IMG/VR virus record: IMGVR_UViG_3300009839_000001
Source: a virus
Strand: one strand, 5' to 3'
DNA length: 37,415 nucleotides
Part shown: one piece after another, positions 1-37,415 of the stretch
How positions within the stretch are numbered: position 1 is the first letter of the stretch
Layout: each line of letters starts with the position of its first letter
Made by a program: the position numbers and the translations under genes
Notes under the pieces: generated by a model
Told to the model about the DNA's origin: nothing
Databases searched by the model: none
The model's input: only the letters and a program-made list of their open reading frames with translations

Positions 1-123
1 TCCATGTATCCGGCTTCCCGTACACTCTTCACGCGAGGCCTGCGATCATCTTGCGAACCTCTGACGCGCACGAGCGAACATCGCGGCCGCACGCCGCCGA
101 AGATTCCCGATATCGCACTCGCA
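1..123. repeat. Direct terminal repeat, copy 1 (identical to 37293-37415)
   Basis: Bases 1-123 (tccatgtatccggcttcccgtacactc...cgatatcgcactcgca) recur exactly at the window end. Unit length is 37292 bp. Confidence 0.95.
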
Positions 124-222
124 AAGCCACGCGTGGCACGTTCCGCAGTATTGGCACGGCTTCACCGACCAGTCGCCATCGAGTAACTTGCAAACCTCAC
201 AAACTTGCATCTGCCACATAAC

Positions 223-747
223 TCACCGAGTCAGAGCGATTATGCCCACGATGCCGGCGAGCGCGATCCATGCCCAAGTGCTGATATCACTCGAACCGAA
301 CGGAAGAACACCCGAGAGCAAGTTCTGCACATTGGTTTCGGCGCTCGGACCGGCCGCTGCAGTTGCGGTTGTCAAACATCCTGCTTCGGCGTTCGGCGGA
401 GGCGGTGTAACCGAGCCTGGATTCGCCGCGGCCAGCGCGCGCATATTTTGAATCTGCTGGACGCAATCGCTCGCTGCATAATCGATCTGAGCATTCGTCG
501 CAGCTCCGGTCGCTGCATTCATCAGAGCGGTGTAAGTCGCATTCGTGCCCGGCGGAGTCGGCGCTGGCCAAAAATATTTGTAAAAGTTCTCTGCGGTGTC
601 TACCACGGCCGCATCAGGATTTCCCCACGTGTACCAGGCCGGTGTGAGCAGTGACACACTCTGCTCTGCAGCCTGGCCGTAGCTCATGTCATCACCGAGA
701 GCTCTTCGGCGCCGTCTCACCGCGGGTTGTCGAGTCGCGACGTACAT
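223..747 (-). CDS. Tail-anchored membrane protein, MYV/LGD family paralog
   Basis: 174-aa ORF. N-terminus MYVATRQPAVRRRRRALGDD. C-terminal hydrophobic helix WAWIALAGIVGIIALTR. AAGG lies just upstream of the ATG. Confidence 0.6.
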   Translation of the reverse strand: MYVATRQPAVRRRRRALGDDMSYGQAAEQSVSLLTPAWYTWGNPDAAVVDTAENFYKYFWPAPTPPGTNATYTALMNAATGAATNAQIDYAASDCVQQIQNMRALAAANPGSVTPPPPNAEAGCLTTATAAAGPSAETNVQNLLSGVLPFGSSDISTWAWIALAGIVGIIALTR

Positions 748-764
748 ACCTTAGGTACTTTAGG

Positions 765-1199
765 TTACAAACTCACAGAACCCTGAGTTAGATACTTGGA
801 ACCGAGATACGCGGCCGCGCCGAGCAGAGCGACGGTCGCGAGTGAGACTTTCGGCAGATGGAATCCTCTACTCCGGCGCCGCCGCGGCGATGGGGCAGCT
901 CCACCGCCGCCGAACAGACTTCCGCCACCCTGGCCGAGATGCTTCAACAGGAACGCGCCACCGATCAGCACTCCGCCGATCATCGCAACACTCGTCCACG
1001 AGAGCCCGAATAAGCCCTCGGTGCTCACTGCGGTTCCGCTACTGTAATCCAACTGCTGAAGATCTCCCATGGTCACGAGCGGTGGACCGGTAAGCCGGCC
1101 CATTCGTCCGAGATCCGGTTGCTGCATCACCATGGCTGCGCACGATGGGCTTTCGATCATGCGTCGTTTTCGCATCGCCGTTTCTGCCGGAACGTACAT
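765..1199 (-). CDS. Gly-rich membrane protein, MYV-family N-terminus
   Basis: Start set at ATG 1199 (MYVPAETAMRKRRM), which has GGAG about 6 nt upstream. The ORF stays open to 1235. Two hydrophobic segments and an RRRR cluster. Confidence 0.5.
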   Translation of the reverse strand: MYVPAETAMRKRRMIESPSCAAMVMQQPDLGRMGRLTGPPLVTMGDLQQLDYSSGTAVSTEGLFGLSWTSVAMIGGVLIGGAFLLKHLGQGGGSLFGGGGAAPSPRRRRSRGFHLPKVSLATVALLGAAAYLGSKYLTQGSVSL

Positions 1200-1373
1200 A
1201 CTTGCTCCAATCGTTTGGTCTTTTGCCTTGCTCACGCCGTTCTGTGTCGATTTCGGCGTGTGTGCTCGCGATCAGTTGCTCGCGATCGTTCTCAGAAAAA
1301 AGAGCTTCGACCAGATCCAGCCAGATCTGGTCGTTCGTTGACTCCCTCGAAATTGTGTGGGGGAGTCGCCGCG

Positions 1374-1733
1374 TCACCTCCGCTTTCCCATAAGCAGCAG
1401 GAGGAAGACGAGAGCCCCTCCACCGATCAGAATCCAGGTGTTCGAAATCCCTGAAATCCACTGACTACCGCCGGCTGCCTGGTACTGTGCGGCTGCCTGA
1501 ACGACACTCGCCGGTGCGCCTGGCAAGGCTGCAGCCGCGAGAAGTGTCTGCGGTGAAACGGTCGGAATCGGAGCCGGATAATTCACGAGACTCGATGGCA
1601 GAGCCGGAGTGGAAGTGTCGAGTGGCGGTGCGACGTCCGATGCAACCCAGAGCGCGGGATTGTAGGAAGCGTACAGCGACGAGGAATCTCCAAGAGAGCG
1701 CCGGCGCCGCGGCATCGCTGATAGATAGCTCAT
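1374..1733 (-). CDS. Tail-anchored membrane protein, MSY..RRRRSLGD / IGGG..GKRR family
   Basis: 119 aa. N-terminus MSYLSAMPRRRRSLGD. C-terminus WILIGGGALVFLLLLMGKRR. Confidence 0.65.
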   Translation of the reverse strand: MSYLSAMPRRRRSLGDSSSLYASYNPALWVASDVAPPLDTSTPALPSSLVNYPAPIPTVSPQTLLAAAALPGAPASVVQAAAQYQAAGGSQWISGISNTWILIGGGALVFLLLLMGKRR

Positions 1734-1737
1734 AGAC

Positions 1738-2562
1738 TCACCGCCGTTTCCCGGACATCATGAGGATCACCAGAAGCAATCCCGCACCGATCAAGAGCAT
1801 CGAACCGCTGAGACCTCCGAAGGTCGACGCGAGCGAAGTCGCTGGCGCCGCTGTCTTCACCGTCGCCGGCGTTGCTGGTTTCAAAGCAGCCGAGAGAACG
1901 CTCGTGATATCCGTCCCGATGCTTGTCGTCAAGCTCGGTGCAGCCGCGGCCGTTGCGGATGAGCTGATTAACGTCGGTGTTGCTGTCGGCAGATTGAGAA
2001 TCGACGACGGAAAACTAGCTCCCGGGGCAGAAGCAGCGACGGTCTCGAGACTCGGAGCAAGATCGTTCGTAACCTGCAGAGGTGCCGTGTCCGGCATCAG
2101 ATCGCTCCACGTGTCATCCTGTCCGAGTGCGCGAGCTCTGCGATAGCCGCGTAGTGTCGATGCCATGCGGCGCGCCGCCAAAATTCCCGCATAAGCTTTC
2201 GAAACGCGGTCGAGCTGATCCTGGGTGAGTGCGGATGCGAGCCGGCCAAGTCCACCGAGACCGCTCACTCCCTGTTGCAAAGCGTCATTCCAGCAATCGA
2301 TCAGGAGTCCACTGTTCGCATCGCCACACGGATTCAGACTCGGCTCATAGCCCCAGCGGATCGCAACGCCGGTCCGGCAGAGAGGATTCGCGGCGAGGAA
2401 CGCTCGCCAAAGATGCGGGAAGTTCTTCCCTTTCAGTTTCTGGTAAGCTGCCCACTGCTTTGCACAGGTCGGCGAAAGTTCGGCCAGCCGTGCAGCGCCT
2501 GGCATCGGCATTCCGCTGGCGATCGGATCGCCGAGCGATCTTGCGACTGTATTGATGTACAT
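1738..2562 (-). CDS. Tail-anchored membrane protein, same family
   Basis: 274 aa. N-terminus MYINTVARSLGD. Ala/Thr/Ser-rich linker. C-terminus MLLIGAGLLLVILMMSGKRR. Confidence 0.65.
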   Translation of the reverse strand: MYINTVARSLGDPIASGMPMPGAARLAELSPTCAKQWAAYQKLKGKNFPHLWRAFLAANPLCRTGVAIRWGYEPSLNPCGDANSGLLIDCWNDALQQGVSGLGGLGRLASALTQDQLDRVSKAYAGILAARRMASTLRGYRRARALGQDDTWSDLMPDTAPLQVTNDLAPSLETVAASAPGASFPSSILNLPTATPTLISSSATAAAAPSLTTSIGTDITSVLSAALKPATPATVKTAAPATSLASTFGGLSGSMLLIGAGLLLVILMMSGKRR

Positions 2563-2572
2563 GACAAACCCT

Positions 2573-3439
2573 CTATTTCCGCATCAGCATGAACAGAACC
2601 AAGAGCCCACCGCCGATCCAGATCAGACTTGAGTAATCCGGAGTCGTTGCCACGACGGCCGTTGTGCCGGTGGCCGCGGCTGTACCCGCAGCGCCCGCAG
2701 CGACGAGCGCCGCATTGGTGATCGGTGCACAACTCGGATCGTTCGGGTTGTAGCCCGGATACGAGGGATTGGTGCAAATCGGGTTATTCCCGGTCGTACA
2801 GCTCGGATCCGATGGGTTGTAATATTGGCTCGTCGTGTCCGAACACACGGGCGACGTGTTCCAGGGAGCGTAATTGCTCGTGCCGTAAGAAGTCCCGCGC
2901 CGATTGTTCGATTTGTATTGGCGTCCCTGCCCACCCTGCCCACCCTGCCCACCCTGGCCCCCTTGCCCACCCTGGCCCCCTTGCCAACGGCTCGAACCTG
3001 GCGCTGTGACAGGTGTGACAGGTGCCGGCGTCGGTCCGAGAGCAACTGGGAATCGCGGTGTGGCGATCGGCCGGCGGCCGATCCGTAGACCAGACGTGGC
3101 CACAACACCGAGCCCTTGCAGTTCAACGGGTCCGCCATAGGGCGACATGTCGCGATAGGTCGACGGTGCCCAGGGCATCGAACCATAGTTCACCGGTGCC
3201 CCTGATCCGGACGGCTGTGCACCGGTTCCGCACGTGGTACACCTCCGGCGCCGGTGCTTCTGCTGGGATCCTCCACCTGGTCGACTGCCACGCCAGCCAC
3301 CTCCGCCGCCGCCGTAACCGTAGCCTTGACCGCCGATAACTGGTGCGACGGCCGGTGCTGAACTGCAGACGCGTGCACCGCTCGTGGGATCGATCGTGCA
3401 AGTGTCACCGAGACTCGATGGAACGACTAGATACGACAT
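2573..3439 (-). CDS. Gly/Cys/Pro-rich tail-anchored membrane protein, same family
   Basis: 288 aa. N-terminus MSYLVVPSSLGDTCTIDP. Contains GYGYGGGGGGW and a (GGQ)n run. C-terminus LIWIGGGLLVLFMLMRK. Confidence 0.65.
   Translation of the reverse strand: MSYLVVPSSLGDTCTIDPTSGARVCSSAPAVAPVIGGQGYGYGGGGGGWRGSRPGGGSQQKHRRRRCTTCGTGAQPSGSGAPVNYGSMPWAPSTYRDMSPYGGPVELQGLGVVATSGLRIGRRPIATPRFPVALGPTPAPVTPVTAPGSSRWQGGQGGQGGQGGQGGQGGQGRQYKSNNRRGTSYGTSNYAPWNTSPVCSDTTSQYYNPSDPSCTTGNNPICTNPSYPGYNPNDPSCAPITNAALVAAGAAGTAAATGTTAVVATTPDYSSLIWIGGGLLVLFMLMRK
2925..2986. repeat. 9-bp tandem repeat (ccctgccca-like units) encoding (GGQ)n on the minus strand
   Basis: Read directly: ccctgcccaccctgcccaccctgcccaccctggcccccttgcccaccctggccccc. 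It translates to GGQGGQGGQGGQGGQGGQGRQ. Confidence 0.85.
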
Positions 3440-3442
3440 GCG

Positions 3443-4216
3443 TCATCTCCTACCCATCAAAAGAAACAAAATCAGTCCACCGCCGAGAAGCCAGATCCAG
3501 ATAGGCAACCCGGCGAGTGTGCTGCTACTCAAAGCCGAAATCCCGGACGAGCCGTAACTCACCATAATGCTCGGTGTGCCGGCGATCGCACCGTTTGTCG
3601 GAGTGGCCGGGATCGTGTAGCTTCCACCCCCAGATTGAATCAGTGCGGTTAAATTCGCGACGGTCGGTTCGACGATGAAGCAACCGAGACAGCACGCCGC
3701 GTTGCACGTCCCGGACATATTGCAGCAAGGTCGGGAAACGGATGTTCCAGGTCCGCTATAAACACAGCTCGGATCGCAGTCACCGCCCTTTTTGATAATT
3801 CCACTCACGCTCGAGTAGTAACTCGATTGTGCCGATTGCAGAGCGCTGATCGCCGCGGCCGGAGTCAGCGAGCCCGCGGAGAGCGCCGCCATGATCTGCT
3901 GAACCGCGGCCAGGAACGCGGGCAGGTTCGCGGTTAGAGTTGAACCCTCTTTTGAAACTGCAGCCGCATGCGAGCTCGTGAAAAGATTCGCGATCGTTCC
4001 GACGATCGGAGCGAGAGCCGGACCGACAACCGGAATCAGGCTAACTCCTACCTCCGCGGTCTTCACGCCGGCTTGCTCTCCAGGGGATGCGGTAAGACCG
4101 AGGCGCCCGACAGCCTGGTGATTGTCTTGGCGCACACGAGCTGCACGATAAGCACCGAGCGACATCGGCCGTCGCATCACGAGCTGCGAACTGGCGGGCT
4201 GCGTTGAAACGTACAT
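3443..4216 (-). CDS. Cys-rich tail-anchored membrane protein, same family
   Basis: Start moved to ATG 4216 (MYVSTQPASSQLVMRRPMSLG) by analogy with the paralogs. Cys cluster CCNMSGTCNAACCLGC. C-terminus IWIWLLGGGLILFLLMGRR. Confidence 0.6.
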   Translation of the reverse strand: MYVSTQPASSQLVMRRPMSLGAYRAARVRQDNHQAVGRLGLTASPGEQAGVKTAEVGVSLIPVVGPALAPIVGTIANLFTSSHAAAVSKEGSTLTANLPAFLAAVQQIMAALSAGSLTPAAAISALQSAQSSYYSSVSGIIKKGGDCDPSCVYSGPGTSVSRPCCNMSGTCNAACCLGCFIVEPTVANLTALIQSGGGSYTIPATPTNGAIAGTPSIMVSYGSSGISALSSSTLAGLPIWIWLLGGGLILFLLMGRR

Positions 4217-4283
4217 CGCTAACTTTCCAGCCGGCGGGCGTCCGGCCATTCGACCCGATCTTTTTCGTCGTCAATCGGCATAT

Positions 4284-5117
4284 TCATTTGCTTCGGGAGT
4301 ACAAAAAAATTCCGCCGCCGATCGCGAGCAGACAGAGAAGAGCAGTCGTCGAAATGTTTCCGCTCACCGCCGGCGCTGCAACGACAGGGACAGGAATCGG
4401 CGGGTTTGTCCCATAAGTGAGCCGGCTCGCAGCCGCGGCGATTAGCGGGCTCGCAACGTCGTAGATCTCCTGCTGTGCTGGAGTCCAGGTCGATTGATCC
4501 GGAAGTGTGCTCCCATCGCCGAGCCTGGGATGAGAATAAGTTTTCGATCGATAGATCACGGGCGGCTCCCATCCGGCAAACGAGTGCGGCACTGTGGAGT
4601 CGAGACCTTTCCACTGTCCCGTTCGTTTGTCTTGCGCGACCACGTACACATGCGAGAACTGATCCGGAGCTGCTCGAGCTGCAGCGACCGTTTTGAACTG
4701 GACGTTATAGCCGACCGATCGCAGTAGCGCCGCGATCAGAATCGAGTGATCGTCACAATCACCGGCGCCGAGCTGCAGCGTAACCACCGGGCTCTGTAAG
4801 GTCTCGGCGTTCTCGCCGCGAAACTCGATATTGTGTTTAACCCAAGCGAGAACGGAATCGATCTCGTCGATGTTCTTCACGGATCCGCGAACGGCTTCGA
4901 GAGCCTTCACTCGCACCTGGGGATTGCCGACGCCTTCCGGTCCGATGACGAGGCTTTGCATATGGAGGATCGTTTTATGGATCGCCGAATCACCGTGACC
5001 GATCTTCCATCGGCGCATTCGGTAAGACGAAGACGGGGCCCGGGCGAGCTTTTCCGCGCAATCCATGGCTTGCAGTGTTCGGTTGAGACTTAGCCCGACA
5101 TTGGAAGGAAGCCGCAT
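4284..5117 (-). CDS. Transglutaminase-like cysteine peptidase domain protein with C-terminal membrane anchor; first gene of the minus arm
   Basis: GAGDCDDHSILIAALLRSVGYNV ... HVYV ... GLDST fits the Cys-His-Asp transglutaminase-core pattern. C-terminus ALLCLLAIGGGIFLYSRSK. Confidence 0.65.
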   Translation of the reverse strand: MRLPSNVGLSLNRTLQAMDCAEKLARAPSSSYRMRRWKIGHGDSAIHKTILHMQSLVIGPEGVGNPQVRVKALEAVRGSVKNIDEIDSVLAWVKHNIEFRGENAETLQSPVVTLQLGAGDCDDHSILIAALLRSVGYNVQFKTVAAARAAPDQFSHVYVVAQDKRTGQWKGLDSTVPHSFAGWEPPVIYRSKTYSHPRLGDGSTLPDQSTWTPAQQEIYDVASPLIAAAASRLTYGTNPPIPVPVVAAPAVSGNISTTALLCLLAIGGGIFLYSRSK

Positions 5118-5394
5118 AGATTCAACTAAGCGCCCACCCGAATCGATGGAGCGATCTGGTCAACACCCCCCACGGGTGAAGGCAAACCCTCAAAAGAACC
5201 GGGTGGAGCGCTTAGTTCAGTGCCGGGGTTCACCAAAGCTAATAAATCAGCCTAGAACCCCGGCTTGGATGAGCTCTAACCGCGTTTGCGTGAGCCTCGA
5301 ATCCTGGAAAATGGTCGCGGACGGCGGGAGTTTTGGCAAGGTTACTACGGCCGATTACGGTAGGTATTTTACTGTACAGTCCCTGCGGTTCCCC

Positions 5395-5424
5395 CGTGTT
5401 TCCCCTCTCGACGGGGGAAACACG
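5395..5424 (+). promoter_or_regulatory. Strong hairpin in the divergent control region
   Basis: 11-bp perfect inverted repeat cgtgtttcccc / ggggaaacacg with an 8-nt loop, followed by TTTGAG. It lies in the 5118-5470 gap between the two arms. Confidence 0.5.
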
Positions 5425-5470
5425 TTTGAGTATTGATTCTTGCGGTGATATCACGCATTCTGAGAGCAGA

Positions 5471-5863
5471 ATGATGCCGAATCCCCAGCTCGAGCTGCCC
5501 ACCGAGGCGATCGAGGACGCGCTGATTCAGTGCGCCATCCCTGGCTTCTACGGTGAACTGTGCGTGGAGATCAAGATCCTGCCCACCGCCGCGCTCGAAG
5601 TGTCGTTTCAATCGACGCGAAAGCAGACGACGCAGACCGAAGTCGTGAAACAGACTCACCCGATCGTTACATCGAACGAACGCGTGAGCAAAGTGCGGCA
5701 GAAAATCTCGGAAGTGAAGCAACGGCTGCGCTTGCAGTGCCCGGTGTCGTGTCTCCGCGCGCTCTTCCGGGATGGCAACCTGGTGCACTTCGAGGTCACC
5801 GAAGTTGGAGAGCTCGCCACAGCGAAACTTCCGCCGGCGATACCGCCCGCGCGCGCCGGCTAA
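5471..5863 (+). CDS. Hypothetical protein (first plus-arm gene)
   Basis: ORF 5333-5863 trimmed to ATG 5471 (MMPNPQLELPTEAIEDA...), downstream of the hairpin. No motif recognised. Confidence 0.5.
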   Translation: MMPNPQLELPTEAIEDALIQCAIPGFYGELCVEIKILPTAALEVSFQSTRKQTTQTEVVKQTHPIVTSNERVSKVRQKISEVKQRLRLQCPVSCLRALFRDGNLVHFEVTEVGELATAKLPPAIPPARAG

Positions 5864-5870
5864 ACCGTTC

Positions 5871-5900
5871 TTGCTGTAACGCGGTGCGCCGGTGTATAAA
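5871..5900 (+). promoter_or_regulatory. Sigma70-like promoter candidate (TTGCTG-N18-TATAAA)
   Basis: Hexamers read by eye between the 5863 stop and the 5948 hairpin. The -35 element is weak. Confidence 0.3.
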
Positions 5901-5947
5901 GTTCTCGCCCATTCAAACCTGAACTCCTGGACAACGAAACGAATTCG

Positions 5948-6008
5948 ACTCCGGGAGAGAAATGCGATCGCTGGAACGATCGTGCTTCTCTCCCGGAGTT
6001 TCTTTTTC
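5948..6008 (+). terminator. Rho-independent terminator-like hairpin
   Basis: 14-bp perfect stem actccgggagagaa / ttctctcccggagt. The inner loop is itself self-complementary (gcgatcg..cgatcg). Followed by TTCTTTTTC. Confidence 0.7.
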
Positions 6009-6026
6009 TGATGGAGACAATCTCAA

Positions 6027-7526
6027 ATGGCAAAGTCAAACAAGGCGCGTACCCGCGGGCCGGAGGTCGTAGATCCTTCGGCCGAACCATTCACAGGCGA
6101 GTTTTTAGATGTTGAGAACGAACCGGTCACCGATCCGCGGTTGATCCACGAACAGTGGATGGCCCAGGTGATGAACCCCAACGTAACTTTCTTCGATGCG
6201 CTCGCCGAAATCCCGAAAGGCGGATGGGACCTGCTGAGTCTCTATCTCTACCGGCTGGAGCCGAAGATCGCGAACCGGGAAGGTGAACAGAAATACATCG
6301 ATTGCTATGGGACGCCGATCAGCGAAGCAAGTGTGAAAGCATCCCACGGTGGAGGAAAGTTCGAGGCTTACTTGAAGGCCGGAAAGACGACGCTCCGCAA
6401 ACACAAATTCTGGATCGATGGTGAGCCGCTTTACAAAGACGGTCAAACTTTCCGCGGAGGTGCGACACCTGGTGCGCCTGCAGGATCGATTCTCCCGCCG
6501 GCGCTCAGTAACGAGCAGGGAATCGCAAGCATCGTGCGCCAGGTCATTGAAGCGACGAAGGGTGACTCGAAAGCTGCGGATGCCGGAATCGAAGTGCTGA
6601 AACGCGCCATGATGGACGGCCTCGAGCTCACGAGCTCGATCTCGAAAAGACAGATGGAGTCCACGACCGGAAGCGCGATCGGCGATAAGCTTTTCGATCA
6701 ACTCTTGCCGAAACTTCTCAATCCTCCAAGCCAACCCACAACAGATCCCCTCGTGCTGAAACTTCTCGATGCAGTGATCGCGAGCAATAAATCAGAGCGA
6801 CGAGAGCAAAATCCGACACCAACGCCGGCGGGCGGAACCGAACTTACCCTCGTGAAGGATCTGCTTGGAGTCGATTCGCTGCGCGAACTGATTGAGTTTG
6901 GCAGCAAGCGCAGTGCCGAAACACCCTGGTACGTAACTCTAATCGCGAACGGTCTCTACAAACTTCCAACTCTTCTGAACGAATTCGCGCAGATGCAAGA
7001 ACGCGCATTCCAGCGCGCGCTAATCGCTCACCAGGTCAGTCTCGGTGCGAATCCGGCCAACGCTGCAAGACCGGTTGCCTTCGCGAGCGCACCAATGATC
7101 CCGGTCGATCGCGCCGCGGTTCCACCGAAGATGCCCGCGGCTCCGGCGAGCTCTATCTCGGTCAGTGAGCAGATGATCGCCGGCGTTGTCGAAGGAATCA
7201 CCAGAGCATACGACGAAGGGTATCCGGGTGATGTTGCCGGCGCGCACATCCGCCTGCTCTACCCTCAACTCGTCGATTCATTGAGGCCGCTCCTGGCCGA
7301 CGAACAGCAACTCTCCGCCTTCGTTGCGCAGATGCCTCCGCTCGCCGAACGATCGCGCGAACCTGAATGGCATGAGTTTCAGCAGGAACTGATCGAAGAG
7401 CTGAGCCAAGTCCCGATGCCGGCCGGAGAAGCCGCTGCGAGTGCAGTTCCGGATAATCTCGCGGTGCTATCACCGGAAGCAGCGGGTGGGGTGGCAGCGG
7501 ATCCTGGAAAAAAGAAAGTGAACTGA
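6027..7526 (+). CDS. Large hypothetical protein (499 aa), acidic C-terminus
   Basis: Longest plus-arm ORF, with ATG preceded by GGAG. No convincing catalytic motif; see the rejected P-loop-like AYLKAGKT. Confidence 0.7.
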   Translation: MAKSNKARTRGPEVVDPSAEPFTGEFLDVENEPVTDPRLIHEQWMAQVMNPNVTFFDALAEIPKGGWDLLSLYLYRLEPKIANREGEQKYIDCYGTPISEASVKASHGGGKFEAYLKAGKTTLRKHKFWIDGEPLYKDGQTFRGGATPGAPAGSILPPALSNEQGIASIVRQVIEATKGDSKAADAGIEVLKRAMMDGLELTSSISKRQMESTTGSAIGDKLFDQLLPKLLNPPSQPTTDPLVLKLLDAVIASNKSERREQNPTPTPAGGTELTLVKDLLGVDSLRELIEFGSKRSAETPWYVTLIANGLYKLPTLLNEFAQMQERAFQRALIAHQVSLGANPANAARPVAFASAPMIPVDRAAVPPKMPAAPASSISVSEQMIAGVVEGITRAYDEGYPGDVAGAHIRLLYPQLVDSLRPLLADEQQLSAFVAQMPPLAERSREPEWHEFQQELIEELSQVPMPAGEAAASAVPDNLAVLSPEAAGGVAADPGKKKVN

Positions 7527-7619
7527 TCCCGCGCACACTGACTTAGAATTGCCGATGACGGGAAAGGAGGTCGCGGAGAAATCGCCCAGAGAACTAGAGC
7601 TCTTCAAGTCAACTGAAAA

Positions 7620-7641
7620 GCCCAGCCTGTGAGAGCTGGGC
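7620..7641 (-). terminator. GC-rich hairpin with a T-tract on the minus-strand side
   Basis: gcccagc-ctgtgaga-gctgggc. The minus strand reads the stem followed by TTTTCAGTT. The plus strand has no T-run. Confidence 0.35.
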
Positions 7642-7773
7642 CGAGCCGTTCGTAGCGCAGTTGGATTAGAGTCACATCCTACCACAGCGAAGATCCAGCC
7701 GGATCGATGCGTCTTTTGTGCACACTTTTGCAGAGTAATCAAGTAACTCTGGCGCACTCAGGGGCTTGCGGCA

Positions 7774-9012
7774 GTGCGCACGGCATTTAACGTGCTCATA
7801 AAAACCGGTTGTTACGAATTCCGAAACCTTTTCCTAAGTGCTGCCTCAAACCCATATCTGGGGAGTACACTCGTGACCTCTCTCAACAGAGCCCTGGAGG
7901 ATACTTTCCACATTGCCGGCCATCGTAACTGCCCGGCATGTGAGTTTGCTCGCAGAGCTATGATCGAGCCCTCGGAACTTAGTCAGCTCATTTTTTGGGA
8001 CGCCGCGAAACTTTGGATTGTGTCCCACGGACGCCACATCGGCGCGGGAACTCTCCGTGACTATTGGAACTGCATTCGGGCTCTCGAAAAGTTCTTTGGA
8101 CAGCTTCGACTGAGCGAAATTCACATCGGGCACTTCGAGCAATACCAGCAACTGCGATCGGAAGGCAGCGGAGGTCTAACCGGCGCTGGTCCTTCGCGTA
8201 TCAATCACGATCTCAACACACTCTCGCAGATTCTGGCGCGCGCGGGATTGTGGGCTCCGATCGCGCCGTACTATCAGCCGATGAAGCTACCACGGCCGAA
8301 GGTTGGCCGTGCTCTCACCGAGAGCGAAGAAGACCTGCTGTTTCGGATGGCAAGCTCCCGTCCGAAGTGGAAAGTGGCCTACCTATGTTCGCTGCTCACG
8401 GTGAATACGACGTGTGGACCGAAAGAGATCCGCATGTTGAGGTTGATGGATCTGAATCTTTCTCCGGTCGAATGCGCTCCGCACGGAACGATCCGGATCA
8501 TGCTCGGCGCGAAAAACGAGTACCGCCAACGGATGATTCCACTCAACATGACTGCGAGCCTAGCGATCACGCAATTGATCGCGCGGGCCCGCGGGTGCGG
8601 AGCCGTCCAACCTGAGCACTATCTTTTGCCGCACCGGGCTCCGCGTGGCTCTCATGGTTGGGATCCTACTCTCCCCATGAGTTCTTGGCGGAAGGCATGG
8701 GACAAATTGCGCGAGGCCTGCGGCCTGCCCTCCTTGCGTATGTATGATCTGCGACACCACGCGATCACGAAGCTCCTGGAAGACGAACACGTTTCAGAAC
8801 GGACGGTGATCGAGCTCGCCGGTCACGTCTCGCGCAAGATGCTCGATACCTACTCACACATCCGGATGAAGTCCAAGTTCGATGGGGTGATGGCGCTGGA
8901 GAAAATCGCCGCCTTGCCGGAACGGAAACCGCCACAACCGGCGGTGACTTCGGTAACTAGCGGTAACGTTACCTTGTGCGCAGAATTGGAGTGTGAGGAA
9001 CAAACAGCGTGA
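7774..9012 (+). CDS. int: Tyrosine recombinase / phage integrase
   Basis: C-terminal catalytic pattern: ...EIRMLRL..., LRHHAITKLLE, AGHVSRKMLDTYSHI (R..HxxR..H..Y). Start uncertain: GTG 7774 or ATG 7960. Confidence 0.85.
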   Translation: MRTAFNVLIKTGCYEFRNLFLSAASNPYLGSTLVTSLNRALEDTFHIAGHRNCPACEFARRAMIEPSELSQLIFWDAAKLWIVSHGRHIGAGTLRDYWNCIRALEKFFGQLRLSEIHIGHFEQYQQLRSEGSGGLTGAGPSRINHDLNTLSQILARAGLWAPIAPYYQPMKLPRPKVGRALTESEEDLLFRMASSRPKWKVAYLCSLLTVNTTCGPKEIRMLRLMDLNLSPVECAPHGTIRIMLGAKNEYRQRMIPLNMTASLAITQLIARARGCGAVQPEHYLLPHRAPRGSHGWDPTLPMSSWRKAWDKLREACGLPSLRMYDLRHHAITKLLEDEHVSERTVIELAGHVSRKMLDTYSHIRMKSKFDGVMALEKIAALPERKPPQPAVTSVTSGNVTLCAELECEEQTA

Positions 9013-9281
9013 AGCCCTGCCCCAAGGAAAAGTTGACGTTGCAGACGATCGATAATTTTATCGATTGGGTGCTGGCCTGGATCGAGGAGCATGAGCGGCA
9101 GGCTTCGGCCGTCACACCGCGCGTTCCTCCGCGATCACCGCTTGACGGCTCGCACATTTCGCCAGAAGAACGGAAGCGAATGCGAGTGCAGCACATCGGA
9201 ACCTCGCGCAAGGCTGCCAGCGCCATGATCGCCAAAATTCCGTTGCCTTTGGCGCTCCATATTGCCCGTTGTTTTAAGTAG
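9009..9281 (+). CDS. Hypothetical protein coupled to the integrase (possible directionality factor; unsupported)
   Basis: GTG start overlaps the int stop (GTGA). 90 aa. No motif recognised. Confidence 0.35.
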   Translation: MKPCPKEKLTLQTIDNFIDWVLAWIEEHERQASAVTPRVPPRSPLDGSHISPEERKRMRVQHIGTSRKAASAMIAKIPLPLALHIARCFK

Positions 9282-9617
9282 ATGGCTCATTTAGAGCTAG
9301 CGAGCGTTCGTCCTTTGGGCTTTCCGATAACCTCGTGGTAACCTCTACCATCCGGTGAGCAAGAACGTTAGGATCGTCCGTCTCCCGGTATTTTGATTTC
9401 TTGCTATTCCGCTTTGGCATACGGCCATCATGCCACGGATTGCGGGATGAATCCAGCCTTGAGAAATTCAAACTGCATCACTACCGAATCGTGGCCTGAT
9501 TAGCGGCTCCTGTGCACGCCTGTGGAAAGATGGCTGATCTCCACCAAAAGAAAGTGACTTAGCGTGAGGGATTGACAGAGCCTGAAAAACCGCGTAAAGT
9601 TCCGCCCTGTTGTCAAC

Positions 9618-9642
9618 AAACCCCGCATTCTAACCGGGGTTT
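9618..9642. other. 8-bp GC-rich hairpin (aaaccccg / cggggttt, 9-nt loop)
   Basis: Read directly, in the non-coding 9282-9818 region. The T/A runs are part of the stem, so terminator status is unclear. Confidence 0.4.
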
Positions 9643-9696
9643 GCTGGTGCCCGCAATCGAACCGTGGGACAATGGAGCAGTGGACTAGCCGATGAG

Positions 9697-9735
9697 GGGC
9701 CCGTAGCTCAACGGTTAGAGCAGCAGACTCATAAG
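9697..9735 (+). other. Truncated tRNA(CAU) 5' half (Met/Ile2-like); candidate attP core
   Basis: GGGCCCG-TA-GCTC-AACGGTTA-GAGC-A-GCAGA-CTCATAA matches acceptor 5' strand, D-arm, anticodon stem 5' strand and anticodon loop (CAT). The following GCCAT cannot pair with GCAGA, and no T-arm or acceptor 3' strand follows. Confidence 0.7.
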
Positions 9736-9818
9736 CCATAGCCCCGTTTTCCCCGTCTTCGATCCAACCCAGAGCAGTAGCTCAAAGTGAGTGGAGCACC
9801 GGAGAAAATGAGTCTGGT

Positions 9819-10244
9819 GTGTCTGAGACACCAAAGCAGCACTCTCAATCCGATCCTCCGCTCGATTCCACCTTAACGCCATCCACCGAGGAAAAAAAGA
9901 ACCTTTCGGTTTTCCACTCTCCGGAACCTTGGAGCTTGTATCCGTGGGCCGAAGGGTTAGCTACACCGTGCATCTGTTTCGAAGTACGGAGTGGCTGGGA
10001 GATCGTCGCCTATGTCACCTACGACGATGACGAGGGCGTTCGCCCGATCGAGCTGCACGATGCCGCTCTGATCGTCGCGGCACCGCGACTGCTCCGCACG
10101 TTTCGCGAACTCTACTCTGGCTTTCTCTTTCTCGCCGGAAATGCAGCCTTCGAGGCCGGATCCTCCGGCGCCGAAGAGATTCGCCGGCTCAAGGTCGAGA
10201 CCGGAACTGTGCTCGAAGATCTGCAGAAAGCCGGGGTGTTCTGA
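9819..10244 (+). CDS. Hypothetical early protein (C-terminus LEDLQKAGVF)
   Basis: 141-aa ORF with a GTG start. The stop overlaps the next ATG (TGATG). Confidence 0.5.
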   Translation: MSETPKQHSQSDPPLDSTLTPSTEEKKNLSVFHSPEPWSLYPWAEGLATPCICFEVRSGWEIVAYVTYDDDEGVRPIELHDAALIVAAPRLLRTFRELYSGFLFLAGNAAFEAGSSGAEEIRRLKVETGTVLEDLQKAGVF

Positions 10245-10462
10245 TGTCGCCGGTGATGAATCAGTACTTAACGAGCCTTCGCATTGAGCGGCCGGAAGTT
10301 AAGCAACACTCCCGCGATGCTTCGATGTTCTGGGTGACCTTCCCTCTTGGTCCCGGTTGGGCAATTACCTCTCTGGTCGGCGCGGATACGCCCGACGAAG
10401 CAGAGAAGATCGCGCGCCAAACGATCGGGGAGAAGTGGCCGCAGTGGAAGAGGGTGCTATGA
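10244..10462 (+). CDS. Hypothetical protein
   Basis: 72-aa ORF, translationally coupled on both sides. Confidence 0.55.
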   Translation: MSPVMNQYLTSLRIERPEVKQHSRDASMFWVTFPLGPGWAITSLVGADTPDEAEKIARQTIGEKWPQWKRVL

Positions 10463-10902
10463 CGTTCGGGCAGATTTTCTCCGGCCGCATGCTGCTCATG
10501 CGTGCCCAGCGCCACATAGTCCAGGCGGGAGTTCTACGTTTGGAGCAAGACAAGTTTCTGTTCCCAATTTTTCGCGGCCCTGCCGAGCAACAGGCTTTCT
10601 TACTTGTGGAACGCTTGTTAGTCGAGTTGGAACGCGAGTTCGATGAAAACCGGAAACGATGCCGCGGTCTGGACTGGATCGCCGAGATCAGAGATGACGA
10701 AAGCGAACAGCATCTCGCATACCGCGCGAACAACGAGCTCCTGGTGCGCGCGCCGGGCATGGCGAGGCTGCTCGGGCGAATGGCCGAGCACTATAGCGAG
10801 TTACTCCGGGCCTCAGGCCTTGATCCAAGTTCCGCACCATCACTCGATCAATCGCTCGCTCTGCTCGAAGAGCTCAAGAAAGCTGGGGTCTTCGCGCCGT
10901 GA
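10459..10902 (+). CDS. Hypothetical early protein (C-terminus LEELKKAGVFAP)
   Basis: ORF 10357-10902 trimmed to ATG 10459 (ATGA overlap with the upstream stop): MTFGQIFSGRMLL... Confidence 0.55.
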   Translation: MTFGQIFSGRMLLMRAQRHIVQAGVLRLEQDKFLFPIFRGPAEQQAFLLVERLLVELEREFDENRKRCRGLDWIAEIRDDESEQHLAYRANNELLVRAPGMARLLGRMAEHYSELLRASGLDPSSAPSLDQSLALLEELKKAGVFAP

Positions 10903-11258
10903 GAAAGTACGTCGGATATCGAGACGCGTCGGGCGACACTTTCGTGTACGTGATCGACGAGACTCACGAAGCGAAGCCGCTCGATACCGGCCTTCGGTAT
11001 GTGAATCACTCTGCGACTGGTTTCTCCTGGGGATATCTCGGGAGCGGCCCGGCACAGCTCGCATTCGCGATCTTGCTCCATCACCTGAACAATCCCGACC
11101 GCGCGCGCAGCTTCTATCAGGATTTTAAGTTTTCCATCGTCGGCAATCTTCCCCAGGATCGGCAGTGGGAACTGACCAGCGAGCAGATCGATGCGGCACT
11201 CGCACACCTCGCGGTGCGCCGTCACGTTGCGGAGGTCTCATGTCGCGATATCACTTAG
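10899..11258 (+). CDS. Small phage protein with GFSWGYLGSGPAQLAFAIL motif (DUF6166-like, from memory)
   Basis: GTGA overlap start. The motif G[YW]xGSGPxQLAxAIL is recalled from DUF6166-type proteins but was not verified. Confidence 0.55.
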   Translation: MRKYVGYRDASGDTFVYVIDETHEAKPLDTGLRYVNHSATGFSWGYLGSGPAQLAFAILLHHLNNPDRARSFYQDFKFSIVGNLPQDRQWELTSEQIDAALAHLAVRRHVAEVSCRDIT

Positions 11259-11710
11259 AGCTCACCGAGAACGAACGGCTGCTCCTGGTCTTCTGCCTTG
11301 GCGCGGTGCATGATCGCGCGGCCGTCGTTTGCGACCAGATGGATCCGCCGGCGGTACCGATTGAGCTCGCGCTCCGCCTGGTGAGCATGAATCCCGGTCC
11401 AACGAACCCGATCGCAACTGCACCAGCCGGGCAACCCGTGGTAAATGAACCGCGGGTGCCGGCAGATCCGAAACCCGCCGAGAATGTGATCGAAGTCGCC
11501 TGCACACCGATTGGTGTTCAGAAGACTGGTGTCGGCGACAAGGAACGTGTCGTCGTCCAGTGGAGGCAGGGACGAGATCAGAAAATCGCGAGCTGTTGGG
11601 TCAAACAGAAAGCTCTCTGGCCGCGGTTGCTCGGCAGTGTCAATAAATCGATCACGCTACTCGTGCGCGAGAAGGATCGTTATCTCAGCATCATCGGAGT
11701 GAAGGCGTGA
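11240..11710 (+). CDS. Hypothetical protein
   Basis: ATG 11240 is preceded by GGAGG (11231-11235): MSRYHLELTENERLLL... Confidence 0.55.
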   Translation: MSRYHLELTENERLLLVFCLGAVHDRAAVVCDQMDPPAVPIELALRLVSMNPGPTNPIATAPAGQPVVNEPRVPADPKPAENVIEVACTPIGVQKTGVGDKERVVVQWRQGRDQKIASCWVKQKALWPRLLGSVNKSITLLVREKDRYLSIIGVKA

Positions 11711-11949
11711 GCAAGATCGCCGCGTACCGCCGGAGTTCCGGCCAGTTCTGCGTTGACCATCCCATGACGGAACTGGTGTGCCCGCGCTGTCTCGGCAAGC
11801 GCGGCGGAAAGGCAGTGGCCAAATCGCACAGCCGCGCCTACTTTTCAAAGTTGGGAAAACTGGGCGGACGTCCGCGCAAACCGAAAACTAAGAAAGTGGC
11901 CAAGAAGCGTCGGACGCGAACCCAAGAGTCTCTCCGGCCGAATCAGTGA
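11707..11949 (+). CDS. Small zinc-ribbon / AT-hook-like DNA-binding protein
   Basis: GTGA overlap start. CPRCLGKRGG and the basic tail GGRPRKPKTKKVAKKRR (GRP core). Confidence 0.5.
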   Translation: MSKIAAYRRSSGQFCVDHPMTELVCPRCLGKRGGKAVAKSHSRAYFSKLGKLGGRPRKPKTKKVAKKRRTRTQESLRPNQ

Positions 11950-12030
11950 GATCCGGTCGAAAGGTCTGATCACCGATTACGGCCGCGGTCTGATCGGTGC
12001 AAACAAGAAAGCTCTGTTTCTGGAGGACTA

Positions 12031-12216
12031 ATGCAACAGCCGCCGATTGAGTACGAACTCGAATTCCACGCCACTATCCGCCAGTCTGGAAATTTCAACT
12101 CTGGTTTAGAAGTTCGGGAAACAGTGAAGATCCACGCTTCGACCTTTCTAGAAGTGGCGTCGATCCTGGCCAAGTTCCACGATCTCTCTCAAGCTCTGCA
12201 GAAAGGCGAGAAATGA
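12031..12216 (+). CDS. Hypothetical protein
   Basis: 61-aa ORF with GGAGG upstream. ATGA coupling to the next ORF. Confidence 0.5.
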   Translation: MQQPPIEYELEFHATIRQSGNFNSGLEVRETVKIHASTFLEVASILAKFHDLSQALQKGEK

Positions 12217-12401
12217 AGCTGATCGTCACGATCGATCTCCCTGAGAAAGAAATCCTAGCGGCACTCGACGGGATCCCAAAACATTGGTTCTCGAACCCTC
12301 AAGGATCGCCGATTCGTCTGATCGCGAAAGCTCTCAAAGATGCGTACGAGAACGCACGAGAACGCGAAGAAATGGCCAATGGCTGGGGACTATATAGTTA
12401 A
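12213..12401 (+). CDS. Hypothetical protein
   Basis: 62-aa ORF with an ATGA overlap start. Confidence 0.5.
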   Translation: MKLIVTIDLPEKEILAALDGIPKHWFSNPQGSPIRLIAKALKDAYENAREREEMANGWGLYS

Positions 12402-12415
12402 CTCCCTAACACACA

Positions 12416-12676
12416 ATGAATGTTCATTTTAGCTCGGCAACGGTTGAAAAACAGGCACGGCGCCGGATCAATTACCTAGTTGAACAGGGATTGATTCCAC
12501 ACCCCAACGATCTCCCTTGTCTCGATTGCGGAGACATGCTTTTCGTTCGTGAAAGCAGTCGGCACGAATACGACCATGCGAAGGGATACGAGGGAGCTGA
12601 GCAACTCTACGTCGAGCCCGTGTGTTCGCGATGTCATCACAATCGAGAGGAGGCTCGCTTTGGCGATGCAGCGTGA
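12416..12676 (+). CDS. HNH-like zinc-finger protein (tentative)
   Basis: CLDCG...RHEYDHAKGY...VCSRCHHNRE resembles the CxxC..H..DH..CxxCH HNH layout. Confidence 0.45.
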   Translation: MNVHFSSATVEKQARRRINYLVEQGLIPHPNDLPCLDCGDMLFVRESSRHEYDHAKGYEGAEQLYVEPVCSRCHHNREEARFGDAA

Positions 12677-13646
12677 AGGTTCAGGAATCGCCTGGACTCA
12701 GCAAACTTGGAATCCGATTAGAGGATGCAGCCGAGTATCGACCGGGTGCACGCGGTGCTACGCAGAACGCATCGCTGCGCGGTTTAGTGGGCCCGGGGAA
12801 CCGTACGAAGGCTTGGCCGGCTGGACGAAGGGCCGAGAACCGCGGTGGACCGGACAAGTTCGGCTCGTGGAGGAGCGGCTAGAGGATCCGATCCGCTGGA
12901 AACGGCCGCGCATGATCTTCGTGAACTCCATGAGCGATCTGTTTCACGAAGCTCTGCAGTTCGACCAGATCGCGACCGTGCTCAACGCCATGGAAGATGC
13001 ACCGCAACACGTTTATCAGATCCTCACCAAGCGCGCCGATCGCATGCGCGAGTTCTTCGAATCGTGGATCCAGGCTGGGAAAGACGTACCGGGCAACTGG
13101 TGGATCGGCGTATCGGCTGAAAACCAGGCAACTGCTGAGGCACGGATCCCGCAACTGCAGAACACGCCGGCGCTCGTCCGGTGGGTCTCTCTTGAGCCGT
13201 TGCTCGGTCCGATCACCCTCGGTCATGAGGAACCCGAGCTCGGGTTCGTTTCCTGGCTTGCAGGGATCCAAGGTTGCGATCCGCCGATCGATCCGATCGA
13301 TTGGGTTGTCGTCGGTGGAGAGTCCGGGCCGAATGCCAGACCGATGCACCCCGCTTGGGCGAAAGGTCTCAGGGATCAGTGTGCGAGATCTCGCACACCG
13401 TTTTTCTTCAAACAGTGGGGTGAGTGGGCACCGCACACGCACAACCAACGTCTCGGCGGTGGACTCTTCGTCAAGCCGGATGGCTCTCTCGGAAACCAGG
13501 GTGACTATTGGGCCGGGAGAGCTGCAGCGATGAACAGAGTCGGCAAGCATGCAGCGGGGCGCATGCTCGACGGCTACGAATGGAACTGTTATCCGCTGAG
13601 CTTCCAGTATTTGCGGGCGCCAGCCACGCGTCCGGAGGCCGGCTGA
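12666..13646 (+). CDS. Phage Gp37/Gp68 family protein (DUF5131)
   Basis: ATG 12666. N-terminus GIAWTQQTWNPIRGCSRVSTGCTRCYAERIA is the family hallmark (TWNP..GC..S.GC..CYA). Confidence 0.8.
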   Translation: MQREGSGIAWTQQTWNPIRGCSRVSTGCTRCYAERIAARFSGPGEPYEGLAGWTKGREPRWTGQVRLVEERLEDPIRWKRPRMIFVNSMSDLFHEALQFDQIATVLNAMEDAPQHVYQILTKRADRMREFFESWIQAGKDVPGNWWIGVSAENQATAEARIPQLQNTPALVRWVSLEPLLGPITLGHEEPELGFVSWLAGIQGCDPPIDPIDWVVVGGESGPNARPMHPAWAKGLRDQCARSRTPFFFKQWGEWAPHTHNQRLGGGLFVKPDGSLGNQGDYWAGRAAAMNRVGKHAAGRMLDGYEWNCYPLSFQYLRAPATRPEAG

Positions 13647-13933
13647 TGGAGCTCACGACTGGGGCAAAGCGACTTCTCTTGCACCAGTTTGGTGAAGAGA
13701 AGTGCCCGGTTTGCAGTAAGTGGAAGCAACGGCGTTGGTGTTTTTGTCGGACCTGTTACTTCGCGTTGAAGAAAGTCAACCCAGCACTAGCAGCGGGTCT
13801 CTATGTCGAGGCGTTCAACGGTACCGACGAGTTTTTCGAGAACTATGCGCGGGCAAAGGAATGGCTGCAGGAGAACGGATTCGCGGATCCGACCTGGAAA
13901 GCCGAGCCGAAGTCGGGAGAACTGTTCGCATGA
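13646..13933 (+). CDS. Small Cys-rich protein
   Basis: TGATG overlap start: MELTTGAKRLL..CPVCSKWKQRRWCFCRTCYF. Confidence 0.55.
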   Translation: MELTTGAKRLLLHQFGEEKCPVCSKWKQRRWCFCRTCYFALKKVNPALAAGLYVEAFNGTDEFFENYARAKEWLQENGFADPTWKAEPKSGELFA

Positions 13934-14157
13934 TCGGAGCCATGGTCATCCTCGCGATTGCTGTTCTCGTTTTACTAAGGGAGATTAGAAAGTTGCGTTT
14001 TCAACTCAGAAGTCTCGAATCGCAGGAGAGTGCGACGCGCGCCAATTCGGCATTCGCGCGTGCTGATCATGCACGTCTGCAGGTGCGAGTCCGAAACCTT
14101 GAGCAGTTTGTTCCACCCGATGTTAGTGAAATTGACCGTTTTCGATCGAGGTTCTAG
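13930..14157 (+). CDS. Small N-terminally anchored coiled-coil protein
   Basis: ATGA overlap start. MIGAMVILAIAVLVLL followed by a heptad-like segment. Confidence 0.5.
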   Translation: MIGAMVILAIAVLVLLREIRKLRFQLRSLESQESATRANSAFARADHARLQVRVRNLEQFVPPDVSEIDRFRSRF

Positions 14158-14286
14158 GTGACCGAAGTCCTGATTTTATTCGGCGGGTTGCTAGTCAGTT
14201 TGTTCGTGCCGTTGCCGCACTGGAGTCAGTTTCTGATCGGCGCAATCACGGCGATTCCGCTCGCTCGCAGGATGTGGAAGCTATGA
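14158..14286 (+). CDS. 42-aa membrane peptide (below the ORF-track cutoff)
   Basis: Hand-translated. GTG follows the TAG immediately: VTEVLILFGGLLVSLFVPLPHWSQFLIGAITAIPLARRMWKL. Its stop overlaps the next ATG. Confidence 0.4.
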   Translation: MTEVLILFGGLLVSLFVPLPHWSQFLIGAITAIPLARRMWKL

Positions 14287-14540
14287 CCGACATGTACCAA
14301 TTCGATCGCATCGTCTCGGCGGAGCCACTGTTCGAGGATGCCGTGAAGATCGTTCGCAACGTCGGCAGGGCTTCTACGTCGGACCTGCAGCGCGCTCTCC
14401 GGATCCCTTACGGCCGGGCGGTTCATTTGCTCGATTTGATGGAAGCGGCCCAAATCATTGCACCGGCGCATGGGCATTGTGGACCGCGATCGCTAGTGGA
14501 AACCGAGGTAACGAGAGAGCAGGGGGATCTCTTCTCGTGA
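14283..14540 (+). CDS. Stand-alone FtsK-gamma-like winged-helix protein
   Basis: PLFEDAVKIVRNVGRASTSDLQRALRIPYGRAVHLLDLMEAAQIIAP matches the FtsK gamma pattern (LYxxAV..V......S.S.LQR.LRIGYNRAARL...ME..GIV). Confidence 0.75.
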   Translation: MTDMYQFDRIVSAEPLFEDAVKIVRNVGRASTSDLQRALRIPYGRAVHLLDLMEAAQIIAPAHGHCGPRSLVETEVTREQGDLFS

Positions 14541-14839
14541 AGCGGAACAAAACAAAATGGCGCCGATGCCCGGCTTGCAATCACTGGTTTATTCCGCGAC
14601 TCGATCGATCCTCCGGCTTTTATTGCAGTCCGAAGTGTTTGGAGGTTCATTCGAAGAACACACCTGGCAAAGTGCATCGCATCTGTCACAACTGCCGAGA
14701 AGAGTTCGTGACTGATCGATCGTTTTTTCCCTACTGTAGCGATTGGTGCAAGAACTTTGGGCGTGTTGGAACTGCGCCTGTGGATTGTGAAGGAAAACAG
14801 ATTTCGTCCACAGGGCCTGTGGACGACTTAGCGCTGTGA
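14537..14839 (+). CDS. Double zinc-ribbon protein
   Basis: GTGA overlap start. CPACNHWF..CSPKC..CHNCREEF..CSDWC. Confidence 0.55.
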   Translation: MKRNKTKWRRCPACNHWFIPRLDRSSGFYCSPKCLEVHSKNTPGKVHRICHNCREEFVTDRSFFPYCSDWCKNFGRVGTAPVDCEGKQISSTGPVDDLAL

Positions 14840-14965
14840 AGTGAGTAAGTTGGCGAGTTTTCCAAGTTTTCCGACCCGCTTCGTCTGGTTTTAAGGTTTT
14901 GTTCTTGGTGTTGGTGTTGGTTTTGATCTTGATCTTACTTAGTTAGAAAGGGAATTTTTCAAAAA
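14840..14965. promoter_or_regulatory. T/G-rich intergenic region with short direct repeats
   Basis: agttttcc x2, ggtgtt x2 then ggtttt, gatctt x2. It is the only sizeable gap in the coupled plus-arm operon and is visibly AT-richer. Confidence 0.4.
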
Positions 14966-15352
14966 ATGCCGGCCGTGCCGAAAACCGAGTTGCAGTTCGA
15001 CGTTCCGCTGATCCCGCCTTCGGTCAATCACTACAAAAACCCGAGCCGACGCGGAGGGTTCTATCGCGTCCGGGAGTGCATGGGCTTCAACGATGCGGTT
15101 TGCGTGTTCTCGAAACGCGAGCTCGTGACCGGGCAGTTCTACGAGGTCGAGCTCACGTTCTATCTGCCGCCGGCGAAGTTCCTGGCCTTCGATGCCGACA
15201 ACTTTCTGAAAGTCAGCTTTGACGCCCTGAAGGCTGCAGGCGTTATCCGCGACGATCGGTACATCGTCGATCACCACGTCCACAAGCGCGCAGCCAAGGA
15301 CGCCCAGGACGTGCACACCGCCTATCTGGTGAAAGGAAGGGAACACGTATGA
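14966..15352 (+). CDS. rusA: RusA-family Holliday junction resolvase
   Basis: LIPPSVNHY near the N-terminus and DADNFLKVSFDALKAAGVIRDDRYI (D.DN..K...DAL......DD). Confidence 0.8.
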   Translation: MPAVPKTELQFDVPLIPPSVNHYKNPSRRGGFYRVRECMGFNDAVCVFSKRELVTGQFYEVELTFYLPPAKFLAFDADNFLKVSFDALKAAGVIRDDRYIVDHHVHKRAAKDAQDVHTAYLVKGREHV

Positions 15353-15855
15353 AGAAACCACGCATCAGCGCGGATCCGCCGCTGGTACCGGAGACGCCGA
15401 AAGAAACGAAACCAGCACCGCGCGAGACTCCTACACTGGAGTACCTGGCTGTCCGCTTCACGGATCCTGAACGCATGGACATCGCGGAGCAGCTCGGCCG
15501 CGCTGCGCAAGCACAAGGGGATATCGAGGATCAGAAAAAAGCCCAGGACGCCGAGCACAAAGAGGAACTCGAAGCGGTGAAGCTGCAGATCAAGCGATTG
15601 AGCCGCAAGCTCGCAACCGGTTCCGAGATGCGCAACGTTCAGTGTACCTGGTTACTCGGCGATCCGAAACCCGACGAGAAAACCCTGGTGCGGAAAGATA
15701 CGGGTGAGATCGTTCGCGTCGTTCCTATGCAGGAACACGATTACCAGGAGAACTTGCCTCTCGTGACGGTGCCCGGGAATGGTGCAGATGTTCCACGTGA
15801 AACTCTCGTGCTCGAACCTCCACCAGCGGACGGCAAGAGCGCCGCGGCCAACTAG
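15349..15855 (+). CDS. Hypothetical protein
   Basis: 168-aa ORF with an ATGA overlap start. Charged coiled-coil centre. Confidence 0.55.
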   Translation: MKKPRISADPPLVPETPKETKPAPRETPTLEYLAVRFTDPERMDIAEQLGRAAQAQGDIEDQKKAQDAEHKEELEAVKLQIKRLSRKLATGSEMRNVQCTWLLGDPKPDEKTLVRKDTGEIVRVVPMQEHDYQENLPLVTVPGNGADVPRETLVLEPPPADGKSAAAN

Positions 15856-15893
15856 AAAGGGAGCCATGAAAATCAACGCGGATCGTCGACCTG

Positions 15894-16103
15894 GTGATGC
15901 GCGAGAACGGTCGGGAGTCAGTTATTGAGTGTCGAGTGTGGGAAGGAGCAACGGAGCGCGGAGTCAAAGTGTCGTGCCTGATTCCGCGTATCGCTGCGAA
16001 GCTCGGTCAGGATCACTCACAGTTCGAGGCAGAGCTGCAAGCGCAACCGGCACCGGCGAGCGCCGATACAGTTCAAGCTTTTCCACTTCGGATGATCCTA
16101 TGA
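15894..16103 (+). CDS. Hypothetical protein
   Basis: 69-aa ORF with GTG 15894 or ATG 15897 as start. The RBS-like gaaagggag at 15855 instead serves a 20-codon ORF at 15866. Confidence 0.4.
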   Translation: MMRENGRESVIECRVWEGATERGVKVSCLIPRIAAKLGQDHSQFEAELQAQPAPASADTVQAFPLRMIL

Positions 16104-16585
16104 CGCCAAAGTTCGATGATCGCGGCGCCCGGTTCGCGCGGTTCGCACTGCGAGGCGGACTCACACGGCTCGCTCTCATGTTCAATCCGGCGAAGCGTTT
16201 CACCGGCGCCGAAGTGCAGCAAATTTTGATCGCGGCCGTCATCTCACTCAACCGGCCGAAATTGGAGCTCACGATGCCTGATGCGAACGATCTCGCTGAT
16301 ATTCATCCTGACGTAATCCGCGACATGCTTCTACTCGCGAGCGTCGATGCACCTCTCTCCGACATCGCCGGTTGGACTCCAACACGGTTGGTTGCCGCGG
16401 CGAATTGGGCGCTCGCCATTCACCTCTCGGCGAGTGACAACGTACTAAACGATTTCTGCCGGGCCCACGACGAAGATACGAATTACGATCCTCCGTTCCG
16501 GTGCATCTGCCGGCCACCGAAACCGGAGTTTCTCAATCACTATCCGGTGCCGGCGCCGTTTCCAATGTTGGAGCACGCAAGATGA
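16100..16585 (+). CDS. Hypothetical protein
   Basis: ATGA overlap start at 16100: MTPKFDDRGARFARFALRGG... Confidence 0.5.
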   Translation: MTPKFDDRGARFARFALRGGLTRLALMFNPAKRFTGAEVQQILIAAVISLNRPKLELTMPDANDLADIHPDVIRDMLLLASVDAPLSDIAGWTPTRLVAAANWALAIHLSASDNVLNDFCRAHDEDTNYDPPFRCICRPPKPEFLNHYPVPAPFPMLEHAR

Positions 16586-16687
16586 GCGATCGCAGCGATG
16601 GCAATGTCACGCATCTCGCCGTCGCCAGTTTCATAGAAAACGTGAACTGTCTTTGGTGTCGCAGAGACTACTTTTGAGGTGGTGGTC

Positions 16688-17368
16688 ATGAAAATTAAAA
16701 TCAAGCATCGCTACACCGGGAAACTTATTTTCGAGCACGAAGCCGAGAAGAACACTCTCAGATTGACCCTCGAACACGCTGTTTCACTTAATGCGAACCT
16801 GTCCGGCGCGAACCTGTACGTCGCGAACCTGTCCGGCGCGAACCTGTCCGGCGCGAACCTGTCCGTCGCGAACCTGTCCGTCGCGAACCTGGACGGCGCG
16901 AACCTGGACGGCGCGAACCTGTCCGGCGCGAAGCTGTCCGGCGCGAAGCTGTACGGCGCGAACCTGTACGTCGCGAACCTGTCCGGCGCGAACCTGTCCG
17001 GCGCGAACCTGTCCGTCGCGAACCTGTCCGGCGCGAACCTGTCCGGCGCGAACCTGTCCGGCGCGAACCTGTCCGGCGCGAACCTGTCCGGCGCGAACCT
17101 GTCCGGCGCGAACCTGTCCGGCGCGAAGCTGTCCGGGCAAAGGCCAGTGATCCAGATCGGTCCTATTGGGTCACGCCGTTCCTATCTTTCGGCGTTCATC
17201 ACTGAGAAAGGGCTGCGTCTCCACACCGGATGCTTTTTGGGAACGCGTGACGAATTTGTTAACGAACTCCTTCGCACGCACGGAAGCAATGAGCACGCAA
17301 GCGAGTATCAGTGCGCGCTCGCGCTGATCGATAAGCACGTCGAACTGTGGACTCCAAAGAAAGCATGA
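16688..17368 (+). CDS. Pentapeptide-repeat protein
   Basis: ATG 16688 follows GAGGTGGTGG. About 23 consecutive A(N/K)L(S/Y/D)(G/V) pentapeptides lie between unique N- and C-terminal domains. Confidence 0.9.
   Translation: MKIKIKHRYTGKLIFEHEAEKNTLRLTLEHAVSLNANLSGANLYVANLSGANLSGANLSVANLSVANLDGANLDGANLSGAKLSGAKLYGANLYVANLSGANLSGANLSVANLSGANLSGANLSGANLSGANLSGANLSGANLSGAKLSGQRPVIQIGPIGSRRSYLSAFITEKGLRLHTGCFLGTRDEFVNELLRTHGSNEHASEYQCALALIDKHVELWTPKKA
16793..17136. repeat. About 23 tandem copies of the 15-bp unit gcgaacctgtccggc (near-perfect)
   Basis: Read directly. Variants occur only at tccggc/tacgtc/tccgtc/gacggc and aac/aag. Several other reading frames are open across the array for the same reason (shadow ORFs 16784-17140 minus, 16791-17150 plus). 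Confidence 0.95.
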
Positions 17369-18564
17369 GTTGGGAAATTAAAGTCGGCAACGCGCTCGAC
17401 GTGCTTCGCGAGATGCCTTCGCGATCGGTCGATTGCTGCGTCACTTCGCCGCCTTACTGGAGCTTGCGCGAGTATCCCGTGAACCCCTTGATCTGGGGCG
17501 GAAAGAAAGATTGCCGGCACAAGTGGGTGAAACACTTGCGACCTGCAGCGAATGGAAAAATCAACGGCGTCGCGAACGGTTGGAAGAAAGGTGCGAACAC
17601 CGCAACGCGCACCGCGCTACTCTCTCAATTCTGCGAAAAGTGCCGGGCATGGCGTGGCCAGCTCGGGCTCGAACCGACTCCCGAGATGTACCGATCGCAC
17701 CTGGTGCAGATCTTTCGCCAGGTCCGCCGCATTCTCAAACCCGGTTGCACGCTCTGGCTGAACCTGGGTGACACCTGGTACTCACGCGCCGGGAGTGGAA
17801 AGCGTCTCGGCGGAACGCATCCCGAGCATTCGATCACTCACTATCGCAAACTGCTCGAAGATAGCTCGACCTATCCGGTTATTCCGCCGAACCGCATGCC
17901 GATCGCGAACGGATTGAAGCCGAAGGATCTTGTCGGCGTTCCCTGGCTTGTTGCCTTCGCTCTCCGGGAATCCGGCTGGTGGTTACGCTCCGAAATCATC
18001 TGGTCGAAACCGAACGGAGTGGCCAAGGTTGCAGCGGATCGGCCGGCGGGGATCCACGAGACGATTTTTCTTCTCGCGAACGGCCGGCACTACTTCTATG
18101 ACGAACTGGCGAATCTTGAGCCGAATAGTCCGGTGGAACGCCAGCGCCGCCAGCGTGAAAAGAATCAGGCGCAAGCAAAAGTCTATAAAACGAAACGCGA
18201 TCATGGCCAGTTCTTCCCACCTGGTGCGACCAGCTTTCACACTCGACTCGACAAGCGGATCGAACTATCGGTGAGTGGCGTGCGACGTCGACGCAGTATC
18301 TGGGAGATCGCCGTCACACCATGGAAGGGTGAGCACTCGTCAGTTTTCCCGATCAAGCTTGCCGATATCTGCATTCAGTGCGGAGCTCCGGAAGGCGGGA
18401 CGGTCCTGGATCCATTCTGCGGGACAGGCACTGTCGGGGTTGCCGCTCTCCGGAAGGGGAGGAATTTCATCGGGATCGATCTGGATCCCCACAGTGCGGC
18501 AGTCGCACGTGAGCGCATCACGGCCGATGCTCCACTCTTCAACACCCAGAGGTTTTCCGCATGA
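17365..18564 (+). CDS. DNA methyltransferase (beta-class N4-C / N6-A type)
   Basis: ATGA overlap with the pentapeptide gene stop. Motif IV TSPPYW is near the N-terminus and motif I VLDPFCGTGTVG near the C-terminus. Confidence 0.85.
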   Translation: MSWEIKVGNALDVLREMPSRSVDCCVTSPPYWSLREYPVNPLIWGGKKDCRHKWVKHLRPAANGKINGVANGWKKGANTATRTALLSQFCEKCRAWRGQLGLEPTPEMYRSHLVQIFRQVRRILKPGCTLWLNLGDTWYSRAGSGKRLGGTHPEHSITHYRKLLEDSSTYPVIPPNRMPIANGLKPKDLVGVPWLVAFALRESGWWLRSEIIWSKPNGVAKVAADRPAGIHETIFLLANGRHYFYDELANLEPNSPVERQRRQREKNQAQAKVYKTKRDHGQFFPPGATSFHTRLDKRIELSVSGVRRRRSIWEIAVTPWKGEHSSVFPIKLADICIQCGAPEGGTVLDPFCGTGTVGVAALRKGRNFIGIDLDPHSAAVARERITADAPLFNTQRFSA

Positions 18565-18872
18565 CGATCGCCGAGGTCACGAAGAGATTTGTCGCTGCAG
18601 TAGCGACGGCGGATTTCACGCTTGGGGATCTAGAGCGTGAATTTCGGTTTGTCGTTGTGAACTCTGCGCTCGAACGCTGCAAGGGTAATCAGTGCCGTGC
18701 GGCTCGAGCGCTCGGGATCCATCGTAATACGCTCTCGCGCATTCTGGATGAGATGGCAAGAGCCGGGCGATCACCAAAGATTGTAAAACGCCAGCAACGT
18801 CGCCGGCCCGCGCCCACCGTTCTCTACGATCCCGAAGTTTTGTCACGAATCACAAAAATGGGGGAAGCATGA
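18561..18872 (+). CDS. Fis-type HTH DNA-binding protein
   Basis: ALERCKGNQCRAARALGIHRNTLSRILDEM matches the Fis/NtrC C-terminal HTH pattern (GN...AA..LGI.R.TL). Confidence 0.7.
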   Translation: MTIAEVTKRFVAAVATADFTLGDLEREFRFVVVNSALERCKGNQCRAARALGIHRNTLSRILDEMARAGRSPKIVKRQQRRRPAPTVLYDPEVLSRITKMGEA

Positions 18873-19153
18873 GCACATTGACGCAACGCGAGATCACCTC
18901 CGGCATTAGCAGAAAGGCCCTCGAAAGCCTGCAGCGAAATCGAAATGTGAAACCAGATGCCGAACCGCAGAAAATCGTGATTCTCGAAACCTGGTGCCGG
19001 CAGTTCGTGTTGCTCGACTTCGATCATTTCAACTTTGCCCTGCGAGACACGATCCACCTCAACGATCGGCCGGAGACGGTGATTTTCTATTTGAATAGAA
19101 CCGAGCTCGACGCACTCGTGCGCCGCGGCGAGGAACTTCTGAGGACACAATGA
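18869..19153 (+). CDS. Hypothetical protein
   Basis: 94-aa ORF with an ATGA overlap start. Confidence 0.5.
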   Translation: MSTLTQREITSGISRKALESLQRNRNVKPDAEPQKIVILETWCRQFVLLDFDHFNFALRDTIHLNDRPETVIFYLNRTELDALVRRGEELLRTQ

Positions 19154-19338
19154 GCCCAATCTGGCAGGAAGTTCGGAAACCAGTGATCATGTTCTTTGGA
19201 GTGATCACCGGTTTCTTAATGGGATGCTTCACCGGTTGGGCGGAGCATCACTGCTTTTTTCTTTTTCATCGCTGGGATCGCACGCGCATGTGCACCGATT
19301 CCTGCGTACGGTGCGGCGCGATCAGGTTCAAACGATGA
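19150..19338 (+). CDS. Small membrane protein
   Basis: 62 aa with an ATGA overlap start. Hydrophobic PVIMFFGVITGFLMGCFTGW. Confidence 0.5.
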   Translation: MSPIWQEVRKPVIMFFGVITGFLMGCFTGWAEHHCFFLFHRWDRTRMCTDSCVRCGAIRFKR

Positions 19339-19354
19339 ACGGTAGTTGAGGAGC

Positions 19355-20505
19355 GCAATCCCAGACGTTTGTCTGGGTTAGCGACGGCCTTGTTTTTGGT
19401 TCTAGAAAGGAGGACATGATGATTCAGTATCAGTTAAAACTTCGAATGTGCAAGTCACAAGAGCAGAAGTGCGAACAGTTTTTATATCACCTGTCCTCTG
19501 TCTGGAATTGGGCGGTGCGGAAAATAGAACTCAACGCCAAAGACCACATCTATTTTTCCAAGATGGAGTTTCAGAACTTTCTCTCCAACCACAGCGAAAA
19601 GATGGGCATTCCGTCACACACGTTGCAAGGTGTCATCTGTACAGCACATGATGCGTGGAAACGTTGCTTCAAGAAGATTGGTGGCAAACCAAAACTCAAA
19701 GGGATGCGTAACAAGATGTCTAGCATTCCGTTCCCTGACCCCATCAAAGCGCCAAAGGGAAACCGCATCAATCTGCCTGCTCTCGGCTCTGTCCGCTTCC
19801 ACAAGATGGAATTGCCTGATGGCAAGATAAAATGTGGTCGGATTGTTAAGCGTACATCAGGCTGGTATCTGTGCTTGTTTATTGATGCCCAGCCGAAGGT
19901 GATAGAGCGAACGGGGTATGGCGTCATTGGTGTAGATGGAGGATTTAAGGATTTGCTAACGCTCTCCACAGGGGAGAAGATTTCACACCCACGAGAGTTG
20001 GAAGTAGCAGCAGAACGTCTTGCTCAAGCACAGCGTGGGCACGACACAAAGTTAGCAGCACGGATTCAGGAGAAGATTGCGAACAGGCGTAAGGATAGGA
20101 ACCATAAACTGTCTCGTCGTTTGATTGCAGAAAATGTAGTTATCAAGTTTTCAGCGGACAACCACAAAGCGGTTGCTCGTAGATTCGGCAAGAGTGTCGC
20201 TAGTTCAGGGCATTCACAACTTCAGAGGATGCTTGCGTACAAGTCGCCCCAAAGCGGTACGCAGTACTTTGAGATTGCGCCAAAAGATTCCACCAAGACT
20301 TGCTGGGTATGTGGGGAGCCAACTGGACCTACAGGACTCGCAGGATTGTCGGTAAGGCAATGGCGATGTACAACGTGTGGAACGTTCCACGACCGCGACC
20401 AAAACGCTGCGGTCAACACGCTCATTGCTGCGGCAGGATGTGCCGTCGAGGTCTGCATATGAGCGCAGACATAATCAGGAATCGCAGACTTCAGTCTGCG
20501 AGCAT
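19355..20505 (+). mobile_element. IS200/IS605-family TnpB-only insertion (IS1341-like); boundaries approximate
   Basis: Visibly AT-richer block carrying tnpB. Subterminal hairpins cccagac-gttt-gtctggg (19360-19377) and cgcagac-ttca-gtctgcg (20483-20500). No Y1 tnpA ORF. Confidence 0.75.
19416..20462 (+). CDS. tnpB: TnpB (IS605 OrfB) RNA-guided endonuclease-like protein
   Basis: GVDGGFKDL (RuvC-I), zinc finger CWVCG...CTTCG, and HDRDQNAAVNT (RuvC-III). AAGGAGG RBS. Confidence 0.9.
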   Translation: MMIQYQLKLRMCKSQEQKCEQFLYHLSSVWNWAVRKIELNAKDHIYFSKMEFQNFLSNHSEKMGIPSHTLQGVICTAHDAWKRCFKKIGGKPKLKGMRNKMSSIPFPDPIKAPKGNRINLPALGSVRFHKMELPDGKIKCGRIVKRTSGWYLCLFIDAQPKVIERTGYGVIGVDGGFKDLLTLSTGEKISHPRELEVAAERLAQAQRGHDTKLAARIQEKIANRRKDRNHKLSRRLIAENVVIKFSADNHKAVARRFGKSVASSGHSQLQRMLAYKSPQSGTQYFEIAPKDSTKTCWVCGEPTGPTGLAGLSVRQWRCTTCGTFHDRDQNAAVNTLIAAAGCAVEVCI

Positions 20506-20776
20506 CAAGGATCTATTTCTCACCGCTCCACAGCGAGCCGCGCTCGCCGAGTTCCTGGAAGCGGGCGCGGTCGCGTTCGTGAACGAAAAGCGCGATGGTT
20601 TTTGGAACTTTCGCGCAAAGTCAGCGATCGCGCTCCTGATCTCTGGCGCCGCCGTCATCGAACAGGGTGAGCTGAGACTCACCGAGCTCGGGCAGATCTT
20701 ATGCGCTGGTGAAATGGTTTCCGGAGAGCATGGAGTACAGTTGCCCAATGAGCAAACATCCATACCCGTTCGTTGA
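20459..20776 (+). CDS. Hypothetical protein whose start lies inside the IS right end
   Basis: ATG 20459 overlaps the tnpB stop. The first ~15 codons run through the RE hairpin. No alternative in-frame start is seen downstream. Confidence 0.4.
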   Translation: MSADIIRNRRLQSASIKDLFLTAPQRAALAEFLEAGAVAFVNEKRDGFWNFRAKSAIALLISGAAVIEQGELRLTELGQILCAGEMVSGEHGVQLPNEQTSIPVR

Positions 20777-20999
20777 GTGCGAGATCACGCACGAAGTGCG
20801 ATCAGGTTACTTGGCGTGCGAACATGTGCTCAACGGATTCGATGGATCCCCAATTGCCGTTGTAGCACCGACCGAAGAGCGAATAGGAGTCATCGAATGT
20901 GCTGCTTGTCACGAGGCTCACCAGATTGAGAATCTTAAAATAACTTTGTGCGCACACTGCGCTGAGGCCACAATTCTGAGGCAATCGAAAGCACAATGA
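20748..20999 (+). CDS. Small Cys/His-rich protein
   Basis: MSKHPYPFVECEITHE..ACEH..ECAACHEAH..CAHCAE. The start is uncertain (20709, 20730 or 20748). Confidence 0.45.
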   Translation: MSKHPYPFVECEITHEVRSGYLACEHVLNGFDGSPIAVVAPTEERIGVIECAACHEAHQIENLKITLCAHCAEATILRQSKAQ

Positions 21000-21029
21000 G
21001 AGAGCCGCGCGGTATATGGAGGGGCAGTT

Positions 21030-21197
21030 ATGATCGTTCGAGAACTGATCGAAGAATTGCAGAAATTTCCGGCTGATCTTCCGGTTGAAGTTGGTTGTGT
21101 TGATAGTCAGAGTGAAGAATTCGAACTTGAGTCCAATCGAGAGGGTCCGTACTCCGAAAAACCCGATCGAAGATATTTGCTGATCCATCACATATGA
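21030..21197 (+). CDS. 55-aa hypothetical protein (below the ORF-track cutoff)
   Basis: Hand-translated: MIVRELIEELQKFPADLPVEVGCVDSQSEEFELESNREGPYSEKPDRRYLLIHHI. GGAGGGG RBS. Its stop overlaps the recombinase ATG (ATGA). Confidence 0.6.
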   Translation: MIVRELIEELQKFPADLPVEVGCVDSQSEEFELESNREGPYSEKPDRRYLLIHHI

Positions 21198-21808
21198 GAG
21201 CAGCCGTATACGTTCGAGTTTCGACGGCCGACAAAAAGCAAAAGCCGGAGATGCAGGTTCGCGAGCTGCTCGAATACTGTCAGCACCGGAAATGGGAGGA
21301 AGAGTTTTTTTCGGACGCCGGCTACAGCGGCTCCAAGGTGACGCGGCCAGAGCTCGATCGCATGATGGCACTCTGCCGGCGCCGTCACTTTGATGTCGTC
21401 GTCGTTTACCGGTTCGATCGTTTCGCCCGCTCCGTGAAGCACCTGGTGGACGCACTCTCCGAGTTCAATGAGCTTGGGATCGCCTTTGTGAGCCTTCACG
21501 AGAACGTCGATACGACGACCGCCCAGGGGAAGCTGCTTTTCCACATTTTCGCGGCGATCGCCGAATTCGAGCGCGAACTGATCCGGCAGAGGGTGTTCTC
21601 GGGCCTGGCGAACGCGAGGGCGAAGGGTACCCGGCTTGGCCGCCCACTCCGGATCGTGGACGTCGAAAGGATTAGGGAGCTGCGCGCAAGCGGCGCGACG
21701 TGGGAGGCGATCGGTGCCTTGGTGGGGGTGTCCAGAGGCACCGCCAAGCGTGCGCTCCTACGAGCTCCTAGGCGTGGGCAAAAACCCCACCCGGGGGGAG
21801 TTTCTTAA
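21194..21808 (+). CDS. Small serine recombinase (resolvase/invertase family) with C-terminal HTH
   Basis: AAVYVRVSTADKKQK (catalytic Ser), VVVYRFDRFARS, AEFERELIRQR, and the C-terminal ATWEAIGALVGVSRGTAKRAL. Confidence 0.9.
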   Translation: MRAAVYVRVSTADKKQKPEMQVRELLEYCQHRKWEEEFFSDAGYSGSKVTRPELDRMMALCRRRHFDVVVVYRFDRFARSVKHLVDALSEFNELGIAFVSLHENVDTTTAQGKLLFHIFAAIAEFERELIRQRVFSGLANARAKGTRLGRPLRIVDVERIRELRASGATWEAIGALVGVSRGTAKRALLRAPRRGQKPHPGGVS

Positions 21809-21848
21809 CTGCCTCATTCTATGGTGCAATTGGGGGAAGCTGATTTAG

Positions 21849-21874
21849 CGGTCAAAAACAACTGTTTTTGCACA
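21849..21874. promoter_or_regulatory. Perfect palindrome CAAAAACA-AC-TGTTTTTG; candidate serine-recombinase site
   Basis: Core at 21853-21870, 45 bp after the recombinase stop. The half-site resembles the Hin/Gin hix/gix half-site ..TCAAAAACC.. (from memory). Confidence 0.4.
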
Positions 21875-22054
21875 GGCCTGTTGAAAGGAGTGGCCCATTA
21901 AACTCCGCCACATCGTTGCAACCTTCGTCTACATTCAGTATCTCCGCTGGTGCAAAGGAATCTATCCGACCGCGGACGATCTCCAAGAGTGGATCCACGA
22001 GAAGGGCTGGTGCACCGATCCGCTCTGCCCATACCTTTTACGGAAGCGGTCCGA

Positions 22055-22387
22055 TTAACAGGACTGCGGTCTCTCCCTGGTGTTGAACTCAATCTGGCGC
22101 TGGCACAGTAGAGTTTGAGCTTCGAGCTTTAGGTGGAAGCCTTTTGCCCGGCCAGCGTTCATCCCGGTGAGAGTCGCGAGACCGATACAGAAGATGCTCA
22201 ATAGAAGCAGTATCACCGAGGCTTGTGGAAGCTCTTTCCAAACAAACGCCATGCCGACGCATCCAAGCCCAGCGGCAACTAGAAAATATCTCAGAGCCGT
22301 GTAGATGACCAGCGATCGGGCTTGGTCGTAGAGATCTTCGGCGTACTCTTGCACGATATCTGGATCGTAGCGAATAGGCATGCGCAT
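22055..22387 (-). CDS. Two-TM membrane protein (moron-like)
   Basis: 110 aa. Hydrophobic FLVAAGLGCVGMAFVW and VILLLLSIFCIGLATL. Divergent from 22474-22734. Confidence 0.55.
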   Translation of the reverse strand: MRMPIRYDPDIVQEYAEDLYDQARSLVIYTALRYFLVAAGLGCVGMAFVWKELPQASVILLLLSIFCIGLATLTGMNAGRAKGFHLKLEAQTLLCQRQIEFNTRERPQSC

Positions 22388-22473
22388 TGAGAATCACCTT
22401 CCTCCTGAAGTCTGGCGCAGGAAGTGCTCAGTTACAATGGCCCAAACGTCCACTCTCCGGAGGACCTAAAGTA

Positions 22474-22734
22474 ATGGCCGATCCCACAAAGCCCGTGCTC
22501 GACGATCAGGATCCGGGTTCGACTCCATGGCGCACCGCTCTGGCCACGGGCACTCGGAAGATGCCGGACGGTTCACAGCGAGTCATGCTGATCATTCTCC
22601 GCGACGACACGCTGCAGATCGCAACCTTTCTCGAAGCTGGCCAGGCCGAGAAGCTGGCGGAGGATCTTCTCAAGTCCGCTCTGCAAATCAAAAGTGGGCT
22701 CTTCGTTCCCCCGGGCGCGTCGCTGGCCGGATGA
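22474..22734 (+). CDS. Hypothetical small protein
   Basis: ATG 22474 is preceded by GGAGGA: MADPTKPVLDDQDPGSTPW... Confidence 0.5.
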   Translation: MADPTKPVLDDQDPGSTPWRTALATGTRKMPDGSQRVMLIILRDDTLQIATFLEAGQAEKLAEDLLKSALQIKSGLFVPPGASLAG

Positions 22735-22890
22735 AAAAACGGCGCGACCCCACCGATCTGCAGTGTGAGCCGGCGTACCCTGGTCTTCATACTGTGCTGA
22801 TCTCGATTCGGGATCCCGAGTACACAGCGCACACACCTTCGAAACGGTGTCCTATCGAAGAGCCTCACGAGATCCGATCGTGCGGCGATA

Positions 22891-23103
22891 TCAATGTTTC
22901 TTCACGACTTGGTTCGCCATCAGGTAGAAGAGCGCGAGGAAGCCGATCAACCAAACCGCATAGCTCCCATAGATCGCGCCAGGCGAAGGCAGATTGAGCT
23001 GCTGTGCATCAGGATCGTTCTGCGGATTCGAGTAGAGATAAACCTGGGGCAGCTCACTCGGATCACCGTCTCTGAGTGTCACGTACACGATTAGTCCATC
23101 CAC
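22891..23103 (-). CDS. Small tail-anchored membrane protein (last gene of the minus arm)
   Basis: 70 aa. GTG start 23103 overlaps the SLT gene; alternative GTGs at 23088 and 23082. C-terminus YAVWLIGFLALFYLMANQVVKKH. Confidence 0.45.
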   Translation of the reverse strand: MDGLIVYVTLRDGDPSELPQVYLYSNPQNDPDAQQLNLPSPGAIYGSYAVWLIGFLALFYLMANQVVKKH

Positions 23104-23669
23104 CAGAGCAAGAGCACGGCGCCGCCGATGACCAGGCCAGCGACGAGATCAATATTCAGGTTTGGCGTGGCAAGGTTCCCCAAGATATCGGCGGAAGAGA
23201 TCTGCGGACCGGCGTCAGTGCTGCCAGGCGGACTCGATTGCATCTGGTCGAGACCGGCGTTATAGACCGTGCTGATCCCGAGAATCCCTTTCACGTAGTT
23301 CACGACTTCACCCGGCCACGAAGTGCCGGCCGCGGTCGCGTTGTCCACGTTTCCACCGCCCCAATTGTAGGCAGCAAGCGCGAGATCCCAGGATCCGTAC
23401 TTTTGATAGAGCTGTTTGAGGAACGTCACTCCACCCTGGATGTTCTGATTGACGTCATTGGGATCGACGCCGAGTTGTGCGGCTGTTGCGGGCTCGAGCT
23501 GCATCACGCCGATCGCGCCGGCGGAACTCACGAGGACCGCGCCGCTCGGTCCCCACTGACAGACACCCGATTCAGTTCGAGCGACGGCGAGCGCGATTCC
23601 CGGATCCACACCTTGCCGGTTCGCTTCGTCGATGATCAGACTCGAGAGATCAACTTTGCACGCAGCCAT
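23091..23669 (-). CDS. SLT-family lytic transglycosylase with C-terminal membrane anchor
   Basis: ARTESG (catalytic Glu-Ser), AGAIGVMQLEPATA, ALAAYNWGGGNV. C-terminus VAGLVIGGAVLLLWWMD. Confidence 0.85.
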   Translation of the reverse strand: MAACKVDLSSLIIDEANRQGVDPGIALAVARTESGVCQWGPSGAVLVSSAGAIGVMQLEPATAAQLGVDPNDVNQNIQGGVTFLKQLYQKYGSWDLALAAYNWGGGNVDNATAAGTSWPGEVVNYVKGILGISTVYNAGLDQMQSSPPGSTDAGPQISSADILGNLATPNLNIDLVAGLVIGGAVLLLWWMD

Positions 23670-23684
23670 TTGTTCGCAACCCTA

Positions 23685-25634
23685 TCAATAGCCGATAGCG
23701 CTGAATTCGATCACGTCACCGGCAGTGATAGCGACGGCAACCGTAAGCGTGCAGCTCGTCGTCGATGCAGATGTGCCGATAATGATGTCGAGAGGATGGG
23801 TGATGTCGGAAGCGTCGCAGTGCCAGCCATGAGGCGCCGTTGCCAAATTGCCCATCGTGATCACGGTCGAGCCTGAAGTGACGGTGGCTGTGGTGAACTT
23901 GCCTGCGGTCGCACCCCCGACCAGAGTGGTTTCATCCAACCCGCCGCTTGACGTGAAAGCTATTCCGCCGGCGATGGTCGTCGAGTAAGTGAGCCAGCCC
24001 GTATTGCCGGTGCCCGTGGCTTTCAGCCACATCGTTCCACCGGCCGCTCCATCTTGCTGTGCGTAAAAGGAACCGACCGCTGCAGCGAGCACACCGTTTG
24101 GGGAGCCTGTGCCCGAGTACCAGCCGTCTTTGAGCGTGTATGGAGCCGCGCCAGCAGCGGCATGTCCGATGAAAGAGTTCGCCGCAGCACTGCTCGTGAC
24201 GACGAGCGGTACCAATCCTGAGGTGACGATGCCGTAGCTGTTCGTCACGTTCGCCGTGGGTGCGGATGCATTGATCGTTGTCCAATTTGTAACGAGCGCC
24301 CCACCGGAAAAGCTCCCGGCGTCCTGCATGAAACCAATATAATTCGTAACCAAAGACCCGCCCGAAAACGTCGGATTGAAACCGAGCACGCCAATCATGT
24401 TGAGGACGTATGCACCATTCACAGCGCCGTTTCTGAACTTGATTCCGTTGCTCTGCCCGACTTCGACCGCGACTAGCGGAGTTCCTGTCGACGTCGCAGT
24501 GCCCGTGGTGTTCGTCACACTGATGGTTGTCGCGTTGCTGCTTACTACCGTGAAAACTCCGTTGTTTCCCGTCGCGCCACCGGTATAGCCACTGATCAGA
24601 ACTGAGTCACTGGCCCAGCCGTTCGACGCGACTAAACCAGGTTGGGAAGATGTGAAAGTGTAGACCCAAGTGTTGCCGCTGGGATTGGTGGGGGCGACTG
24701 AGGCATTGATGGTGATCGTGCCCGAGACCTGAGCAAAGAATTCCGCCGCCTCCGTCTGCCCGATATTCGGAGCGGTGTAAGCGTTTCCCGTGATGGCTTC
24801 ATTGACCTGAAAGCCGTCATAGTTAGCCCCGGTACCTTGCGACGCATCGCTTTCTAGATAGATATTCAGGCCCTTTCGAAGATTGTTCTGAGTAGAACTA
24901 CCGATATTCTGCAAAACGAAGCTATTAAAGATGGCGGTGCATCCCGCATCGGTCGCAACATAACTAGTCAGTGAACTACAAGGCGATTGCCACACATTGA
25001 GTCCGCCAAGCGTAGAAGTTGTAATTGTCTGCACTGTCGATGGGGTAAGCGAAACGGTGCCGCTCGATGGAGCACTGGTACTCAAATCCGCGACGAATGC
25101 ACCGTTCTGGCGCAAGATCAGATGTGAGGAATTCGAGCTCTGCACTTCGTTCTGCAGCGTCAGATTCAAGCCGGAGAGATTGACCGGGTTCACAGTGTAC
25201 GCGCTCGTGGAGTTCGACTGATCGCTCACGATGGTGCCTGGGGCCTGTGCCGTGGCCACGGCGCATGCACAGGCCCCGGAGGGCTGCAGAGGTGTCAACG
25301 TTTTCAGAAGATCGAAGGTGAGTCCGCCGATCGGGACCTGAGGTGTCACCGTCACATAATTCGTGACGCTGAGAGTGCTCGGCGCCTGACTCGCAACGAA
25401 CGGGCCAGCCAGGGCAGACTGCCCGACGAGATAGTTGACGACAACCCAATAGTAGATCGTCTGCGGTCCATTCCCTACCGTGCCCACGGTCGCGACCGTC
25501 GCCCCGTATGCCGGCGCCGGATTGAGGGTGAAGACCGGCATCGTGATCTGTTCGGTGTTGATCGGATTGGTTTGTGCGATCGTGGCGATCGAGAGAGCGA
25601 GTGTCAAGAGAAAACTTGCAAGAGTTTTTTTCAT
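23685..25634 (-). CDS. Secreted spike/adhesin-like protein, paralog A (649 aa)
   Basis: ATG 25634 follows GGAGGT. Signal-like MKKTLASFLLTLALSIATIAQ. The N-terminal ~190 aa is homologous to 25651-27057. Thr/Ser/Gly-rich with almost no charged residues. Ends ..IEFSAIGY. Confidence 0.6.
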   Translation of the reverse strand: MKKTLASFLLTLALSIATIAQTNPINTEQITMPVFTLNPAPAYGATVATVGTVGNGPQTIYYWVVVNYLVGQSALAGPFVASQAPSTLSVTNYVTVTPQVPIGGLTFDLLKTLTPLQPSGACACAVATAQAPGTIVSDQSNSTSAYTVNPVNLSGLNLTLQNEVQSSNSSHLILRQNGAFVADLSTSAPSSGTVSLTPSTVQTITTSTLGGLNVWQSPCSSLTSYVATDAGCTAIFNSFVLQNIGSSTQNNLRKGLNIYLESDASQGTGANYDGFQVNEAITGNAYTAPNIGQTEAAEFFAQVSGTITINASVAPTNPSGNTWVYTFTSSQPGLVASNGWASDSVLISGYTGGATGNNGVFTVVSSNATTISVTNTTGTATSTGTPLVAVEVGQSNGIKFRNGAVNGAYVLNMIGVLGFNPTFSGGSLVTNYIGFMQDAGSFSGGALVTNWTTINASAPTANVTNSYGIVTSGLVPLVVTSSAAANSFIGHAAAGAAPYTLKDGWYSGTGSPNGVLAAAVGSFYAQQDGAAGGTMWLKATGTGNTGWLTYSTTIAGGIAFTSSGGLDETTLVGGATAGKFTTATVTSGSTVITMGNLATAPHGWHCDASDITHPLDIIIGTSASTTSCTLTVAVAITAGDVIEFSAIGY

Positions 25635-25650
25635 CGAAATAACCTCCAAA

Positions 25651-27057
25651 TTAGTCACCGATCGCGATCCATCTCACGTTGACCGGATCGTTGATGATGG
25701 CACCAGCTTGGGCGGAAATTGTCACGGTGAATACATGCGTGGATAGAGTGTTAAACGTAGCCCATCCCCACTGATTTCCGCTTGCGTCAGTCGCAGCATC
25801 CAAACTTCCGGTGATCGTGAAGACTGCGGTCGGGAAAGTTAATGGAAAGCTGGCGGTAAGCGATGCCGTCGAGGATCCAGTTGAGAATGTTCCTATAGTT
25901 CCCCACTCGATGATAGTGCTACCGATCGTCAGTGATCCGCTCGCCGCGGTTAAACAGCCGGAAGTCGTCGCGCCGTGATTCGCGTCGGTGCAGAGGGGTA
26001 AAGATATTCCGGAACCGATCGTTCCAGCGGTTAGCACTGCCGGATCCGTGCCCTGCGTCGTGGAATAGCTTGGAGCGCCAGGAGATCCGGTGAGATTTGC
26101 GAAGACAGAATTTGCCGGCGCATTCGAAAGAAGGAAACTGAGCGCCGGTGTCGTCGTCGGAGTCGCAACGCTCGTCGTGAAGAGCGGTGACAAAGTACCT
26201 GCACTGAAACTGCTCACCGTATTAGAGCAACCTACTGTTGTCGCTCCGCCTGTGGCATCTCGGCAAAAAACATTTCCCTTACCGCCGCTGCCATCAGCGC
26301 TCAGCACCGCGGTATCCGTGCCCTGCGTCGTGGTATAGCTCGGAGGGGCAGGAGATCCGGTGAGATTCGCGAACACAGAATTCGCCGGCGCATTCGAAAG
26401 AACGAAACTCAACGCGGGCGTCGTCGTCGGAGTCGCAACGTTCGTCGTGAACAGTGGCGAGAGAGTCCCGGCACTGAAAGTCGTGAGCGTTCCAGTGATA
26501 CTCAGATCTCGAACGAAGACACCATTCTGCCGCAAGATCAGATGGGAGACGCCGGCGCTCTGGCCTTCGTTCTGCAGCGTCATGTTCAGTCCGGAAAGGT
26601 TGACGGGATTGACGGTGTAAGGGCTCGTCGAATTCGATTGATCGTTCGTGACGGTGCCAGGCGCGACACCTGTTGCCACGGCACAAGCGCATGCGCCACT
26701 CGGTGCGATCGGCGTAGACGTTTTCAAAACGTCGTACGAAGCGGGGAAGGCGGGAAACGTGGGATTGATCGTGACGAAGTTCGAAACCGACAGCACATTC
26801 GGCGCATTGCTAATCGGAAACGGTCCGGCCAGATTCGCACTGCCCACGAGGTAATTTGCCGAAATCCAGTAATAGATCGTTTGCGGTCCAGGATTTCCGC
26901 TGAGCGCGATCGTGGCACCAGAAGCCGGTGCCGGATTCAACGTGAACACCGGCAAAGTGATCTGCTGAGTTGTGACTGGATTCGCCGGTACCTGCTGTGC
27001 AATCGCAACTGCGACTAAGCTTGCAAAGACCAGGAAGCCGATAGTGAGTTTTCGCAT
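25651..27057 (-). CDS. Secreted spike/adhesin-like protein, paralog B (468 aa)
   Basis: ATG 27057. MRKLTIGFLVFASLVAVAIAQ. Shares PVFTLNPAPA..GPQTIYYW..PSGACACAVAT..DQSNSTS.YTVNPVNLSGLN.TLQNE..SHLILRQNG.FV.DLS with paralog A. Ends ..VRWIAIGD. Confidence 0.6.
   Translation of the reverse strand: MRKLTIGFLVFASLVAVAIAQQVPANPVTTQQITLPVFTLNPAPASGATIALSGNPGPQTIYYWISANYLVGSANLAGPFPISNAPNVLSVSNFVTINPTFPAFPASYDVLKTSTPIAPSGACACAVATGVAPGTVTNDQSNSTSPYTVNPVNLSGLNMTLQNEGQSAGVSHLILRQNGVFVRDLSITGTLTTFSAGTLSPLFTTNVATPTTTPALSFVLSNAPANSVFANLTGSPAPPSYTTTQGTDTAVLSADGSGGKGNVFCRDATGGATTVGCSNTVSSFSAGTLSPLFTTSVATPTTTPALSFLLSNAPANSVFANLTGSPGAPSYSTTQGTDPAVLTAGTIGSGISLPLCTDANHGATTSGCLTAASGSLTIGSTIIEWGTIGTFSTGSSTASLTASFPLTFPTAVFTITGSLDAATDASGNQWGWATFNTLSTHVFTVTISAQAGAIINDPVNVRWIAIGD
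25939..26478. repeat. Intragenic tandem duplication, 2 x ~270 bp (90 aa)
   Basis: Protein segments FSAGTLSPLFTT(N/S)VATPTTTPALSF(V/L)LSNAPANSVFANLTGSP..PSY.TTQGTD.AVL occur at aa 194 and aa 284. They are mirrored by the look-alike shadow ORFs 26090-26338 and 26360-26620. Confidence 0.85.
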
Positions 27058-27065
27058 GTTACACC

Positions 27066-27356
27066 TCAGTGTTTCAAAACCATTCTCAGTAACTCGATCA
27101 CGACGACACCGAGAAACGATGCCGCTGCGCTCGTCGCCCACAACTTCAATTTGATTGAACTCCTACTCCGTTCGAGCGCGCGGATCTTCTCGTGCGCCTG
27201 GTGGACGTCGAACTCTGCTTTTCCTGCCTTCTCTTCCACACGAGTGCGGAGCAGAGCGAGATCGACGGTTCGTTCCTTCCCTTCCCGCTCGAGCCGGTCG
27301 ATCTCCCGTAAAACAAAAAGCCGTTCCTCGCGCCACTCGCCCGAAGTGTCAACCAT
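27066..27356 (-). CDS. Coiled-coil tail-anchored membrane protein (holin/spanin-like role possible)
   Basis: 96 aa. Charged helical N-terminal part. C-terminus AAASFLGVVVIELLRMVLKH. Confidence 0.55.
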   Translation of the reverse strand: MVDTSGEWREERLFVLREIDRLEREGKERTVDLALLRTRVEEKAGKAEFDVHQAHEKIRALERSRSSIKLKLWATSAAASFLGVVVIELLRMVLKH

Positions 27357-27744
27357 GACTCTCGACCAACAATCCGCCGGAAAGGTAATCTCCCGAACTA
27401 TCCGTCACCGGGAATGCCAGCAACCACAAGTGCGGCCGGATCGCCACATTCGCATAGACATGAGCTGCATGCAATCGAGCGAGATTGTGATCGATCAGCT
27501 TCAAATCAGAATCGATCAGTGGCCGATCGAGTAACTCGGGAATAGTTTTGCCAAGTGCCTGCCCGCGGTGCTTCTTAAAAAGCGTTTCAGCTCTGGAGTT
27601 GAGATAGATCACACGCCCGGTTGCATCCTTGAGAAAACCGGGCACCGGGAGCAATGCTAGAAACGAGCGGATAAGCTGCAGATTGCCGTTTGCCATGGCC
27701 ATGTTCTCTTCGATCTCTTCTGCCGGTACATGTTCCCATTGCAC
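27349..27744 (-). CDS. Stand-alone PAS-domain protein
   Basis: LLPVPGFLKDATGRVIYLNSRAETLFKKHRGQALGKTIPELL...DHNLA...LLAFPVTDSSGDYLSGGLLVE follows the PAS-fold sequence pattern. Confidence 0.6.
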   Translation of the reverse strand: MQWEHVPAEEIEENMAMANGNLQLIRSFLALLPVPGFLKDATGRVIYLNSRAETLFKKHRGQALGKTIPELLDRPLIDSDLKLIDHNLARLHAAHVYANVAIRPHLWLLAFPVTDSSGDYLSGGLLVESHG

Positions 27745-27757
27745 GTTCTGCTCTTTC

Positions 27758-28591
27758 TCAAAACGTCTGATAGACGGGTGCGAGCGCCACGCTCACATAG
27801 GCATTGGTCGTCGTCGTGTTCGTGAAACACAACGAATTTCCGGTCGTTCCTGAGAACAAAGCGCCGACGCCGCTCCCCTGAGATAGATCCGGGAGTGTGC
27901 CCGCATAAATATCAATGACCCACACAGCCACAAGCCCGGTACAGGAACTGGGAGAAGTGCTCGACTGGAACTCGATGAAACCAGATGAGGGAGCCGCTCC
28001 GAAACTGACGATATATGAACAAACACGAATCGTGCTGTTCGAGACTCCCCCGAAAAGCTGAAGCGTGGTACCGGCATTAACCGGGAACTGCGCTGATTGA
28101 TTACACACCGTAGGTGCGGTCGCTCCAATTCCTGATTGTCCAGTTGGTGAGAATGAGATGGGACCGGAAGAAGCGTTGTAAGTGGCCACGATCGTATTAA
28201 TCGATGCGGTCATCACGGAACGAATATTTTGATAGTACCCACCTGCCTGCAAAATCGCACACCCTGAGAGTGGCGTAGCGATATAGCTCGAAAATGCGAT
28301 CGGAATCCAGTTTGTTGCCCCGTCGTAACTCTCCTCGATATCCACAGTTCCGGTGAAATTTCCACCTGACGAACAGTAGGAAAGCCAGTGGGCGGACTGG
28401 CCTACATTGTTGAAGATCTGTGAAACGCCGGCGGTGTAGACGGCTTTCTGCGAGACCGTGAATGTGCCCGTCGTGCCGGCGTTCTGCGCGAAGACCGGCG
28501 CCGGACTAAATTCGCGCATGACACCCGCACCAATGGCGAGCGCGCACGTTAGAGCGACGCAAATCCAGAAACCCTTGAGAGAAGCTTTCAT
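27758..28591 (-). CDS. Secreted beta-rich structural protein
   Basis: Start set at ATG 28591 (ATGA overlap with the upstream stop): MKASLKGFWICVALTCALAIGAGV, then a Thr/Ser/Gly-rich body. Confidence 0.55.
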   Translation of the reverse strand: MKASLKGFWICVALTCALAIGAGVMREFSPAPVFAQNAGTTGTFTVSQKAVYTAGVSQIFNNVGQSAHWLSYCSSGGNFTGTVDIEESYDGATNWIPIAFSSYIATPLSGCAILQAGGYYQNIRSVMTASINTIVATYNASSGPISFSPTGQSGIGATAPTVCNQSAQFPVNAGTTLQLFGGVSNSTIRVCSYIVSFGAAPSSGFIEFQSSTSPSSCTGLVAVWVIDIYAGTLPDLSQGSGVGALFSGTTGNSLCFTNTTTTNAYVSVALAPVYQTF

Positions 28592-29256
28592 TGGAGAACT
28601 CCCTTGCCCGAGGTATTCGTTGCCTGGATCAGTGGATAAGTCCATCCGTGGAATCGCGCCGCAGTTCTCGTGCCCACCGGCATCGGAGGTTGCGCGGCCG
28701 GTACTTCGGCCGTGACCTGCACGATATCTCGCTCATGGAGACGGAAGACGAAATCGTTCGGTTGCGCATAGGTTGCGACCTGGGAAGTCAGATCGTTCAA
28801 TCCATCGATCCCGCCGCCATTGATCAGCACGCGCCAGATCACATTGCCGGTCCCATCAGGCGGATTCCCGCCCACGTGGACGATCGCTAGTTTGGTGATC
28901 ACTGCGAGCTGCCCTGCTGGCACGACGTACTCGATCACGTCGATCGGTCCGGCGCCGGGCGCGGGATATGCGGGGAACGGATTCGGCGTGATGATAAAGG
29001 GGAGGGAATCTGCCGGAGGATTGAAAAGCGAGATAGCGCGGTTCATGAACGATGGACCGGAGAGTGCCGTCTTCACTCGCGACGACATGGAAAGTTTTTG
29101 GGCATCAGTCCAGGGCTGGCCAGCAATGTTCGGATTCGCCCACGAAGACACCGGCGGAGGTGAGGGTGAGCACACACTCACTCCGTTCTGCACTACGCAC
29201 GTGTCACCGAGACGCAACCGCGGAGGAACATAGGACAAAACTCTTCGCATCGTCAT
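28588..29256 (-). CDS. Structural protein carrying the family N-terminal tag (no C-terminal anchor)
   Basis: MTMRRVLSYVPPRLRLGDTCVV parallels MSYLVVPSSLGDTCTI of 2573-3439. Beta-rich C-terminal half. ATGA overlap with the M15 gene. Confidence 0.6.
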   Translation of the reverse strand: MTMRRVLSYVPPRLRLGDTCVVQNGVSVCSPSPPPVSSWANPNIAGQPWTDAQKLSMSSRVKTALSGPSFMNRAISLFNPPADSLPFIITPNPFPAYPAPGAGPIDVIEYVVPAGQLAVITKLAIVHVGGNPPDGTGNVIWRVLINGGGIDGLNDLTSQVATYAQPNDFVFRLHERDIVQVTAEVPAAQPPMPVGTRTAARFHGWTYPLIQATNTSGKGVLQ

Positions 29257-29663
29257 GACATCTGCACCAGGCCCGACTGCTCGATTCCGACGTACTCATC
29301 TTTGACGCGAGCCCACCGCGCTTTCACGCCGCGAACGTCGACGTGGATAAAATTGCTGTCGTACACTCCGATCCCGCCATTCGCGAAGGCGGGAATCTTG
29401 AGCGCGAGATCGTACATTGCCTGCACGCCCAGCGGTGGGATCCGAATGTCGGCCGCGGTTCCTTCGAGGTGCTGGCTTCCACTGACGCCACCCACGGCCT
29501 TGTTATGGTCGGGACACCGGTACCCGGCATCGATAATGATCGCGAGGCCTGCAAGAGTCCGGAGATCCTCAAGCGCCGAGACGAGCTCTCCCGAGATCTT
29601 CGTGCGACCGCAGTCCTTGCATGCAAACTCGCTCGCGTCGAAATGTGGGCTAAGATCTCCCAT
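29253..29663 (-). CDS. Peptidase M15A-family zinc peptidoglycan peptidase (endolysin-like)
   Basis: HFDASEFACKDCG..., IIIDAGYRCPDHNKAVGGVSGSQHLEGTAADI, GGIGVYDSNFIHVDVRG (H..D..H metal-ligand pattern). Confidence 0.85.
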   Translation of the reverse strand: MGDLSPHFDASEFACKDCGRTKISGELVSALEDLRTLAGLAIIIDAGYRCPDHNKAVGGVSGSQHLEGTAADIRIPPLGVQAMYDLALKIPAFANGGIGVYDSNFIHVDVRGVKARWARVKDEYVGIEQSGLVQMS

Positions 29664-29828
29664 TTAATCGTCACCCCCGCCGAAGAGTGATTCACCGATC
29701 GCGTTTCCGAGACCGTTCAGCATTTGCTTCCACCATGGCGCTTTGCCCTTGCACTTACAGTCCGGGCACCGTGCGGTTCCGTGGAACCGGTGCGGGCAGA
29801 ACTGACACAATGTTGGCTGATCGCCCAT
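29664..29828 (-). CDS. 54-aa Cys-rich zinc-ribbon-like protein (below the ORF-track cutoff)
   Basis: Hand-translated: MGDQPTLCQFCPHRFHGTARCPDCKCKGKAPWWKQMLNGLGNAIGESLFGGGDD. It fills the gap exactly: TAA-ta-ATG upstream, and its TAA abuts the M15 ATG. Confidence 0.6.
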   Translation of the reverse strand: MGDQPTLCQFCPHRFHGTARCPDCKCKGKAPWWKQMLNGLGNAIGESLFGGGDD

Positions 29829-29830
29829 TA

Positions 29831-30382
29831 TTATTCGAACTCTCCACCGTAGAGAACTACCTGCACGTTCGAATTCTCATCACCCGGGTTCGCCTGATTG
29901 TTCGAAAGGTTGGAAACCTGGCAAGTGAGCTCGTCACCGCGGATGACCATGTACGGTGAGCGCAGAAGTGCCAGGCGCGCACCGCTCCCGAGGATCTCCC
30001 CGTCGTTGACCGCTTTGTTAAAAAATTGCCGTTGCACGCCGTTGTGGGAATGCAGGAGCTGGAAGTTGTAGCCGACATACGGAGCGCTGAGATCCGAACT
30101 GACGCCGGCAACTCCCCAGATCAGTAAAGGTTTCTCGACGACGAGAGTGAGCTTCGCCGTCGCGAGCGGACCGAGAGAGACGGATCCCTGATCGAATCCG
30201 AAATCAAAGACCAGAGCTTTGAAGTCGAGACCTTTCGCCGGCAGATCGCGGAGCTTCGGAAGATACAAAAGATTGAGCAATCCGTGCTGGCCGAAAAAGT
30301 AGGGAGAGATCCGCGCAATGTGCGGACTCTCTTTGACGGAGTGTTCTCCTACCCAACTGTTGCCGCTCACGATCTCTCCCAT
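29831..30382 (-). CDS. Beta-rich structural protein (jelly-roll/penton candidate; inference)
   Basis: 183 aa. Its C-terminal pattern is loosely parallel to 31751-32230 (..ILGSGARLALLRSPYMVIRGDELTCQVSNLS....VQVVLYGGE). Confidence 0.5.
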   Translation of the reverse strand: MGEIVSGNSWVGEHSVKESPHIARISPYFFGQHGLLNLLYLPKLRDLPAKGLDFKALVFDFGFDQGSVSLGPLATAKLTLVVEKPLLIWGVAGVSSDLSAPYVGYNFQLLHSHNGVQRQFFNKAVNDGEILGSGARLALLRSPYMVIRGDELTCQVSNLSNNQANPGDENSNVQVVLYGGEFE

Positions 30383-30465
30383 GATGGCGTTTTAACGTCG
30401 GCCGTCGCGACGGGTGTCCAGTCCACCCCGCCCGGCAAGGTTCTGCGACTGCCGGGCGTCGCTTC

Positions 30466-30834
30466 TTAACTCGTCGCCGGCGTGGCTCGTGCTGCTGCAG
30501 CCGTTGTTGCGGTTGCTGCCTTCAACTCGGGAAGAATCGCTTTGACGGCCGCGATCGCTGTCGTGTCGGCACCAGCGTCGGTGAGATTCTTTTCGAGAGC
30601 TGCCCCACCGGCATCGAGAGCGCTCGCCGATTCCTCCAGCCATGTCAGTGCGAGATCGACGAACTTTCCGGATCCTGGCACAGTGGCGTCGGCCACAGCG
30701 TCGACCAGCGGCTGAATCTTTTCCGCTTCCGGAAGAACGACGTTATCCACTTCGGAGATCGCTTTGAGAACCGCGGCTTTGACCTTGCCCGCATCCGCCA
30801 CGATCCCTTTGATGATTCCTGAGAATTTGCTCAT
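30466..30834 (-). CDS. Ala-rich helical hypothetical protein
   Basis: 122-aa ORF, tightly spaced after 30837-31505. Confidence 0.5.
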   Translation of the reverse strand: MSKFSGIIKGIVADAGKVKAAVLKAISEVDNVVLPEAEKIQPLVDAVADATVPGSGKFVDLALTWLEESASALDAGGAALEKNLTDAGADTTAIAAVKAILPELKAATATTAAAARATPATS

Positions 30835-30836
30835 GA

Positions 30837-31505
30837 CTACTTTCCTCCTGTGAAAAGCACTCGTGCGTCTGCGCCGAAAGTGAGCACGTACTCGCCGAGT
30901 TTTCTCGCGAAAGAGACGGGTTTCAAAATTTCTGCTTCGTAGTGATCGGCAACCTTCTCTCCATCGTCGAGGATCTTGTTCGCATGTCCAGACGCGTCGG
31001 CCAACTGCCCGGTCGCGAGGGACAAGTGCGCCAGGCTCAAACCGATGTTCGGATCCGCTATCGTCTTGTCGAGACTCGTCGCCGCGTTCCCGAAGTTCGT
31101 CGCTGCGAGACTCAGAGCATCCGCGGTTTCGGCGACTTCTTTCAACGTCGTCTGAGACTGCGCACTGAGAGCTGAGATCTGCGCGTCGAAGTTTGGGAGC
31201 GTTTTATCGTTCAGTTGCCGATCGAGTTTATCGACGAAGAGCCGGACGGCTCCGCCGGTCTTCGCCGCTTCCTTGCTCGCCTTCGTCCAATTGTCTTTCT
31301 CGGCTGCAGAAGCTTCGGCGAGTGTCTTCGTCGCTGCAGTCACGTTCTCTGTGGCCAGCGCAACCTCATCGAGAGTGCTTTCAACTTTCGGTAAATTGAG
31401 CCGCGTGAACCGGTCAACATCATCGACCAAACGCACCAGTGCGATGCAGAGCACGGTCACAGAGAGCAGTGCGCCGATCCCGATCGTTTGGAGAGCCGTC
31501 TTCAT
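30837..31505 (-). CDS. N-terminally anchored long helical protein
   Basis: 222 aa. TM IGIGALLSVTVLCIALV followed by Ala/Thr/Leu-rich helical repeats. Confidence 0.55.
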   Translation of the reverse strand: MKTALQTIGIGALLSVTVLCIALVRLVDDVDRFTRLNLPKVESTLDEVALATENVTAATKTLAEASAAEKDNWTKASKEAAKTGGAVRLFVDKLDRQLNDKTLPNFDAQISALSAQSQTTLKEVAETADALSLAATNFGNAATSLDKTIADPNIGLSLAHLSLATGQLADASGHANKILDDGEKVADHYEAEILKPVSFARKLGEYVLTFGADARVLFTGGK

Positions 31506-31512
31506 CGCTCCG

Positions 31513-31689
31513 TCACTTCGCCGCTGGGATCGAATCGGCTGCCTTGATTAGACCGATCCCGGTTGGAATTCCAGTCGTCAGAGCGGCAACACCGGTGCTG
31601 GTCTGCCCGTGCAAGAATGCGAGCCCGGCTCCTGCAAGCGCGCCCACGATCGTGAGCACGCCCGCCAAAGTTGTTTTCCAGTCCTTCAT
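31513..31689 (-). CDS. 58-aa membrane protein (holin-like size; trimmed from ORF 31513-31782)
   Basis: ATG 31689 is preceded by GGAAGG: MKDWKTTLAGVLTIVGALAGAGLAFLHGQTSTGVAALTTGIPTGIGLI... Confidence 0.55.
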   Translation of the reverse strand: MKDWKTTLAGVLTIVGALAGAGLAFLHGQTSTGVAALTTGIPTGIGLIKAADSIPAAK

Positions 31690-31750
31690 TGCAACCTTCC
31701 GATCACGCTTCGTGTGGAACACACACAAATTTGTTGTGTGTGTTCCCAGA

Positions 31751-32230
31751 TTAGCTTGCGCTGCCGTCGTCGAGCTCGACACCGATAAAGTTCAGACGGA
31801 TCGTGTTCGGGTTGCCGCTGATGTCGGTGAAGTCGGCCAGGATCGATCCGCGGCGCTCGAAGACGAACGGCGTGAGCAGTGGGAAAGGATTCTGTGCAGT
31901 TCCCATAATGTTCGAACTGTGAACCTGCTGGTTTGAAAACGGCCGTTTGTTCCGAGAGTCTTTGATCAGCACCGTGAAGGCCCCGGTCGAGATTCCTGCG
32001 AGGAGCATCCACCGGAAAGAGCGATCGAGGATCTGAACCGAGAAATTGTTTGATTGCCCACCGCCGGCGAGCACGAGCGGACCCATCTCGTAGCTGAAGA
32101 ACAATCCGGGATCGAACTTCTCTCCGGATCCTTCACACATGGGGCACTTCTGAACTCCGCCAGGCGTGTTGACAGCGCCTTGGCCTGCGCAACCCGGGCA
32201 AGGTGTTCCCGTCTTTTGTGCCATCGCCAA
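31751..32230 (-). CDS. Zinc-finger (2 x CxxCxGxG) plus beta-rich domain structural protein
   Basis: CPGCAGQG and CPMCEGSG at the N-terminus. The C-terminal FSVQILDRSFRW...PFPLLTPFVFERRGSILADFTDISG..IRLNFIGVE resembles a jelly-roll pattern (inference). Confidence 0.55.
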   Translation of the reverse strand: MAMAQKTGTPCPGCAGQGAVNTPGGVQKCPMCEGSGEKFDPGLFFSYEMGPLVLAGGGQSNNFSVQILDRSFRWMLLAGISTGAFTVLIKDSRNKRPFSNQQVHSSNIMGTAQNPFPLLTPFVFERRGSILADFTDISGNPNTIRLNFIGVELDDGSAS

Positions 32231-32323
32231 ACCTCTTTCGCGAGAAACTCCGTCACTCTCCGCTCGTCCTTCACCAAGACGAGCGGAGAGCTCCGGGTTT
32301 GTTGAACACCGTCGCAGTGCGCT

Positions 32324-33046
32324 TTACTGCACGCCGCGGTATAGTTCGCCGTCCAGGATCACGTACACGGTCGTTCCGACGCCGTTCGGACGCGAAGCAG
32401 CCGCCGAGAAGTTGAATGCAGTCTCCGGGTTCAGCGTGAAGCTGAAACCTTCGCCGCCTTCAATTACGATGGGCTGATTGAGCGTAAAAACGGACCGGGG
32501 ATCGGGTACGCCGTTGCTGGTCGAAACAAACTGCACGTCACCAACGGCCACGGTGCCGAGCTCGGCTGCCGAGTAGGCAATCGCGCCACGGCCGGCGGTC
32601 AGGTTCAGTGCCGGGCACTCGAGCATCGGCTTTTTGCCGACAGTCAGGGTGCACGAAACGTTCTGCAGGAAGTTCACCAGGTCCACGGGCGCGGTATTGT
32701 TGGCGAAGAACAGGGCAATGGCGCGGATAACCAGCTTCTGCGGTTGCTCGAGCTGGCCGGCCTTCGTCATGTACGTCTGTGCCAGTGTCTTTCCGCCCTG
32801 CCCAATGGGAGTTTGGAAAAGCACCGTTTTCGCCATCGCAGCCGCCTGCGCGAAGCTCACGGAGTCATAAACGGGTTGGTTGATGACTTCCATCAGATTC
32901 GCCACGAGCGGGTTTTTGCCGGATACCTTCGGCATGCGACCAAAGTTGAGCGGTGCCAGGAGCGAGGGATCGAATCCCTCTCCCCGGACTGCTCGCCCGA
33001 GCTGCGCGTATCGATCAAACCTTTCGATCTGTAAACGAGAAATCAT
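32324..33046 (-). CDS. Putative major capsid protein (beta-rich; inference only)
   Basis: 240 aa from ATG 33046 (GTG 33058 is also possible). Alternating beta-strand-like pattern: LFQTPIGQGGKTLAQTYMTKAGQLEQPQKLVIRAIALFF...VYVILDGELYRGV. Placement is central in the late arm. Confidence 0.35.
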   Translation of the reverse strand: MISRLQIERFDRYAQLGRAVRGEGFDPSLLAPLNFGRMPKVSGKNPLVANLMEVINQPVYDSVSFAQAAAMAKTVLFQTPIGQGGKTLAQTYMTKAGQLEQPQKLVIRAIALFFANNTAPVDLVNFLQNVSCTLTVGKKPMLECPALNLTAGRGAIAYSAAELGTVAVGDVQFVSTSNGVPDPRSVFTLNQPIVIEGGEGFSFTLNPETAFNFSAAASRPNGVGTTVYVILDGELYRGVQ

Positions 33047-33125
33047 TGTGAATCGCACCTGCTTTCTGGAGAAAATTTGTGCCGCGGAACCTCTCCGGAG
33101 ATCCGCGGGCTAAACTTTCGTCGAG

Positions 33126-33800
33126 CTAGAAACGGGACGCGAAACGAGACAGCCCGGCCGGAACTCCCGGCTGAACTGAGACGCTCGGAGCAGCGGATGC
33201 ACCAGGCGCTAATGTGGCGCCGGTCGGTGATCCTGCTGGACCCCATGAGTACCCTGCGGGCACACTCAGGTAATTCCCGTTCTGTGCGCTCACTGTGGGC
33301 AGCGGGAAGCCGGACTGAATGTAAGCTCCGAGTCCATCGCTCGAGAAGTCGAGGTCTCCCAGATAGCCGGTGAGGGCCGCTGGTGAAGTCCCTGACACTT
33401 TCTCGCTCCACAGTCGCATGATCACAGCCGAGAGGCCGCCTGCCGCGACACCGCTTGCGATCTCGCGTCCGGCGAACTTGGCTGCTGCCCAGGCGAGTGC
33501 AATCGCAGTCGCGATATTCGCTGCATAGCCCATGGCTCCGGTGTTCTTATCACCGAGGATGGTCTGAGTGAGATATCGAGTACCGATCGCACCGCCGGCT
33601 GCACCGATTCCGAGCTGGAAAAGCTCAGTCCCGCTGAAACCGCCGATCGACGGATTGCGACGACGACGCCTGCTGTTCATGCGGTAATGACGCCGGCTGC
33701 GCGAACGCGCAAACAGCGGATTCCGAGAATGACGCCGGTTCCGTTGTTTTGGTGCGTAGTGATGGCGGTTCCGACGTGTCTTTTTCTTTGGGTTCGTCAT
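33126..33800 (-). CDS. Arg-rich N-terminus plus Gly/Ala hydrophobic domain protein
   Basis: ATG 33800 follows GGGAGGGGG. MTNPKKKTRRNRHHYAPKQRNRRHSRNPLFARSRSRRHYRMNSRRRRRNP, then GIGAAGGAIG...ATAIALAWAAAKFAG... Confidence 0.6.
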   Translation of the reverse strand: MTNPKKKTRRNRHHYAPKQRNRRHSRNPLFARSRSRRHYRMNSRRRRRNPSIGGFSGTELFQLGIGAAGGAIGTRYLTQTILGDKNTGAMGYAANIATAIALAWAAAKFAGREIASGVAAGGLSAVIMRLWSEKVSGTSPAALTGYLGDLDFSSDGLGAYIQSGFPLPTVSAQNGNYLSVPAGYSWGPAGSPTGATLAPGASAAPSVSVQPGVPAGLSRFASRF

Positions 33801-33952
33801 GACGAATAGCTCACCCCCTCCCAATGTGTTTCGTTTTCTCGTGCGCCGGGCACGGCGCGCGGTAGTTCGTGAACTCTTTTGGCGCTTCTTCTGAGGATTC
33901 ACCAGGCGGACAGTTCGCATCGTGGGCATGCTCGAAAAGCTCCGTAAAATCA

Positions 33953-33996
33953 AACACCCCCCAGGAAACGGGGAGATCCCGCTCGTGGGGGGTGTT
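33953..33996 (-). terminator. Hairpin with 10-bp G/C-rich arms followed by a T-rich tract on the minus strand
   Basis: aacacccccc ... ggggggtgtt (perfect arms, 24-nt structured loop). The minus strand continues TGATTTTAC. It lies in the 273-bp gap 33801-34073. Confidence 0.35.
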
Positions 33997-34073
33997 CACA
34001 ATTTCGCTTCAAGTGATTAGATGGTCTGCAAAGGCTTGGGTCGCAAACCGGCGATGACGATCTTTCTTGTCAC

Positions 34074-34964
34074 TTACGATCGTAACGTCAGAACTCCACC
34101 GAACATGAACATGTGGGGATTCGATTCGAGATCTTCCCGCTCGATCAGCATCGCCAGGTACTGCCCGTTCGAATCCGGCGTCACATCGTAGACTTTCGGC
34201 GGAGTGCCTTCACCGCCGACTGAATCGACCGCGAAGCGCACGAGCGGACCGAGTGCGACCATTTCTCCAATCCGCGCGTTCACGAACTCGGCGATCTCCT
34301 GGGGGATCTCCCGGTGCGCGAACTTCGATCCTTTGCACTCGCTGCAGCTCGGCTCGCGATAGTTTGTGCTTCCGCCCCGGATCCCGGTCGGACGTTTGCC
34401 CGTTCCACGGCAAACTGAGCACATTGCTTTGCCAGTGCCGGCGCACACCTTGCACTCTTGAGTGCCGACGAAGATCCCGGTGCCGTGGCAGAGATCACAC
34501 TGAGGGTTGCGTTCGCCGAGCCCGCCGTTCAGACAGTCGTCTCCAGGACAAATCACCGAGGGAATGGGCACGCGCCCGGCGCCGCCGCACTTGTAAGCCT
34601 CGCAGAGCTTCTTTCCAGTCGCACCGCAGATATCGCAGTCGGAGAGACATGCTTTGCAGAATTCTTCGGTATCGTCCCATCGTGCCGGAATCCCCTGCCA
34701 TGGAGTTGTAACGATCAGTTGCTCACTTCCGGTTGCGAAAGCGAGCACGGGACCATCTTTCCGGAAGTCGATCGTCTTAGTTCCTTCCGGTCGAACGATC
34801 TGCGCTCGAGAGAGCCGGCCAAGAATTCGGAAATCGCCGCGGCGTTCGATCTCCCGGAGTTGAGTAAGAAACGTGCTGAGGGCTTCGATCGGTGCGCTCA
34901 CAGGCGGTACATTGACTGAGCTCGAATTCGATCGGCGCGCGCGCCGTGTGACAACATCAGGCAT
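34074..34964 (-). CDS. Protein with a DnaJ-type cysteine-rich zinc-finger array
   Basis: CDICGATG, CDLCHGTG, CKVCAGTG, CSVCRGTG and CSECKGSK occur within about 110 aa, matching the CxxCxGxG motif of the DnaJ CR domain. Confidence 0.7.
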   Translation of the reverse strand: MPDVVTRRARRSNSSSVNVPPVSAPIEALSTFLTQLREIERRGDFRILGRLSRAQIVRPEGTKTIDFRKDGPVLAFATGSEQLIVTTPWQGIPARWDDTEEFCKACLSDCDICGATGKKLCEAYKCGGAGRVPIPSVICPGDDCLNGGLGERNPQCDLCHGTGIFVGTQECKVCAGTGKAMCSVCRGTGKRPTGIRGGSTNYREPSCSECKGSKFAHREIPQEIAEFVNARIGEMVALGPLVRFAVDSVGGEGTPPKVYDVTPDSNGQYLAMLIEREDLESNPHMFMFGGVLTLRS

Positions 34965-34980
34965 TTTCGGAGCTCCTGTT

Positions 34981-35286
34981 TTAGTGCCGCGGACGCCGGC
35001 GAGTTATTGTTTCGATCGGTTGGCCATCGGGCGGTGCCGGCTGCGCGCCCGGAACTTGCCCGCCGAACATCAGTTTCAGGAACATGTCTTTCTCGGCGTC
35101 ACCCTTCTTCGCCATCTCGCGTCTGAACTCGATATCCTCACGGCAGAGTTGTGCGTTCTCACGTTGCTGGTCAATCCCAGCCTGCGCCATCTTCAAAGCC
35201 TCAGCCTGGTAATCCCGGAGCGCTTCGAGTAGATTTCCGATGCGAGTCAGAGCGCTATAGATCGTTCCATCTTCGAGATCTGCCAT
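34981..35286 (-). CDS. Coiled-coil protein (scaffold-like; inference)
   Basis: 101 aa, charged and helical. TGATG overlap with the upstream gene. Confidence 0.5.
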   Translation of the reverse strand: MADLEDGTIYSALTRIGNLLEALRDYQAEALKMAQAGIDQQRENAQLCREDIEFRREMAKKGDAEKDMFLKLMFGGQVPGAQPAPPDGQPIETITRRRPRH

Positions 35287-36365
35287 CAGTTTACGATCCC
35301 TTCCGGTTTCACGACGTAGGCGCCGCCGACGAGGTGAATCCGTTTCTTTCGCCGATCGTACACCACTCGTGGGCGCTCGCCTGTTTCCTCTCCGAGATCA
35401 TGCCAGTATTGGACCGGCTGAAAATTGTCAAATTTTTTCTGAGTGAAGTACTCGACCTGGTACGCAAACCCCAGGTCGAGCAGATCTTTATCCGCACGGA
35501 TCGGGAGCTTCTCGATCGATTCGTCGAGGTTCTGACTCCCACCGATAATGTAGAGTTGCCGTCCGCCAGGCTCGGCTGCGAGATCCGGAGCTTCTCTAGA
35601 TCCCCACTCGATTTTCTTGACCCAAGGCGGATCCGCGTCTTTGTCACCGATGGTAAGAGATACGAGCTTGCCGAGTTGTGCAAGCTCGTGATGATCACCG
35701 TAATCGGCAATCGGCAGTCCGGTGTCAGTCACGCGTGCAGGCCCCTTGCCATGGAATTTACTGTACAGCTCGGTTGAGTCAGCATAGTTGCGCCGGCGCG
35801 CGTTCTTCCTCGCATGGCGGTGCTTTCGTGGATTGAGACTCTGAGCAGCATCTTCGGCATCACGCCGTTCGGGAAACACACGACTCATTCGACCCGTCCG
35901 GCTCCTGGCGCGCCAGCCTCCGGGCACTTTGATCACTGGATTCTTGGTCGCGGTTTTTAGTTCCTGCGCTTTTTTCACGACTTCGGAGAACTGCGCAGTG
36001 GTTAGTTGCTTGACCGATTTTCCTGGATATAGCGACCGCAACGCTTCATGGAAAAGTGTTGTGTCGCGGTTCTCGTTCCGTTTGGACAGAGATTTGATCT
36101 TCCCGGTCAGTCGATGGAACGCGCCTTTCGCATAGGTACCGAGCTCCATGATGTGACCCTTCACCCTCGCAACTGTTCGCCCGTGCGGATTGCGCGTCAG
36201 CACGCTGTATCTGGGACCGCTGCGAAACCAGAGTGTTTTGATGAAGGCCCCAGGGATCGAGCGTTCTTTCTTCACCGCGTCGGCTTTCTCGGTGAACGCA
36301 CCGTGGAAGTTGAACAGATCCCCCTGGCCGTAATTCTTTCGCGTTTTGGCTTTTCGGCGCTGCAT
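35286..36365 (-). CDS. Hypothetical structural-arm protein, basic N-terminal half
   Basis: 359-aa ORF. The C-terminal ..YQVEYFTQKKFDNFQPVQYWHDLGEETGERPRVVYDRRKKRIHLVGGAYVVKPEGI looks like a conserved small phage domain that I cannot name with confidence. Confidence 0.65.
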   Translation of the reverse strand: MQRRKAKTRKNYGQGDLFNFHGAFTEKADAVKKERSIPGAFIKTLWFRSGPRYSVLTRNPHGRTVARVKGHIMELGTYAKGAFHRLTGKIKSLSKRNENRDTTLFHEALRSLYPGKSVKQLTTAQFSEVVKKAQELKTATKNPVIKVPGGWRARSRTGRMSRVFPERRDAEDAAQSLNPRKHRHARKNARRRNYADSTELYSKFHGKGPARVTDTGLPIADYGDHHELAQLGKLVSLTIGDKDADPPWVKKIEWGSREAPDLAAEPGGRQLYIIGGSQNLDESIEKLPIRADKDLLDLGFAYQVEYFTQKKFDNFQPVQYWHDLGEETGERPRVVYDRRKKRIHLVGGAYVVKPEGIVN

Positions 36366-36477
36366 AGAGCCTCATTGCTGCACGTAAGTCAGAACAAATT
36401 TGTTGATTGGCGTCGTGCCACCCATCCAGGCTGCGACCGTGAGATCGAGCGGAAGTTTGAAATATCGCTGCACTCAT

Positions 36478-36678
36478 TCATCCCTTTTTCGAATAGATGG
36501 GCACGAGCTGTGAGTTCGATCCCATCGCCAAGTGCTTCTGAAATCCAAGAGCCTGCCACAAGAACGTGAACGGCTTGCTCTGCAGCTTTCGCCGGCCACA
36601 TTGGTACACGACGCGGTACCCGGTGATCGTGCCGAGTTCCGTCGTCGATCCGTCACTATTGACCGCGAGAAAAGCCAT
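36478..36678 (-). CDS. Hypothetical 66-aa protein
   Basis: High third-position GC when hand-translated. The ATG lies in copy 1 of the 99-bp repeat. Confidence 0.5.
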   Translation of the reverse strand: MAFLAVNSDGSTTELGTITGYRVVYQCGRRKLQSKPFTFLWQALGFQKHLAMGSNSQLVPIYSKKG

Positions 36679-36871
36679 TCGCGAGTTAGATCACTTTCAC
36701 CCTTCGGCCAGTGGCGCGCCGGAGGAAGCGACCGAGTGTGCGTTTCTGTTTCGCGTTGAGCGAGAGGTTCAAGCCATTCGCGAGTTAGATCACTTTCACC
36801 CTTCGGCCAGTGGCGCGCCGGAGGAAGCGACCGAGTGTGCGTTTCTGTTTCGCGTTGAGCGAGAGGTTCAA
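36674..36871. repeat. Perfect tandem duplication, 2 x 99 bp
   Basis: gccattcgcgagttagatcactttcaccc...cgcgttgagcgagaggttcaa is read twice back to back (36674-36772 and 36773-36871). Confidence 0.95.
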
Positions 36872-37297
36872 CTGCAACTCCCGCCGCCGTGCGTTCCGTT
36901 TCACACGCCGCTTCACCGCGCGTTTCTTCGTCTTTTTCTTCGCCATGGTGTTCCTCTCCCGTCGCCCAAGCTTGGCGATCTCCCTCAAAACTTTTTCCTC
37001 GCGCAACCGCTCCGCTTGAGACATTGGCATCCCCATTCGTGGAGTAGAACGTTGCGTGGCCTTTCGCGATTGCCGGTGTGCGCTCACGCGCGTTCGCTCC
37101 GGTACCATGGCCGGATGAAAACTGAACAGCGGATTGGTTTTCGTTTTCTTCACAAATCGACACGTTCCGCAACTGAACTTTTTTGCAGCGCCCGGCCGTA
37201 ACTGAAAAAAGTTGCAGCAGCCGAGATCACTGCTCACTCCACCGGATACCGCAACGATCTGGCAGTCGGCGTCTTTTTTCGCGCCGAGCAGTTCCAT
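36785..37297 (-). CDS. Very basic hypothetical protein; start lies in the terminal repeat
   Basis: This frame has higher GC3 than the overlapping 36474-37172 frame. ATG 37297 (MELLGAKKDADCQIV...); the ORF stays open to GTG 37384. C-terminus KKKTKKRAVKRRVKRNARRR... Confidence 0.45.
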   Translation of the reverse strand: MELLGAKKDADCQIVAVSGGVSSDLGCCNFFQLRPGAAKKFSCGTCRFVKKTKTNPLFSFHPAMVPERTRVSAHRQSRKATQRSTPRMGMPMSQAERLREEKVLREIAKLGRRERNTMAKKKTKKRAVKRRVKRNARRRELQLNLSLNAKQKRTLGRFLRRATGRRVKVI

Positions 37298-37415
37298 GTA
37301 TCCGGCTTCCCGTACACTCTTCACGCGAGGCCTGCGATCATCTTGCGAACCTCTGACGCGCACGAGCGAACATCGCGGCCGCACGCCGCCGAAGATTCCC
37401 GATATCGCACTCGCA
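37293..37415. repeat. Direct terminal repeat, copy 2 (identical to 1-123)
   Basis: Same 123 bp as the window start. Confidence 0.95.

Follow-up and report, generated by a model that had tools for sequence, protein, structure and literature searches.

In the phages PRD1 (Tectiviridae) and PM2 (Corticoviridae), phage-encoded membrane proteins are inserted into the cytoplasmic membrane of the host. The virion obtains its internal membrane from a phage-specific patch of this membrane, and capsomers are brought into register by membrane proteins (PMC6356626). SSIP-1, a T=49 phage that contains a membrane, has a circular genome of 44 kb and two types of capsid protein (PMC6356626, PMC6260650, PMC4958249). 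Here, these systems are compared with a DNA stretch of 37,415 nt (the window, meaning the whole stretch that was analysed), which a 123-bp terminal repeat shows to be a complete circular genome of 37,292 bp.

In T4, a short N-terminal leader common to unrelated virion proteins targets them to the particle and is removed at a simple motif by the phage protease gp21. LapG/BTLCP proteins are transglutaminase-fold Cys-His-Asp enzymes that cut a small-residue motif near the N-terminus of the co-encoded envelope protein LapA. Papain-fold proteases in general favour a hydrophobic P2 residue (Leu/Met), often with small Gly residues close to the bond that is cut; LXGG-type sites are an example. For PRD1 and PM2, we know of no description of a shared N-terminal leader or of a transglutaminase-fold enzyme.

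The best explanation of the window, which as a whole we rate a little above an even chance, is that it represents the entire circular genome of a temperate phage without a tail, with a jelly-roll capsid, a host among the Terriglobia (Acidobacteriota) and a distant relationship to SSIP-1. All seven genome matches (7/7) were Terriglobia MAGs, one of them lying inside a 497-kb contig. Neither Pfam nor PHROGs identified a terminase, portal or HK97-type capsid protein in the window, and no packaging ATPase was recognised in it. The candidate for the major capsid protein, g244, was modelled by AF2 as a jelly-roll (pLDDT 80). In a Foldseek search of the PDB, the SPV1 capsid came out on top and capsid proteins of SH1 and HHIV-2 were also listed, all three being internal-membrane viruses; the PDB E-values were all at least 1.5e-3, and TM-scores in PDB and BFVD ranged from 0.3 to 0.5. 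In BFVD, I1ZBH9 ranked first and I1ZBI0 ranked 31, and these are probably gp46 and gp47 of SSIP-1, judged by their matching lengths and consecutive accessions. Because the genome is circular, the cluster of tagged genes (Table 1) leads the structural gene arm, which continues into the structural genes from 37172 down to 23091. The SLT transglycosylase is a further tail-anchored enzyme on this arm.

Table 1. Coordinates of the tagged genes, the transglutaminase-like (TG) enzyme and further genes of the structural arm in the window. N-tag, shared N-terminal end; anchor, C-terminal transmembrane (TM) helix.
Feature	Position	Strand	Description	Basis
TG (papain-fold) Cys-His-Asp enzyme	4284..5117	-	Linker motif PRLGDGS; C-terminal TM anchor LLAIGGGIFLYSRSK	Pfam Transglut_core 34.8 bits (cut-off 23)
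Family A	3443..4216	-	N-tag MYVSTQP...GRLG|LTASP; helical Cys-rich domain; C-terminal anchor PIWIWLLGGGLILFLLMGRR	
Family B	2573..3439	-	N-tag MSYLVVPSSLGD, then Cys hairpin, Gly/Gln-rich repeats, C-terminal anchor	
Family C	1738..2562	-	N-tag MYINTVARSLGD; C-terminal anchor LLIGAGLLLVILMMSGKRR	
Family D, 119 aa	1374..1733	-	N-tag MSYLSAMPRRRRSLGD; C-terminal anchor WILIGGGALVFLLLLMGKRR	
Family E	765..1199	-	Start MYVPAETAMRKRR; two hydrophobic segments, the first internal, the second C-terminal and weak	
Family F	223..747	-	N-tag MYVATRQPAVRRRRRALGDD; C-terminal anchor WAWIALAGIVGIIALTR	
Family H, 66-aa soluble protein	36478..36678	-	N-tag-like start MAFLAVNSDGSTTELGTITGYRV / MAFLAVNSDGSTTELG...	
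N-tag-only protein, TTG start	28588..29238	-	MSYVPPRLRLGDTC; no TM anchor; among spike/fibre genes	
Jelly-roll major capsid protein candidate (g244)	32324..33058	-		AF2 model, Foldseek
SLT lytic transglycosylase	23091..23669	-	C-terminal TM helix VAGLVIGGAVLLLWWMD	Pfam SLT E 5e-19; hydropathy
Conserved basic protein g359	35286..36365	-	C-terminal domain ending ...GGAYVVKPEGIVN	

Translation reproduced, at the coordinates given, the N- and C-termini quoted by the sequence-only reading, and the shared protein ends were confirmed to be real and far above chance. A regular expression for the N-tag (M-[STGI]?-[YI]-[VILM]...[LM]G[DNQ], at most 45 residues from a start codon, ORFs of at least 60 codons) matched seven times in the window versus 0.17 +/- 0.37 times in Markov shuffles; five of these matches are true gene starts (747, 1733, 2562, 3439 and 29238) and two are internal. 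A strict C-tag expression matched three times versus none in 40 shuffles. The boundary motif [RK].{0,2}[LMF]G[DE] was found seven times (2.9 expected), with five of the seven occurrences at N-tag or TG-linker positions. Other parts of the sequence-only reading had to be revised. Its single paralog family dissolves into six separate orthologous families (A–F), the 66-aa family H and the ORF 28588-29238, which have only their ends in common, and its list of seven N-tagged ORFs had missed the gene of family H. The middles, described as unrelated, mostly are so; the exception among A–F is the pair C (1738-2562) and D (1374-1733), whose C-terminal halves are related (blastp E 7e-9). Nor are all middles of low complexity: that of family A contains a conserved domain, which is helical and rich in Cys. 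For this family, 34 homologs were aligned with both ends conserved, and the AF2 model (pLDDT 73) is helical with a disordered N-tag and had no fold match in the PDB. The ORF given as 28588-29256 does carry the N-tag, but most likely starts at the TTG at 29238.

The tags recur in related Terriglobia elements, prophages included, and are kept down to about 30-40% identity. Gene order is conserved in at least 10 related elements and runs from a divergent gene of ~500 aa through the TG enzyme, 4-7 tagged ORFs and small ORFs to g359, a Zn-finger protein, an Arg-rich protein and the jelly-roll protein. In every relative, g359 marks where the tag module ends downstream; the family H gene of the window lies just upstream of g359. 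Orthologs were identified in L003, L004, L005 and L007 for both families B and H, and additionally in L021 for family H.

The N-tag leader is 8 to about 40 residues long. It opens with a beta-strand-like M-[S]-Y-[VIL]-x-[TLV]-x-P, may continue with an Arg-rich spacer and closes with the boundary [RK]-x-[LM]-G-[DNQ], which separates the leader of variable length from the conserved part of each family. As family H and 28588-29238 bear the N-tag without an anchor, the two tags are separable. All results are consistent with a role of the peptide ending in LGD as a propeptide or virion-targeting tag; this proposal gains support from the R-x-[LM]-G-D that is also present in the linker of the neighbouring TG enzyme. 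The TG enzyme probably starts at an internal codon, either Met18 (5066, the JGI call) or Met34 (5018, MRRWKIGHGD). Its triad Cys121, His156 and Asp173 is invariant, gp34 of SSIP-1 included. Of 93 full-length homologs, 81 terminate in a TM helix, and in 49 the catalytic domain is followed at ~10-15 residues by [LMF]G[DE]. The motif also adjoins TG genes in much more distant contigs (YGRGMGDAR in L015; LAGLRGLGQG in L012 and L013).

The C-tag is well supported as a single C-terminal TM helix with a basic tail. Hydropathy predicted exactly one TM helix, located C-terminally, in each of B, C, D, F and the TG enzyme, and no N-terminal signal peptide or hydrophobic signal in any tagged protein. Four ORFs and the TG enzyme had been said to end in such a helix, and this is the case; in addition, F ends in a TM helix and E in a weaker one. 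The C-tag has P-x-W-x-W at the membrane interface, is rich in Gly in the N-terminal third of the helix and closes with a short basic tail. Relatives at a greater distance have G.G or A.G instead of the GGG.

SSIP-1 resembles the window in several respects. Both have circular genomes of similar size (43.8 kb versus 37.3 kb), and the TG enzyme matched the structural protein gp34 of SSIP-1 with a phmmer E of 2.7e-13 (57 SSIP-1 proteins searched), which has the same Cys-His-Asp triad, the linker motif R-x-G-M-G-E (its RARGMGEPT aligns with the TG linker motif) and a GGG-containing C-terminal anchor. Only 11 IMG/VR loci were confirmed with a TG profile, and the SSIP-1 contig is one of them. Transglut_core is widespread, so that the homology of TG and gp34 alone is no proof of virus kinship. 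As in the window, a series of small proteins with Gly-rich TM ends comes after gp34; such helices with short polar or basic tails end gp34, gp41 and gp53 (annotated as structural) and likewise ORFs 36, 39, 42, 52 and 54. The claim that no described phage system has such a bipartite tag holds for the N-tag, whereas the C-terminal anchor has a precedent in SSIP-1; a paper describing that anchor as a tag was not found in the literature. The jelly-roll capsid proteins gp46 and gp47 are probably the best fold matches to g244, with similarity at the level of fold only (hhalign P 0.013 and 0.26; tblastn found no sequence similarity of the candidate to the SSIP-1 capsid proteins). Unlike in the window, the N-terminal leader appears in SSIP-1 only in traces (gp37 MIVQRSLPAP, ORF36 ...QGMGD) and [RK].{0,2}[LMF]G[DE] is not enriched across the proteome (5 found, 5.8 expected). 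A 2,319-aa gp43, with weak similarity of its C-terminus to g359 (P 0.017), stands where the window has a 359-aa protein; sequence similarity apart from TG is almost nil, and the host is a halophilic Salisaeta rather than one of the Terriglobia.

The analysis shows the motifs and their conservation, the anchor architecture, the intact triad, the jelly-roll fold of the capsid candidate and the homology of TG to a virion protein of SSIP-1, whereas lipid in the virion, the topology, recruitment by the leader and cleavage are inferred. We lean slightly towards tail anchors and leaders of virion-membrane proteins, with a co-anchored papain-fold enzyme that recognises the leaders and probably cuts them. 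Genes 223-5117 would form a virion-membrane module, with a membrane-anchored TG enzyme followed by six tail-anchored proteins. The C-tag would place them in a patch of the cytoplasmic membrane that turns into the lipid layer of the virion, with the protein bulk and the TG catalytic domain on the cytoplasmic, capsid-facing side. The leader would recruit proteins into the assembling particle, the anchor-less H and 28588-29238 included. The co-anchored TG enzyme, which carries the motif between its own catalytic domain and anchor, would recognise the [RK]-x-[LM]-G-[DNQ] boundary and probably cleave it. The basic C-terminal tail contradicts the positive-inside rule for an N-in orientation, which makes the topology uncertain. 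Family E, which lacks the canonical LGD, and family A, with LG[AL] in its place, speak against this explanation, as does the transglutaminase fold, which could equally cross-link proteins or cut peptidoglycan like its NlpC/P60 relatives.

The C-tag had originally been compared with sortase, exosortase and rhombosortase (GlyGly-CTERM) signals. In this case, a host rhombosortase, exosortase or rhomboid would cut at the GGG, the N-tag would be a non-canonical export signal and the protein bodies would be extracytoplasmic. The layout of small-residue motif, hydrophobic helix and basic cluster is indeed like that of GlyGly-CTERM/rhombosortase and PEP-CTERM/exosortase substrates, a cytoplasmic basic tail would obey the positive-inside rule, the Cys-rich domains of A and B could be disulfide-bonded, and exosortase systems occur in many Acidobacteria. 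However, the motif here lies inside the helix and is unconserved in distant relatives, there is no PEP motif, and the catalytic Cys of TG would face an oxidising compartment. Curated CTERM or LPXTG sorting models gave no match at cut-off, even for isolated C-termini at E<=10 (best scores: LPXTG_anchor TM part 14.8 bits, cut-off 15.9; GG_III-CTERM 9.9 bits, cut-off 22). The sortase-type reading is unsupported because every such substrate needs an N-terminal signal peptide, absent here, and because similar anchors end SSIP-1 virion proteins, the host of which belongs to another phylum; we regard it as highly improbable.

A more serious competitor, yet rather unlikely, is that the N-tag with its [LM]GD is an uncleaved docking peptide that adds a strand to a common partner (capsomer base or scaffold protein), while TG does another job, either as a virion-membrane enzyme that cuts the cell wall on entry or as a cross-linker of virion proteins. 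The computed results fit a cleavage site and a docking motif alike. Conservation of the extreme N-terminus M-[S]-Y-[VIL] as strong as that of LGD is unexpected for a mere cleavage site, the tag of family H resembles a segment of a small beta protein, gp34 of SSIP-1 is annotated as structural, and internal-membrane phages have virion-bound wall hydrolases and capsomer-registering membrane proteins (PMC6356626). Against it, a motif at a domain boundary within the linker of TG itself is more usual in self-processing enzymes, wall-cutting enzymes (an SLT and an M15 peptidase) are already encoded in the genome, and the motif has neither the Gln nor the Lys needed for transglutaminase cross-linking. 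That the module acts in the host membrane, in lysis or egress, superinfection exclusion or prophage-expressed envelope remodelling, appears improbable. It adjoins a divergent control region and an integrase, and it consists entirely of small membrane proteins. A moron or lysis cassette, however, would not usually comprise seven conserved genes that have the orientation of the capsid and spike genes and lead them, the TG homolog and several tail-anchored proteins of SSIP-1 are annotated as structural, and an anchor-less N-tagged protein lies among the spike genes.

The favoured virion-membrane module would share with PRD1 and PM2 the route of virion membrane proteins via the host membrane and a virion-bound wall-degrading enzyme. 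These phages differ in their double jelly-roll capsid proteins and genomes of 10-15 kb, and no sequence similarity of the window to them was detected in this analysis. With the T4 capsid-targeting sequence and gp21, it would share a common leader targeting otherwise unrelated virion proteins and probably the removal of this leader by cleavage. T4 is tailed, with soluble internal proteins and a serine-type protease cutting L/I-x-E, whereas the window has proteins with membrane anchors and a candidate protease of papain/transglutaminase fold. LapG is likewise a transglutaminase-fold Cys-His-Asp enzyme, with a short N-terminal motif as the candidate target here, and the TG enzyme weakly matched the NCBIfam LapG model (equivalog 13.9 bits, cut-off 320); LapG is, however, periplasmic, soluble and cellular, and its site is a di-alanine (T/P-A-A-G). 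The adenovirus protease, a cysteine protease of a jelly-roll-lineage virus that trims virion precursors at Leu/Met...Gly motifs, offers an analogy. Some leaders (LRGLG, LRGMG) literally fit its sites (M/I/L)-X-G-X|G and (M/I/L)-X-G-G|X, but its fold is that of clan CE and the [SA]-L-G-D of the window clade is outside this consensus. The window appears to belong to a new group of soil Acidobacteria phages that lack tails and probably contain lipid.

The N- and C-termini that the sequence-only reading had quoted for its shared tags were reproduced by translation of the minus strand. A regular expression for the N-terminal tag (N-tag) matched seven times in the window, compared to 0.17 +/- 0.37 matches in Markov shuffles, and five of the seven matches were real gene starts (747, 1733, 2562, 3439 and a TTG at 29238). 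The strict expression for the C-terminal tag (C-tag), a shared helix with a basic tail, matched three times and in none of 40 shuffles. Measured against the shuffles, these counts lie far over chance, so the tags are real. A single paralog family, as first proposed, was not recovered. Comparison by blastp with the ORFs of related elements assigned the tagged ORFs A to F to six orthologous families, with identities of 27-60% among relatives inside each family, and only C and D were similar to each other outside the tags (blastp E 7e-9). The description of the middles as unrelated and low in complexity therefore fails for C and D, which are related beyond the tags, and for A, whose helical, Cys-rich core is conserved, 16 residues being invariant across 20 sequences. 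The AF2 model of family A (pLDDT 73, with a disordered N-tag) gave no meaningful fold match by Foldseek against the PDB, and the family A profile yielded 0 confirmed loci in genome and viral contigs, the back-translated pattern being too narrow. Scans of all six tagged ORFs against Pfam, NCBIfam and PHROGs returned nothing useful.

The gene set needed some revision. The C-terminal helix, reported for four tagged ORFs and the transglutaminase-like protein (TG), was also found at the end of F and, more weakly, of E. The distant ORF previously given as 28588-29256 does carry the N-tag, with TTG 29238 as its likelier start (MSYVPPRLRLGDTC), and is without the anchor. An additional N-tagged gene of 66 amino acids, family H, had been overlooked. 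For F, the JGI call begins at an internal MSYGQ straight after LGDD (window 688, residue 21), giving 154 instead of 174 amino acids; the long form is preferred because the orthologs are without the internal Met. This second M-S-Y directly behind the LGDD motif is curious.

Across genomes, the N-tag opens with the start element M-[S/T/G/A]?-[Y/I]-[VILM]-x-[TLV]-x-P. A spacer rich in Arg, with 0 to about 30 residues, is the optional second element, and the third is [RK]-x-[LM]-G-[DNQ], the boundary motif, after which a further acidic residue is often found. At its shortest the tag is eight residues long (MSYVQLGD and MAYIQLGD). The boundary motif separates a leader of variable length from the conserved part of each family, as exemplified by the LGD followed by TC-x9-10-VC that is common to family B and the ORF 28588-29238. 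This Cys hairpin, which directly follows the LGD in both proteins and in the orthologs of both, may form a disulfide or one half of a metal site. The N-tag as a signal at the level of RNA or of translation start was rejected, as conservation is at the amino-acid level, a Ser, Thr, Gly or Ala is optionally inserted, and codons vary. H and 28588-29238 carry the N-tag without the anchor, TG and the lytic transglycosylase (SLT) carry the anchor without the Y-[VIL] start, and the two tags are independent modules since each occurs without the other.

The C-tag consensus is G-[IV]-P-x-W-x-W-L-x-G-G-G-x-L-L-L-x-L-x-M-[KR][KR]; distant relatives replace GGG by G.G or A.G and retain P-x-W-x-W and the basic end. 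By hydropathy, B, C, D, F and TG have one predicted transmembrane (TM) helix apiece, at the extreme C-terminus, and no N-terminal hydrophobic segment was detected in A-F or TG, whose N-termini are polar and Arg-rich. The C-tag had been likened to sortase, exosortase and rhombosortase sorting signals, and this comparison was not supported. No curated sorting-signal model reached its cut-off with whole proteins or isolated tails, and GlyGly-CTERM (TIGR03501) was not matched in NCBIfam scans of full proteins (E<=1) or isolated C-termini (E<=10). The nearest models were LPXTG_anchor, matched only in its TM and basic region (14.8 bits, cut-off 15.9), and GG_III-CTERM (9.9 bits, cut-off 22); isolated N- and C-terminal peptides gave sub-threshold NCBIfam matches to generic TM and basic tails only. 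PEP and LPXTG motifs are absent directly ahead of the TM helix, where ...GLPIWIW, ...DYSSLIW and ...SNTWIL are found. Substrates of the GlyGly-CTERM, PEP-CTERM and LPXTG systems need an N-terminal Sec signal peptide, whereas A-F and TG are without one. The likeness is superficial, because model match, export signal and signature motif are all missing. A sortase-type system would also call for a matching rhombosortase, exosortase or sortase gene in the host, and the host MAGs were read over loci of about 20 kb. A Tat signal was likewise rejected (RR is present but no hydrophobic h-region follows), as was a lipobox (no L-[AS]-[GA]-C).

[quoted passage not shown] Among the 57 SSIP-1 proteins, TG matched gp34 (phmmer E 2.7e-13; 36% identity across 114 amino acids by blastp), which is annotated as structural and shares with TG the catalytic triad and the C-terminal anchor (gp34 ends in ...LLLGGGILLGGGYLIAQSSK). 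A TG profile search of IMG/VR gave only 11 confirmed loci, the SSIP-1 contig among them. A Gly-rich TM helix with a short polar or basic tail also ends the SSIP-1 structural proteins gp41 and gp53 and ORFs 36, 39, 42, 52 and 54. In SSIP-1, gp34 is followed by small anchored proteins (ORFs 35-42), gp43 and the capsid proteins gp46 and gp47; TG of the window likewise precedes a run of small TM-ended proteins. In light of this homology and of the SSIP-1 anchors, the C-tag is best read as the putative membrane anchor of virion-membrane proteins of an SSIP-1-like phage.

The tags were said to be refuted if they were not conserved in homologous elements, and they are conserved. Gene order is the same in all relatives examined, namely two IMG/VR genomes, several Logan, ENA and JGI contigs of 37-45 kb, and prophages in Terriglobia metagenome-assembled genomes (MAGs), on contigs of up to 497 kb. 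One Terriglobia prophage of the group is on JAOAPE010000003.1 of GCA_025462725.1. A divergent gene for about 500 amino acids is followed by TG, 4-7 tagged ORFs, small ORFs, a homolog of the basic protein g359 ending in ...EGIVN, a Zn-finger protein together with an Arg-rich protein, and a homolog of the capsid candidate g244. In a species-representative genome collection, all seven matches were Terriglobia, and the source names concur. In ten genomes, the stretch between TG and the g359 homolog was scanned for ORFs by an automated and imperfect procedure, which gave 93. A TM helix is at the end of 47 of these, the N-tag start is present in 36, and 29 have both.

TG itself matches PF01841 (Transglut_core; 34.8 bits, cut-off 23), and Cys121, His156 and Asp173 are invariant in all seven aligned sequences including SSIP-1 gp34. 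Its score against the LapG (BTLCP) equivalog NF045674 was 13.9 bits, far under the cut-off of 320. The boundary motif of the N-tag recurs in TG, about 10-15 residues past the catalytic domain: YSHPRLGDGS in the window, FRGMGEDQ, YPLGDP and QAMGDAT in relatives L005, L003 and L007, and RARGMGEPT in SSIP-1 gp34 all fall in one short stretch of the alignment. A TM helix ends 81 of the 93 full-length TG homologs, and 49 of the 93 have [LMF]G[DE] in the linker, typically as ...TY.R.[LM]GDD.... TG-adjacent ORFs of far more distant contigs keep the motif as well (L015 YGRGMGDAR; L012/L013 LAGLRGLGQG). The pattern [RK].{0,2}[LMF]G[DE] is found seven times in the window proteome, where 2.9 occurrences are expected, and five of the seven are at N-tag or TG-linker positions; in the whole SSIP-1 proteome it is not enriched (5 against 5.8 expected). 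The likely true N-terminus of TG (residues 34-43) reads M-[KR]-[KR]-[WF]-x-[IV]-G-x-G-D in 36 of 93 homologs and loosely resembles the basic-Phi-G-D pattern of the N-tag.

As to the type of virion, scans of ORFs with Pfam and PHROGs, and the precomputed Pfam table of the contig, revealed no terminase, portal, HK97-type capsid, tail tube or tail proteins, and the sole tail-related match was a gp53-like fibre C-terminal domain. A type IV secretion or conjugative element was rejected for want of large ATPases. Pfam and PHROGs gave no match to an FtsK/HerA-type packaging ATPase; the only Walker-A-like string within a credible gene is AYLKAGKT in a conserved 499-aa ORF. For g244, 44 sequences were aligned, and its AF2 model showed a jelly-roll (pLDDT 80). 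Foldseek against the PDB placed the SPV1 capsid protein first and listed capsids of satellite panicum mosaic virus, SH1 and HHIV-2, with E-values all >=1.5e-3; SPV1, SH1 and HHIV-2 are internal-membrane viruses. In BFVD, the best match was I1ZBH9 (211 aa; TM 0.47/0.53; probability 1.0), with I1ZBI0 (256 aa) at rank 31; by their lengths and consecutive accession numbers these are probably SSIP-1 gp46 and gp47. The g244 model shows a jelly-roll, the fold of the major capsid protein in SSIP-1-like internal-membrane icosahedral phages of the vertical jelly-roll lineage, with weak support at the sequence level: hhalign of the g244 profile with gp46 and gp47 gave P 0.013 and 0.26, that of the g359 C-terminal domain with gp43 gave P 0.017, and a tblastn search of GenBank phages with g244 gave no match. 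Further jelly-roll candidates lie nearby at 31751-32230 and 29831-30382.

The window, with a direct terminal repeat (Table), represents a circular genome that is complete at 37,292 bp. Because the genome is circular, the minus arm runs from 5117 through 223 and 37172 to 23091, and the tag cluster heads the structural genes. Pfam and PHROGs recognised an integrase, DUF5131, RusA, an FtsK-gamma domain, an N6/N4 methylase, TnpB, the SLT transglycosylase with a C-terminal TM helix, an M15 peptidase and the gp53-like domain. A 232-aa ORF seems real because a perfect tandem repeat runs through it; it was rejected as a gene, since its third-position GC is low (0.48, compared to about 0.6 or more in most ORFs), it spans this repeat and it overlaps the conserved gene H. 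The repeat may serve as an origin, a packaging site or a regulatory element.

Coordinates of the features discussed, in window positions
Feature	Position	Strand	Remark
Direct terminal repeat	1-123 and 37293-37415		123 bp
Zinc-ribbon protein	46-219	minus	57 aa, Cys-rich
Family F	223-747	minus	tagged ORF
Family E	765-1199	minus	tagged ORF
Family D	1374-1733	minus	tagged ORF
Family C	1738-2562	minus	tagged ORF
Family B	2573-3439	minus	tagged ORF
Cys hairpin of family B	3380-3403		TC-x9-10-VC
Family A	3443-4216	minus	tagged ORF
TG	4284-5117	minus	transglutaminase-like
Conserved 499-aa ORF	6027-7526		AYLKAGKT
Pentapeptide-repeat-like ORF	16679-17368		replication/early arm
15-bp repeat	16793-17136		22.9 copies, 94% matches
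TnpB/OrfB_IS605 gene	19416-20462		Cas12f-like TNB domain
SLT	23091-23669	minus	lytic transglycosylase
Spike/fibre-like pair	23685-25658 and 25651-27141		paralogous
PAS-domain protein	27349-27744		small
N-tagged ORF	28588-29238		no anchor
Cys hairpin of the N-tagged ORF	29180-29203		TC-x9-10-VC
g244	32324-33058		capsid candidate
Arg-rich protein	33126-33953		Gly-rich hydrophobic centre
g359	35286-36365		basic protein, Arg-rich
Rejected 232-aa ORF	36474-37172		
Family H	36478-36678		66 aa
Tandem repeat	36672-36871		99 bp x2, between H and basic-protein gene

Several further features of the genome were observed. The two very Arg-rich proteins, the second of which is g359, both have repeated [KR]-N-P and a G-x-G-[DE]-L-F close to the N-terminus; they may condense DNA as core proteins or be additional protease substrates (NTLGGG/E). 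The zinc-ribbon protein (CEVC...KPCQYCGTC..WLCEC) is kept directly downstream of F in relatives L001, L002 and L005. The spike/fibre-like pair has a common N-terminal domain and an N-terminal hydrophobic signal or anchor, and the 496-aa member has a segment of about 45 residues duplicated internally, plus the gp53-like C-terminal domain. A PAS-domain protein amid the spike and structural genes is unusual in a virion module. A 15-bp repeat lies within the pentapeptide-repeat-like ORF. The TnpB gene, with a local GC of 0.51-0.53 compared to about 0.58 elsewhere, is probably an IS insertion into the phage genome. In the near-identical genomes L028 and L029 from other samples, the structural arm is as in the window and an IS1595-type transposase with a C5 DNA methylase takes the place of the integrase region, which makes the lysogeny module variable inside one virus species.

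Taken together, there is strong support for a cluster of tail-anchored membrane proteins of a predicted lipid-containing, tailless virion with a jelly-roll capsid, with the C-tag as anchor. Support is moderate for the N-terminal leader as a common assembly handle, whose boundary motif would be recognised, and probably cut, by the co-anchored TG with its papain-fold Cys-His-Asp triad; TG would process itself as well via the motif in its own linker. Three points underlie this second part: the motif recurs at domain boundaries, it is linked to TG over deep divergence, and papain-fold proteases generally prefer a hydrophobic P2 and small residues around the scissile bond. The logic has parallels in the T4 capsid-targeting sequence with gp21, in adenovirus protease sites and in LapG with LapA; the tag system belongs to none of these families. 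The main rival accepts the leader as a docking peptide that stays uncleaved and gives TG another task, for example wall cleavage at entry or cross-linking. For the topology of the proteins, the lack of signal peptides and a catalytic Cys that suits the cytoplasm argue for an N-in, tail-anchored orientation, and the basic C-terminal tail argues against it under the positive-inside rule; this tail could point towards packaged DNA inside the lumen of the virion's vesicle.

A complete virus-encoded system for the sorting and the maturation of virion membrane proteins is a tentative and rather doubtful extension. Proteins with the leader (M-Y-V-x-T-x-P...R-x-L-G-D), whether tail-anchored or soluble, would be marked by it for a virus-specific membrane patch and the capsid; the membrane-anchored transglutaminase-fold protease TG would then strip the leader and would also release itself by cutting the linker copy of the motif. 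The statement that no phage system with such tags had been described was upheld insofar as no paper on the tags was found; the anchor is nevertheless a known kind of feature. Three features appear to be new: the leader that the proteins share, the link between this leader and a transglutaminase-fold enzyme, and a Terriglobia branch of the SSIP-1 lineage that is widespread. No paper was found in the literature that ties SSIP-1 or Helvetiavirae to Acidobacteria.

To our knowledge, few phages have been described for Acidobacteriota, the phylum of Terriglobia, and the SSIP-1 lineage is now enlarged by widespread temperate phages and prophages from Terriglobia in soil and peat. The membrane proteins of PRD1 and PM2 are first inserted into the cytoplasmic membrane and a patch specific to the phage later forms the virion membrane, and work on these phages gives only the outlines of how internal-membrane viruses load their own membrane proteins and exclude those of the host (PMC6356626). 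A short shared leader and a co-anchored cysteine enzyme with the same motif offer a specific candidate for the loading of such a patch. Should the complete system of sorting and maturation prove true, no targeting signal for a virion membrane would have been defined before it, and TG would be the first maturation protease with a transglutaminase fold from a prokaryotic virus. Even if the leader is uncleaved, a use for annotation remains: the label for these ORFs should be predicted tail-anchored virion-membrane proteins and not sortase-type substrates.

What the first reader, a model, noticed from the sequence alone, without database searches (positions are those of the whole stretch)
16688..18564. 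Pentapeptide-repeat gene built from ~23 near-identical 15-bp DNA units and coupled to a DNA methyltransferase
Pentapeptide-repeat proteins normally show degenerate repeats at the DNA level. Here the array 16793-17136 is almost a pure tandem of gcgaacctgtccggc, so several other reading frames are also open across it. That implies very recent expansion or ongoing slippage, which would give variable repeat number and so variable beta-helix length. The gene's stop overlaps the start of a beta-class SPPY methyltransferase (ATGA), and a Fis-type HTH gene follows. Qnr/MfpA-type pentapeptide proteins are DNA mimics, so a DNA mimic plus a methylase reads as a two-layer anti-restriction module. That interpretation is inference.
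Basis: partly seen in the sequence, partly recalled or inferred. Interest (0 to 1): 0.7.

Follow-up and report, generated by a model that had tools for sequence, protein, structure and literature searches.

The report
Fast-evolving phage pentapeptide-repeat rod protein
A phage gene encodes a rod-shaped repeat protein whose 23 almost identical 15-base units change in number and in their surface amino acids far faster than the rest of the gene. This points to an arms-race binding protein, and its neighbouring DNA methylase is an ordinary, unlinked gene.

Summary
Positions 16793-17136 hold 22.9 tandem copies of GCGAACCTGTCCGGC inside a 226-aa pentapeptide-repeat ORF (16688-17368). Its stop overlaps (ATGA) the start of a beta-class SPPY DNA methyltransferase, and a Fis-type HTH gene follows.

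The array is not an assembly artefact: an independent ENA assembly that is 99.8% identical carries the same 23 units.

The gene belongs to a large uncharacterised phage family (968 clusters at 50% identity). Members share an N-terminal cap, a very regular beta-solenoid of 3-45 units, and a conserved ~75-aa C-terminal domain with no Pfam or PDB match.

In 19 arrays, units differ from their own consensus at 503 nonsynonymous but only 39 synonymous sites, and almost all variation falls on outward-facing residues. Silent sites are homogenised within each array. Near-identical phages differ by whole units. This is a coding minisatellite under concerted evolution and diversifying selection.

The "DNA mimic plus methylase anti-restriction module" is not supported. 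The methylase is not a conserved neighbour, and ATGA overlaps join five consecutive genes here. The protein is basic (pI 9.4) and fails the Qnr and MfpA cut-offs. The same C-terminal domain also follows hexapeptide solenoids. The most likely role is an early accessory protein that binds a host or rival factor; its target is unknown.

The parts
16676..16682 (+). Shine-Dalgarno-like GAGGTGG, 5 nt upstream of the ATG
   Evidence: Read directly from the sequence
16688..17368 (+). Pentapeptide-repeat protein gene (226 aa): cap, solenoid and C-terminal domain
   Evidence: ORF. Pfam Pentapeptide E=2.9e-43. AlphaFold2 model with mean pLDDT 94.5. The identical protein is P0001 in the JGI data.
16688..16792 (+). 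N-terminal cap (residues 1-35): beta-hairpin plus helix, motif MKIxIKxRxxGxxxFxxEAExN..LTLE
   Evidence: Model secondary structure E2-7, E13-18, H24-33. The motif is shared by about 15 IMG/VR loci.
16793..17137 (+). Array of 23 in-frame 15-bp units (consensus GCGAACCTGTCCGGC = ANLSG), about 5.75 turns of right-handed quadrilateral beta-helix
   Evidence: TRF. Unit table: 15 nonsynonymous and 1 synonymous nucleotide differences from the consensus, at unit positions 6, 10, 11, 14 and 15. Units 2-5 are identical to units 12-15, and variant units sit in adjacent pairs. Foldseek matches Np275/276 and synthetic beta1 solenoids.
17138..17365 (+). Short linker and conserved C-terminal domain (residues 151-226): four-strand beta-meander plus two helices. 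Invariant residues include GPIGS, GC(F), F190, E206-Y207, H217, W221.
   Evidence: phmmer finds 968 representative proteins at E<=1e-3. Matches phrog_20532 at E=3.9e-11. No Pfam match. Stand-alone model pLDDT 89. No PDB fold match, best E=0.39. BFVD matches phage solenoid proteins at E=1e-6. Invariant columns.
17365..18564 (+). Beta-class N6/N4 DNA methyltransferase (SPPY ... FxGxG), 399 aa. An ordinary phage orphan methylase and an operon neighbour, not a conserved partner.
   Evidence: PF01555 at 126 bits. phrog_67. PADLOC MTase_II. PDB relatives include TTHA0409-like, N4-cytosine MTases, CcrM, RsrI and PvuII. Relatives in 548 phage records.
18561..18872 (+). Small Fis-type HTH protein (103 aa)
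   Evidence: PF02954 HTH_8 at E=6.5e-9
14966..19338 (+). Co-directional early/recombination operon that holds the gene: RusA, orf168, two small ORFs, PRP, MTase, HTH, orf94, orf62. Five of the junctions are ATGA overlaps.

Best explanation
The gene encodes a member of a large, uncharacterised phage accessory-protein family. Each member has a small N-terminal cap, a rigid and very regular beta-solenoid rod (here 23 pentapeptide units), and a conserved ~75-aa C-terminal alpha/beta domain.

At the DNA level the rod is a coding minisatellite. Replication slippage or unequal recombination between 15-bp units keeps adding, deleting and shuffling units. As a result all units in one genome share their silent sites (concerted evolution) and the rod length varies between close relatives. 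Selection holds the inward-facing Ala and Leu fixed, which preserves the fold, and favours amino-acid diversity at the three outward-facing positions.

Shown here: the architecture, the turnover, the excess of nonsynonymous change and the repeat-number polymorphism.

Inferred: the protein is made early, from the recombination/replication operon. Its variable surface, anchored or oligomerised by the conserved C-terminal domain, binds a host or competitor protein in an arms race. That could be inhibition of a defence factor or of a DNA-processing enzyme.

The adjacent methyltransferase is an independent orphan methylase. It may protect the phage DNA, but it is not part of a dedicated module with this protein.
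For: Array and ORF.

Not an artefact: an independent 99.8%-identical assembly has the same 23 units.

Family:
- 23 of 80 IMG/VR loci share the C-terminal domain.
- 968 representative clusters match at E<=1e-3.
- Unit numbers run from 3 to 30 in 203 full-length proteins, and reach 39 and 45 in IMG/VR loci. There is no preference for whole turns (n mod 4, p=0.11).

Selection pattern:
- 39 synonymous versus 503 nonsynonymous differences from each array's own consensus in 19 arrays, where about 29% synonymous is expected. Variation is concentrated at unit positions 4, 10, 11, 13 and 14.
- Counting each distinct variant type once gives 10 synonymous versus 115 nonsynonymous, P=7e-9.

Concerted evolution:
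- In L005/L006, 36.5% of same-amino-acid codons differ silently in the flanks, but none of 197 array codons do.
- L013 uses GGC for all 11 Gly codons and L011 uses GGT for all 11.
- The array's codons are not the operon's preferred codons, log10 P=-52.7.

Polymorphism:
- Members of 90%-identity clusters with identical flanks differ by 1-12 units and by reshuffled surface residues.
- L102 and L103 have 360/360 identical non-repeat bases, 18 versus 17 units, and one Ala/Asp change.
- Literature precedent: phages L and ST64T are >99.9% identical yet differ by a 15-bp deletion of one pentapeptide repeat in an early-left-operon gene (bioRxiv 10.1101/2020.10.05.325894).

Structure: full model pLDDT 94.5. 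The C-terminal domain has no PDB or Pfam match but recurs after pentapeptide, hexapeptide and YdcK-type solenoids in phages.

Context: the neighbours are early genes such as repressors, RecE/RecT, Erf, ligase, ThyA, RusA, and DNA polymerase in cultured phages.
Against: - No experiment or annotated homologue gives a function. Cultured-phage members (Pseudomonas phage Amjad_SA, EBPR siphovirus 1 gp3) are annotated as hypothetical proteins.
- The nonsynonymous excess is measured between paralogous units that are copies of one another, so counts are not independent events. A mutational bias cannot be formally excluded.
- Most contigs come from short-read metagenome assemblies, which can miscount tandem units, so some of the length polymorphism could be an assembly effect.
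- In this window's own lineage the single close relative has the same unit number.
- The binding-partner and arms-race step is inference only.
- The outward-facing assignment of the variable positions rests on the published pentapeptide-repeat geometry. It was not measured on model coordinates.
Confidence: 0.6

Rival explanations
1. The pentapeptide protein is a Qnr/MfpA/Ocr-like DNA mimic that blocks restriction enzymes, and it is translationally coupled to a protective methyltransferase as a two-layer anti-restriction module.
For: The fold is the same as in MfpA, Qnr and AlbG. There is an ATGA overlap with a beta-class methyltransferase. The gene sits in an early operon. Family arrays are on average slightly acidic, -0.17 charge per unit.
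Against: - The methyltransferase is not a conserved neighbour: a tblastn with this window's methylase hits 1 of 80 IMG/VR loci, about 4 kb away, and only 1 of 87 neighbouring ORFs from 19 orthologous loci matches a methyltransferase family.
- ATGA overlaps occur at five successive junctions in this operon.
- The window protein has pI 9.4 and net charge +6, the most basic of 192 family members.
- It is far below the Qnr and MfpA cut-offs.
- The family's conserved module, the C-terminal domain, is also attached to non-pentapeptide solenoids.
- The pentapeptide proteins McbG and QnrB did not relieve BREX when tested (PMC7261183).
- No paper in the searched library links a phage pentapeptide protein to anti-restriction.
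Confidence: 0.08
2. It acts like MfpA or Qnr on a type II topoisomerase. It would bind host gyrase or topoisomerase IV to modulate supercoiling during phage replication, or to protect against gyrase poisons.
For: All functionally characterised small bacterial pentapeptide proteins of this size act on gyrase (established knowledge; PMC10886550 is listed). In cultured phages and metagenomic relatives the gene lies next to DNA replication or recombination genes.
Against: - It fails the Qnr and MfpA family cut-offs.
- The helix is uninterrupted, with no Qnr-type loops.
- Free variation from 3 to 45 units, and a surface that changes between identical-flank relatives, fit poorly with a conserved essential target such as gyrase.
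- The closest sequence and fold matches are cyanobacterial or synthetic solenoids, not Qnr or MfpA.
Confidence: 0.15
3. The array is a selfish or neutral minisatellite expanding inside a dispensable gene. On this view the rod is just a tolerated spacer, and the amino-acid differences reflect relaxed constraint or a mutation bias rather than selection.
For: Unit number is unconstrained (3-45, with no preference for whole turns). Frameshifted arrays occur, as in phage PAS7 and P0146. The unit is stop-free in all six frames.
Against: - Relaxed constraint predicts about 29% synonymous differences; the observed figure is 7% of sites (39 of 542) and 8% of variant types (10 of 125).
- Ala and Leu at the core positions are 94-96% conserved.
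- The reading frame, cap and C-terminal domain are intact in hundreds of diverged relatives.
Confidence: 0.12

Closest known systems
Pentapeptide-repeat proteins (Pfam PF00805), especially Np275/Np276 of Nostoc and the synthetic 'beta1' solenoids derived from them
   Same: Both have the A(D/N)LXX repeat and a predicted right-handed quadrilateral beta-helix. They are the best sequence matches (E=1e-55 to 1e-39) and the best fold matches. Both have very regular, loop-free repeats.
   Different: This protein has a phage-specific N-terminal cap and a conserved C-terminal domain absent from any solved structure. At the DNA level its array is a near-perfect minisatellite.
MfpA / Qnr / AlbG / McbG (topoisomerase-directed pentapeptide proteins, proposed DNA mimics)
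   Same: Same fold class and a similar size.
   Different: It scores 44-45 bits against curated cut-offs of 240-500. It has no Qnr-type loops. The window protein is basic. It carries a different C-terminal domain, and its length is highly variable.
P22-like phage early-left-operon pentapeptide gene orf232 (phages L and ST64T)
   Same: A phage early-operon pentapeptide gene in which near-identical phages differ by a 15-bp, one-repeat indel.
   Different: No Salmonella phage carries the C-terminal domain found here, so it is a different family. No function is known for orf232 either.
PRDM9 zinc-finger arrays (coding minisatellites)
   Same: Evolutionary behaviour only. Both are tandem, nearly identical coding units with concerted evolution, copy-number polymorphism, and positive selection confined to the recognition residues (PMC3890296 abstract).
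   Different: The fold, organism and mechanism are unrelated. Here the ligand is unknown.
Ocr / ArdA DNA-mimic anti-restriction proteins
   Same: These are also early-expressed accessory proteins of phages or plasmids with an elongated shape.
   Different: They are strongly acidic DNA mimics. This protein has pI 9.4. There is no sequence or fold relationship, and PADLOC finds no match for the pentapeptide protein.

Membership tests
Pentapeptide-repeat family (PF00805) | Tandem A(D/N)LXX pentapeptides scoring above the Pfam gathering threshold | tested here: met
   145.4 bits against a cut-off of 20.2, E=2.9e-43. There are 23 in-register units.
Pentapeptide-repeat family (PF00805) | Right-handed quadrilateral beta-helix fold | tested here: met
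   AlphaFold2 model with pLDDT 94.5 and one short strand per unit. Foldseek matches 2j8k, 4yei, 5dra, 3du1, Qnr and MfpA with probability 1.0. This is a prediction, not an experimental structure.
Qnr family | Score above the NCBIfam NF033086 cut-off (240 bits) | tested here: not met
   44.6 bits
Qnr family | Loops A and B interrupting the helix, which are required for quinolone protection (established knowledge from QnrB1 structures) | tested here: not met
   The 23 units run in unbroken register with no insertion.
MfpA | Score above the NCBIfam NF000349 cut-off (360 bits) | tested here: not met
   43.9 bits
DNA-mimic anti-restriction proteins (Ocr/ArdA type) | Strongly negative surface that imitates the DNA backbone | tested here: not met
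   Array net charge +1, whole protein +6, pI 9.4. The family median pI is 5.6 and 26% of arrays are neutral or positive.
DNA-mimic anti-restriction proteins (Ocr/ArdA type) | Inhibition of restriction enzymes | not testable with these tools
   This needs in vitro or in vivo restriction assays.
Dedicated two-gene module with the methyltransferase | Conserved gene adjacency across relatives | tested here: not met
   The window's methylase finds a relative in only 1 of 80 loci, about 4 kb away. Only 1 of 87 neighbouring ORFs is a methyltransferase. The pairing is present only in the near-identical genome L082.
Phage 'solenoid plus C-terminal domain' family (phrog_20532 / phrog_7964 / phrog_31265) | Conserved C-terminal domain with GPIGS...GCF.G...F...TH...EY | tested here: met
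   phrog_20532 at E=3.9e-11, phrog_31265 at E=5.6e-35. 968 representatives by phmmer. Invariant columns listed.
Beta-class N6/N4 DNA methyltransferases (the neighbouring gene) | PF01555 match, with motif IV (S/D/N-PP-Y/F) upstream of motif I (FxGxG) | tested here: met
   126 bits against a cut-off of 26.7. SPPY lies at residues ~29-32 and DPFCGTG at ~345-351. PDB relatives are beta-class enzymes. The target base (m4C or m6A) was not determined.
Diversity-generating retroelement target | Nearby reverse transcriptase, a template repeat, and adenine-specific substitutions | tested here: not met
   No ORF that was scanned gave a reverse-transcriptase match; not every ORF was scanned. The window's unit variants are C>G, T>G, C>A and G>T, none at adenines.
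Phase-variable contingency locus | A repeat unit whose gain or loss shifts the reading frame | tested here: not met
   The unit is 15 bp, so indels stay in frame.

The most novel reading that the evidence does not exclude
Phages carry a widespread 'adaptive binder' scaffold. A beta-solenoid rod has an outward-facing surface written by a coding minisatellite. Unequal recombination reshuffles a small alphabet of surface-residue variants and changes the rod length. This lets the phage rapidly retune recognition of a host defence protein or a rival-phage protein. The conserved and so far unknown C-terminal domain (invariant Cys, conserved His and Glu-Tyr) supplies the constant effector or oligomerisation function. 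The logic resembles PRDM9 zinc-finger arrays or variable lymphocyte receptors, and it has not been described for phages or for pentapeptide-repeat proteins.
Probability: 0.3. Interest if true: 0.8.

Novelty: new variant of a known kind. Interest (0 to 1): 0.58.

Why it matters
Pentapeptide-repeat proteins are common in phage genomes, yet none has an established role there.

This locus shows that a large phage family uses the repeat as a rapidly remodelled surface. Unit number and surface residues change even between phages whose flanking sequence is identical, and the array is attached to a conserved domain of unknown fold family. That pattern is typical of proteins at a host-virus interface.

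The family is therefore a concrete, testable candidate for a new class of anti-defence or host-takeover factors, and cultured carriers are available (Pseudomonas phage Amjad_SA, EBPR siphovirus 1).

It also gives a practical warning. These arrays are open in all six frames and are mis-annotated on the wrong strand, as with the 'modular polyketide synthase' of phage PAS7. Short-read assemblies may also miscount their units.

Finally, gene adjacency plus an ATGA overlap is not enough to call a functional module in a tightly packed phage operon.

Tried and rejected
- Word-indexed protein search with the 77-aa C-terminal domain found nothing. The exhaustive phmmer search was needed.
- An exact 24-nt anchor just upstream of the array found no contig in metagenome contigs. 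More population variants of this exact lineage could therefore not be collected. P0001 is said to occur on 3 contigs (longest 94 kb), but only the window's own contig was retrievable.
- A PDB fold search of the whole model returned only pentapeptide proteins. A search with the isolated C-terminal domain gave no significant PDB match.
- A Pfam scan of 20 C-terminal domains at E<=1 gave nothing meaningful. PF25296, precomputed for some relatives, turned out to be a 'Decapeptide repeat' model inside the array.
- PADLOC had no defence-system match for the pentapeptide protein or the small neighbours.
- Rfam gave no hit in the window. No tRNA was found. Promoter and terminator scans were at chance level.
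- A DGR explanation was rejected: no reverse transcriptase, and the changes are not adenine-specific (see membership test).
- A preferred number of units per whole helix turn was rejected (n mod 4, p=0.11).
- Codon bias as the cause of uniform silent sites was rejected.
- Three literature searches found no functional study of phage pentapeptide proteins as anti-restriction, anti-defence or gyrase factors. A fourth found no description of concerted evolution in pentapeptide arrays.
- PHROG scans of 20 other large ORFs gave almost no annotation beyond an integrase. The host of the element therefore remains unknown. Family members occur in Betaproteobacteria, Sphingobium, Roseomonas, Acidobacteria and other genomes.
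Full report
**1. Observation**

- Tandem Repeats Finder reports 16793-17136 as 22.9 copies of a 15-bp unit (GCGAACCTGTCCGGC), with 94% matches and a score of 583.
- In the frame of the ORF 16688-17368 (226 aa) this reads as 23 consecutive A-N-L-S-G pentapeptides. The protein matches Pfam Pentapeptide at E=2.9e-43.
- All six frames are stop-free across the array, and two alternative ORFs are listed there.
- The stop of the gene overlaps the ATG of a 399-aa PF01555 methyltransferase (ATGA at 17365-17368). That enzyme has SPPY near its N-terminus and FxGxG near its C-terminus, which is the beta-class order. A 103-aa HTH_8 (Fis-type) gene follows with another ATGA overlap.
- The array's codons (CTG for Leu, TCC for Ser, GCG for Ala) are not the preferred codons of the surrounding operon. 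Independent codon choice would give log10 P = -52.7. The uniformity therefore reflects common descent of the units.

**2. The array is not an artefact**

The window is essentially a whole JGI metagenome contig (3300030659, Ga0316363_10000723, 37,419 bp).

An independently assembled ENA contig (ERZ25039587 contig_201130, locus L082) is 99.8% identical over 7 kb. It carries the same 23 units. The only difference inside the array is G/T at 16866, which changes unit 5 from Val to Gly. A 3-bp insertion adds a Tyr in the cap. In this lineage the copy number is reproducible and has been stable over that short divergence.

**3. The element**

The gene sits in a co-directional operon: FtsK-gamma-like winged helix, RusA, three unknown ORFs, the pentapeptide gene, the methylase, the HTH gene, two small ORFs, a TnpB, and a serine recombinase. 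A tyrosine integrase and a DUF5131 gene lie upstream. An SLT lysozyme and tail-fibre-like genes lie on the other strand. The element is a poorly annotated temperate phage, and the pentapeptide gene lies in its early recombination/accessory region.

**4. The gene family**

A scan of IMG/VR returned 80 loci. Of these, 23 share the ~75-aa C-terminal region and about 15 share the N-terminal 33 residues.

An exhaustive phmmer search with the C-terminal 79 residues found 968 cluster representatives at E<=1e-3 and 206 at E<=1e-10. The domain is always C-terminal and is almost always preceded by pentapeptide units.

The common architecture is:
- a cap with the motif MKIxIKxRFxGxVLFxxEAExN..LTLE;
- n units of A-(N/D/Y)-L-x-x;
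- a short linker;
- the motif RPxxQIGPIGSR..Y..AY.T..G....GCF.G...F...L...HG.N.H..EY.AA..LI..H...W.

Unit number n runs from 3 to 30 in 203 full-length proteins, and reaches 39 and 45 in IMG/VR loci. There is no preference for whole helical turns (n mod 4, p=0.11).

Cultured carriers exist: Pseudomonas phage Amjad_SA and EBPR siphovirus 1 gp3. Both are annotated as hypothetical proteins. Prophage copies occur in Noviherbaspirillum, Azoarcus, Accumulibacter, Sphingobium, Roseomonas and other genomes.

**5. Structure**

With a 56-sequence alignment, AlphaFold2 gives mean pLDDT 94.5. The model has a beta-hairpin plus helix cap (residues 1-33), one short strand per pentapeptide through residue ~148, then a four-strand meander and two helices (154-221).

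PDB sequence and fold searches hit only the solenoid part. The best matches are Np275/276 and the synthetic beta1 solenoids; Qnr, MfpA and AlbG match much more weakly.

Modelled alone, the C-terminal domain reaches pLDDT 89. It has no significant PDB fold match (best E=0.39) and no Pfam match.

Against BFVD it matches phage proteins at E=1e-6 to 1e-3 with TM about 0.8. In those proteins the same domain follows pentapeptide, hexapeptide (left-handed helix) or bactofilin/YdcK-type solenoids. I confirmed this by translation and Pfam for three cases:
- Bacillus phage Bobb (Hexapep/LbH);
- Paenibacillus phage Pd_22F, where Pfam found no family and the solenoid-like repeat is seen only by eye in the translation;
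- a Manatee Spring podovirus (YdcK solenoid with near-perfect GNAWVY/GDARVY repeats).

The constant module of the wider family is therefore the C-terminal domain, and the type of solenoid is interchangeable.

**6. How the array evolves**

Within the window, 15 of the 16 nucleotide differences from the unit consensus change the amino acid (N>K, S>Y, S>D, G>V). Variant units sit in adjacent pairs, and units 2-5 are repeated exactly as units 12-15. These are footprints of local duplication.

Across 19 arrays there are 503 nonsynonymous and 39 synonymous differences from each array's own consensus, where about 29% synonymous is expected. The differences concentrate at unit positions 4, 10, 11, 13 and 14. 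These encode residues i-1, i+1 and i+2, which face outward in the published pentapeptide-repeat geometry. The Ala and Leu codons are almost invariant, including their third positions.

Counting each distinct codon variant once per array gives 10 synonymous versus 115 nonsynonymous types (P=7e-9).

Silent sites are homogenised within arrays but not between genomes:
- L005 and L006 differ silently at 36.5% of same-amino-acid codons in the flanks, but at none of 197 array codons.
- L013 has GGC at all 11 Gly codons and L011 has GGT at all 11.

This is concerted evolution combined with maintained or selected amino-acid diversity on the exposed surface.

**7. Direct repeat-number polymorphism**

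Inside 90%-identity protein clusters, members with identical caps and C-terminal domains differ in length by multiples of five residues. Examples are 204/209, 199/214, 210/170, 228/218/168 and 229/239/194. Their surface variants are also reshuffled.

At the DNA level there are two related phage contigs from one sample (L102 and L103; the neighbouring regions are 94-98% identical). They have 360/360 identical bases in the non-repeat parts of the gene, but 18 versus 17 units and one Ala/Asp change in the array.

A published precedent exists. Phages L and ST64T are >99.9% identical yet differ by a 15-bp deletion of one pentapeptide repeat in an early-left-operon gene (bioRxiv 10.1101/2020.10.05.325894).

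One caveat applies. Most contigs are short-read assemblies, which can miscount tandem units.

**8. The anti-restriction module idea**

- The methylase is not a conserved neighbour. A tblastn of the window's methylase hits 1 of 80 loci, about 4 kb away. Among 87 flanking ORFs from 19 orthologous loci, one is a methyltransferase. The others include repressors, RecE/RecT, Erf, a ligase, thymidylate synthase and an integrase.
- In L102 and L103 the gene is the first of an operon leading to RecT/YqaJ. In cultured phages it follows DNA polymerase.
- ATGA overlaps join five successive gene pairs here, so the overlap is simply how this operon is packed.
- The methylase itself is an ordinary phage beta-class enzyme with relatives in 548 phage records.
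- The window protein has pI 9.4, net charge +6 and array charge +1. It is the most basic of 192 family members, whose arrays average only -0.17 charge per unit. This is poor DNA mimicry.
- It scores 44.6 bits against the Qnr cut-off of 240, and 43.9 against the MfpA cut-off of 360. PADLOC gives nothing.
- McbG and QnrB did not inhibit BREX when tested (PMC7261183). None of the library searches retrieved a study assigning an anti-defence role to a phage pentapeptide protein.

**9. Most likely mechanism**

Shown:
- a capped solenoid rod with a novel conserved C-terminal domain;
- rod length and surface residues that turn over by unit gain, loss and shuffling;
- a conserved core;
- strong enrichment of nonsynonymous variation on the surface;
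- a location in the early or recombination region.

Inferred:
- an early accessory protein whose variable surface contacts a host or competitor protein under antagonistic co-evolution;
- a C-terminal domain that provides a constant function, such as oligomerisation, anchoring or an effector role. Its invariant Cys, conserved His residues and Glu-Tyr could form a metal or active site, which was not tested.

I give about 0.6 to this overall account. The evolutionary and structural part alone is about 0.85, and the binder/arms-race part about 0.4.

Rivals:
- gyrase-directed, Qnr/MfpA-like: 0.15;
- neutral or selfish minisatellite in a dispensable spacer: 0.12;

**10. Novelty and verdict**

Pentapeptide-repeat proteins, phage copies of them, and single 15-bp indels are already known.

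I could not find the following described:
- this family's C-terminal domain;
- its combination with different solenoid types;
- the coding-minisatellite behaviour, with a roughly 13:1 nonsynonymous-to-synonymous ratio among units.

PRDM9 zinc-finger arrays (PMC3890296) are the nearest analogue in evolutionary behaviour only.

I rate this a new variant of a known kind, with interest 0.58.

Noticed in passing
L096 (Escherichia phage vB_EcoP_PAS7, OQ921331.1) about 1425-1928: The pentapeptide array on the + strand switches reading frame part-way through, from a frameshift, a sequencing error or recoding. The record annotates the antisense ORF of the array as 'modular polyketide synthase'. This is a mis-annotation made possible because the repeat is open in all frames.
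   Followed up: partly
L099 598-1719 (Bacillus phage Bobb); L100 985-1722 (Paenibacillus phage Pd_22F); L101 1132-1713 (podovirus MW202674): The same C-terminal domain follows non-pentapeptide repeats: hexapeptide in L099, YdcK-type in L101, and a repeat region without a Pfam match in L100. In L101 the 18-bp units are also nearly perfect (GNAWVY/GDARVY), so the fast-turnover behaviour may extend beyond pentapeptide arrays.
   Followed up: partly
Protein P0146 (metagenomic family member): The array passes through two alternative reading frames (EPTWL..., SQPGW...) and returns to the pentapeptide frame before the C-terminal domain. This may be an assembly error or a genuine frameshifted variant.
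   Followed up: no
window 36672-36871: A perfect 99-bp x 2 tandem duplication (100% identity, TRF score 400) lies near the end of the contig, inside overlapping ORFs.
   Followed up: no
window 19416-20462; L082 2590-3516 and 4306-5139: A TnpB (RNA-guided endonuclease family, NF040570 at 192 bits) sits inside the phage early operon with no adjacent TnpA. The 99.8%-identical relative L082 carries, upstream, an IS1595-type transposase gene and a gene with a weak C5 DNA-methylase match. The comparison shows unaligned stretches in that region of both contigs, so whether the window lacks these two genes was not checked.
   Followed up: no
window 17365-18564 (methyltransferase residues ~50-200): The methylase carries a ~140-residue insertion relative to the PF01555 profile, between motif IV and the rest of the catalytic core. 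The insertion contains Cys/His clusters (DCRHKW ... FCEKCRAW) that look like a zinc ribbon and may be its target-recognition region.
   Followed up: no
window 12549-13646: A DUF5131 (phage Gp37/Gp68-like) protein gives a weak match to 'radical SAM mobile pair protein A' (TIGR04471, E=6.6e-10, below cut-off).
   Followed up: no
L097 1360-2193 (Caulobacter phage RapA gp021); L098 1297-2205 (Ralstonia phage DLDT_So2 ORF30): Pentapeptide genes of cultured phages have a similar N-terminal cap but different C-terminal domains. RapA shows the same pattern (28 units, 2 synonymous versus 33 nonsynonymous differences). The Ralstonia array is more degenerate (18 versus 57).
   Followed up: partly

Follow-up and report, generated by a model that had tools for sequence, protein, structure and literature searches.

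The window, the whole stretch of 37,415 nucleotides analysed here, is a complete circular genome. Its ends overlap by 123 bases, and the same element was assembled in two other metagenomes into contigs of 37,419 bp that begin at other positions, from which one circular genome of 37,292 bp was deduced. An arm of minus-strand genes crosses the junction and runs on to 5117. We counted 22 genes in 22891-37297 and eight in 46-5117, with intergenic gaps of mostly -32 to +17 nt, consistent with an earlier interpretation of the letters alone (hereafter, the sequence-only reading), which described about 30 co-oriented, tightly coupled genes. A 232-aa ORF at 36474-37172 was judged spurious, the real genes there being 36478-36678 and 36785-37297, and an ORF at 27146-27352 was dropped in favour of 27066-27356. 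Searches of Pfam, PHROGs and NCBIfam matched only a transglutaminase-like protein, an M15 peptidase, an SLT transglycosylase, a PAS domain and a tail-fibre-like C-terminus in the arm. The element integrates into tRNA-Met, and two features of the plus strand concern this step:

7774..9012 (+): tyrosine integrase (Pfam Phage_integrase, E 1.6e-9)
9697..9734 (+): attP core, a 38-bp exact match to a host tRNA-Met gene

In the related locus L044, the integrase adjoins the provirus end; the provirus end adjoins tRNA-Met, with host genes beyond. Related proviruses are present in Terriglobales contigs and chromosomes, and all genome matches (11/11) were Terriglobia or Acidobacteria MAGs. The circular genome, the integrase, the tRNA-Met attP and these proviruses counter the possibility that the arm is a non-viral surface or secretion module, which would have refuted the sequence-only reading. 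Relatives are also found in IMG/VR. Many related contigs measure 33-45 kb, and several close ones ~35-40 kb; this recurrence suggests a unit genome size. The core set across ~45 related loci consists of the transglutaminase, the C-domain of a 359-aa protein, an Arg-rich membrane protein, a jelly-roll protein and two further beta-domain families. The lineage, suspected from the outset to be undescribed, is unrecorded in 50,697 GenBank phage records, PLSDB, Pfam, PHROGs, NCBIfam and the full-text literature searched.

The central gene of the arm for our argument encodes the jelly-roll protein:

32324..33058 (-): candidate major capsid protein, 244 aa, likely start at 33046 (AlphaFold and Foldseek)

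The AlphaFold model (pLDDT 79.6) is a beta-sandwich of ~9 strands, in which a single jelly-roll core begins at about residue 52; the N-terminal arm is disordered and ends in an invariant K-N-P. When the model was compared with the PDB by Foldseek, the best match was the capsid protein of Sulfolobus polyhedral virus 1 (SPV1; 6oj0_Z, E 3.5e-5; also 6oj0_A), followed by SH1, HHIV-2, P23-77 VP17 and plant-virus coats (tymovirus, satellite-virus). The top matches are viral capsid proteins with a probability of 1.0, and the matches also include cellular folds (Ena fibres, BxpB, C1q/TNF). In BFVD there were 31 matches at E<=1e-3, and capsid or coat proteins are the majority among the described ones. 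TM-scores against SPV1 are modest (0.31-0.47), and in profile searches the sequence resembled none of the solved capsid proteins. The homologues form 94 clusters, every one "hypothetical", and the capsid-family profile matched ~1,975 clusters at 50% identity, all unannotated. The predicted fold of the 244-aa protein is a single jelly-roll of viral-capsid type, and, judged from the model, its nearest structural neighbours are those of membrane-containing tailless viruses. It should be kept in mind that cellular proteins also have jelly-rolls.

Further candidates for shell and assembly proteins lie on both sides of this gene:

35286..36365 (-): 359-aa hallmark protein (HMM, alignment, AlphaFold)
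34981..35286 (-): charged helical protein of 101 aa; its gene separates that of the 359-aa protein from the zinc-finger gene
34074..34964 (-): 296-aa zinc-finger protein with 16 Cys and repeated DnaJ-type CxxCxGxG motifs
31751..32230 (-): 159-aa protein with an N-terminal CxxC...CxxCxGxG zinc knuckle and a ~120-aa beta domain
29831..30382 (-): 183-aa paralogue of the 159-aa protein's beta domain (hhalign, alignment)
28588..29256 (-): 222-aa protein; ...RLGDTC...VCS motif at the N-terminus, C-domain conserved and beta-rich
27758..28645 (-): 295-aa protein, beta-rich, whose N-terminus is a signal peptide or anchor; likely start at 28594

The 359-aa protein has a basic N-terminal part of modular build, in which R/K-x-N-P linkers connect small domains. 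Its C-terminal beta domain (~170 aa, ending ...LVGGAYxVKPEGIVN) is highly conserved and is the sole part common to 34 homologues of 270-627 aa; the HMM matched in nearly all related loci, at times as the C-terminus of 600-740-aa proteins. The AlphaFold model is multi-domain (pLDDT 78.8) and has no fold match in the PDB (best E 0.12), including any portal, HK97 or terminase structure. The sequence-only reading had named several proteins in which a jelly-roll might be found; of the two modelled, the 244-aa protein has one, whereas the 359-aa protein gave no match. Because only these two were modelled, a double jelly-roll or another capsid fold among the 159-, 183-, 222- and 295-aa proteins is not excluded. 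The 159-aa and 183-aa families are related (hhalign probability 97%, E 6e-11), and distant relatives carry two to three tandem copies of this beta domain per protein. The 159-aa protein, which has no structure model, is a candidate second capsid or penton protein. The C-domain of the 222-aa protein forms the C-terminus of ~570-590-aa proteins in distant relatives, and its HMM has matches in most related loci. The 295-aa and zinc-finger proteins are kept in closer relatives; the latter aligns with the N-terminus of the 159-aa protein (hhalign 86%) and the C-terminus of the 359-aa protein (57%), and is a candidate assembly chaperone or cement protein. The 101-aa protein, whose syntenic counterpart in L001 is a 73-aa gene, is possibly a scaffold, a function that is only inferred.

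Extremely basic proteins are also neighbours of the capsid gene:

33126..33953 (-): Arg-rich membrane protein, 267 aa, likely start at 33929
36785..37297 (-): 170-aa protein (called as a gene on the identical contig)

The first 93 residues of the Arg-rich membrane protein include 35 R/K and four N-P-basic motifs, which are conserved in the family alignment, and are followed by a Gly/Ala-rich hydrophobic domain. It was found in almost every related locus, and we propose that it is a DNA condenser tethered to the membrane. In the 170-aa protein, 23 of the last 53 residues are R/K (MAKKKTKKRAVKRRVKRNARRR...), and this basic C-terminus is kept in L001. All the Cys-rich, zinc-finger and Arg-rich/hydrophobic proteins listed by the sequence-only reading are present (34074-34964; 33929-33126).

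The arm also encodes membrane proteins, spikes and hydrolases:

4284..5117 (-): transglutaminase-like (papain-fold) protein with a C-terminal anchor (Pfam Transglut_core, E 1.2e-7)
223..4249 (-): block of six membrane proteins (hydropathy, motif comparison)
30466..31782 (-): three small helical or membrane proteins (31513-31782, 30837-31505, 30466-30834)
29253..29663 (-): M15 peptidase (Pfam Peptidase_M15_3, E 1.9e-15; PHROG 894 "endolysin", E 8e-32)
27066..27356 (-): 96-aa coiled-coil protein with a C-terminal anchor (TM scan), kept in L001 and L002
25651..27141 (-): spike or receptor-binding protein 1, real start Met29 at 27057, with a signal peptide and a conserved N-terminal domain
23685..25658 (-): spike or receptor-binding protein 2, with a signal peptide, the same N-terminal domain and a different C-terminal part
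23091..23669 (-): SLT lytic transglycosylase, anchored in the membrane by its C-terminus (Pfam SLT, E 1.5e-18)
22891..23103 (-): 70-aa tail-anchored protein, the final gene of the arm

A hydropathy scan found C-terminal hydrophobic anchors in 4284-5117, 3443-4249, 1738-2562, 1374-1733, 223-747, 27066-27356, 23091-23669 and 22891-23103, and one in 2573-3439 was seen by eye, giving nine. At least ten had been claimed. In 765-1235 the scan found an internal hydrophobic segment; with a second segment visible by eye, this is a polytopic membrane protein. In five proteins of the block (223-747, 1374-1733, 1738-2562, 2573-3439, 3443-4216), the N-terminus carries the motif M-x-Y-[VIL]...(R)RR-x-L-G-D and the C-terminus an anchor with basic residues at the end; motif and anchor recur in L001, L002 and L011. 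The transglutaminase-like gene, the first of the arm, has candidate catalytic Cys, His and Asp residues and belongs to the core genes of the group as a whole; most related loci have it, among them the compact L022. The three small proteins are poorly conserved: 31513-31782 has one TM, 30837-31505 an N-terminal TM and Ala-rich helices, and 30466-30834 is Ala-rich. Two spike paralogs with signal peptides had been predicted, and indeed both open with a Sec-type signal peptide (MKK/MRK, a hydrophobic stretch, AxA-Q) and are 63% identical across the first 188 residues (E 2e-72). The C-terminus of spike 1 is tail-fibre-like (Pfam Gp53-like_C, E 2.8e-7); in relatives, spike 2 keeps the N-domain and varies in the C-terminal part. 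Given their classical Sec signal peptides, the spikes and the 295-aa protein would be on the periplasmic face. Such peptides on spikes fit poorly with a shell built in the cytoplasm around an internal membrane. The two peptidoglycan hydrolases expected in the arm are the M15 peptidase, a probable endolysin, and the SLT enzyme; the 96-aa protein is possibly a lysis or fusion accessory.

No terminase, portal, HK97 capsid or other tailed-phage hallmark was detected when the proteins were scanned against Pfam, PHROGs and NCBIfam, and neither these searches nor the two structure models revealed the diverged set that would have overturned the sequence-only reading. A double jelly-roll or A32-type ATPase was not detected in any profile library searched. 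A six-frame scan of the whole genome for the P-loop pattern [AG]xxxxGK[ST] gave one match inside a real gene, AYLKAGKT:

6027..7526 (+): 499-aa conserved early-arm protein bearing a non-conserved Walker-A-like string, the only one in the genome

This protein has no Pfam, PHROG, NCBIfam or PDB-sequence match, and besides it only the two spikes exceed 420 aa in the genome. Across the 26 homologues of the 499-aa protein, the G-K-T is not retained. Scan and homologue comparison thus found no conserved P-loop anywhere in the complete genome, and none in a convincing Walker-A context was found within +/-10 kb of the module in ~45 related loci, so that the FtsK/HerA packaging ATPase is missing, as had been stated. 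A stand-alone FtsK gamma (DNA-binding) domain (14274-14540, Pfam E 2.5e-15) is encoded in the early arm, with recombination genes around it. In the distant relatives L019 and L021, a HerA/FtsK-like (HerA/DUF87-like) ATPase is encoded 6-10 kb from the capsid gene, so ATP-driven packaging may exist in part of the wider group; this ATPase is not tied to the module, since in nine other contigs no capsid gene lies within 10 kb of the HerA-like homologue. Against the explanation favoured below, a host ATPase could be used for packaging.

We infer, without virion data, that the minus arm is a virion and lysis module. Our preferred explanation, which we hold with rather better than even confidence, is that the element is a temperate, tailless, lipid-containing virus of Terriglobales (soil Acidobacteria) with an SPV1-like virion, i.e., a jelly-roll shell and no packaging motor; there are no particle, lipid or proteomic data. 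The archaeal virus SPV1 combines a nucleoprotein core and an inner membrane with a single-jelly-roll shell; its genome is circular dsDNA, without a packaging ATPase (PMC8459092; PMC8812541). The likeness lies in the capsid fold and in the absence of a packaging ATPase from both. The jelly-roll fold, the anchored proteins and the missing ATPase support the membrane-containing, non-tailed (or pleomorphic) virion that the sequence-only reading had envisaged, while the particles, their lipid and their icosahedral or pleomorphic shape are inferred, not shown.

An enveloped or pleomorphic virion, which we consider unlikely, would form at the cytoplasmic membrane, where the cytoplasmic N-terminal domains of the tail-anchored proteins are bound by a nucleoprotein that may or may not have a jelly-roll nucleocapsid; this nucleoprotein would bud into or be wrapped in the periplasm, acquire an outer membrane with Sec-delivered spikes, and be freed from the wall by the SLT and M15 enzymes. 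The signal peptides on both spikes and the 295-aa protein, kept in relatives, agree with this, as does the tail-anchored topology, in which the Arg-rich tail and the conserved N-terminal motifs face the cytoplasm, where the DNA is; moreover, without an ATPase there is no DNA translocation across a closed internal membrane. However, neither spike is anchored at its C-terminus, the closest folds are those of capsid proteins that form the shells of internal-membrane viruses, and the presence of several more beta-domain proteins points to an icosahedral shell with multiple components. We also know of no dsDNA phage of a diderm host that buds into the periplasm. An internal-membrane virus of PRD1/PM2 or sphaerolipovirus type, whose ATP motor comes from the host (e.g., FtsK) or is an unrecognisably diverged protein, has only a slim chance of being correct: the absence of a P-loop from the complete genome, and of any in a convincing Walker-A context from ~45 related loci, the nine HerA-like contigs without a nearby capsid gene and the lack of a double jelly-roll or A32-type ATPase in any library all speak against it. 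The FtsK gamma domain could be cited in its favour, but the position of the gene fits Xer or resolution functions. There remain the ATPases in L019 and L021, the weaker fold matches to SH1, HHIV-2 and P23-77, and the many virion-type membrane proteins with an anchored transglycosylase, which we take to resemble PRD1.

It is also improbable that the element is no virus at all, but a satellite or integrative mobile element. Its "late arm" would then be a cell-envelope or secreted module of membrane proteins, wall hydrolases, secreted beta-rich proteins and jelly-rolls that act as lectins or adhesins. Cellular carbohydrate-binding and fibre proteins do have jelly-rolls, some of them among the matches, several arm proteins have signal peptides, and a packaging or replication NTPase is absent. 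Yet the top fold matches are viral capsid proteins, the contig size recurs among relatives, which also occur in IMG/VR, the spike ends in a C-terminus of phage tail-fibre type, the hydrolases belong to endolysin and virion types, and extremely basic proteins stand beside the capsid gene; profile searches of the genome found no conjugation, secretion-system or plasmid-partition genes. A tailed phage with terminase, portal, HK97 capsid and tail genes diverged past recognition is scarcely credible. Absent matches are weak evidence, since most arm proteins have no database match, but there is no P-loop for a terminase, the capsid candidate is a jelly-roll, the 359-aa model resembles no portal, HK97 or terminase structure, and only the two spikes and the matchless 499-aa protein have the size of a portal, tape measure or tail sheath. 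The nine to ten tail-anchored membrane proteins in the structural module are unlike Caudoviricetes.

In the SPV1-like virion that we favour, the jelly-roll protein would form a shell coupled to a lipid membrane, with the 159/183-aa beta-domain pair and the 222-aa protein as candidate pentons or further capsomer subunits. The tail-anchored proteins would insert in the membrane and may be docked to the shell by the N-terminal M-x-Y-V...RR-x-LGD motif that they have in common. DNA would not be pumped in; instead, Arg-rich proteins would condense it, namely the 267-aa protein through its four N-P-basic motifs, the 170-aa protein through its 53-residue basic tail and the 359-aa protein through its basic linkers, and shell and membrane would assemble around the condensed nucleoprotein, as proposed for SPV1. 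The membrane-anchored transglutaminase/papain-fold protein may mature or cross-link virion proteins. The spikes would bind the host, the anchored SLT enzyme would open the cell wall at entry, and the M15 peptidase and small membrane proteins would release progeny. The element represents a large virus group that is undescribed in the databases and literature searched.

The minus arm, the proposed virion and lysis module, was described in the sequence-only reading as about 30 tightly coupled genes that continue through the junction to 5117, and this observation on the arm as a whole was confirmed, with gene calls that needed minor corrections. The arm has 30 curated genes, 22 in 22891-37297 and 8 in 46-5117, and most gene junctions lie between -32 and +17 nt. 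The curated minus-arm proteins gave only five Pfam matches. At least ten C-terminally anchored (tail-anchored) membrane proteins had been claimed; nine were found, eight by a hydropathy scan and one by eye.

4284-5117, minus strand: Transglut_core (Pfam); C-terminal anchor (hydropathy scan)
3443-4249, minus strand: C-terminal anchor (hydropathy scan)
2573-3439, minus strand: C-terminal anchor (by eye)
1738-2562, minus strand: C-terminal anchor (hydropathy scan)
1374-1733, minus strand: C-terminal anchor (hydropathy scan)
223-747, minus strand: C-terminal anchor (hydropathy scan)
29253-29663, minus strand: Peptidase_M15_3 (Pfam)
27349-27744, minus strand: PAS (Pfam, PAS_4 E 3.9e-6)
27066-27356, minus strand: C-terminal anchor (hydropathy scan)
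25651-27141, minus strand: Gp53-like tail-fibre C-terminus (Pfam)
23091-23669, minus strand: SLT (Pfam); C-terminal anchor (hydropathy scan)
22891-23103, minus strand: C-terminal anchor (hydropathy scan)

For the arm, the only additions from PHROGs were families for endolysin and transglycosylase and two whose function is not known, and NCBIfam gave no match for ten core proteins that were searched. The two peptidoglycan hydrolases that had been proposed were recovered by Pfam as the M15 peptidase and the SLT protein. The two spikes (25651-27141 and 23685-25658, both minus) are indeed paralogues, their N-terminal 188 residues being 63% identical (E 2e-72), and both have a classical Sec signal peptide, as does the 295-aa beta-rich protein (27758-28645, minus).

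Flanked by the 295-aa protein and the spikes, the PAS-domain gene lies within the structural arm, an unusual position for a sensor domain, and its protein is kept in three related contigs (L001, L002 and L014). The tail-anchored protein of 2573-3439 contains (GQG)n, encoded by a 9-bp repeat at 2925-2985, and is also rich in Gly, Cys and Pro.

Terminase, portal, HK97 capsid, tail tube and tape measure had not been seen in the ORFs, and none of them had a Pfam, PHROG or NCBIfam match (most small proteins were not modelled). As regards the large terminase of Caudoviricetes, the sole Walker-A-like string in a gene is not conserved. For HK97 capsid and portal, the model of the 359-aa hallmark protein (35286-36365, minus) resembles neither, and the 499-aa protein (6027-7526, plus) had no match; only the 244-aa and 359-aa proteins were modelled. 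Tail tube, tape measure and baseplate had no profile match save the tail-fibre-type C-terminal domain on one spike, nor is any long, helical ORF large enough to be a tape measure. A diverged tailed phage can in effect be ruled out, and the non-tailed part of the proposed membrane-containing, non-tailed virion stands; its membrane is inferred.

A six-frame scan found [AG]xxxxGK[ST] within a real gene only once, in the 499-aa protein (AYLKAGKT). This string was rejected as a P-loop because the consensus in an alignment of 27 family members is LKxGxxTL, so that G-K-T is not conserved. With this sole match removed, the genome has no convincing Walker-A P-loop, and an FtsK/HerA packaging ATPase is absent from the complete genome by six-frame scan and Pfam searches, both as previously stated. 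Within 10 kb on either side of the module, the core virion gene set around the capsid gene, about 45 related loci also have no P-loop in a convincing Walker-A context. The exceptions are two contigs, L019 and L021, in which a HerA/DUF87-like gene lies 6-10 kb from the capsid gene, on the opposite strand and beside a resolvase; none of the remaining related loci has a HerA-like gene within its span of 10 kb on either side.

L019 16984-18045, minus strand: HerA/DUF87-like P-loop ATPase (Pfam E 3.5e-9), adjoins a serine recombinase
L019 18366-18737, minus strand: truncated HerA/DUF87-like copy
L034 (contig) 10001-11002: HerA/DUF87-like P-loop ATPase

Nine other contigs bear homologues of the HerA-like gene with no capsid gene within 10 kb. 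Because of this, the gene was not counted in the module; this and its absence from the remaining loci led to the rejection of the L019 and L021 ATPase as a packaging enzyme for the group in general. The gene may stem from the capture of a packaging or partition ATPase, and its presence may point to a lineage that gained a motor.

The major capsid candidate is the 244-aa protein (32324-33058, minus). It has 94 homologue clusters, none of which is annotated; where homologues have a taxonomic label, it is Terriglobales or Acidobacteria, and contigs of 34-40 kb hold many of them. In its AlphaFold model (pLDDT 79.6, 62-sequence alignment), some 50 disordered residues form an arm in front of a beta-sandwich of about nine strands with one helix. 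When the PDB was searched with Foldseek, the top two matches were SPV1 chains (E 3.5e-5 and 3.8e-3, probability 1.0), followed by satellite panicum mosaic virus, SH1, HHIV-2, tymoviruses and P23-77 VP17; TM-scores against SPV1 were modest (0.31-0.47). BFVD gave 31 matches at E<=1e-3, of which the described ones are mostly capsid or coat proteins. A profile search of solved structures with the capsid family revealed no sequence-level similarity. We conclude from the model that the 244-aa protein, first called at 32324-33046 and suspected of a jelly-roll, is a single jelly-roll of capsid type with SPV1 as its best match; homology with SPV1 versus convergence is open. The capsid-family profile matched 1,975 clusters at 50% identity, 669 of them at E<=1e-10, among 1.84 billion representative proteins, and tblastn of the candidate against GenBank phages and PLSDB gave no match.

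In the relatives (tblastn and HMM searches; 21, then 23 further loci), the jelly-roll protein recurs in a core set of six, with the transglutaminase-like protein, the C-terminal domain of the 359-aa protein, the Arg-rich membrane protein, the 159-aa-type beta domain and the 222-aa-type domain. In addition, the zinc-finger and 295-aa proteins, the spikes and SLT are common to the closer relatives. The core set is kept in distant IMG/VR contigs of 44-61 kb with capsid identity of 23-32%, and a reduced set, without detectable 359-aa and 222-aa-type homologues, was found on a compact 16.8-kb contig with 68% GC. Three contigs of 11-17 kb (L022-L024; L022 has 68% GC) have the same order, namely transglutaminase, a 322-aa protein, Arg-rich protein, a 181-aa capsid protein and then small beta proteins, with integrase and SLT. 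These compact high-GC relatives suggest that the group may span much smaller genomes and other hosts.

The 359-aa protein consists of a variable N-terminal array of small domains with basic R/K-x-N-P linkers and an almost invariant C-domain. It could be modelled (pLDDT 78.8), but neither the suspected jelly-roll nor any other PDB fold match was found by Foldseek, and tblastn against GenBank phages gave no match. The 159-aa (31751-32230, minus) and 183-aa (29831-30382, minus) proteins are paralogues (hhalign 97%, E 6e-11). A relationship of this family with the 244-aa capsid protein is unsupported, as hhalign between the two families was not significant (probability 1.3%). The beta domain of about 120 aa, which is encoded by these two separate genes in the window, occurs as two to three tandem copies per protein in distant relatives, and by sequence these look like a duplication and fusion series.

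L018 11574-12467: tandem beta-domain protein
L016 11159-12016: tandem beta-domain protein
L019 15037-16287: tandem beta-domain protein
L021 14856-16883: tandem beta-domain protein
L021 17058-18215: tandem beta-domain protein

The Arg-rich membrane protein (33126-33953, minus) has 35 R/K within its first 93 residues and four N-P-basic motifs conserved across the family. Where domains meet in the Arg-rich, 359-aa and capsid proteins, there are conserved basic N-P motifs (R/K-x-N-P, N-P-K/R-K/R-K); in the capsid protein, the invariant K-N-P is exactly at the arm/core junction (N45 invariant, P46 nearly so).

33651-33929, minus strand: conserved basic N-P motif sites, Arg-rich protein
35286-36365, minus strand: conserved basic N-P motif sites, 359-aa protein
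32903-32911, minus strand: conserved basic N-P motif site, capsid protein

Eight of the nine occurrences of [RK]x(0-1)NP in the proteome are within the Arg-rich/359-aa/capsid gene block. By our own reasoning, without functional data, the motifs may be SPKK-like DNA-binding turns or processing/protease sites. Another motif is common to five tail-anchored proteins (223-4216, minus), whose N-terminus reads M-x-Y-[VIL]...(R)RR-x-L-G-D and whose anchor ends in K/R. The same motif and anchor were found in three related contigs.

L001 3355 and 4890: motif and anchor
L002 1575: motif and anchor
L011 4697: motif and anchor

The 222-aa protein (28588-29256, minus) has a related N-terminal ...RLGDTC...VCS motif, and it shares ...LGDTC...G..VCS with the 288-aa protein. 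The M-x-Y...LGD signature may be a docking or processing signal. PDB sequence and profile searches with the 359-aa protein, the 499-aa protein and the protein families A1-A4 gave nothing below E 0.02 and nothing relevant.

Among known viruses, SPV1 (Portogloboviridae) is, by analogy, the nearest working model. Its virion combines a single-jelly-roll outer shell with sub-capsomer and membrane proteins; a basic protein condenses its circular dsDNA, and a packaging ATPase is lacking (PMC8459092; PMC8812541). The window virus likewise has a circular dsDNA genome and numerous small membrane proteins, a capsid protein with a single jelly-roll and a strongly basic component of the DNA-condensing kind, and it too lacks a packaging ATPase and recognisable replication proteins (PMC8459092; PMC8812541). 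The extreme basic proteins adjoin the capsid gene, so the combination of circular dsDNA, basic proteins and no ATPase is present; that they wrap DNA is inferred. SPV1 alone has a hyperthermophilic archaeal (Sulfolobales) host and a 20-kb genome without integrase, and is non-lytic, whereas the window virus is bacterial (Terriglobales), 37.3 kb and predicted to be temperate with tRNA integration, and encodes an integrase and lysis enzymes. Its wall hydrolases, Sec-signal spikes, transglutaminase-like protein and 359-aa hallmark are absent from the profile text on SPV1 (PMC8459092). Profile searches with the window families revealed no sequence similarity to the SPV1 capsid and no solved-structure match, and what the model supports, with regard to the VP4/VP10-type single jelly-roll capsid proteins of Portogloboviridae, is a resemblance of fold, not demonstrated homology.

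Helvetiavirae / Singelaviria (P23-77, IN93, SH1, HHIV-2, SNJ1) are similar in being tailless with an internal membrane and single jelly-roll capsid, and some are bacterial and some temperate; weaker fold matches were obtained with SH1, HHIV-2 and P23-77 VP17, and a pair of small beta-domain paralogues flanks the window capsid gene region. Their signature genes encode a packaging ATPase of the FtsK/HerA type and, side by side, two jelly-roll capsid proteins (PMC8812541). In the window the ATPase is absent and the 159/183-aa pair has no detectable relation to the 244-aa protein. Of the two jelly-roll genes expected from Sphaerolipoviridae, Matsushitaviridae and Simuloviridae, one was found, and the 159-aa protein next to it and the 183-aa paralogue are beta-rich with no fold predicted. 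Tectiviridae and Corticoviridae (PRD1, PM2) are tailless bacterial viruses, and small membrane proteins account for about half of the proteins in their virions; besides a separate endolysin, PRD1 has a lytic transglycosylase (P7) that is bound to the membrane and associated with the virion, and PM2 has circular dsDNA. They differ in their 10-15 kb genomes, and in a double jelly-roll capsid and an FtsK/HerA ATPase, neither of which was found in the window. No Pfam or PHROG match indicates the double jelly-roll of Bamfordvirae, neither modelled protein (244-aa and 359-aa only) has such a fold, and no fold was predicted for the proteins of distant relatives in which the 159-aa beta domain is present twice in tandem. 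The FtsK/HerA (A32-like) ATPase expected of Bamfordvirae and Helvetiavirae is absent from the complete genome and about 45 related loci; a DUF87/HerA-like gene accompanies the capsid gene only in L019 and L021. The window does not fit the traits of Plasmaviridae and Pleolipoviridae (no capsid, spike with signal peptide and C-terminal anchor, budding without lysis enzymes): it has a predicted capsid-type jelly-roll, spikes with a signal peptide and no C-terminal anchor, and two wall hydrolases. The analogy with polyoma- and papillomaviruses is only mechanistic. They assemble a jelly-roll capsid around circular dsDNA condensed by basic proteins without a motor; these are eukaryotic viruses without a membrane that rely on host histones, and their sequences are unrelated.

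The window is a single circular genome of 37,292 bp, because its two ends share an identical 123 bases and two other JGI metagenomes yielded this element as contigs of 37,419 bp that begin at different positions; the end overlap is a circularity artefact of the assembler. GC is about 57% overall and falls to 0.50 at 19-20 kb, the site of a TnpB-like gene. The two arms are divergent, plus over 5333-22734 and minus from 5117 through the junction down to 22891. Besides a tyrosine integrase, DUF5131, RusA, an N4/N6 methylase and a Fis-type HTH protein, the plus arm encodes several unknowns, including the 499-aa protein, and the four genes listed here; the sole PHROGs match of early-arm proteins was DUF5131 / phrog_2045.

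14274-14540, plus strand: stand-alone FtsK gamma (KOPS-binding winged-helix) domain protein without motor domain (Pfam E 2.5e-15)
16679-17368, plus strand: pentapeptide-repeat protein; repeat at 16793-17136, about 23 copies of a 15-bp unit, 94% identity, ANLSG repeats
19416-20462, plus strand: TnpB / Cas12f-like gene (OrfB_IS605 and TNB domain), inside the low-GC patch
21194-21808, plus arm: serine recombinase downstream of the TnpB-like gene, a second recombinase besides the tyrosine integrase

The FtsK gamma protein may have a role in Xer recombination or recruit host FtsK, the pentapeptide-repeat protein may mimic DNA or act against defence systems, and the TnpB-like gene is probably an IS200/IS605-type insertion or cargo. 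A perfect tandem duplication of 99 bp (two copies, 36672-36871) spans the last ~29 codons of a basic-tailed 170-aa gene and the downstream spacer. It is probably real because the other two assemblies share the unique length; it could be a regulatory site or a recent duplication, and its function is unknown. Rfam and tRNA scans of the window found nothing, and promoter and terminator scans at the arm ends gave no signals above chance.

In a collection of species-representative genomes, the 11 matches were without exception MAGs of Terriglobia or Acidobacteria, and several of them lie on contigs 130-685 kb long. One related provirus, in a 294-kb contig of Terriglobales type (L044), stops at a tRNA-Met (14581-14656), about 1.6 kb past its integrase; host regulators and a phosphoesterase come next. 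The window has a 38-bp exact copy of the 5' part of this tRNA-Met, through the anticodon loop, in non-coding DNA downstream of its integrase.

9697-9734, plus strand: predicted attP core

Judged from sequence, this match is the attP/attB core, and the identity together with the provirus ending at tRNA-Met identifies the element as a putatively temperate, tRNA-integrating genome. The close relatives, and only these, were traced to Terriglobales genomes.

In kind, the element resembles viruses already known that have no motor, contain a membrane and use a single jelly-roll capsid, and there is a genuine chance that it is more than a variant of these; it is bacterial, temperate and nearly twice the size of SPV1. 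In the SPV1-like model, DNA would be condensed by Arg-rich proteins, and shell and membrane would be assembled around the nucleoprotein. Tail-anchored proteins would bridge shell and membrane via their common N-terminal motif, and the transglutaminase/papain-fold enzyme would mature or cross-link components. That the arm is instead a non-viral envelope module is unlikely, since the genome is a circular unit, the capsid-type fold and tail-fibre-type spike end are predicted, endolysin-type and virion-type hydrolases are present, and extreme basic proteins lie beside the capsid gene. The chief rival is that an envelope is acquired at the cytoplasmic membrane in place of an internal membrane; the Sec signal peptides of the spikes suit this better, which is the main tension of the SPV1-like model.

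A joint reading, which we hold only tentatively and consider doubtful as a whole, is that the element belongs to a bacterial branch of an ancient motor-less dsDNA virus lineage, possibly at realm level. Here, a jelly-roll shell and lipid membrane would assemble around a circular genome condensed by virus-encoded Arg-rich proteins, the papain/transglutaminase-fold enzyme would mature virion proteins at conserved basic-N-P junctions, and, given the Sec-delivered spikes, assembly or envelopment would finish at the cytoplasmic membrane. We know of no bacterial dsDNA virus that assembles in this way. Neither GenBank phages, PLSDB, Pfam, PHROGs nor NCBIfam has a record of the lineage, the arm had no megablast match among 50,697 phage records, and no prior description was found in the full-text literature; the gene families appear to have no detectable sequence relatives in reference databases. 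Few viruses of Acidobacteriota have been studied, and the isolates known to us are tailed.

It has been proposed that viruses with two jelly-rolls and an FtsK-like motor descend from a portoglobovirus-like ancestor that lacked a packaging ATPase and had a single jelly-roll capsid gene (PMC8812541). This hypothesis would become testable with a bacterial jelly-roll lineage that has no motor, and the relatives with duplicated or fused beta domains, two of them with a HerA-like ATPase, would belong to such a lineage. If the joint reading is true, the proteins with the small beta domain twice in tandem, and the HerA-like ATPase of two distant relatives, would be snapshots of two steps proposed for a Helvetiavirae-like origin, namely capsid-domain duplication and capture of a packaging ATPase. 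To our knowledge, the ancestor-like state has until now been represented by two archaeal species only. The finding also points to a coherent virus group, putatively temperate with integration into tRNA genes, beyond annotation by standard hallmark-based tools, which is apparently large (~1,975 capsid clusters at 50% identity). Six core profiles (transglutaminase, 359-aa C-domain, Arg-rich membrane, jelly-roll, 159-aa-type and 222-aa-type domain) could serve as markers for virus detection in soil metagenomes. In bacteria, this raises the tractable question of how 37 kb of dsDNA becomes enclosed without an NTPase.
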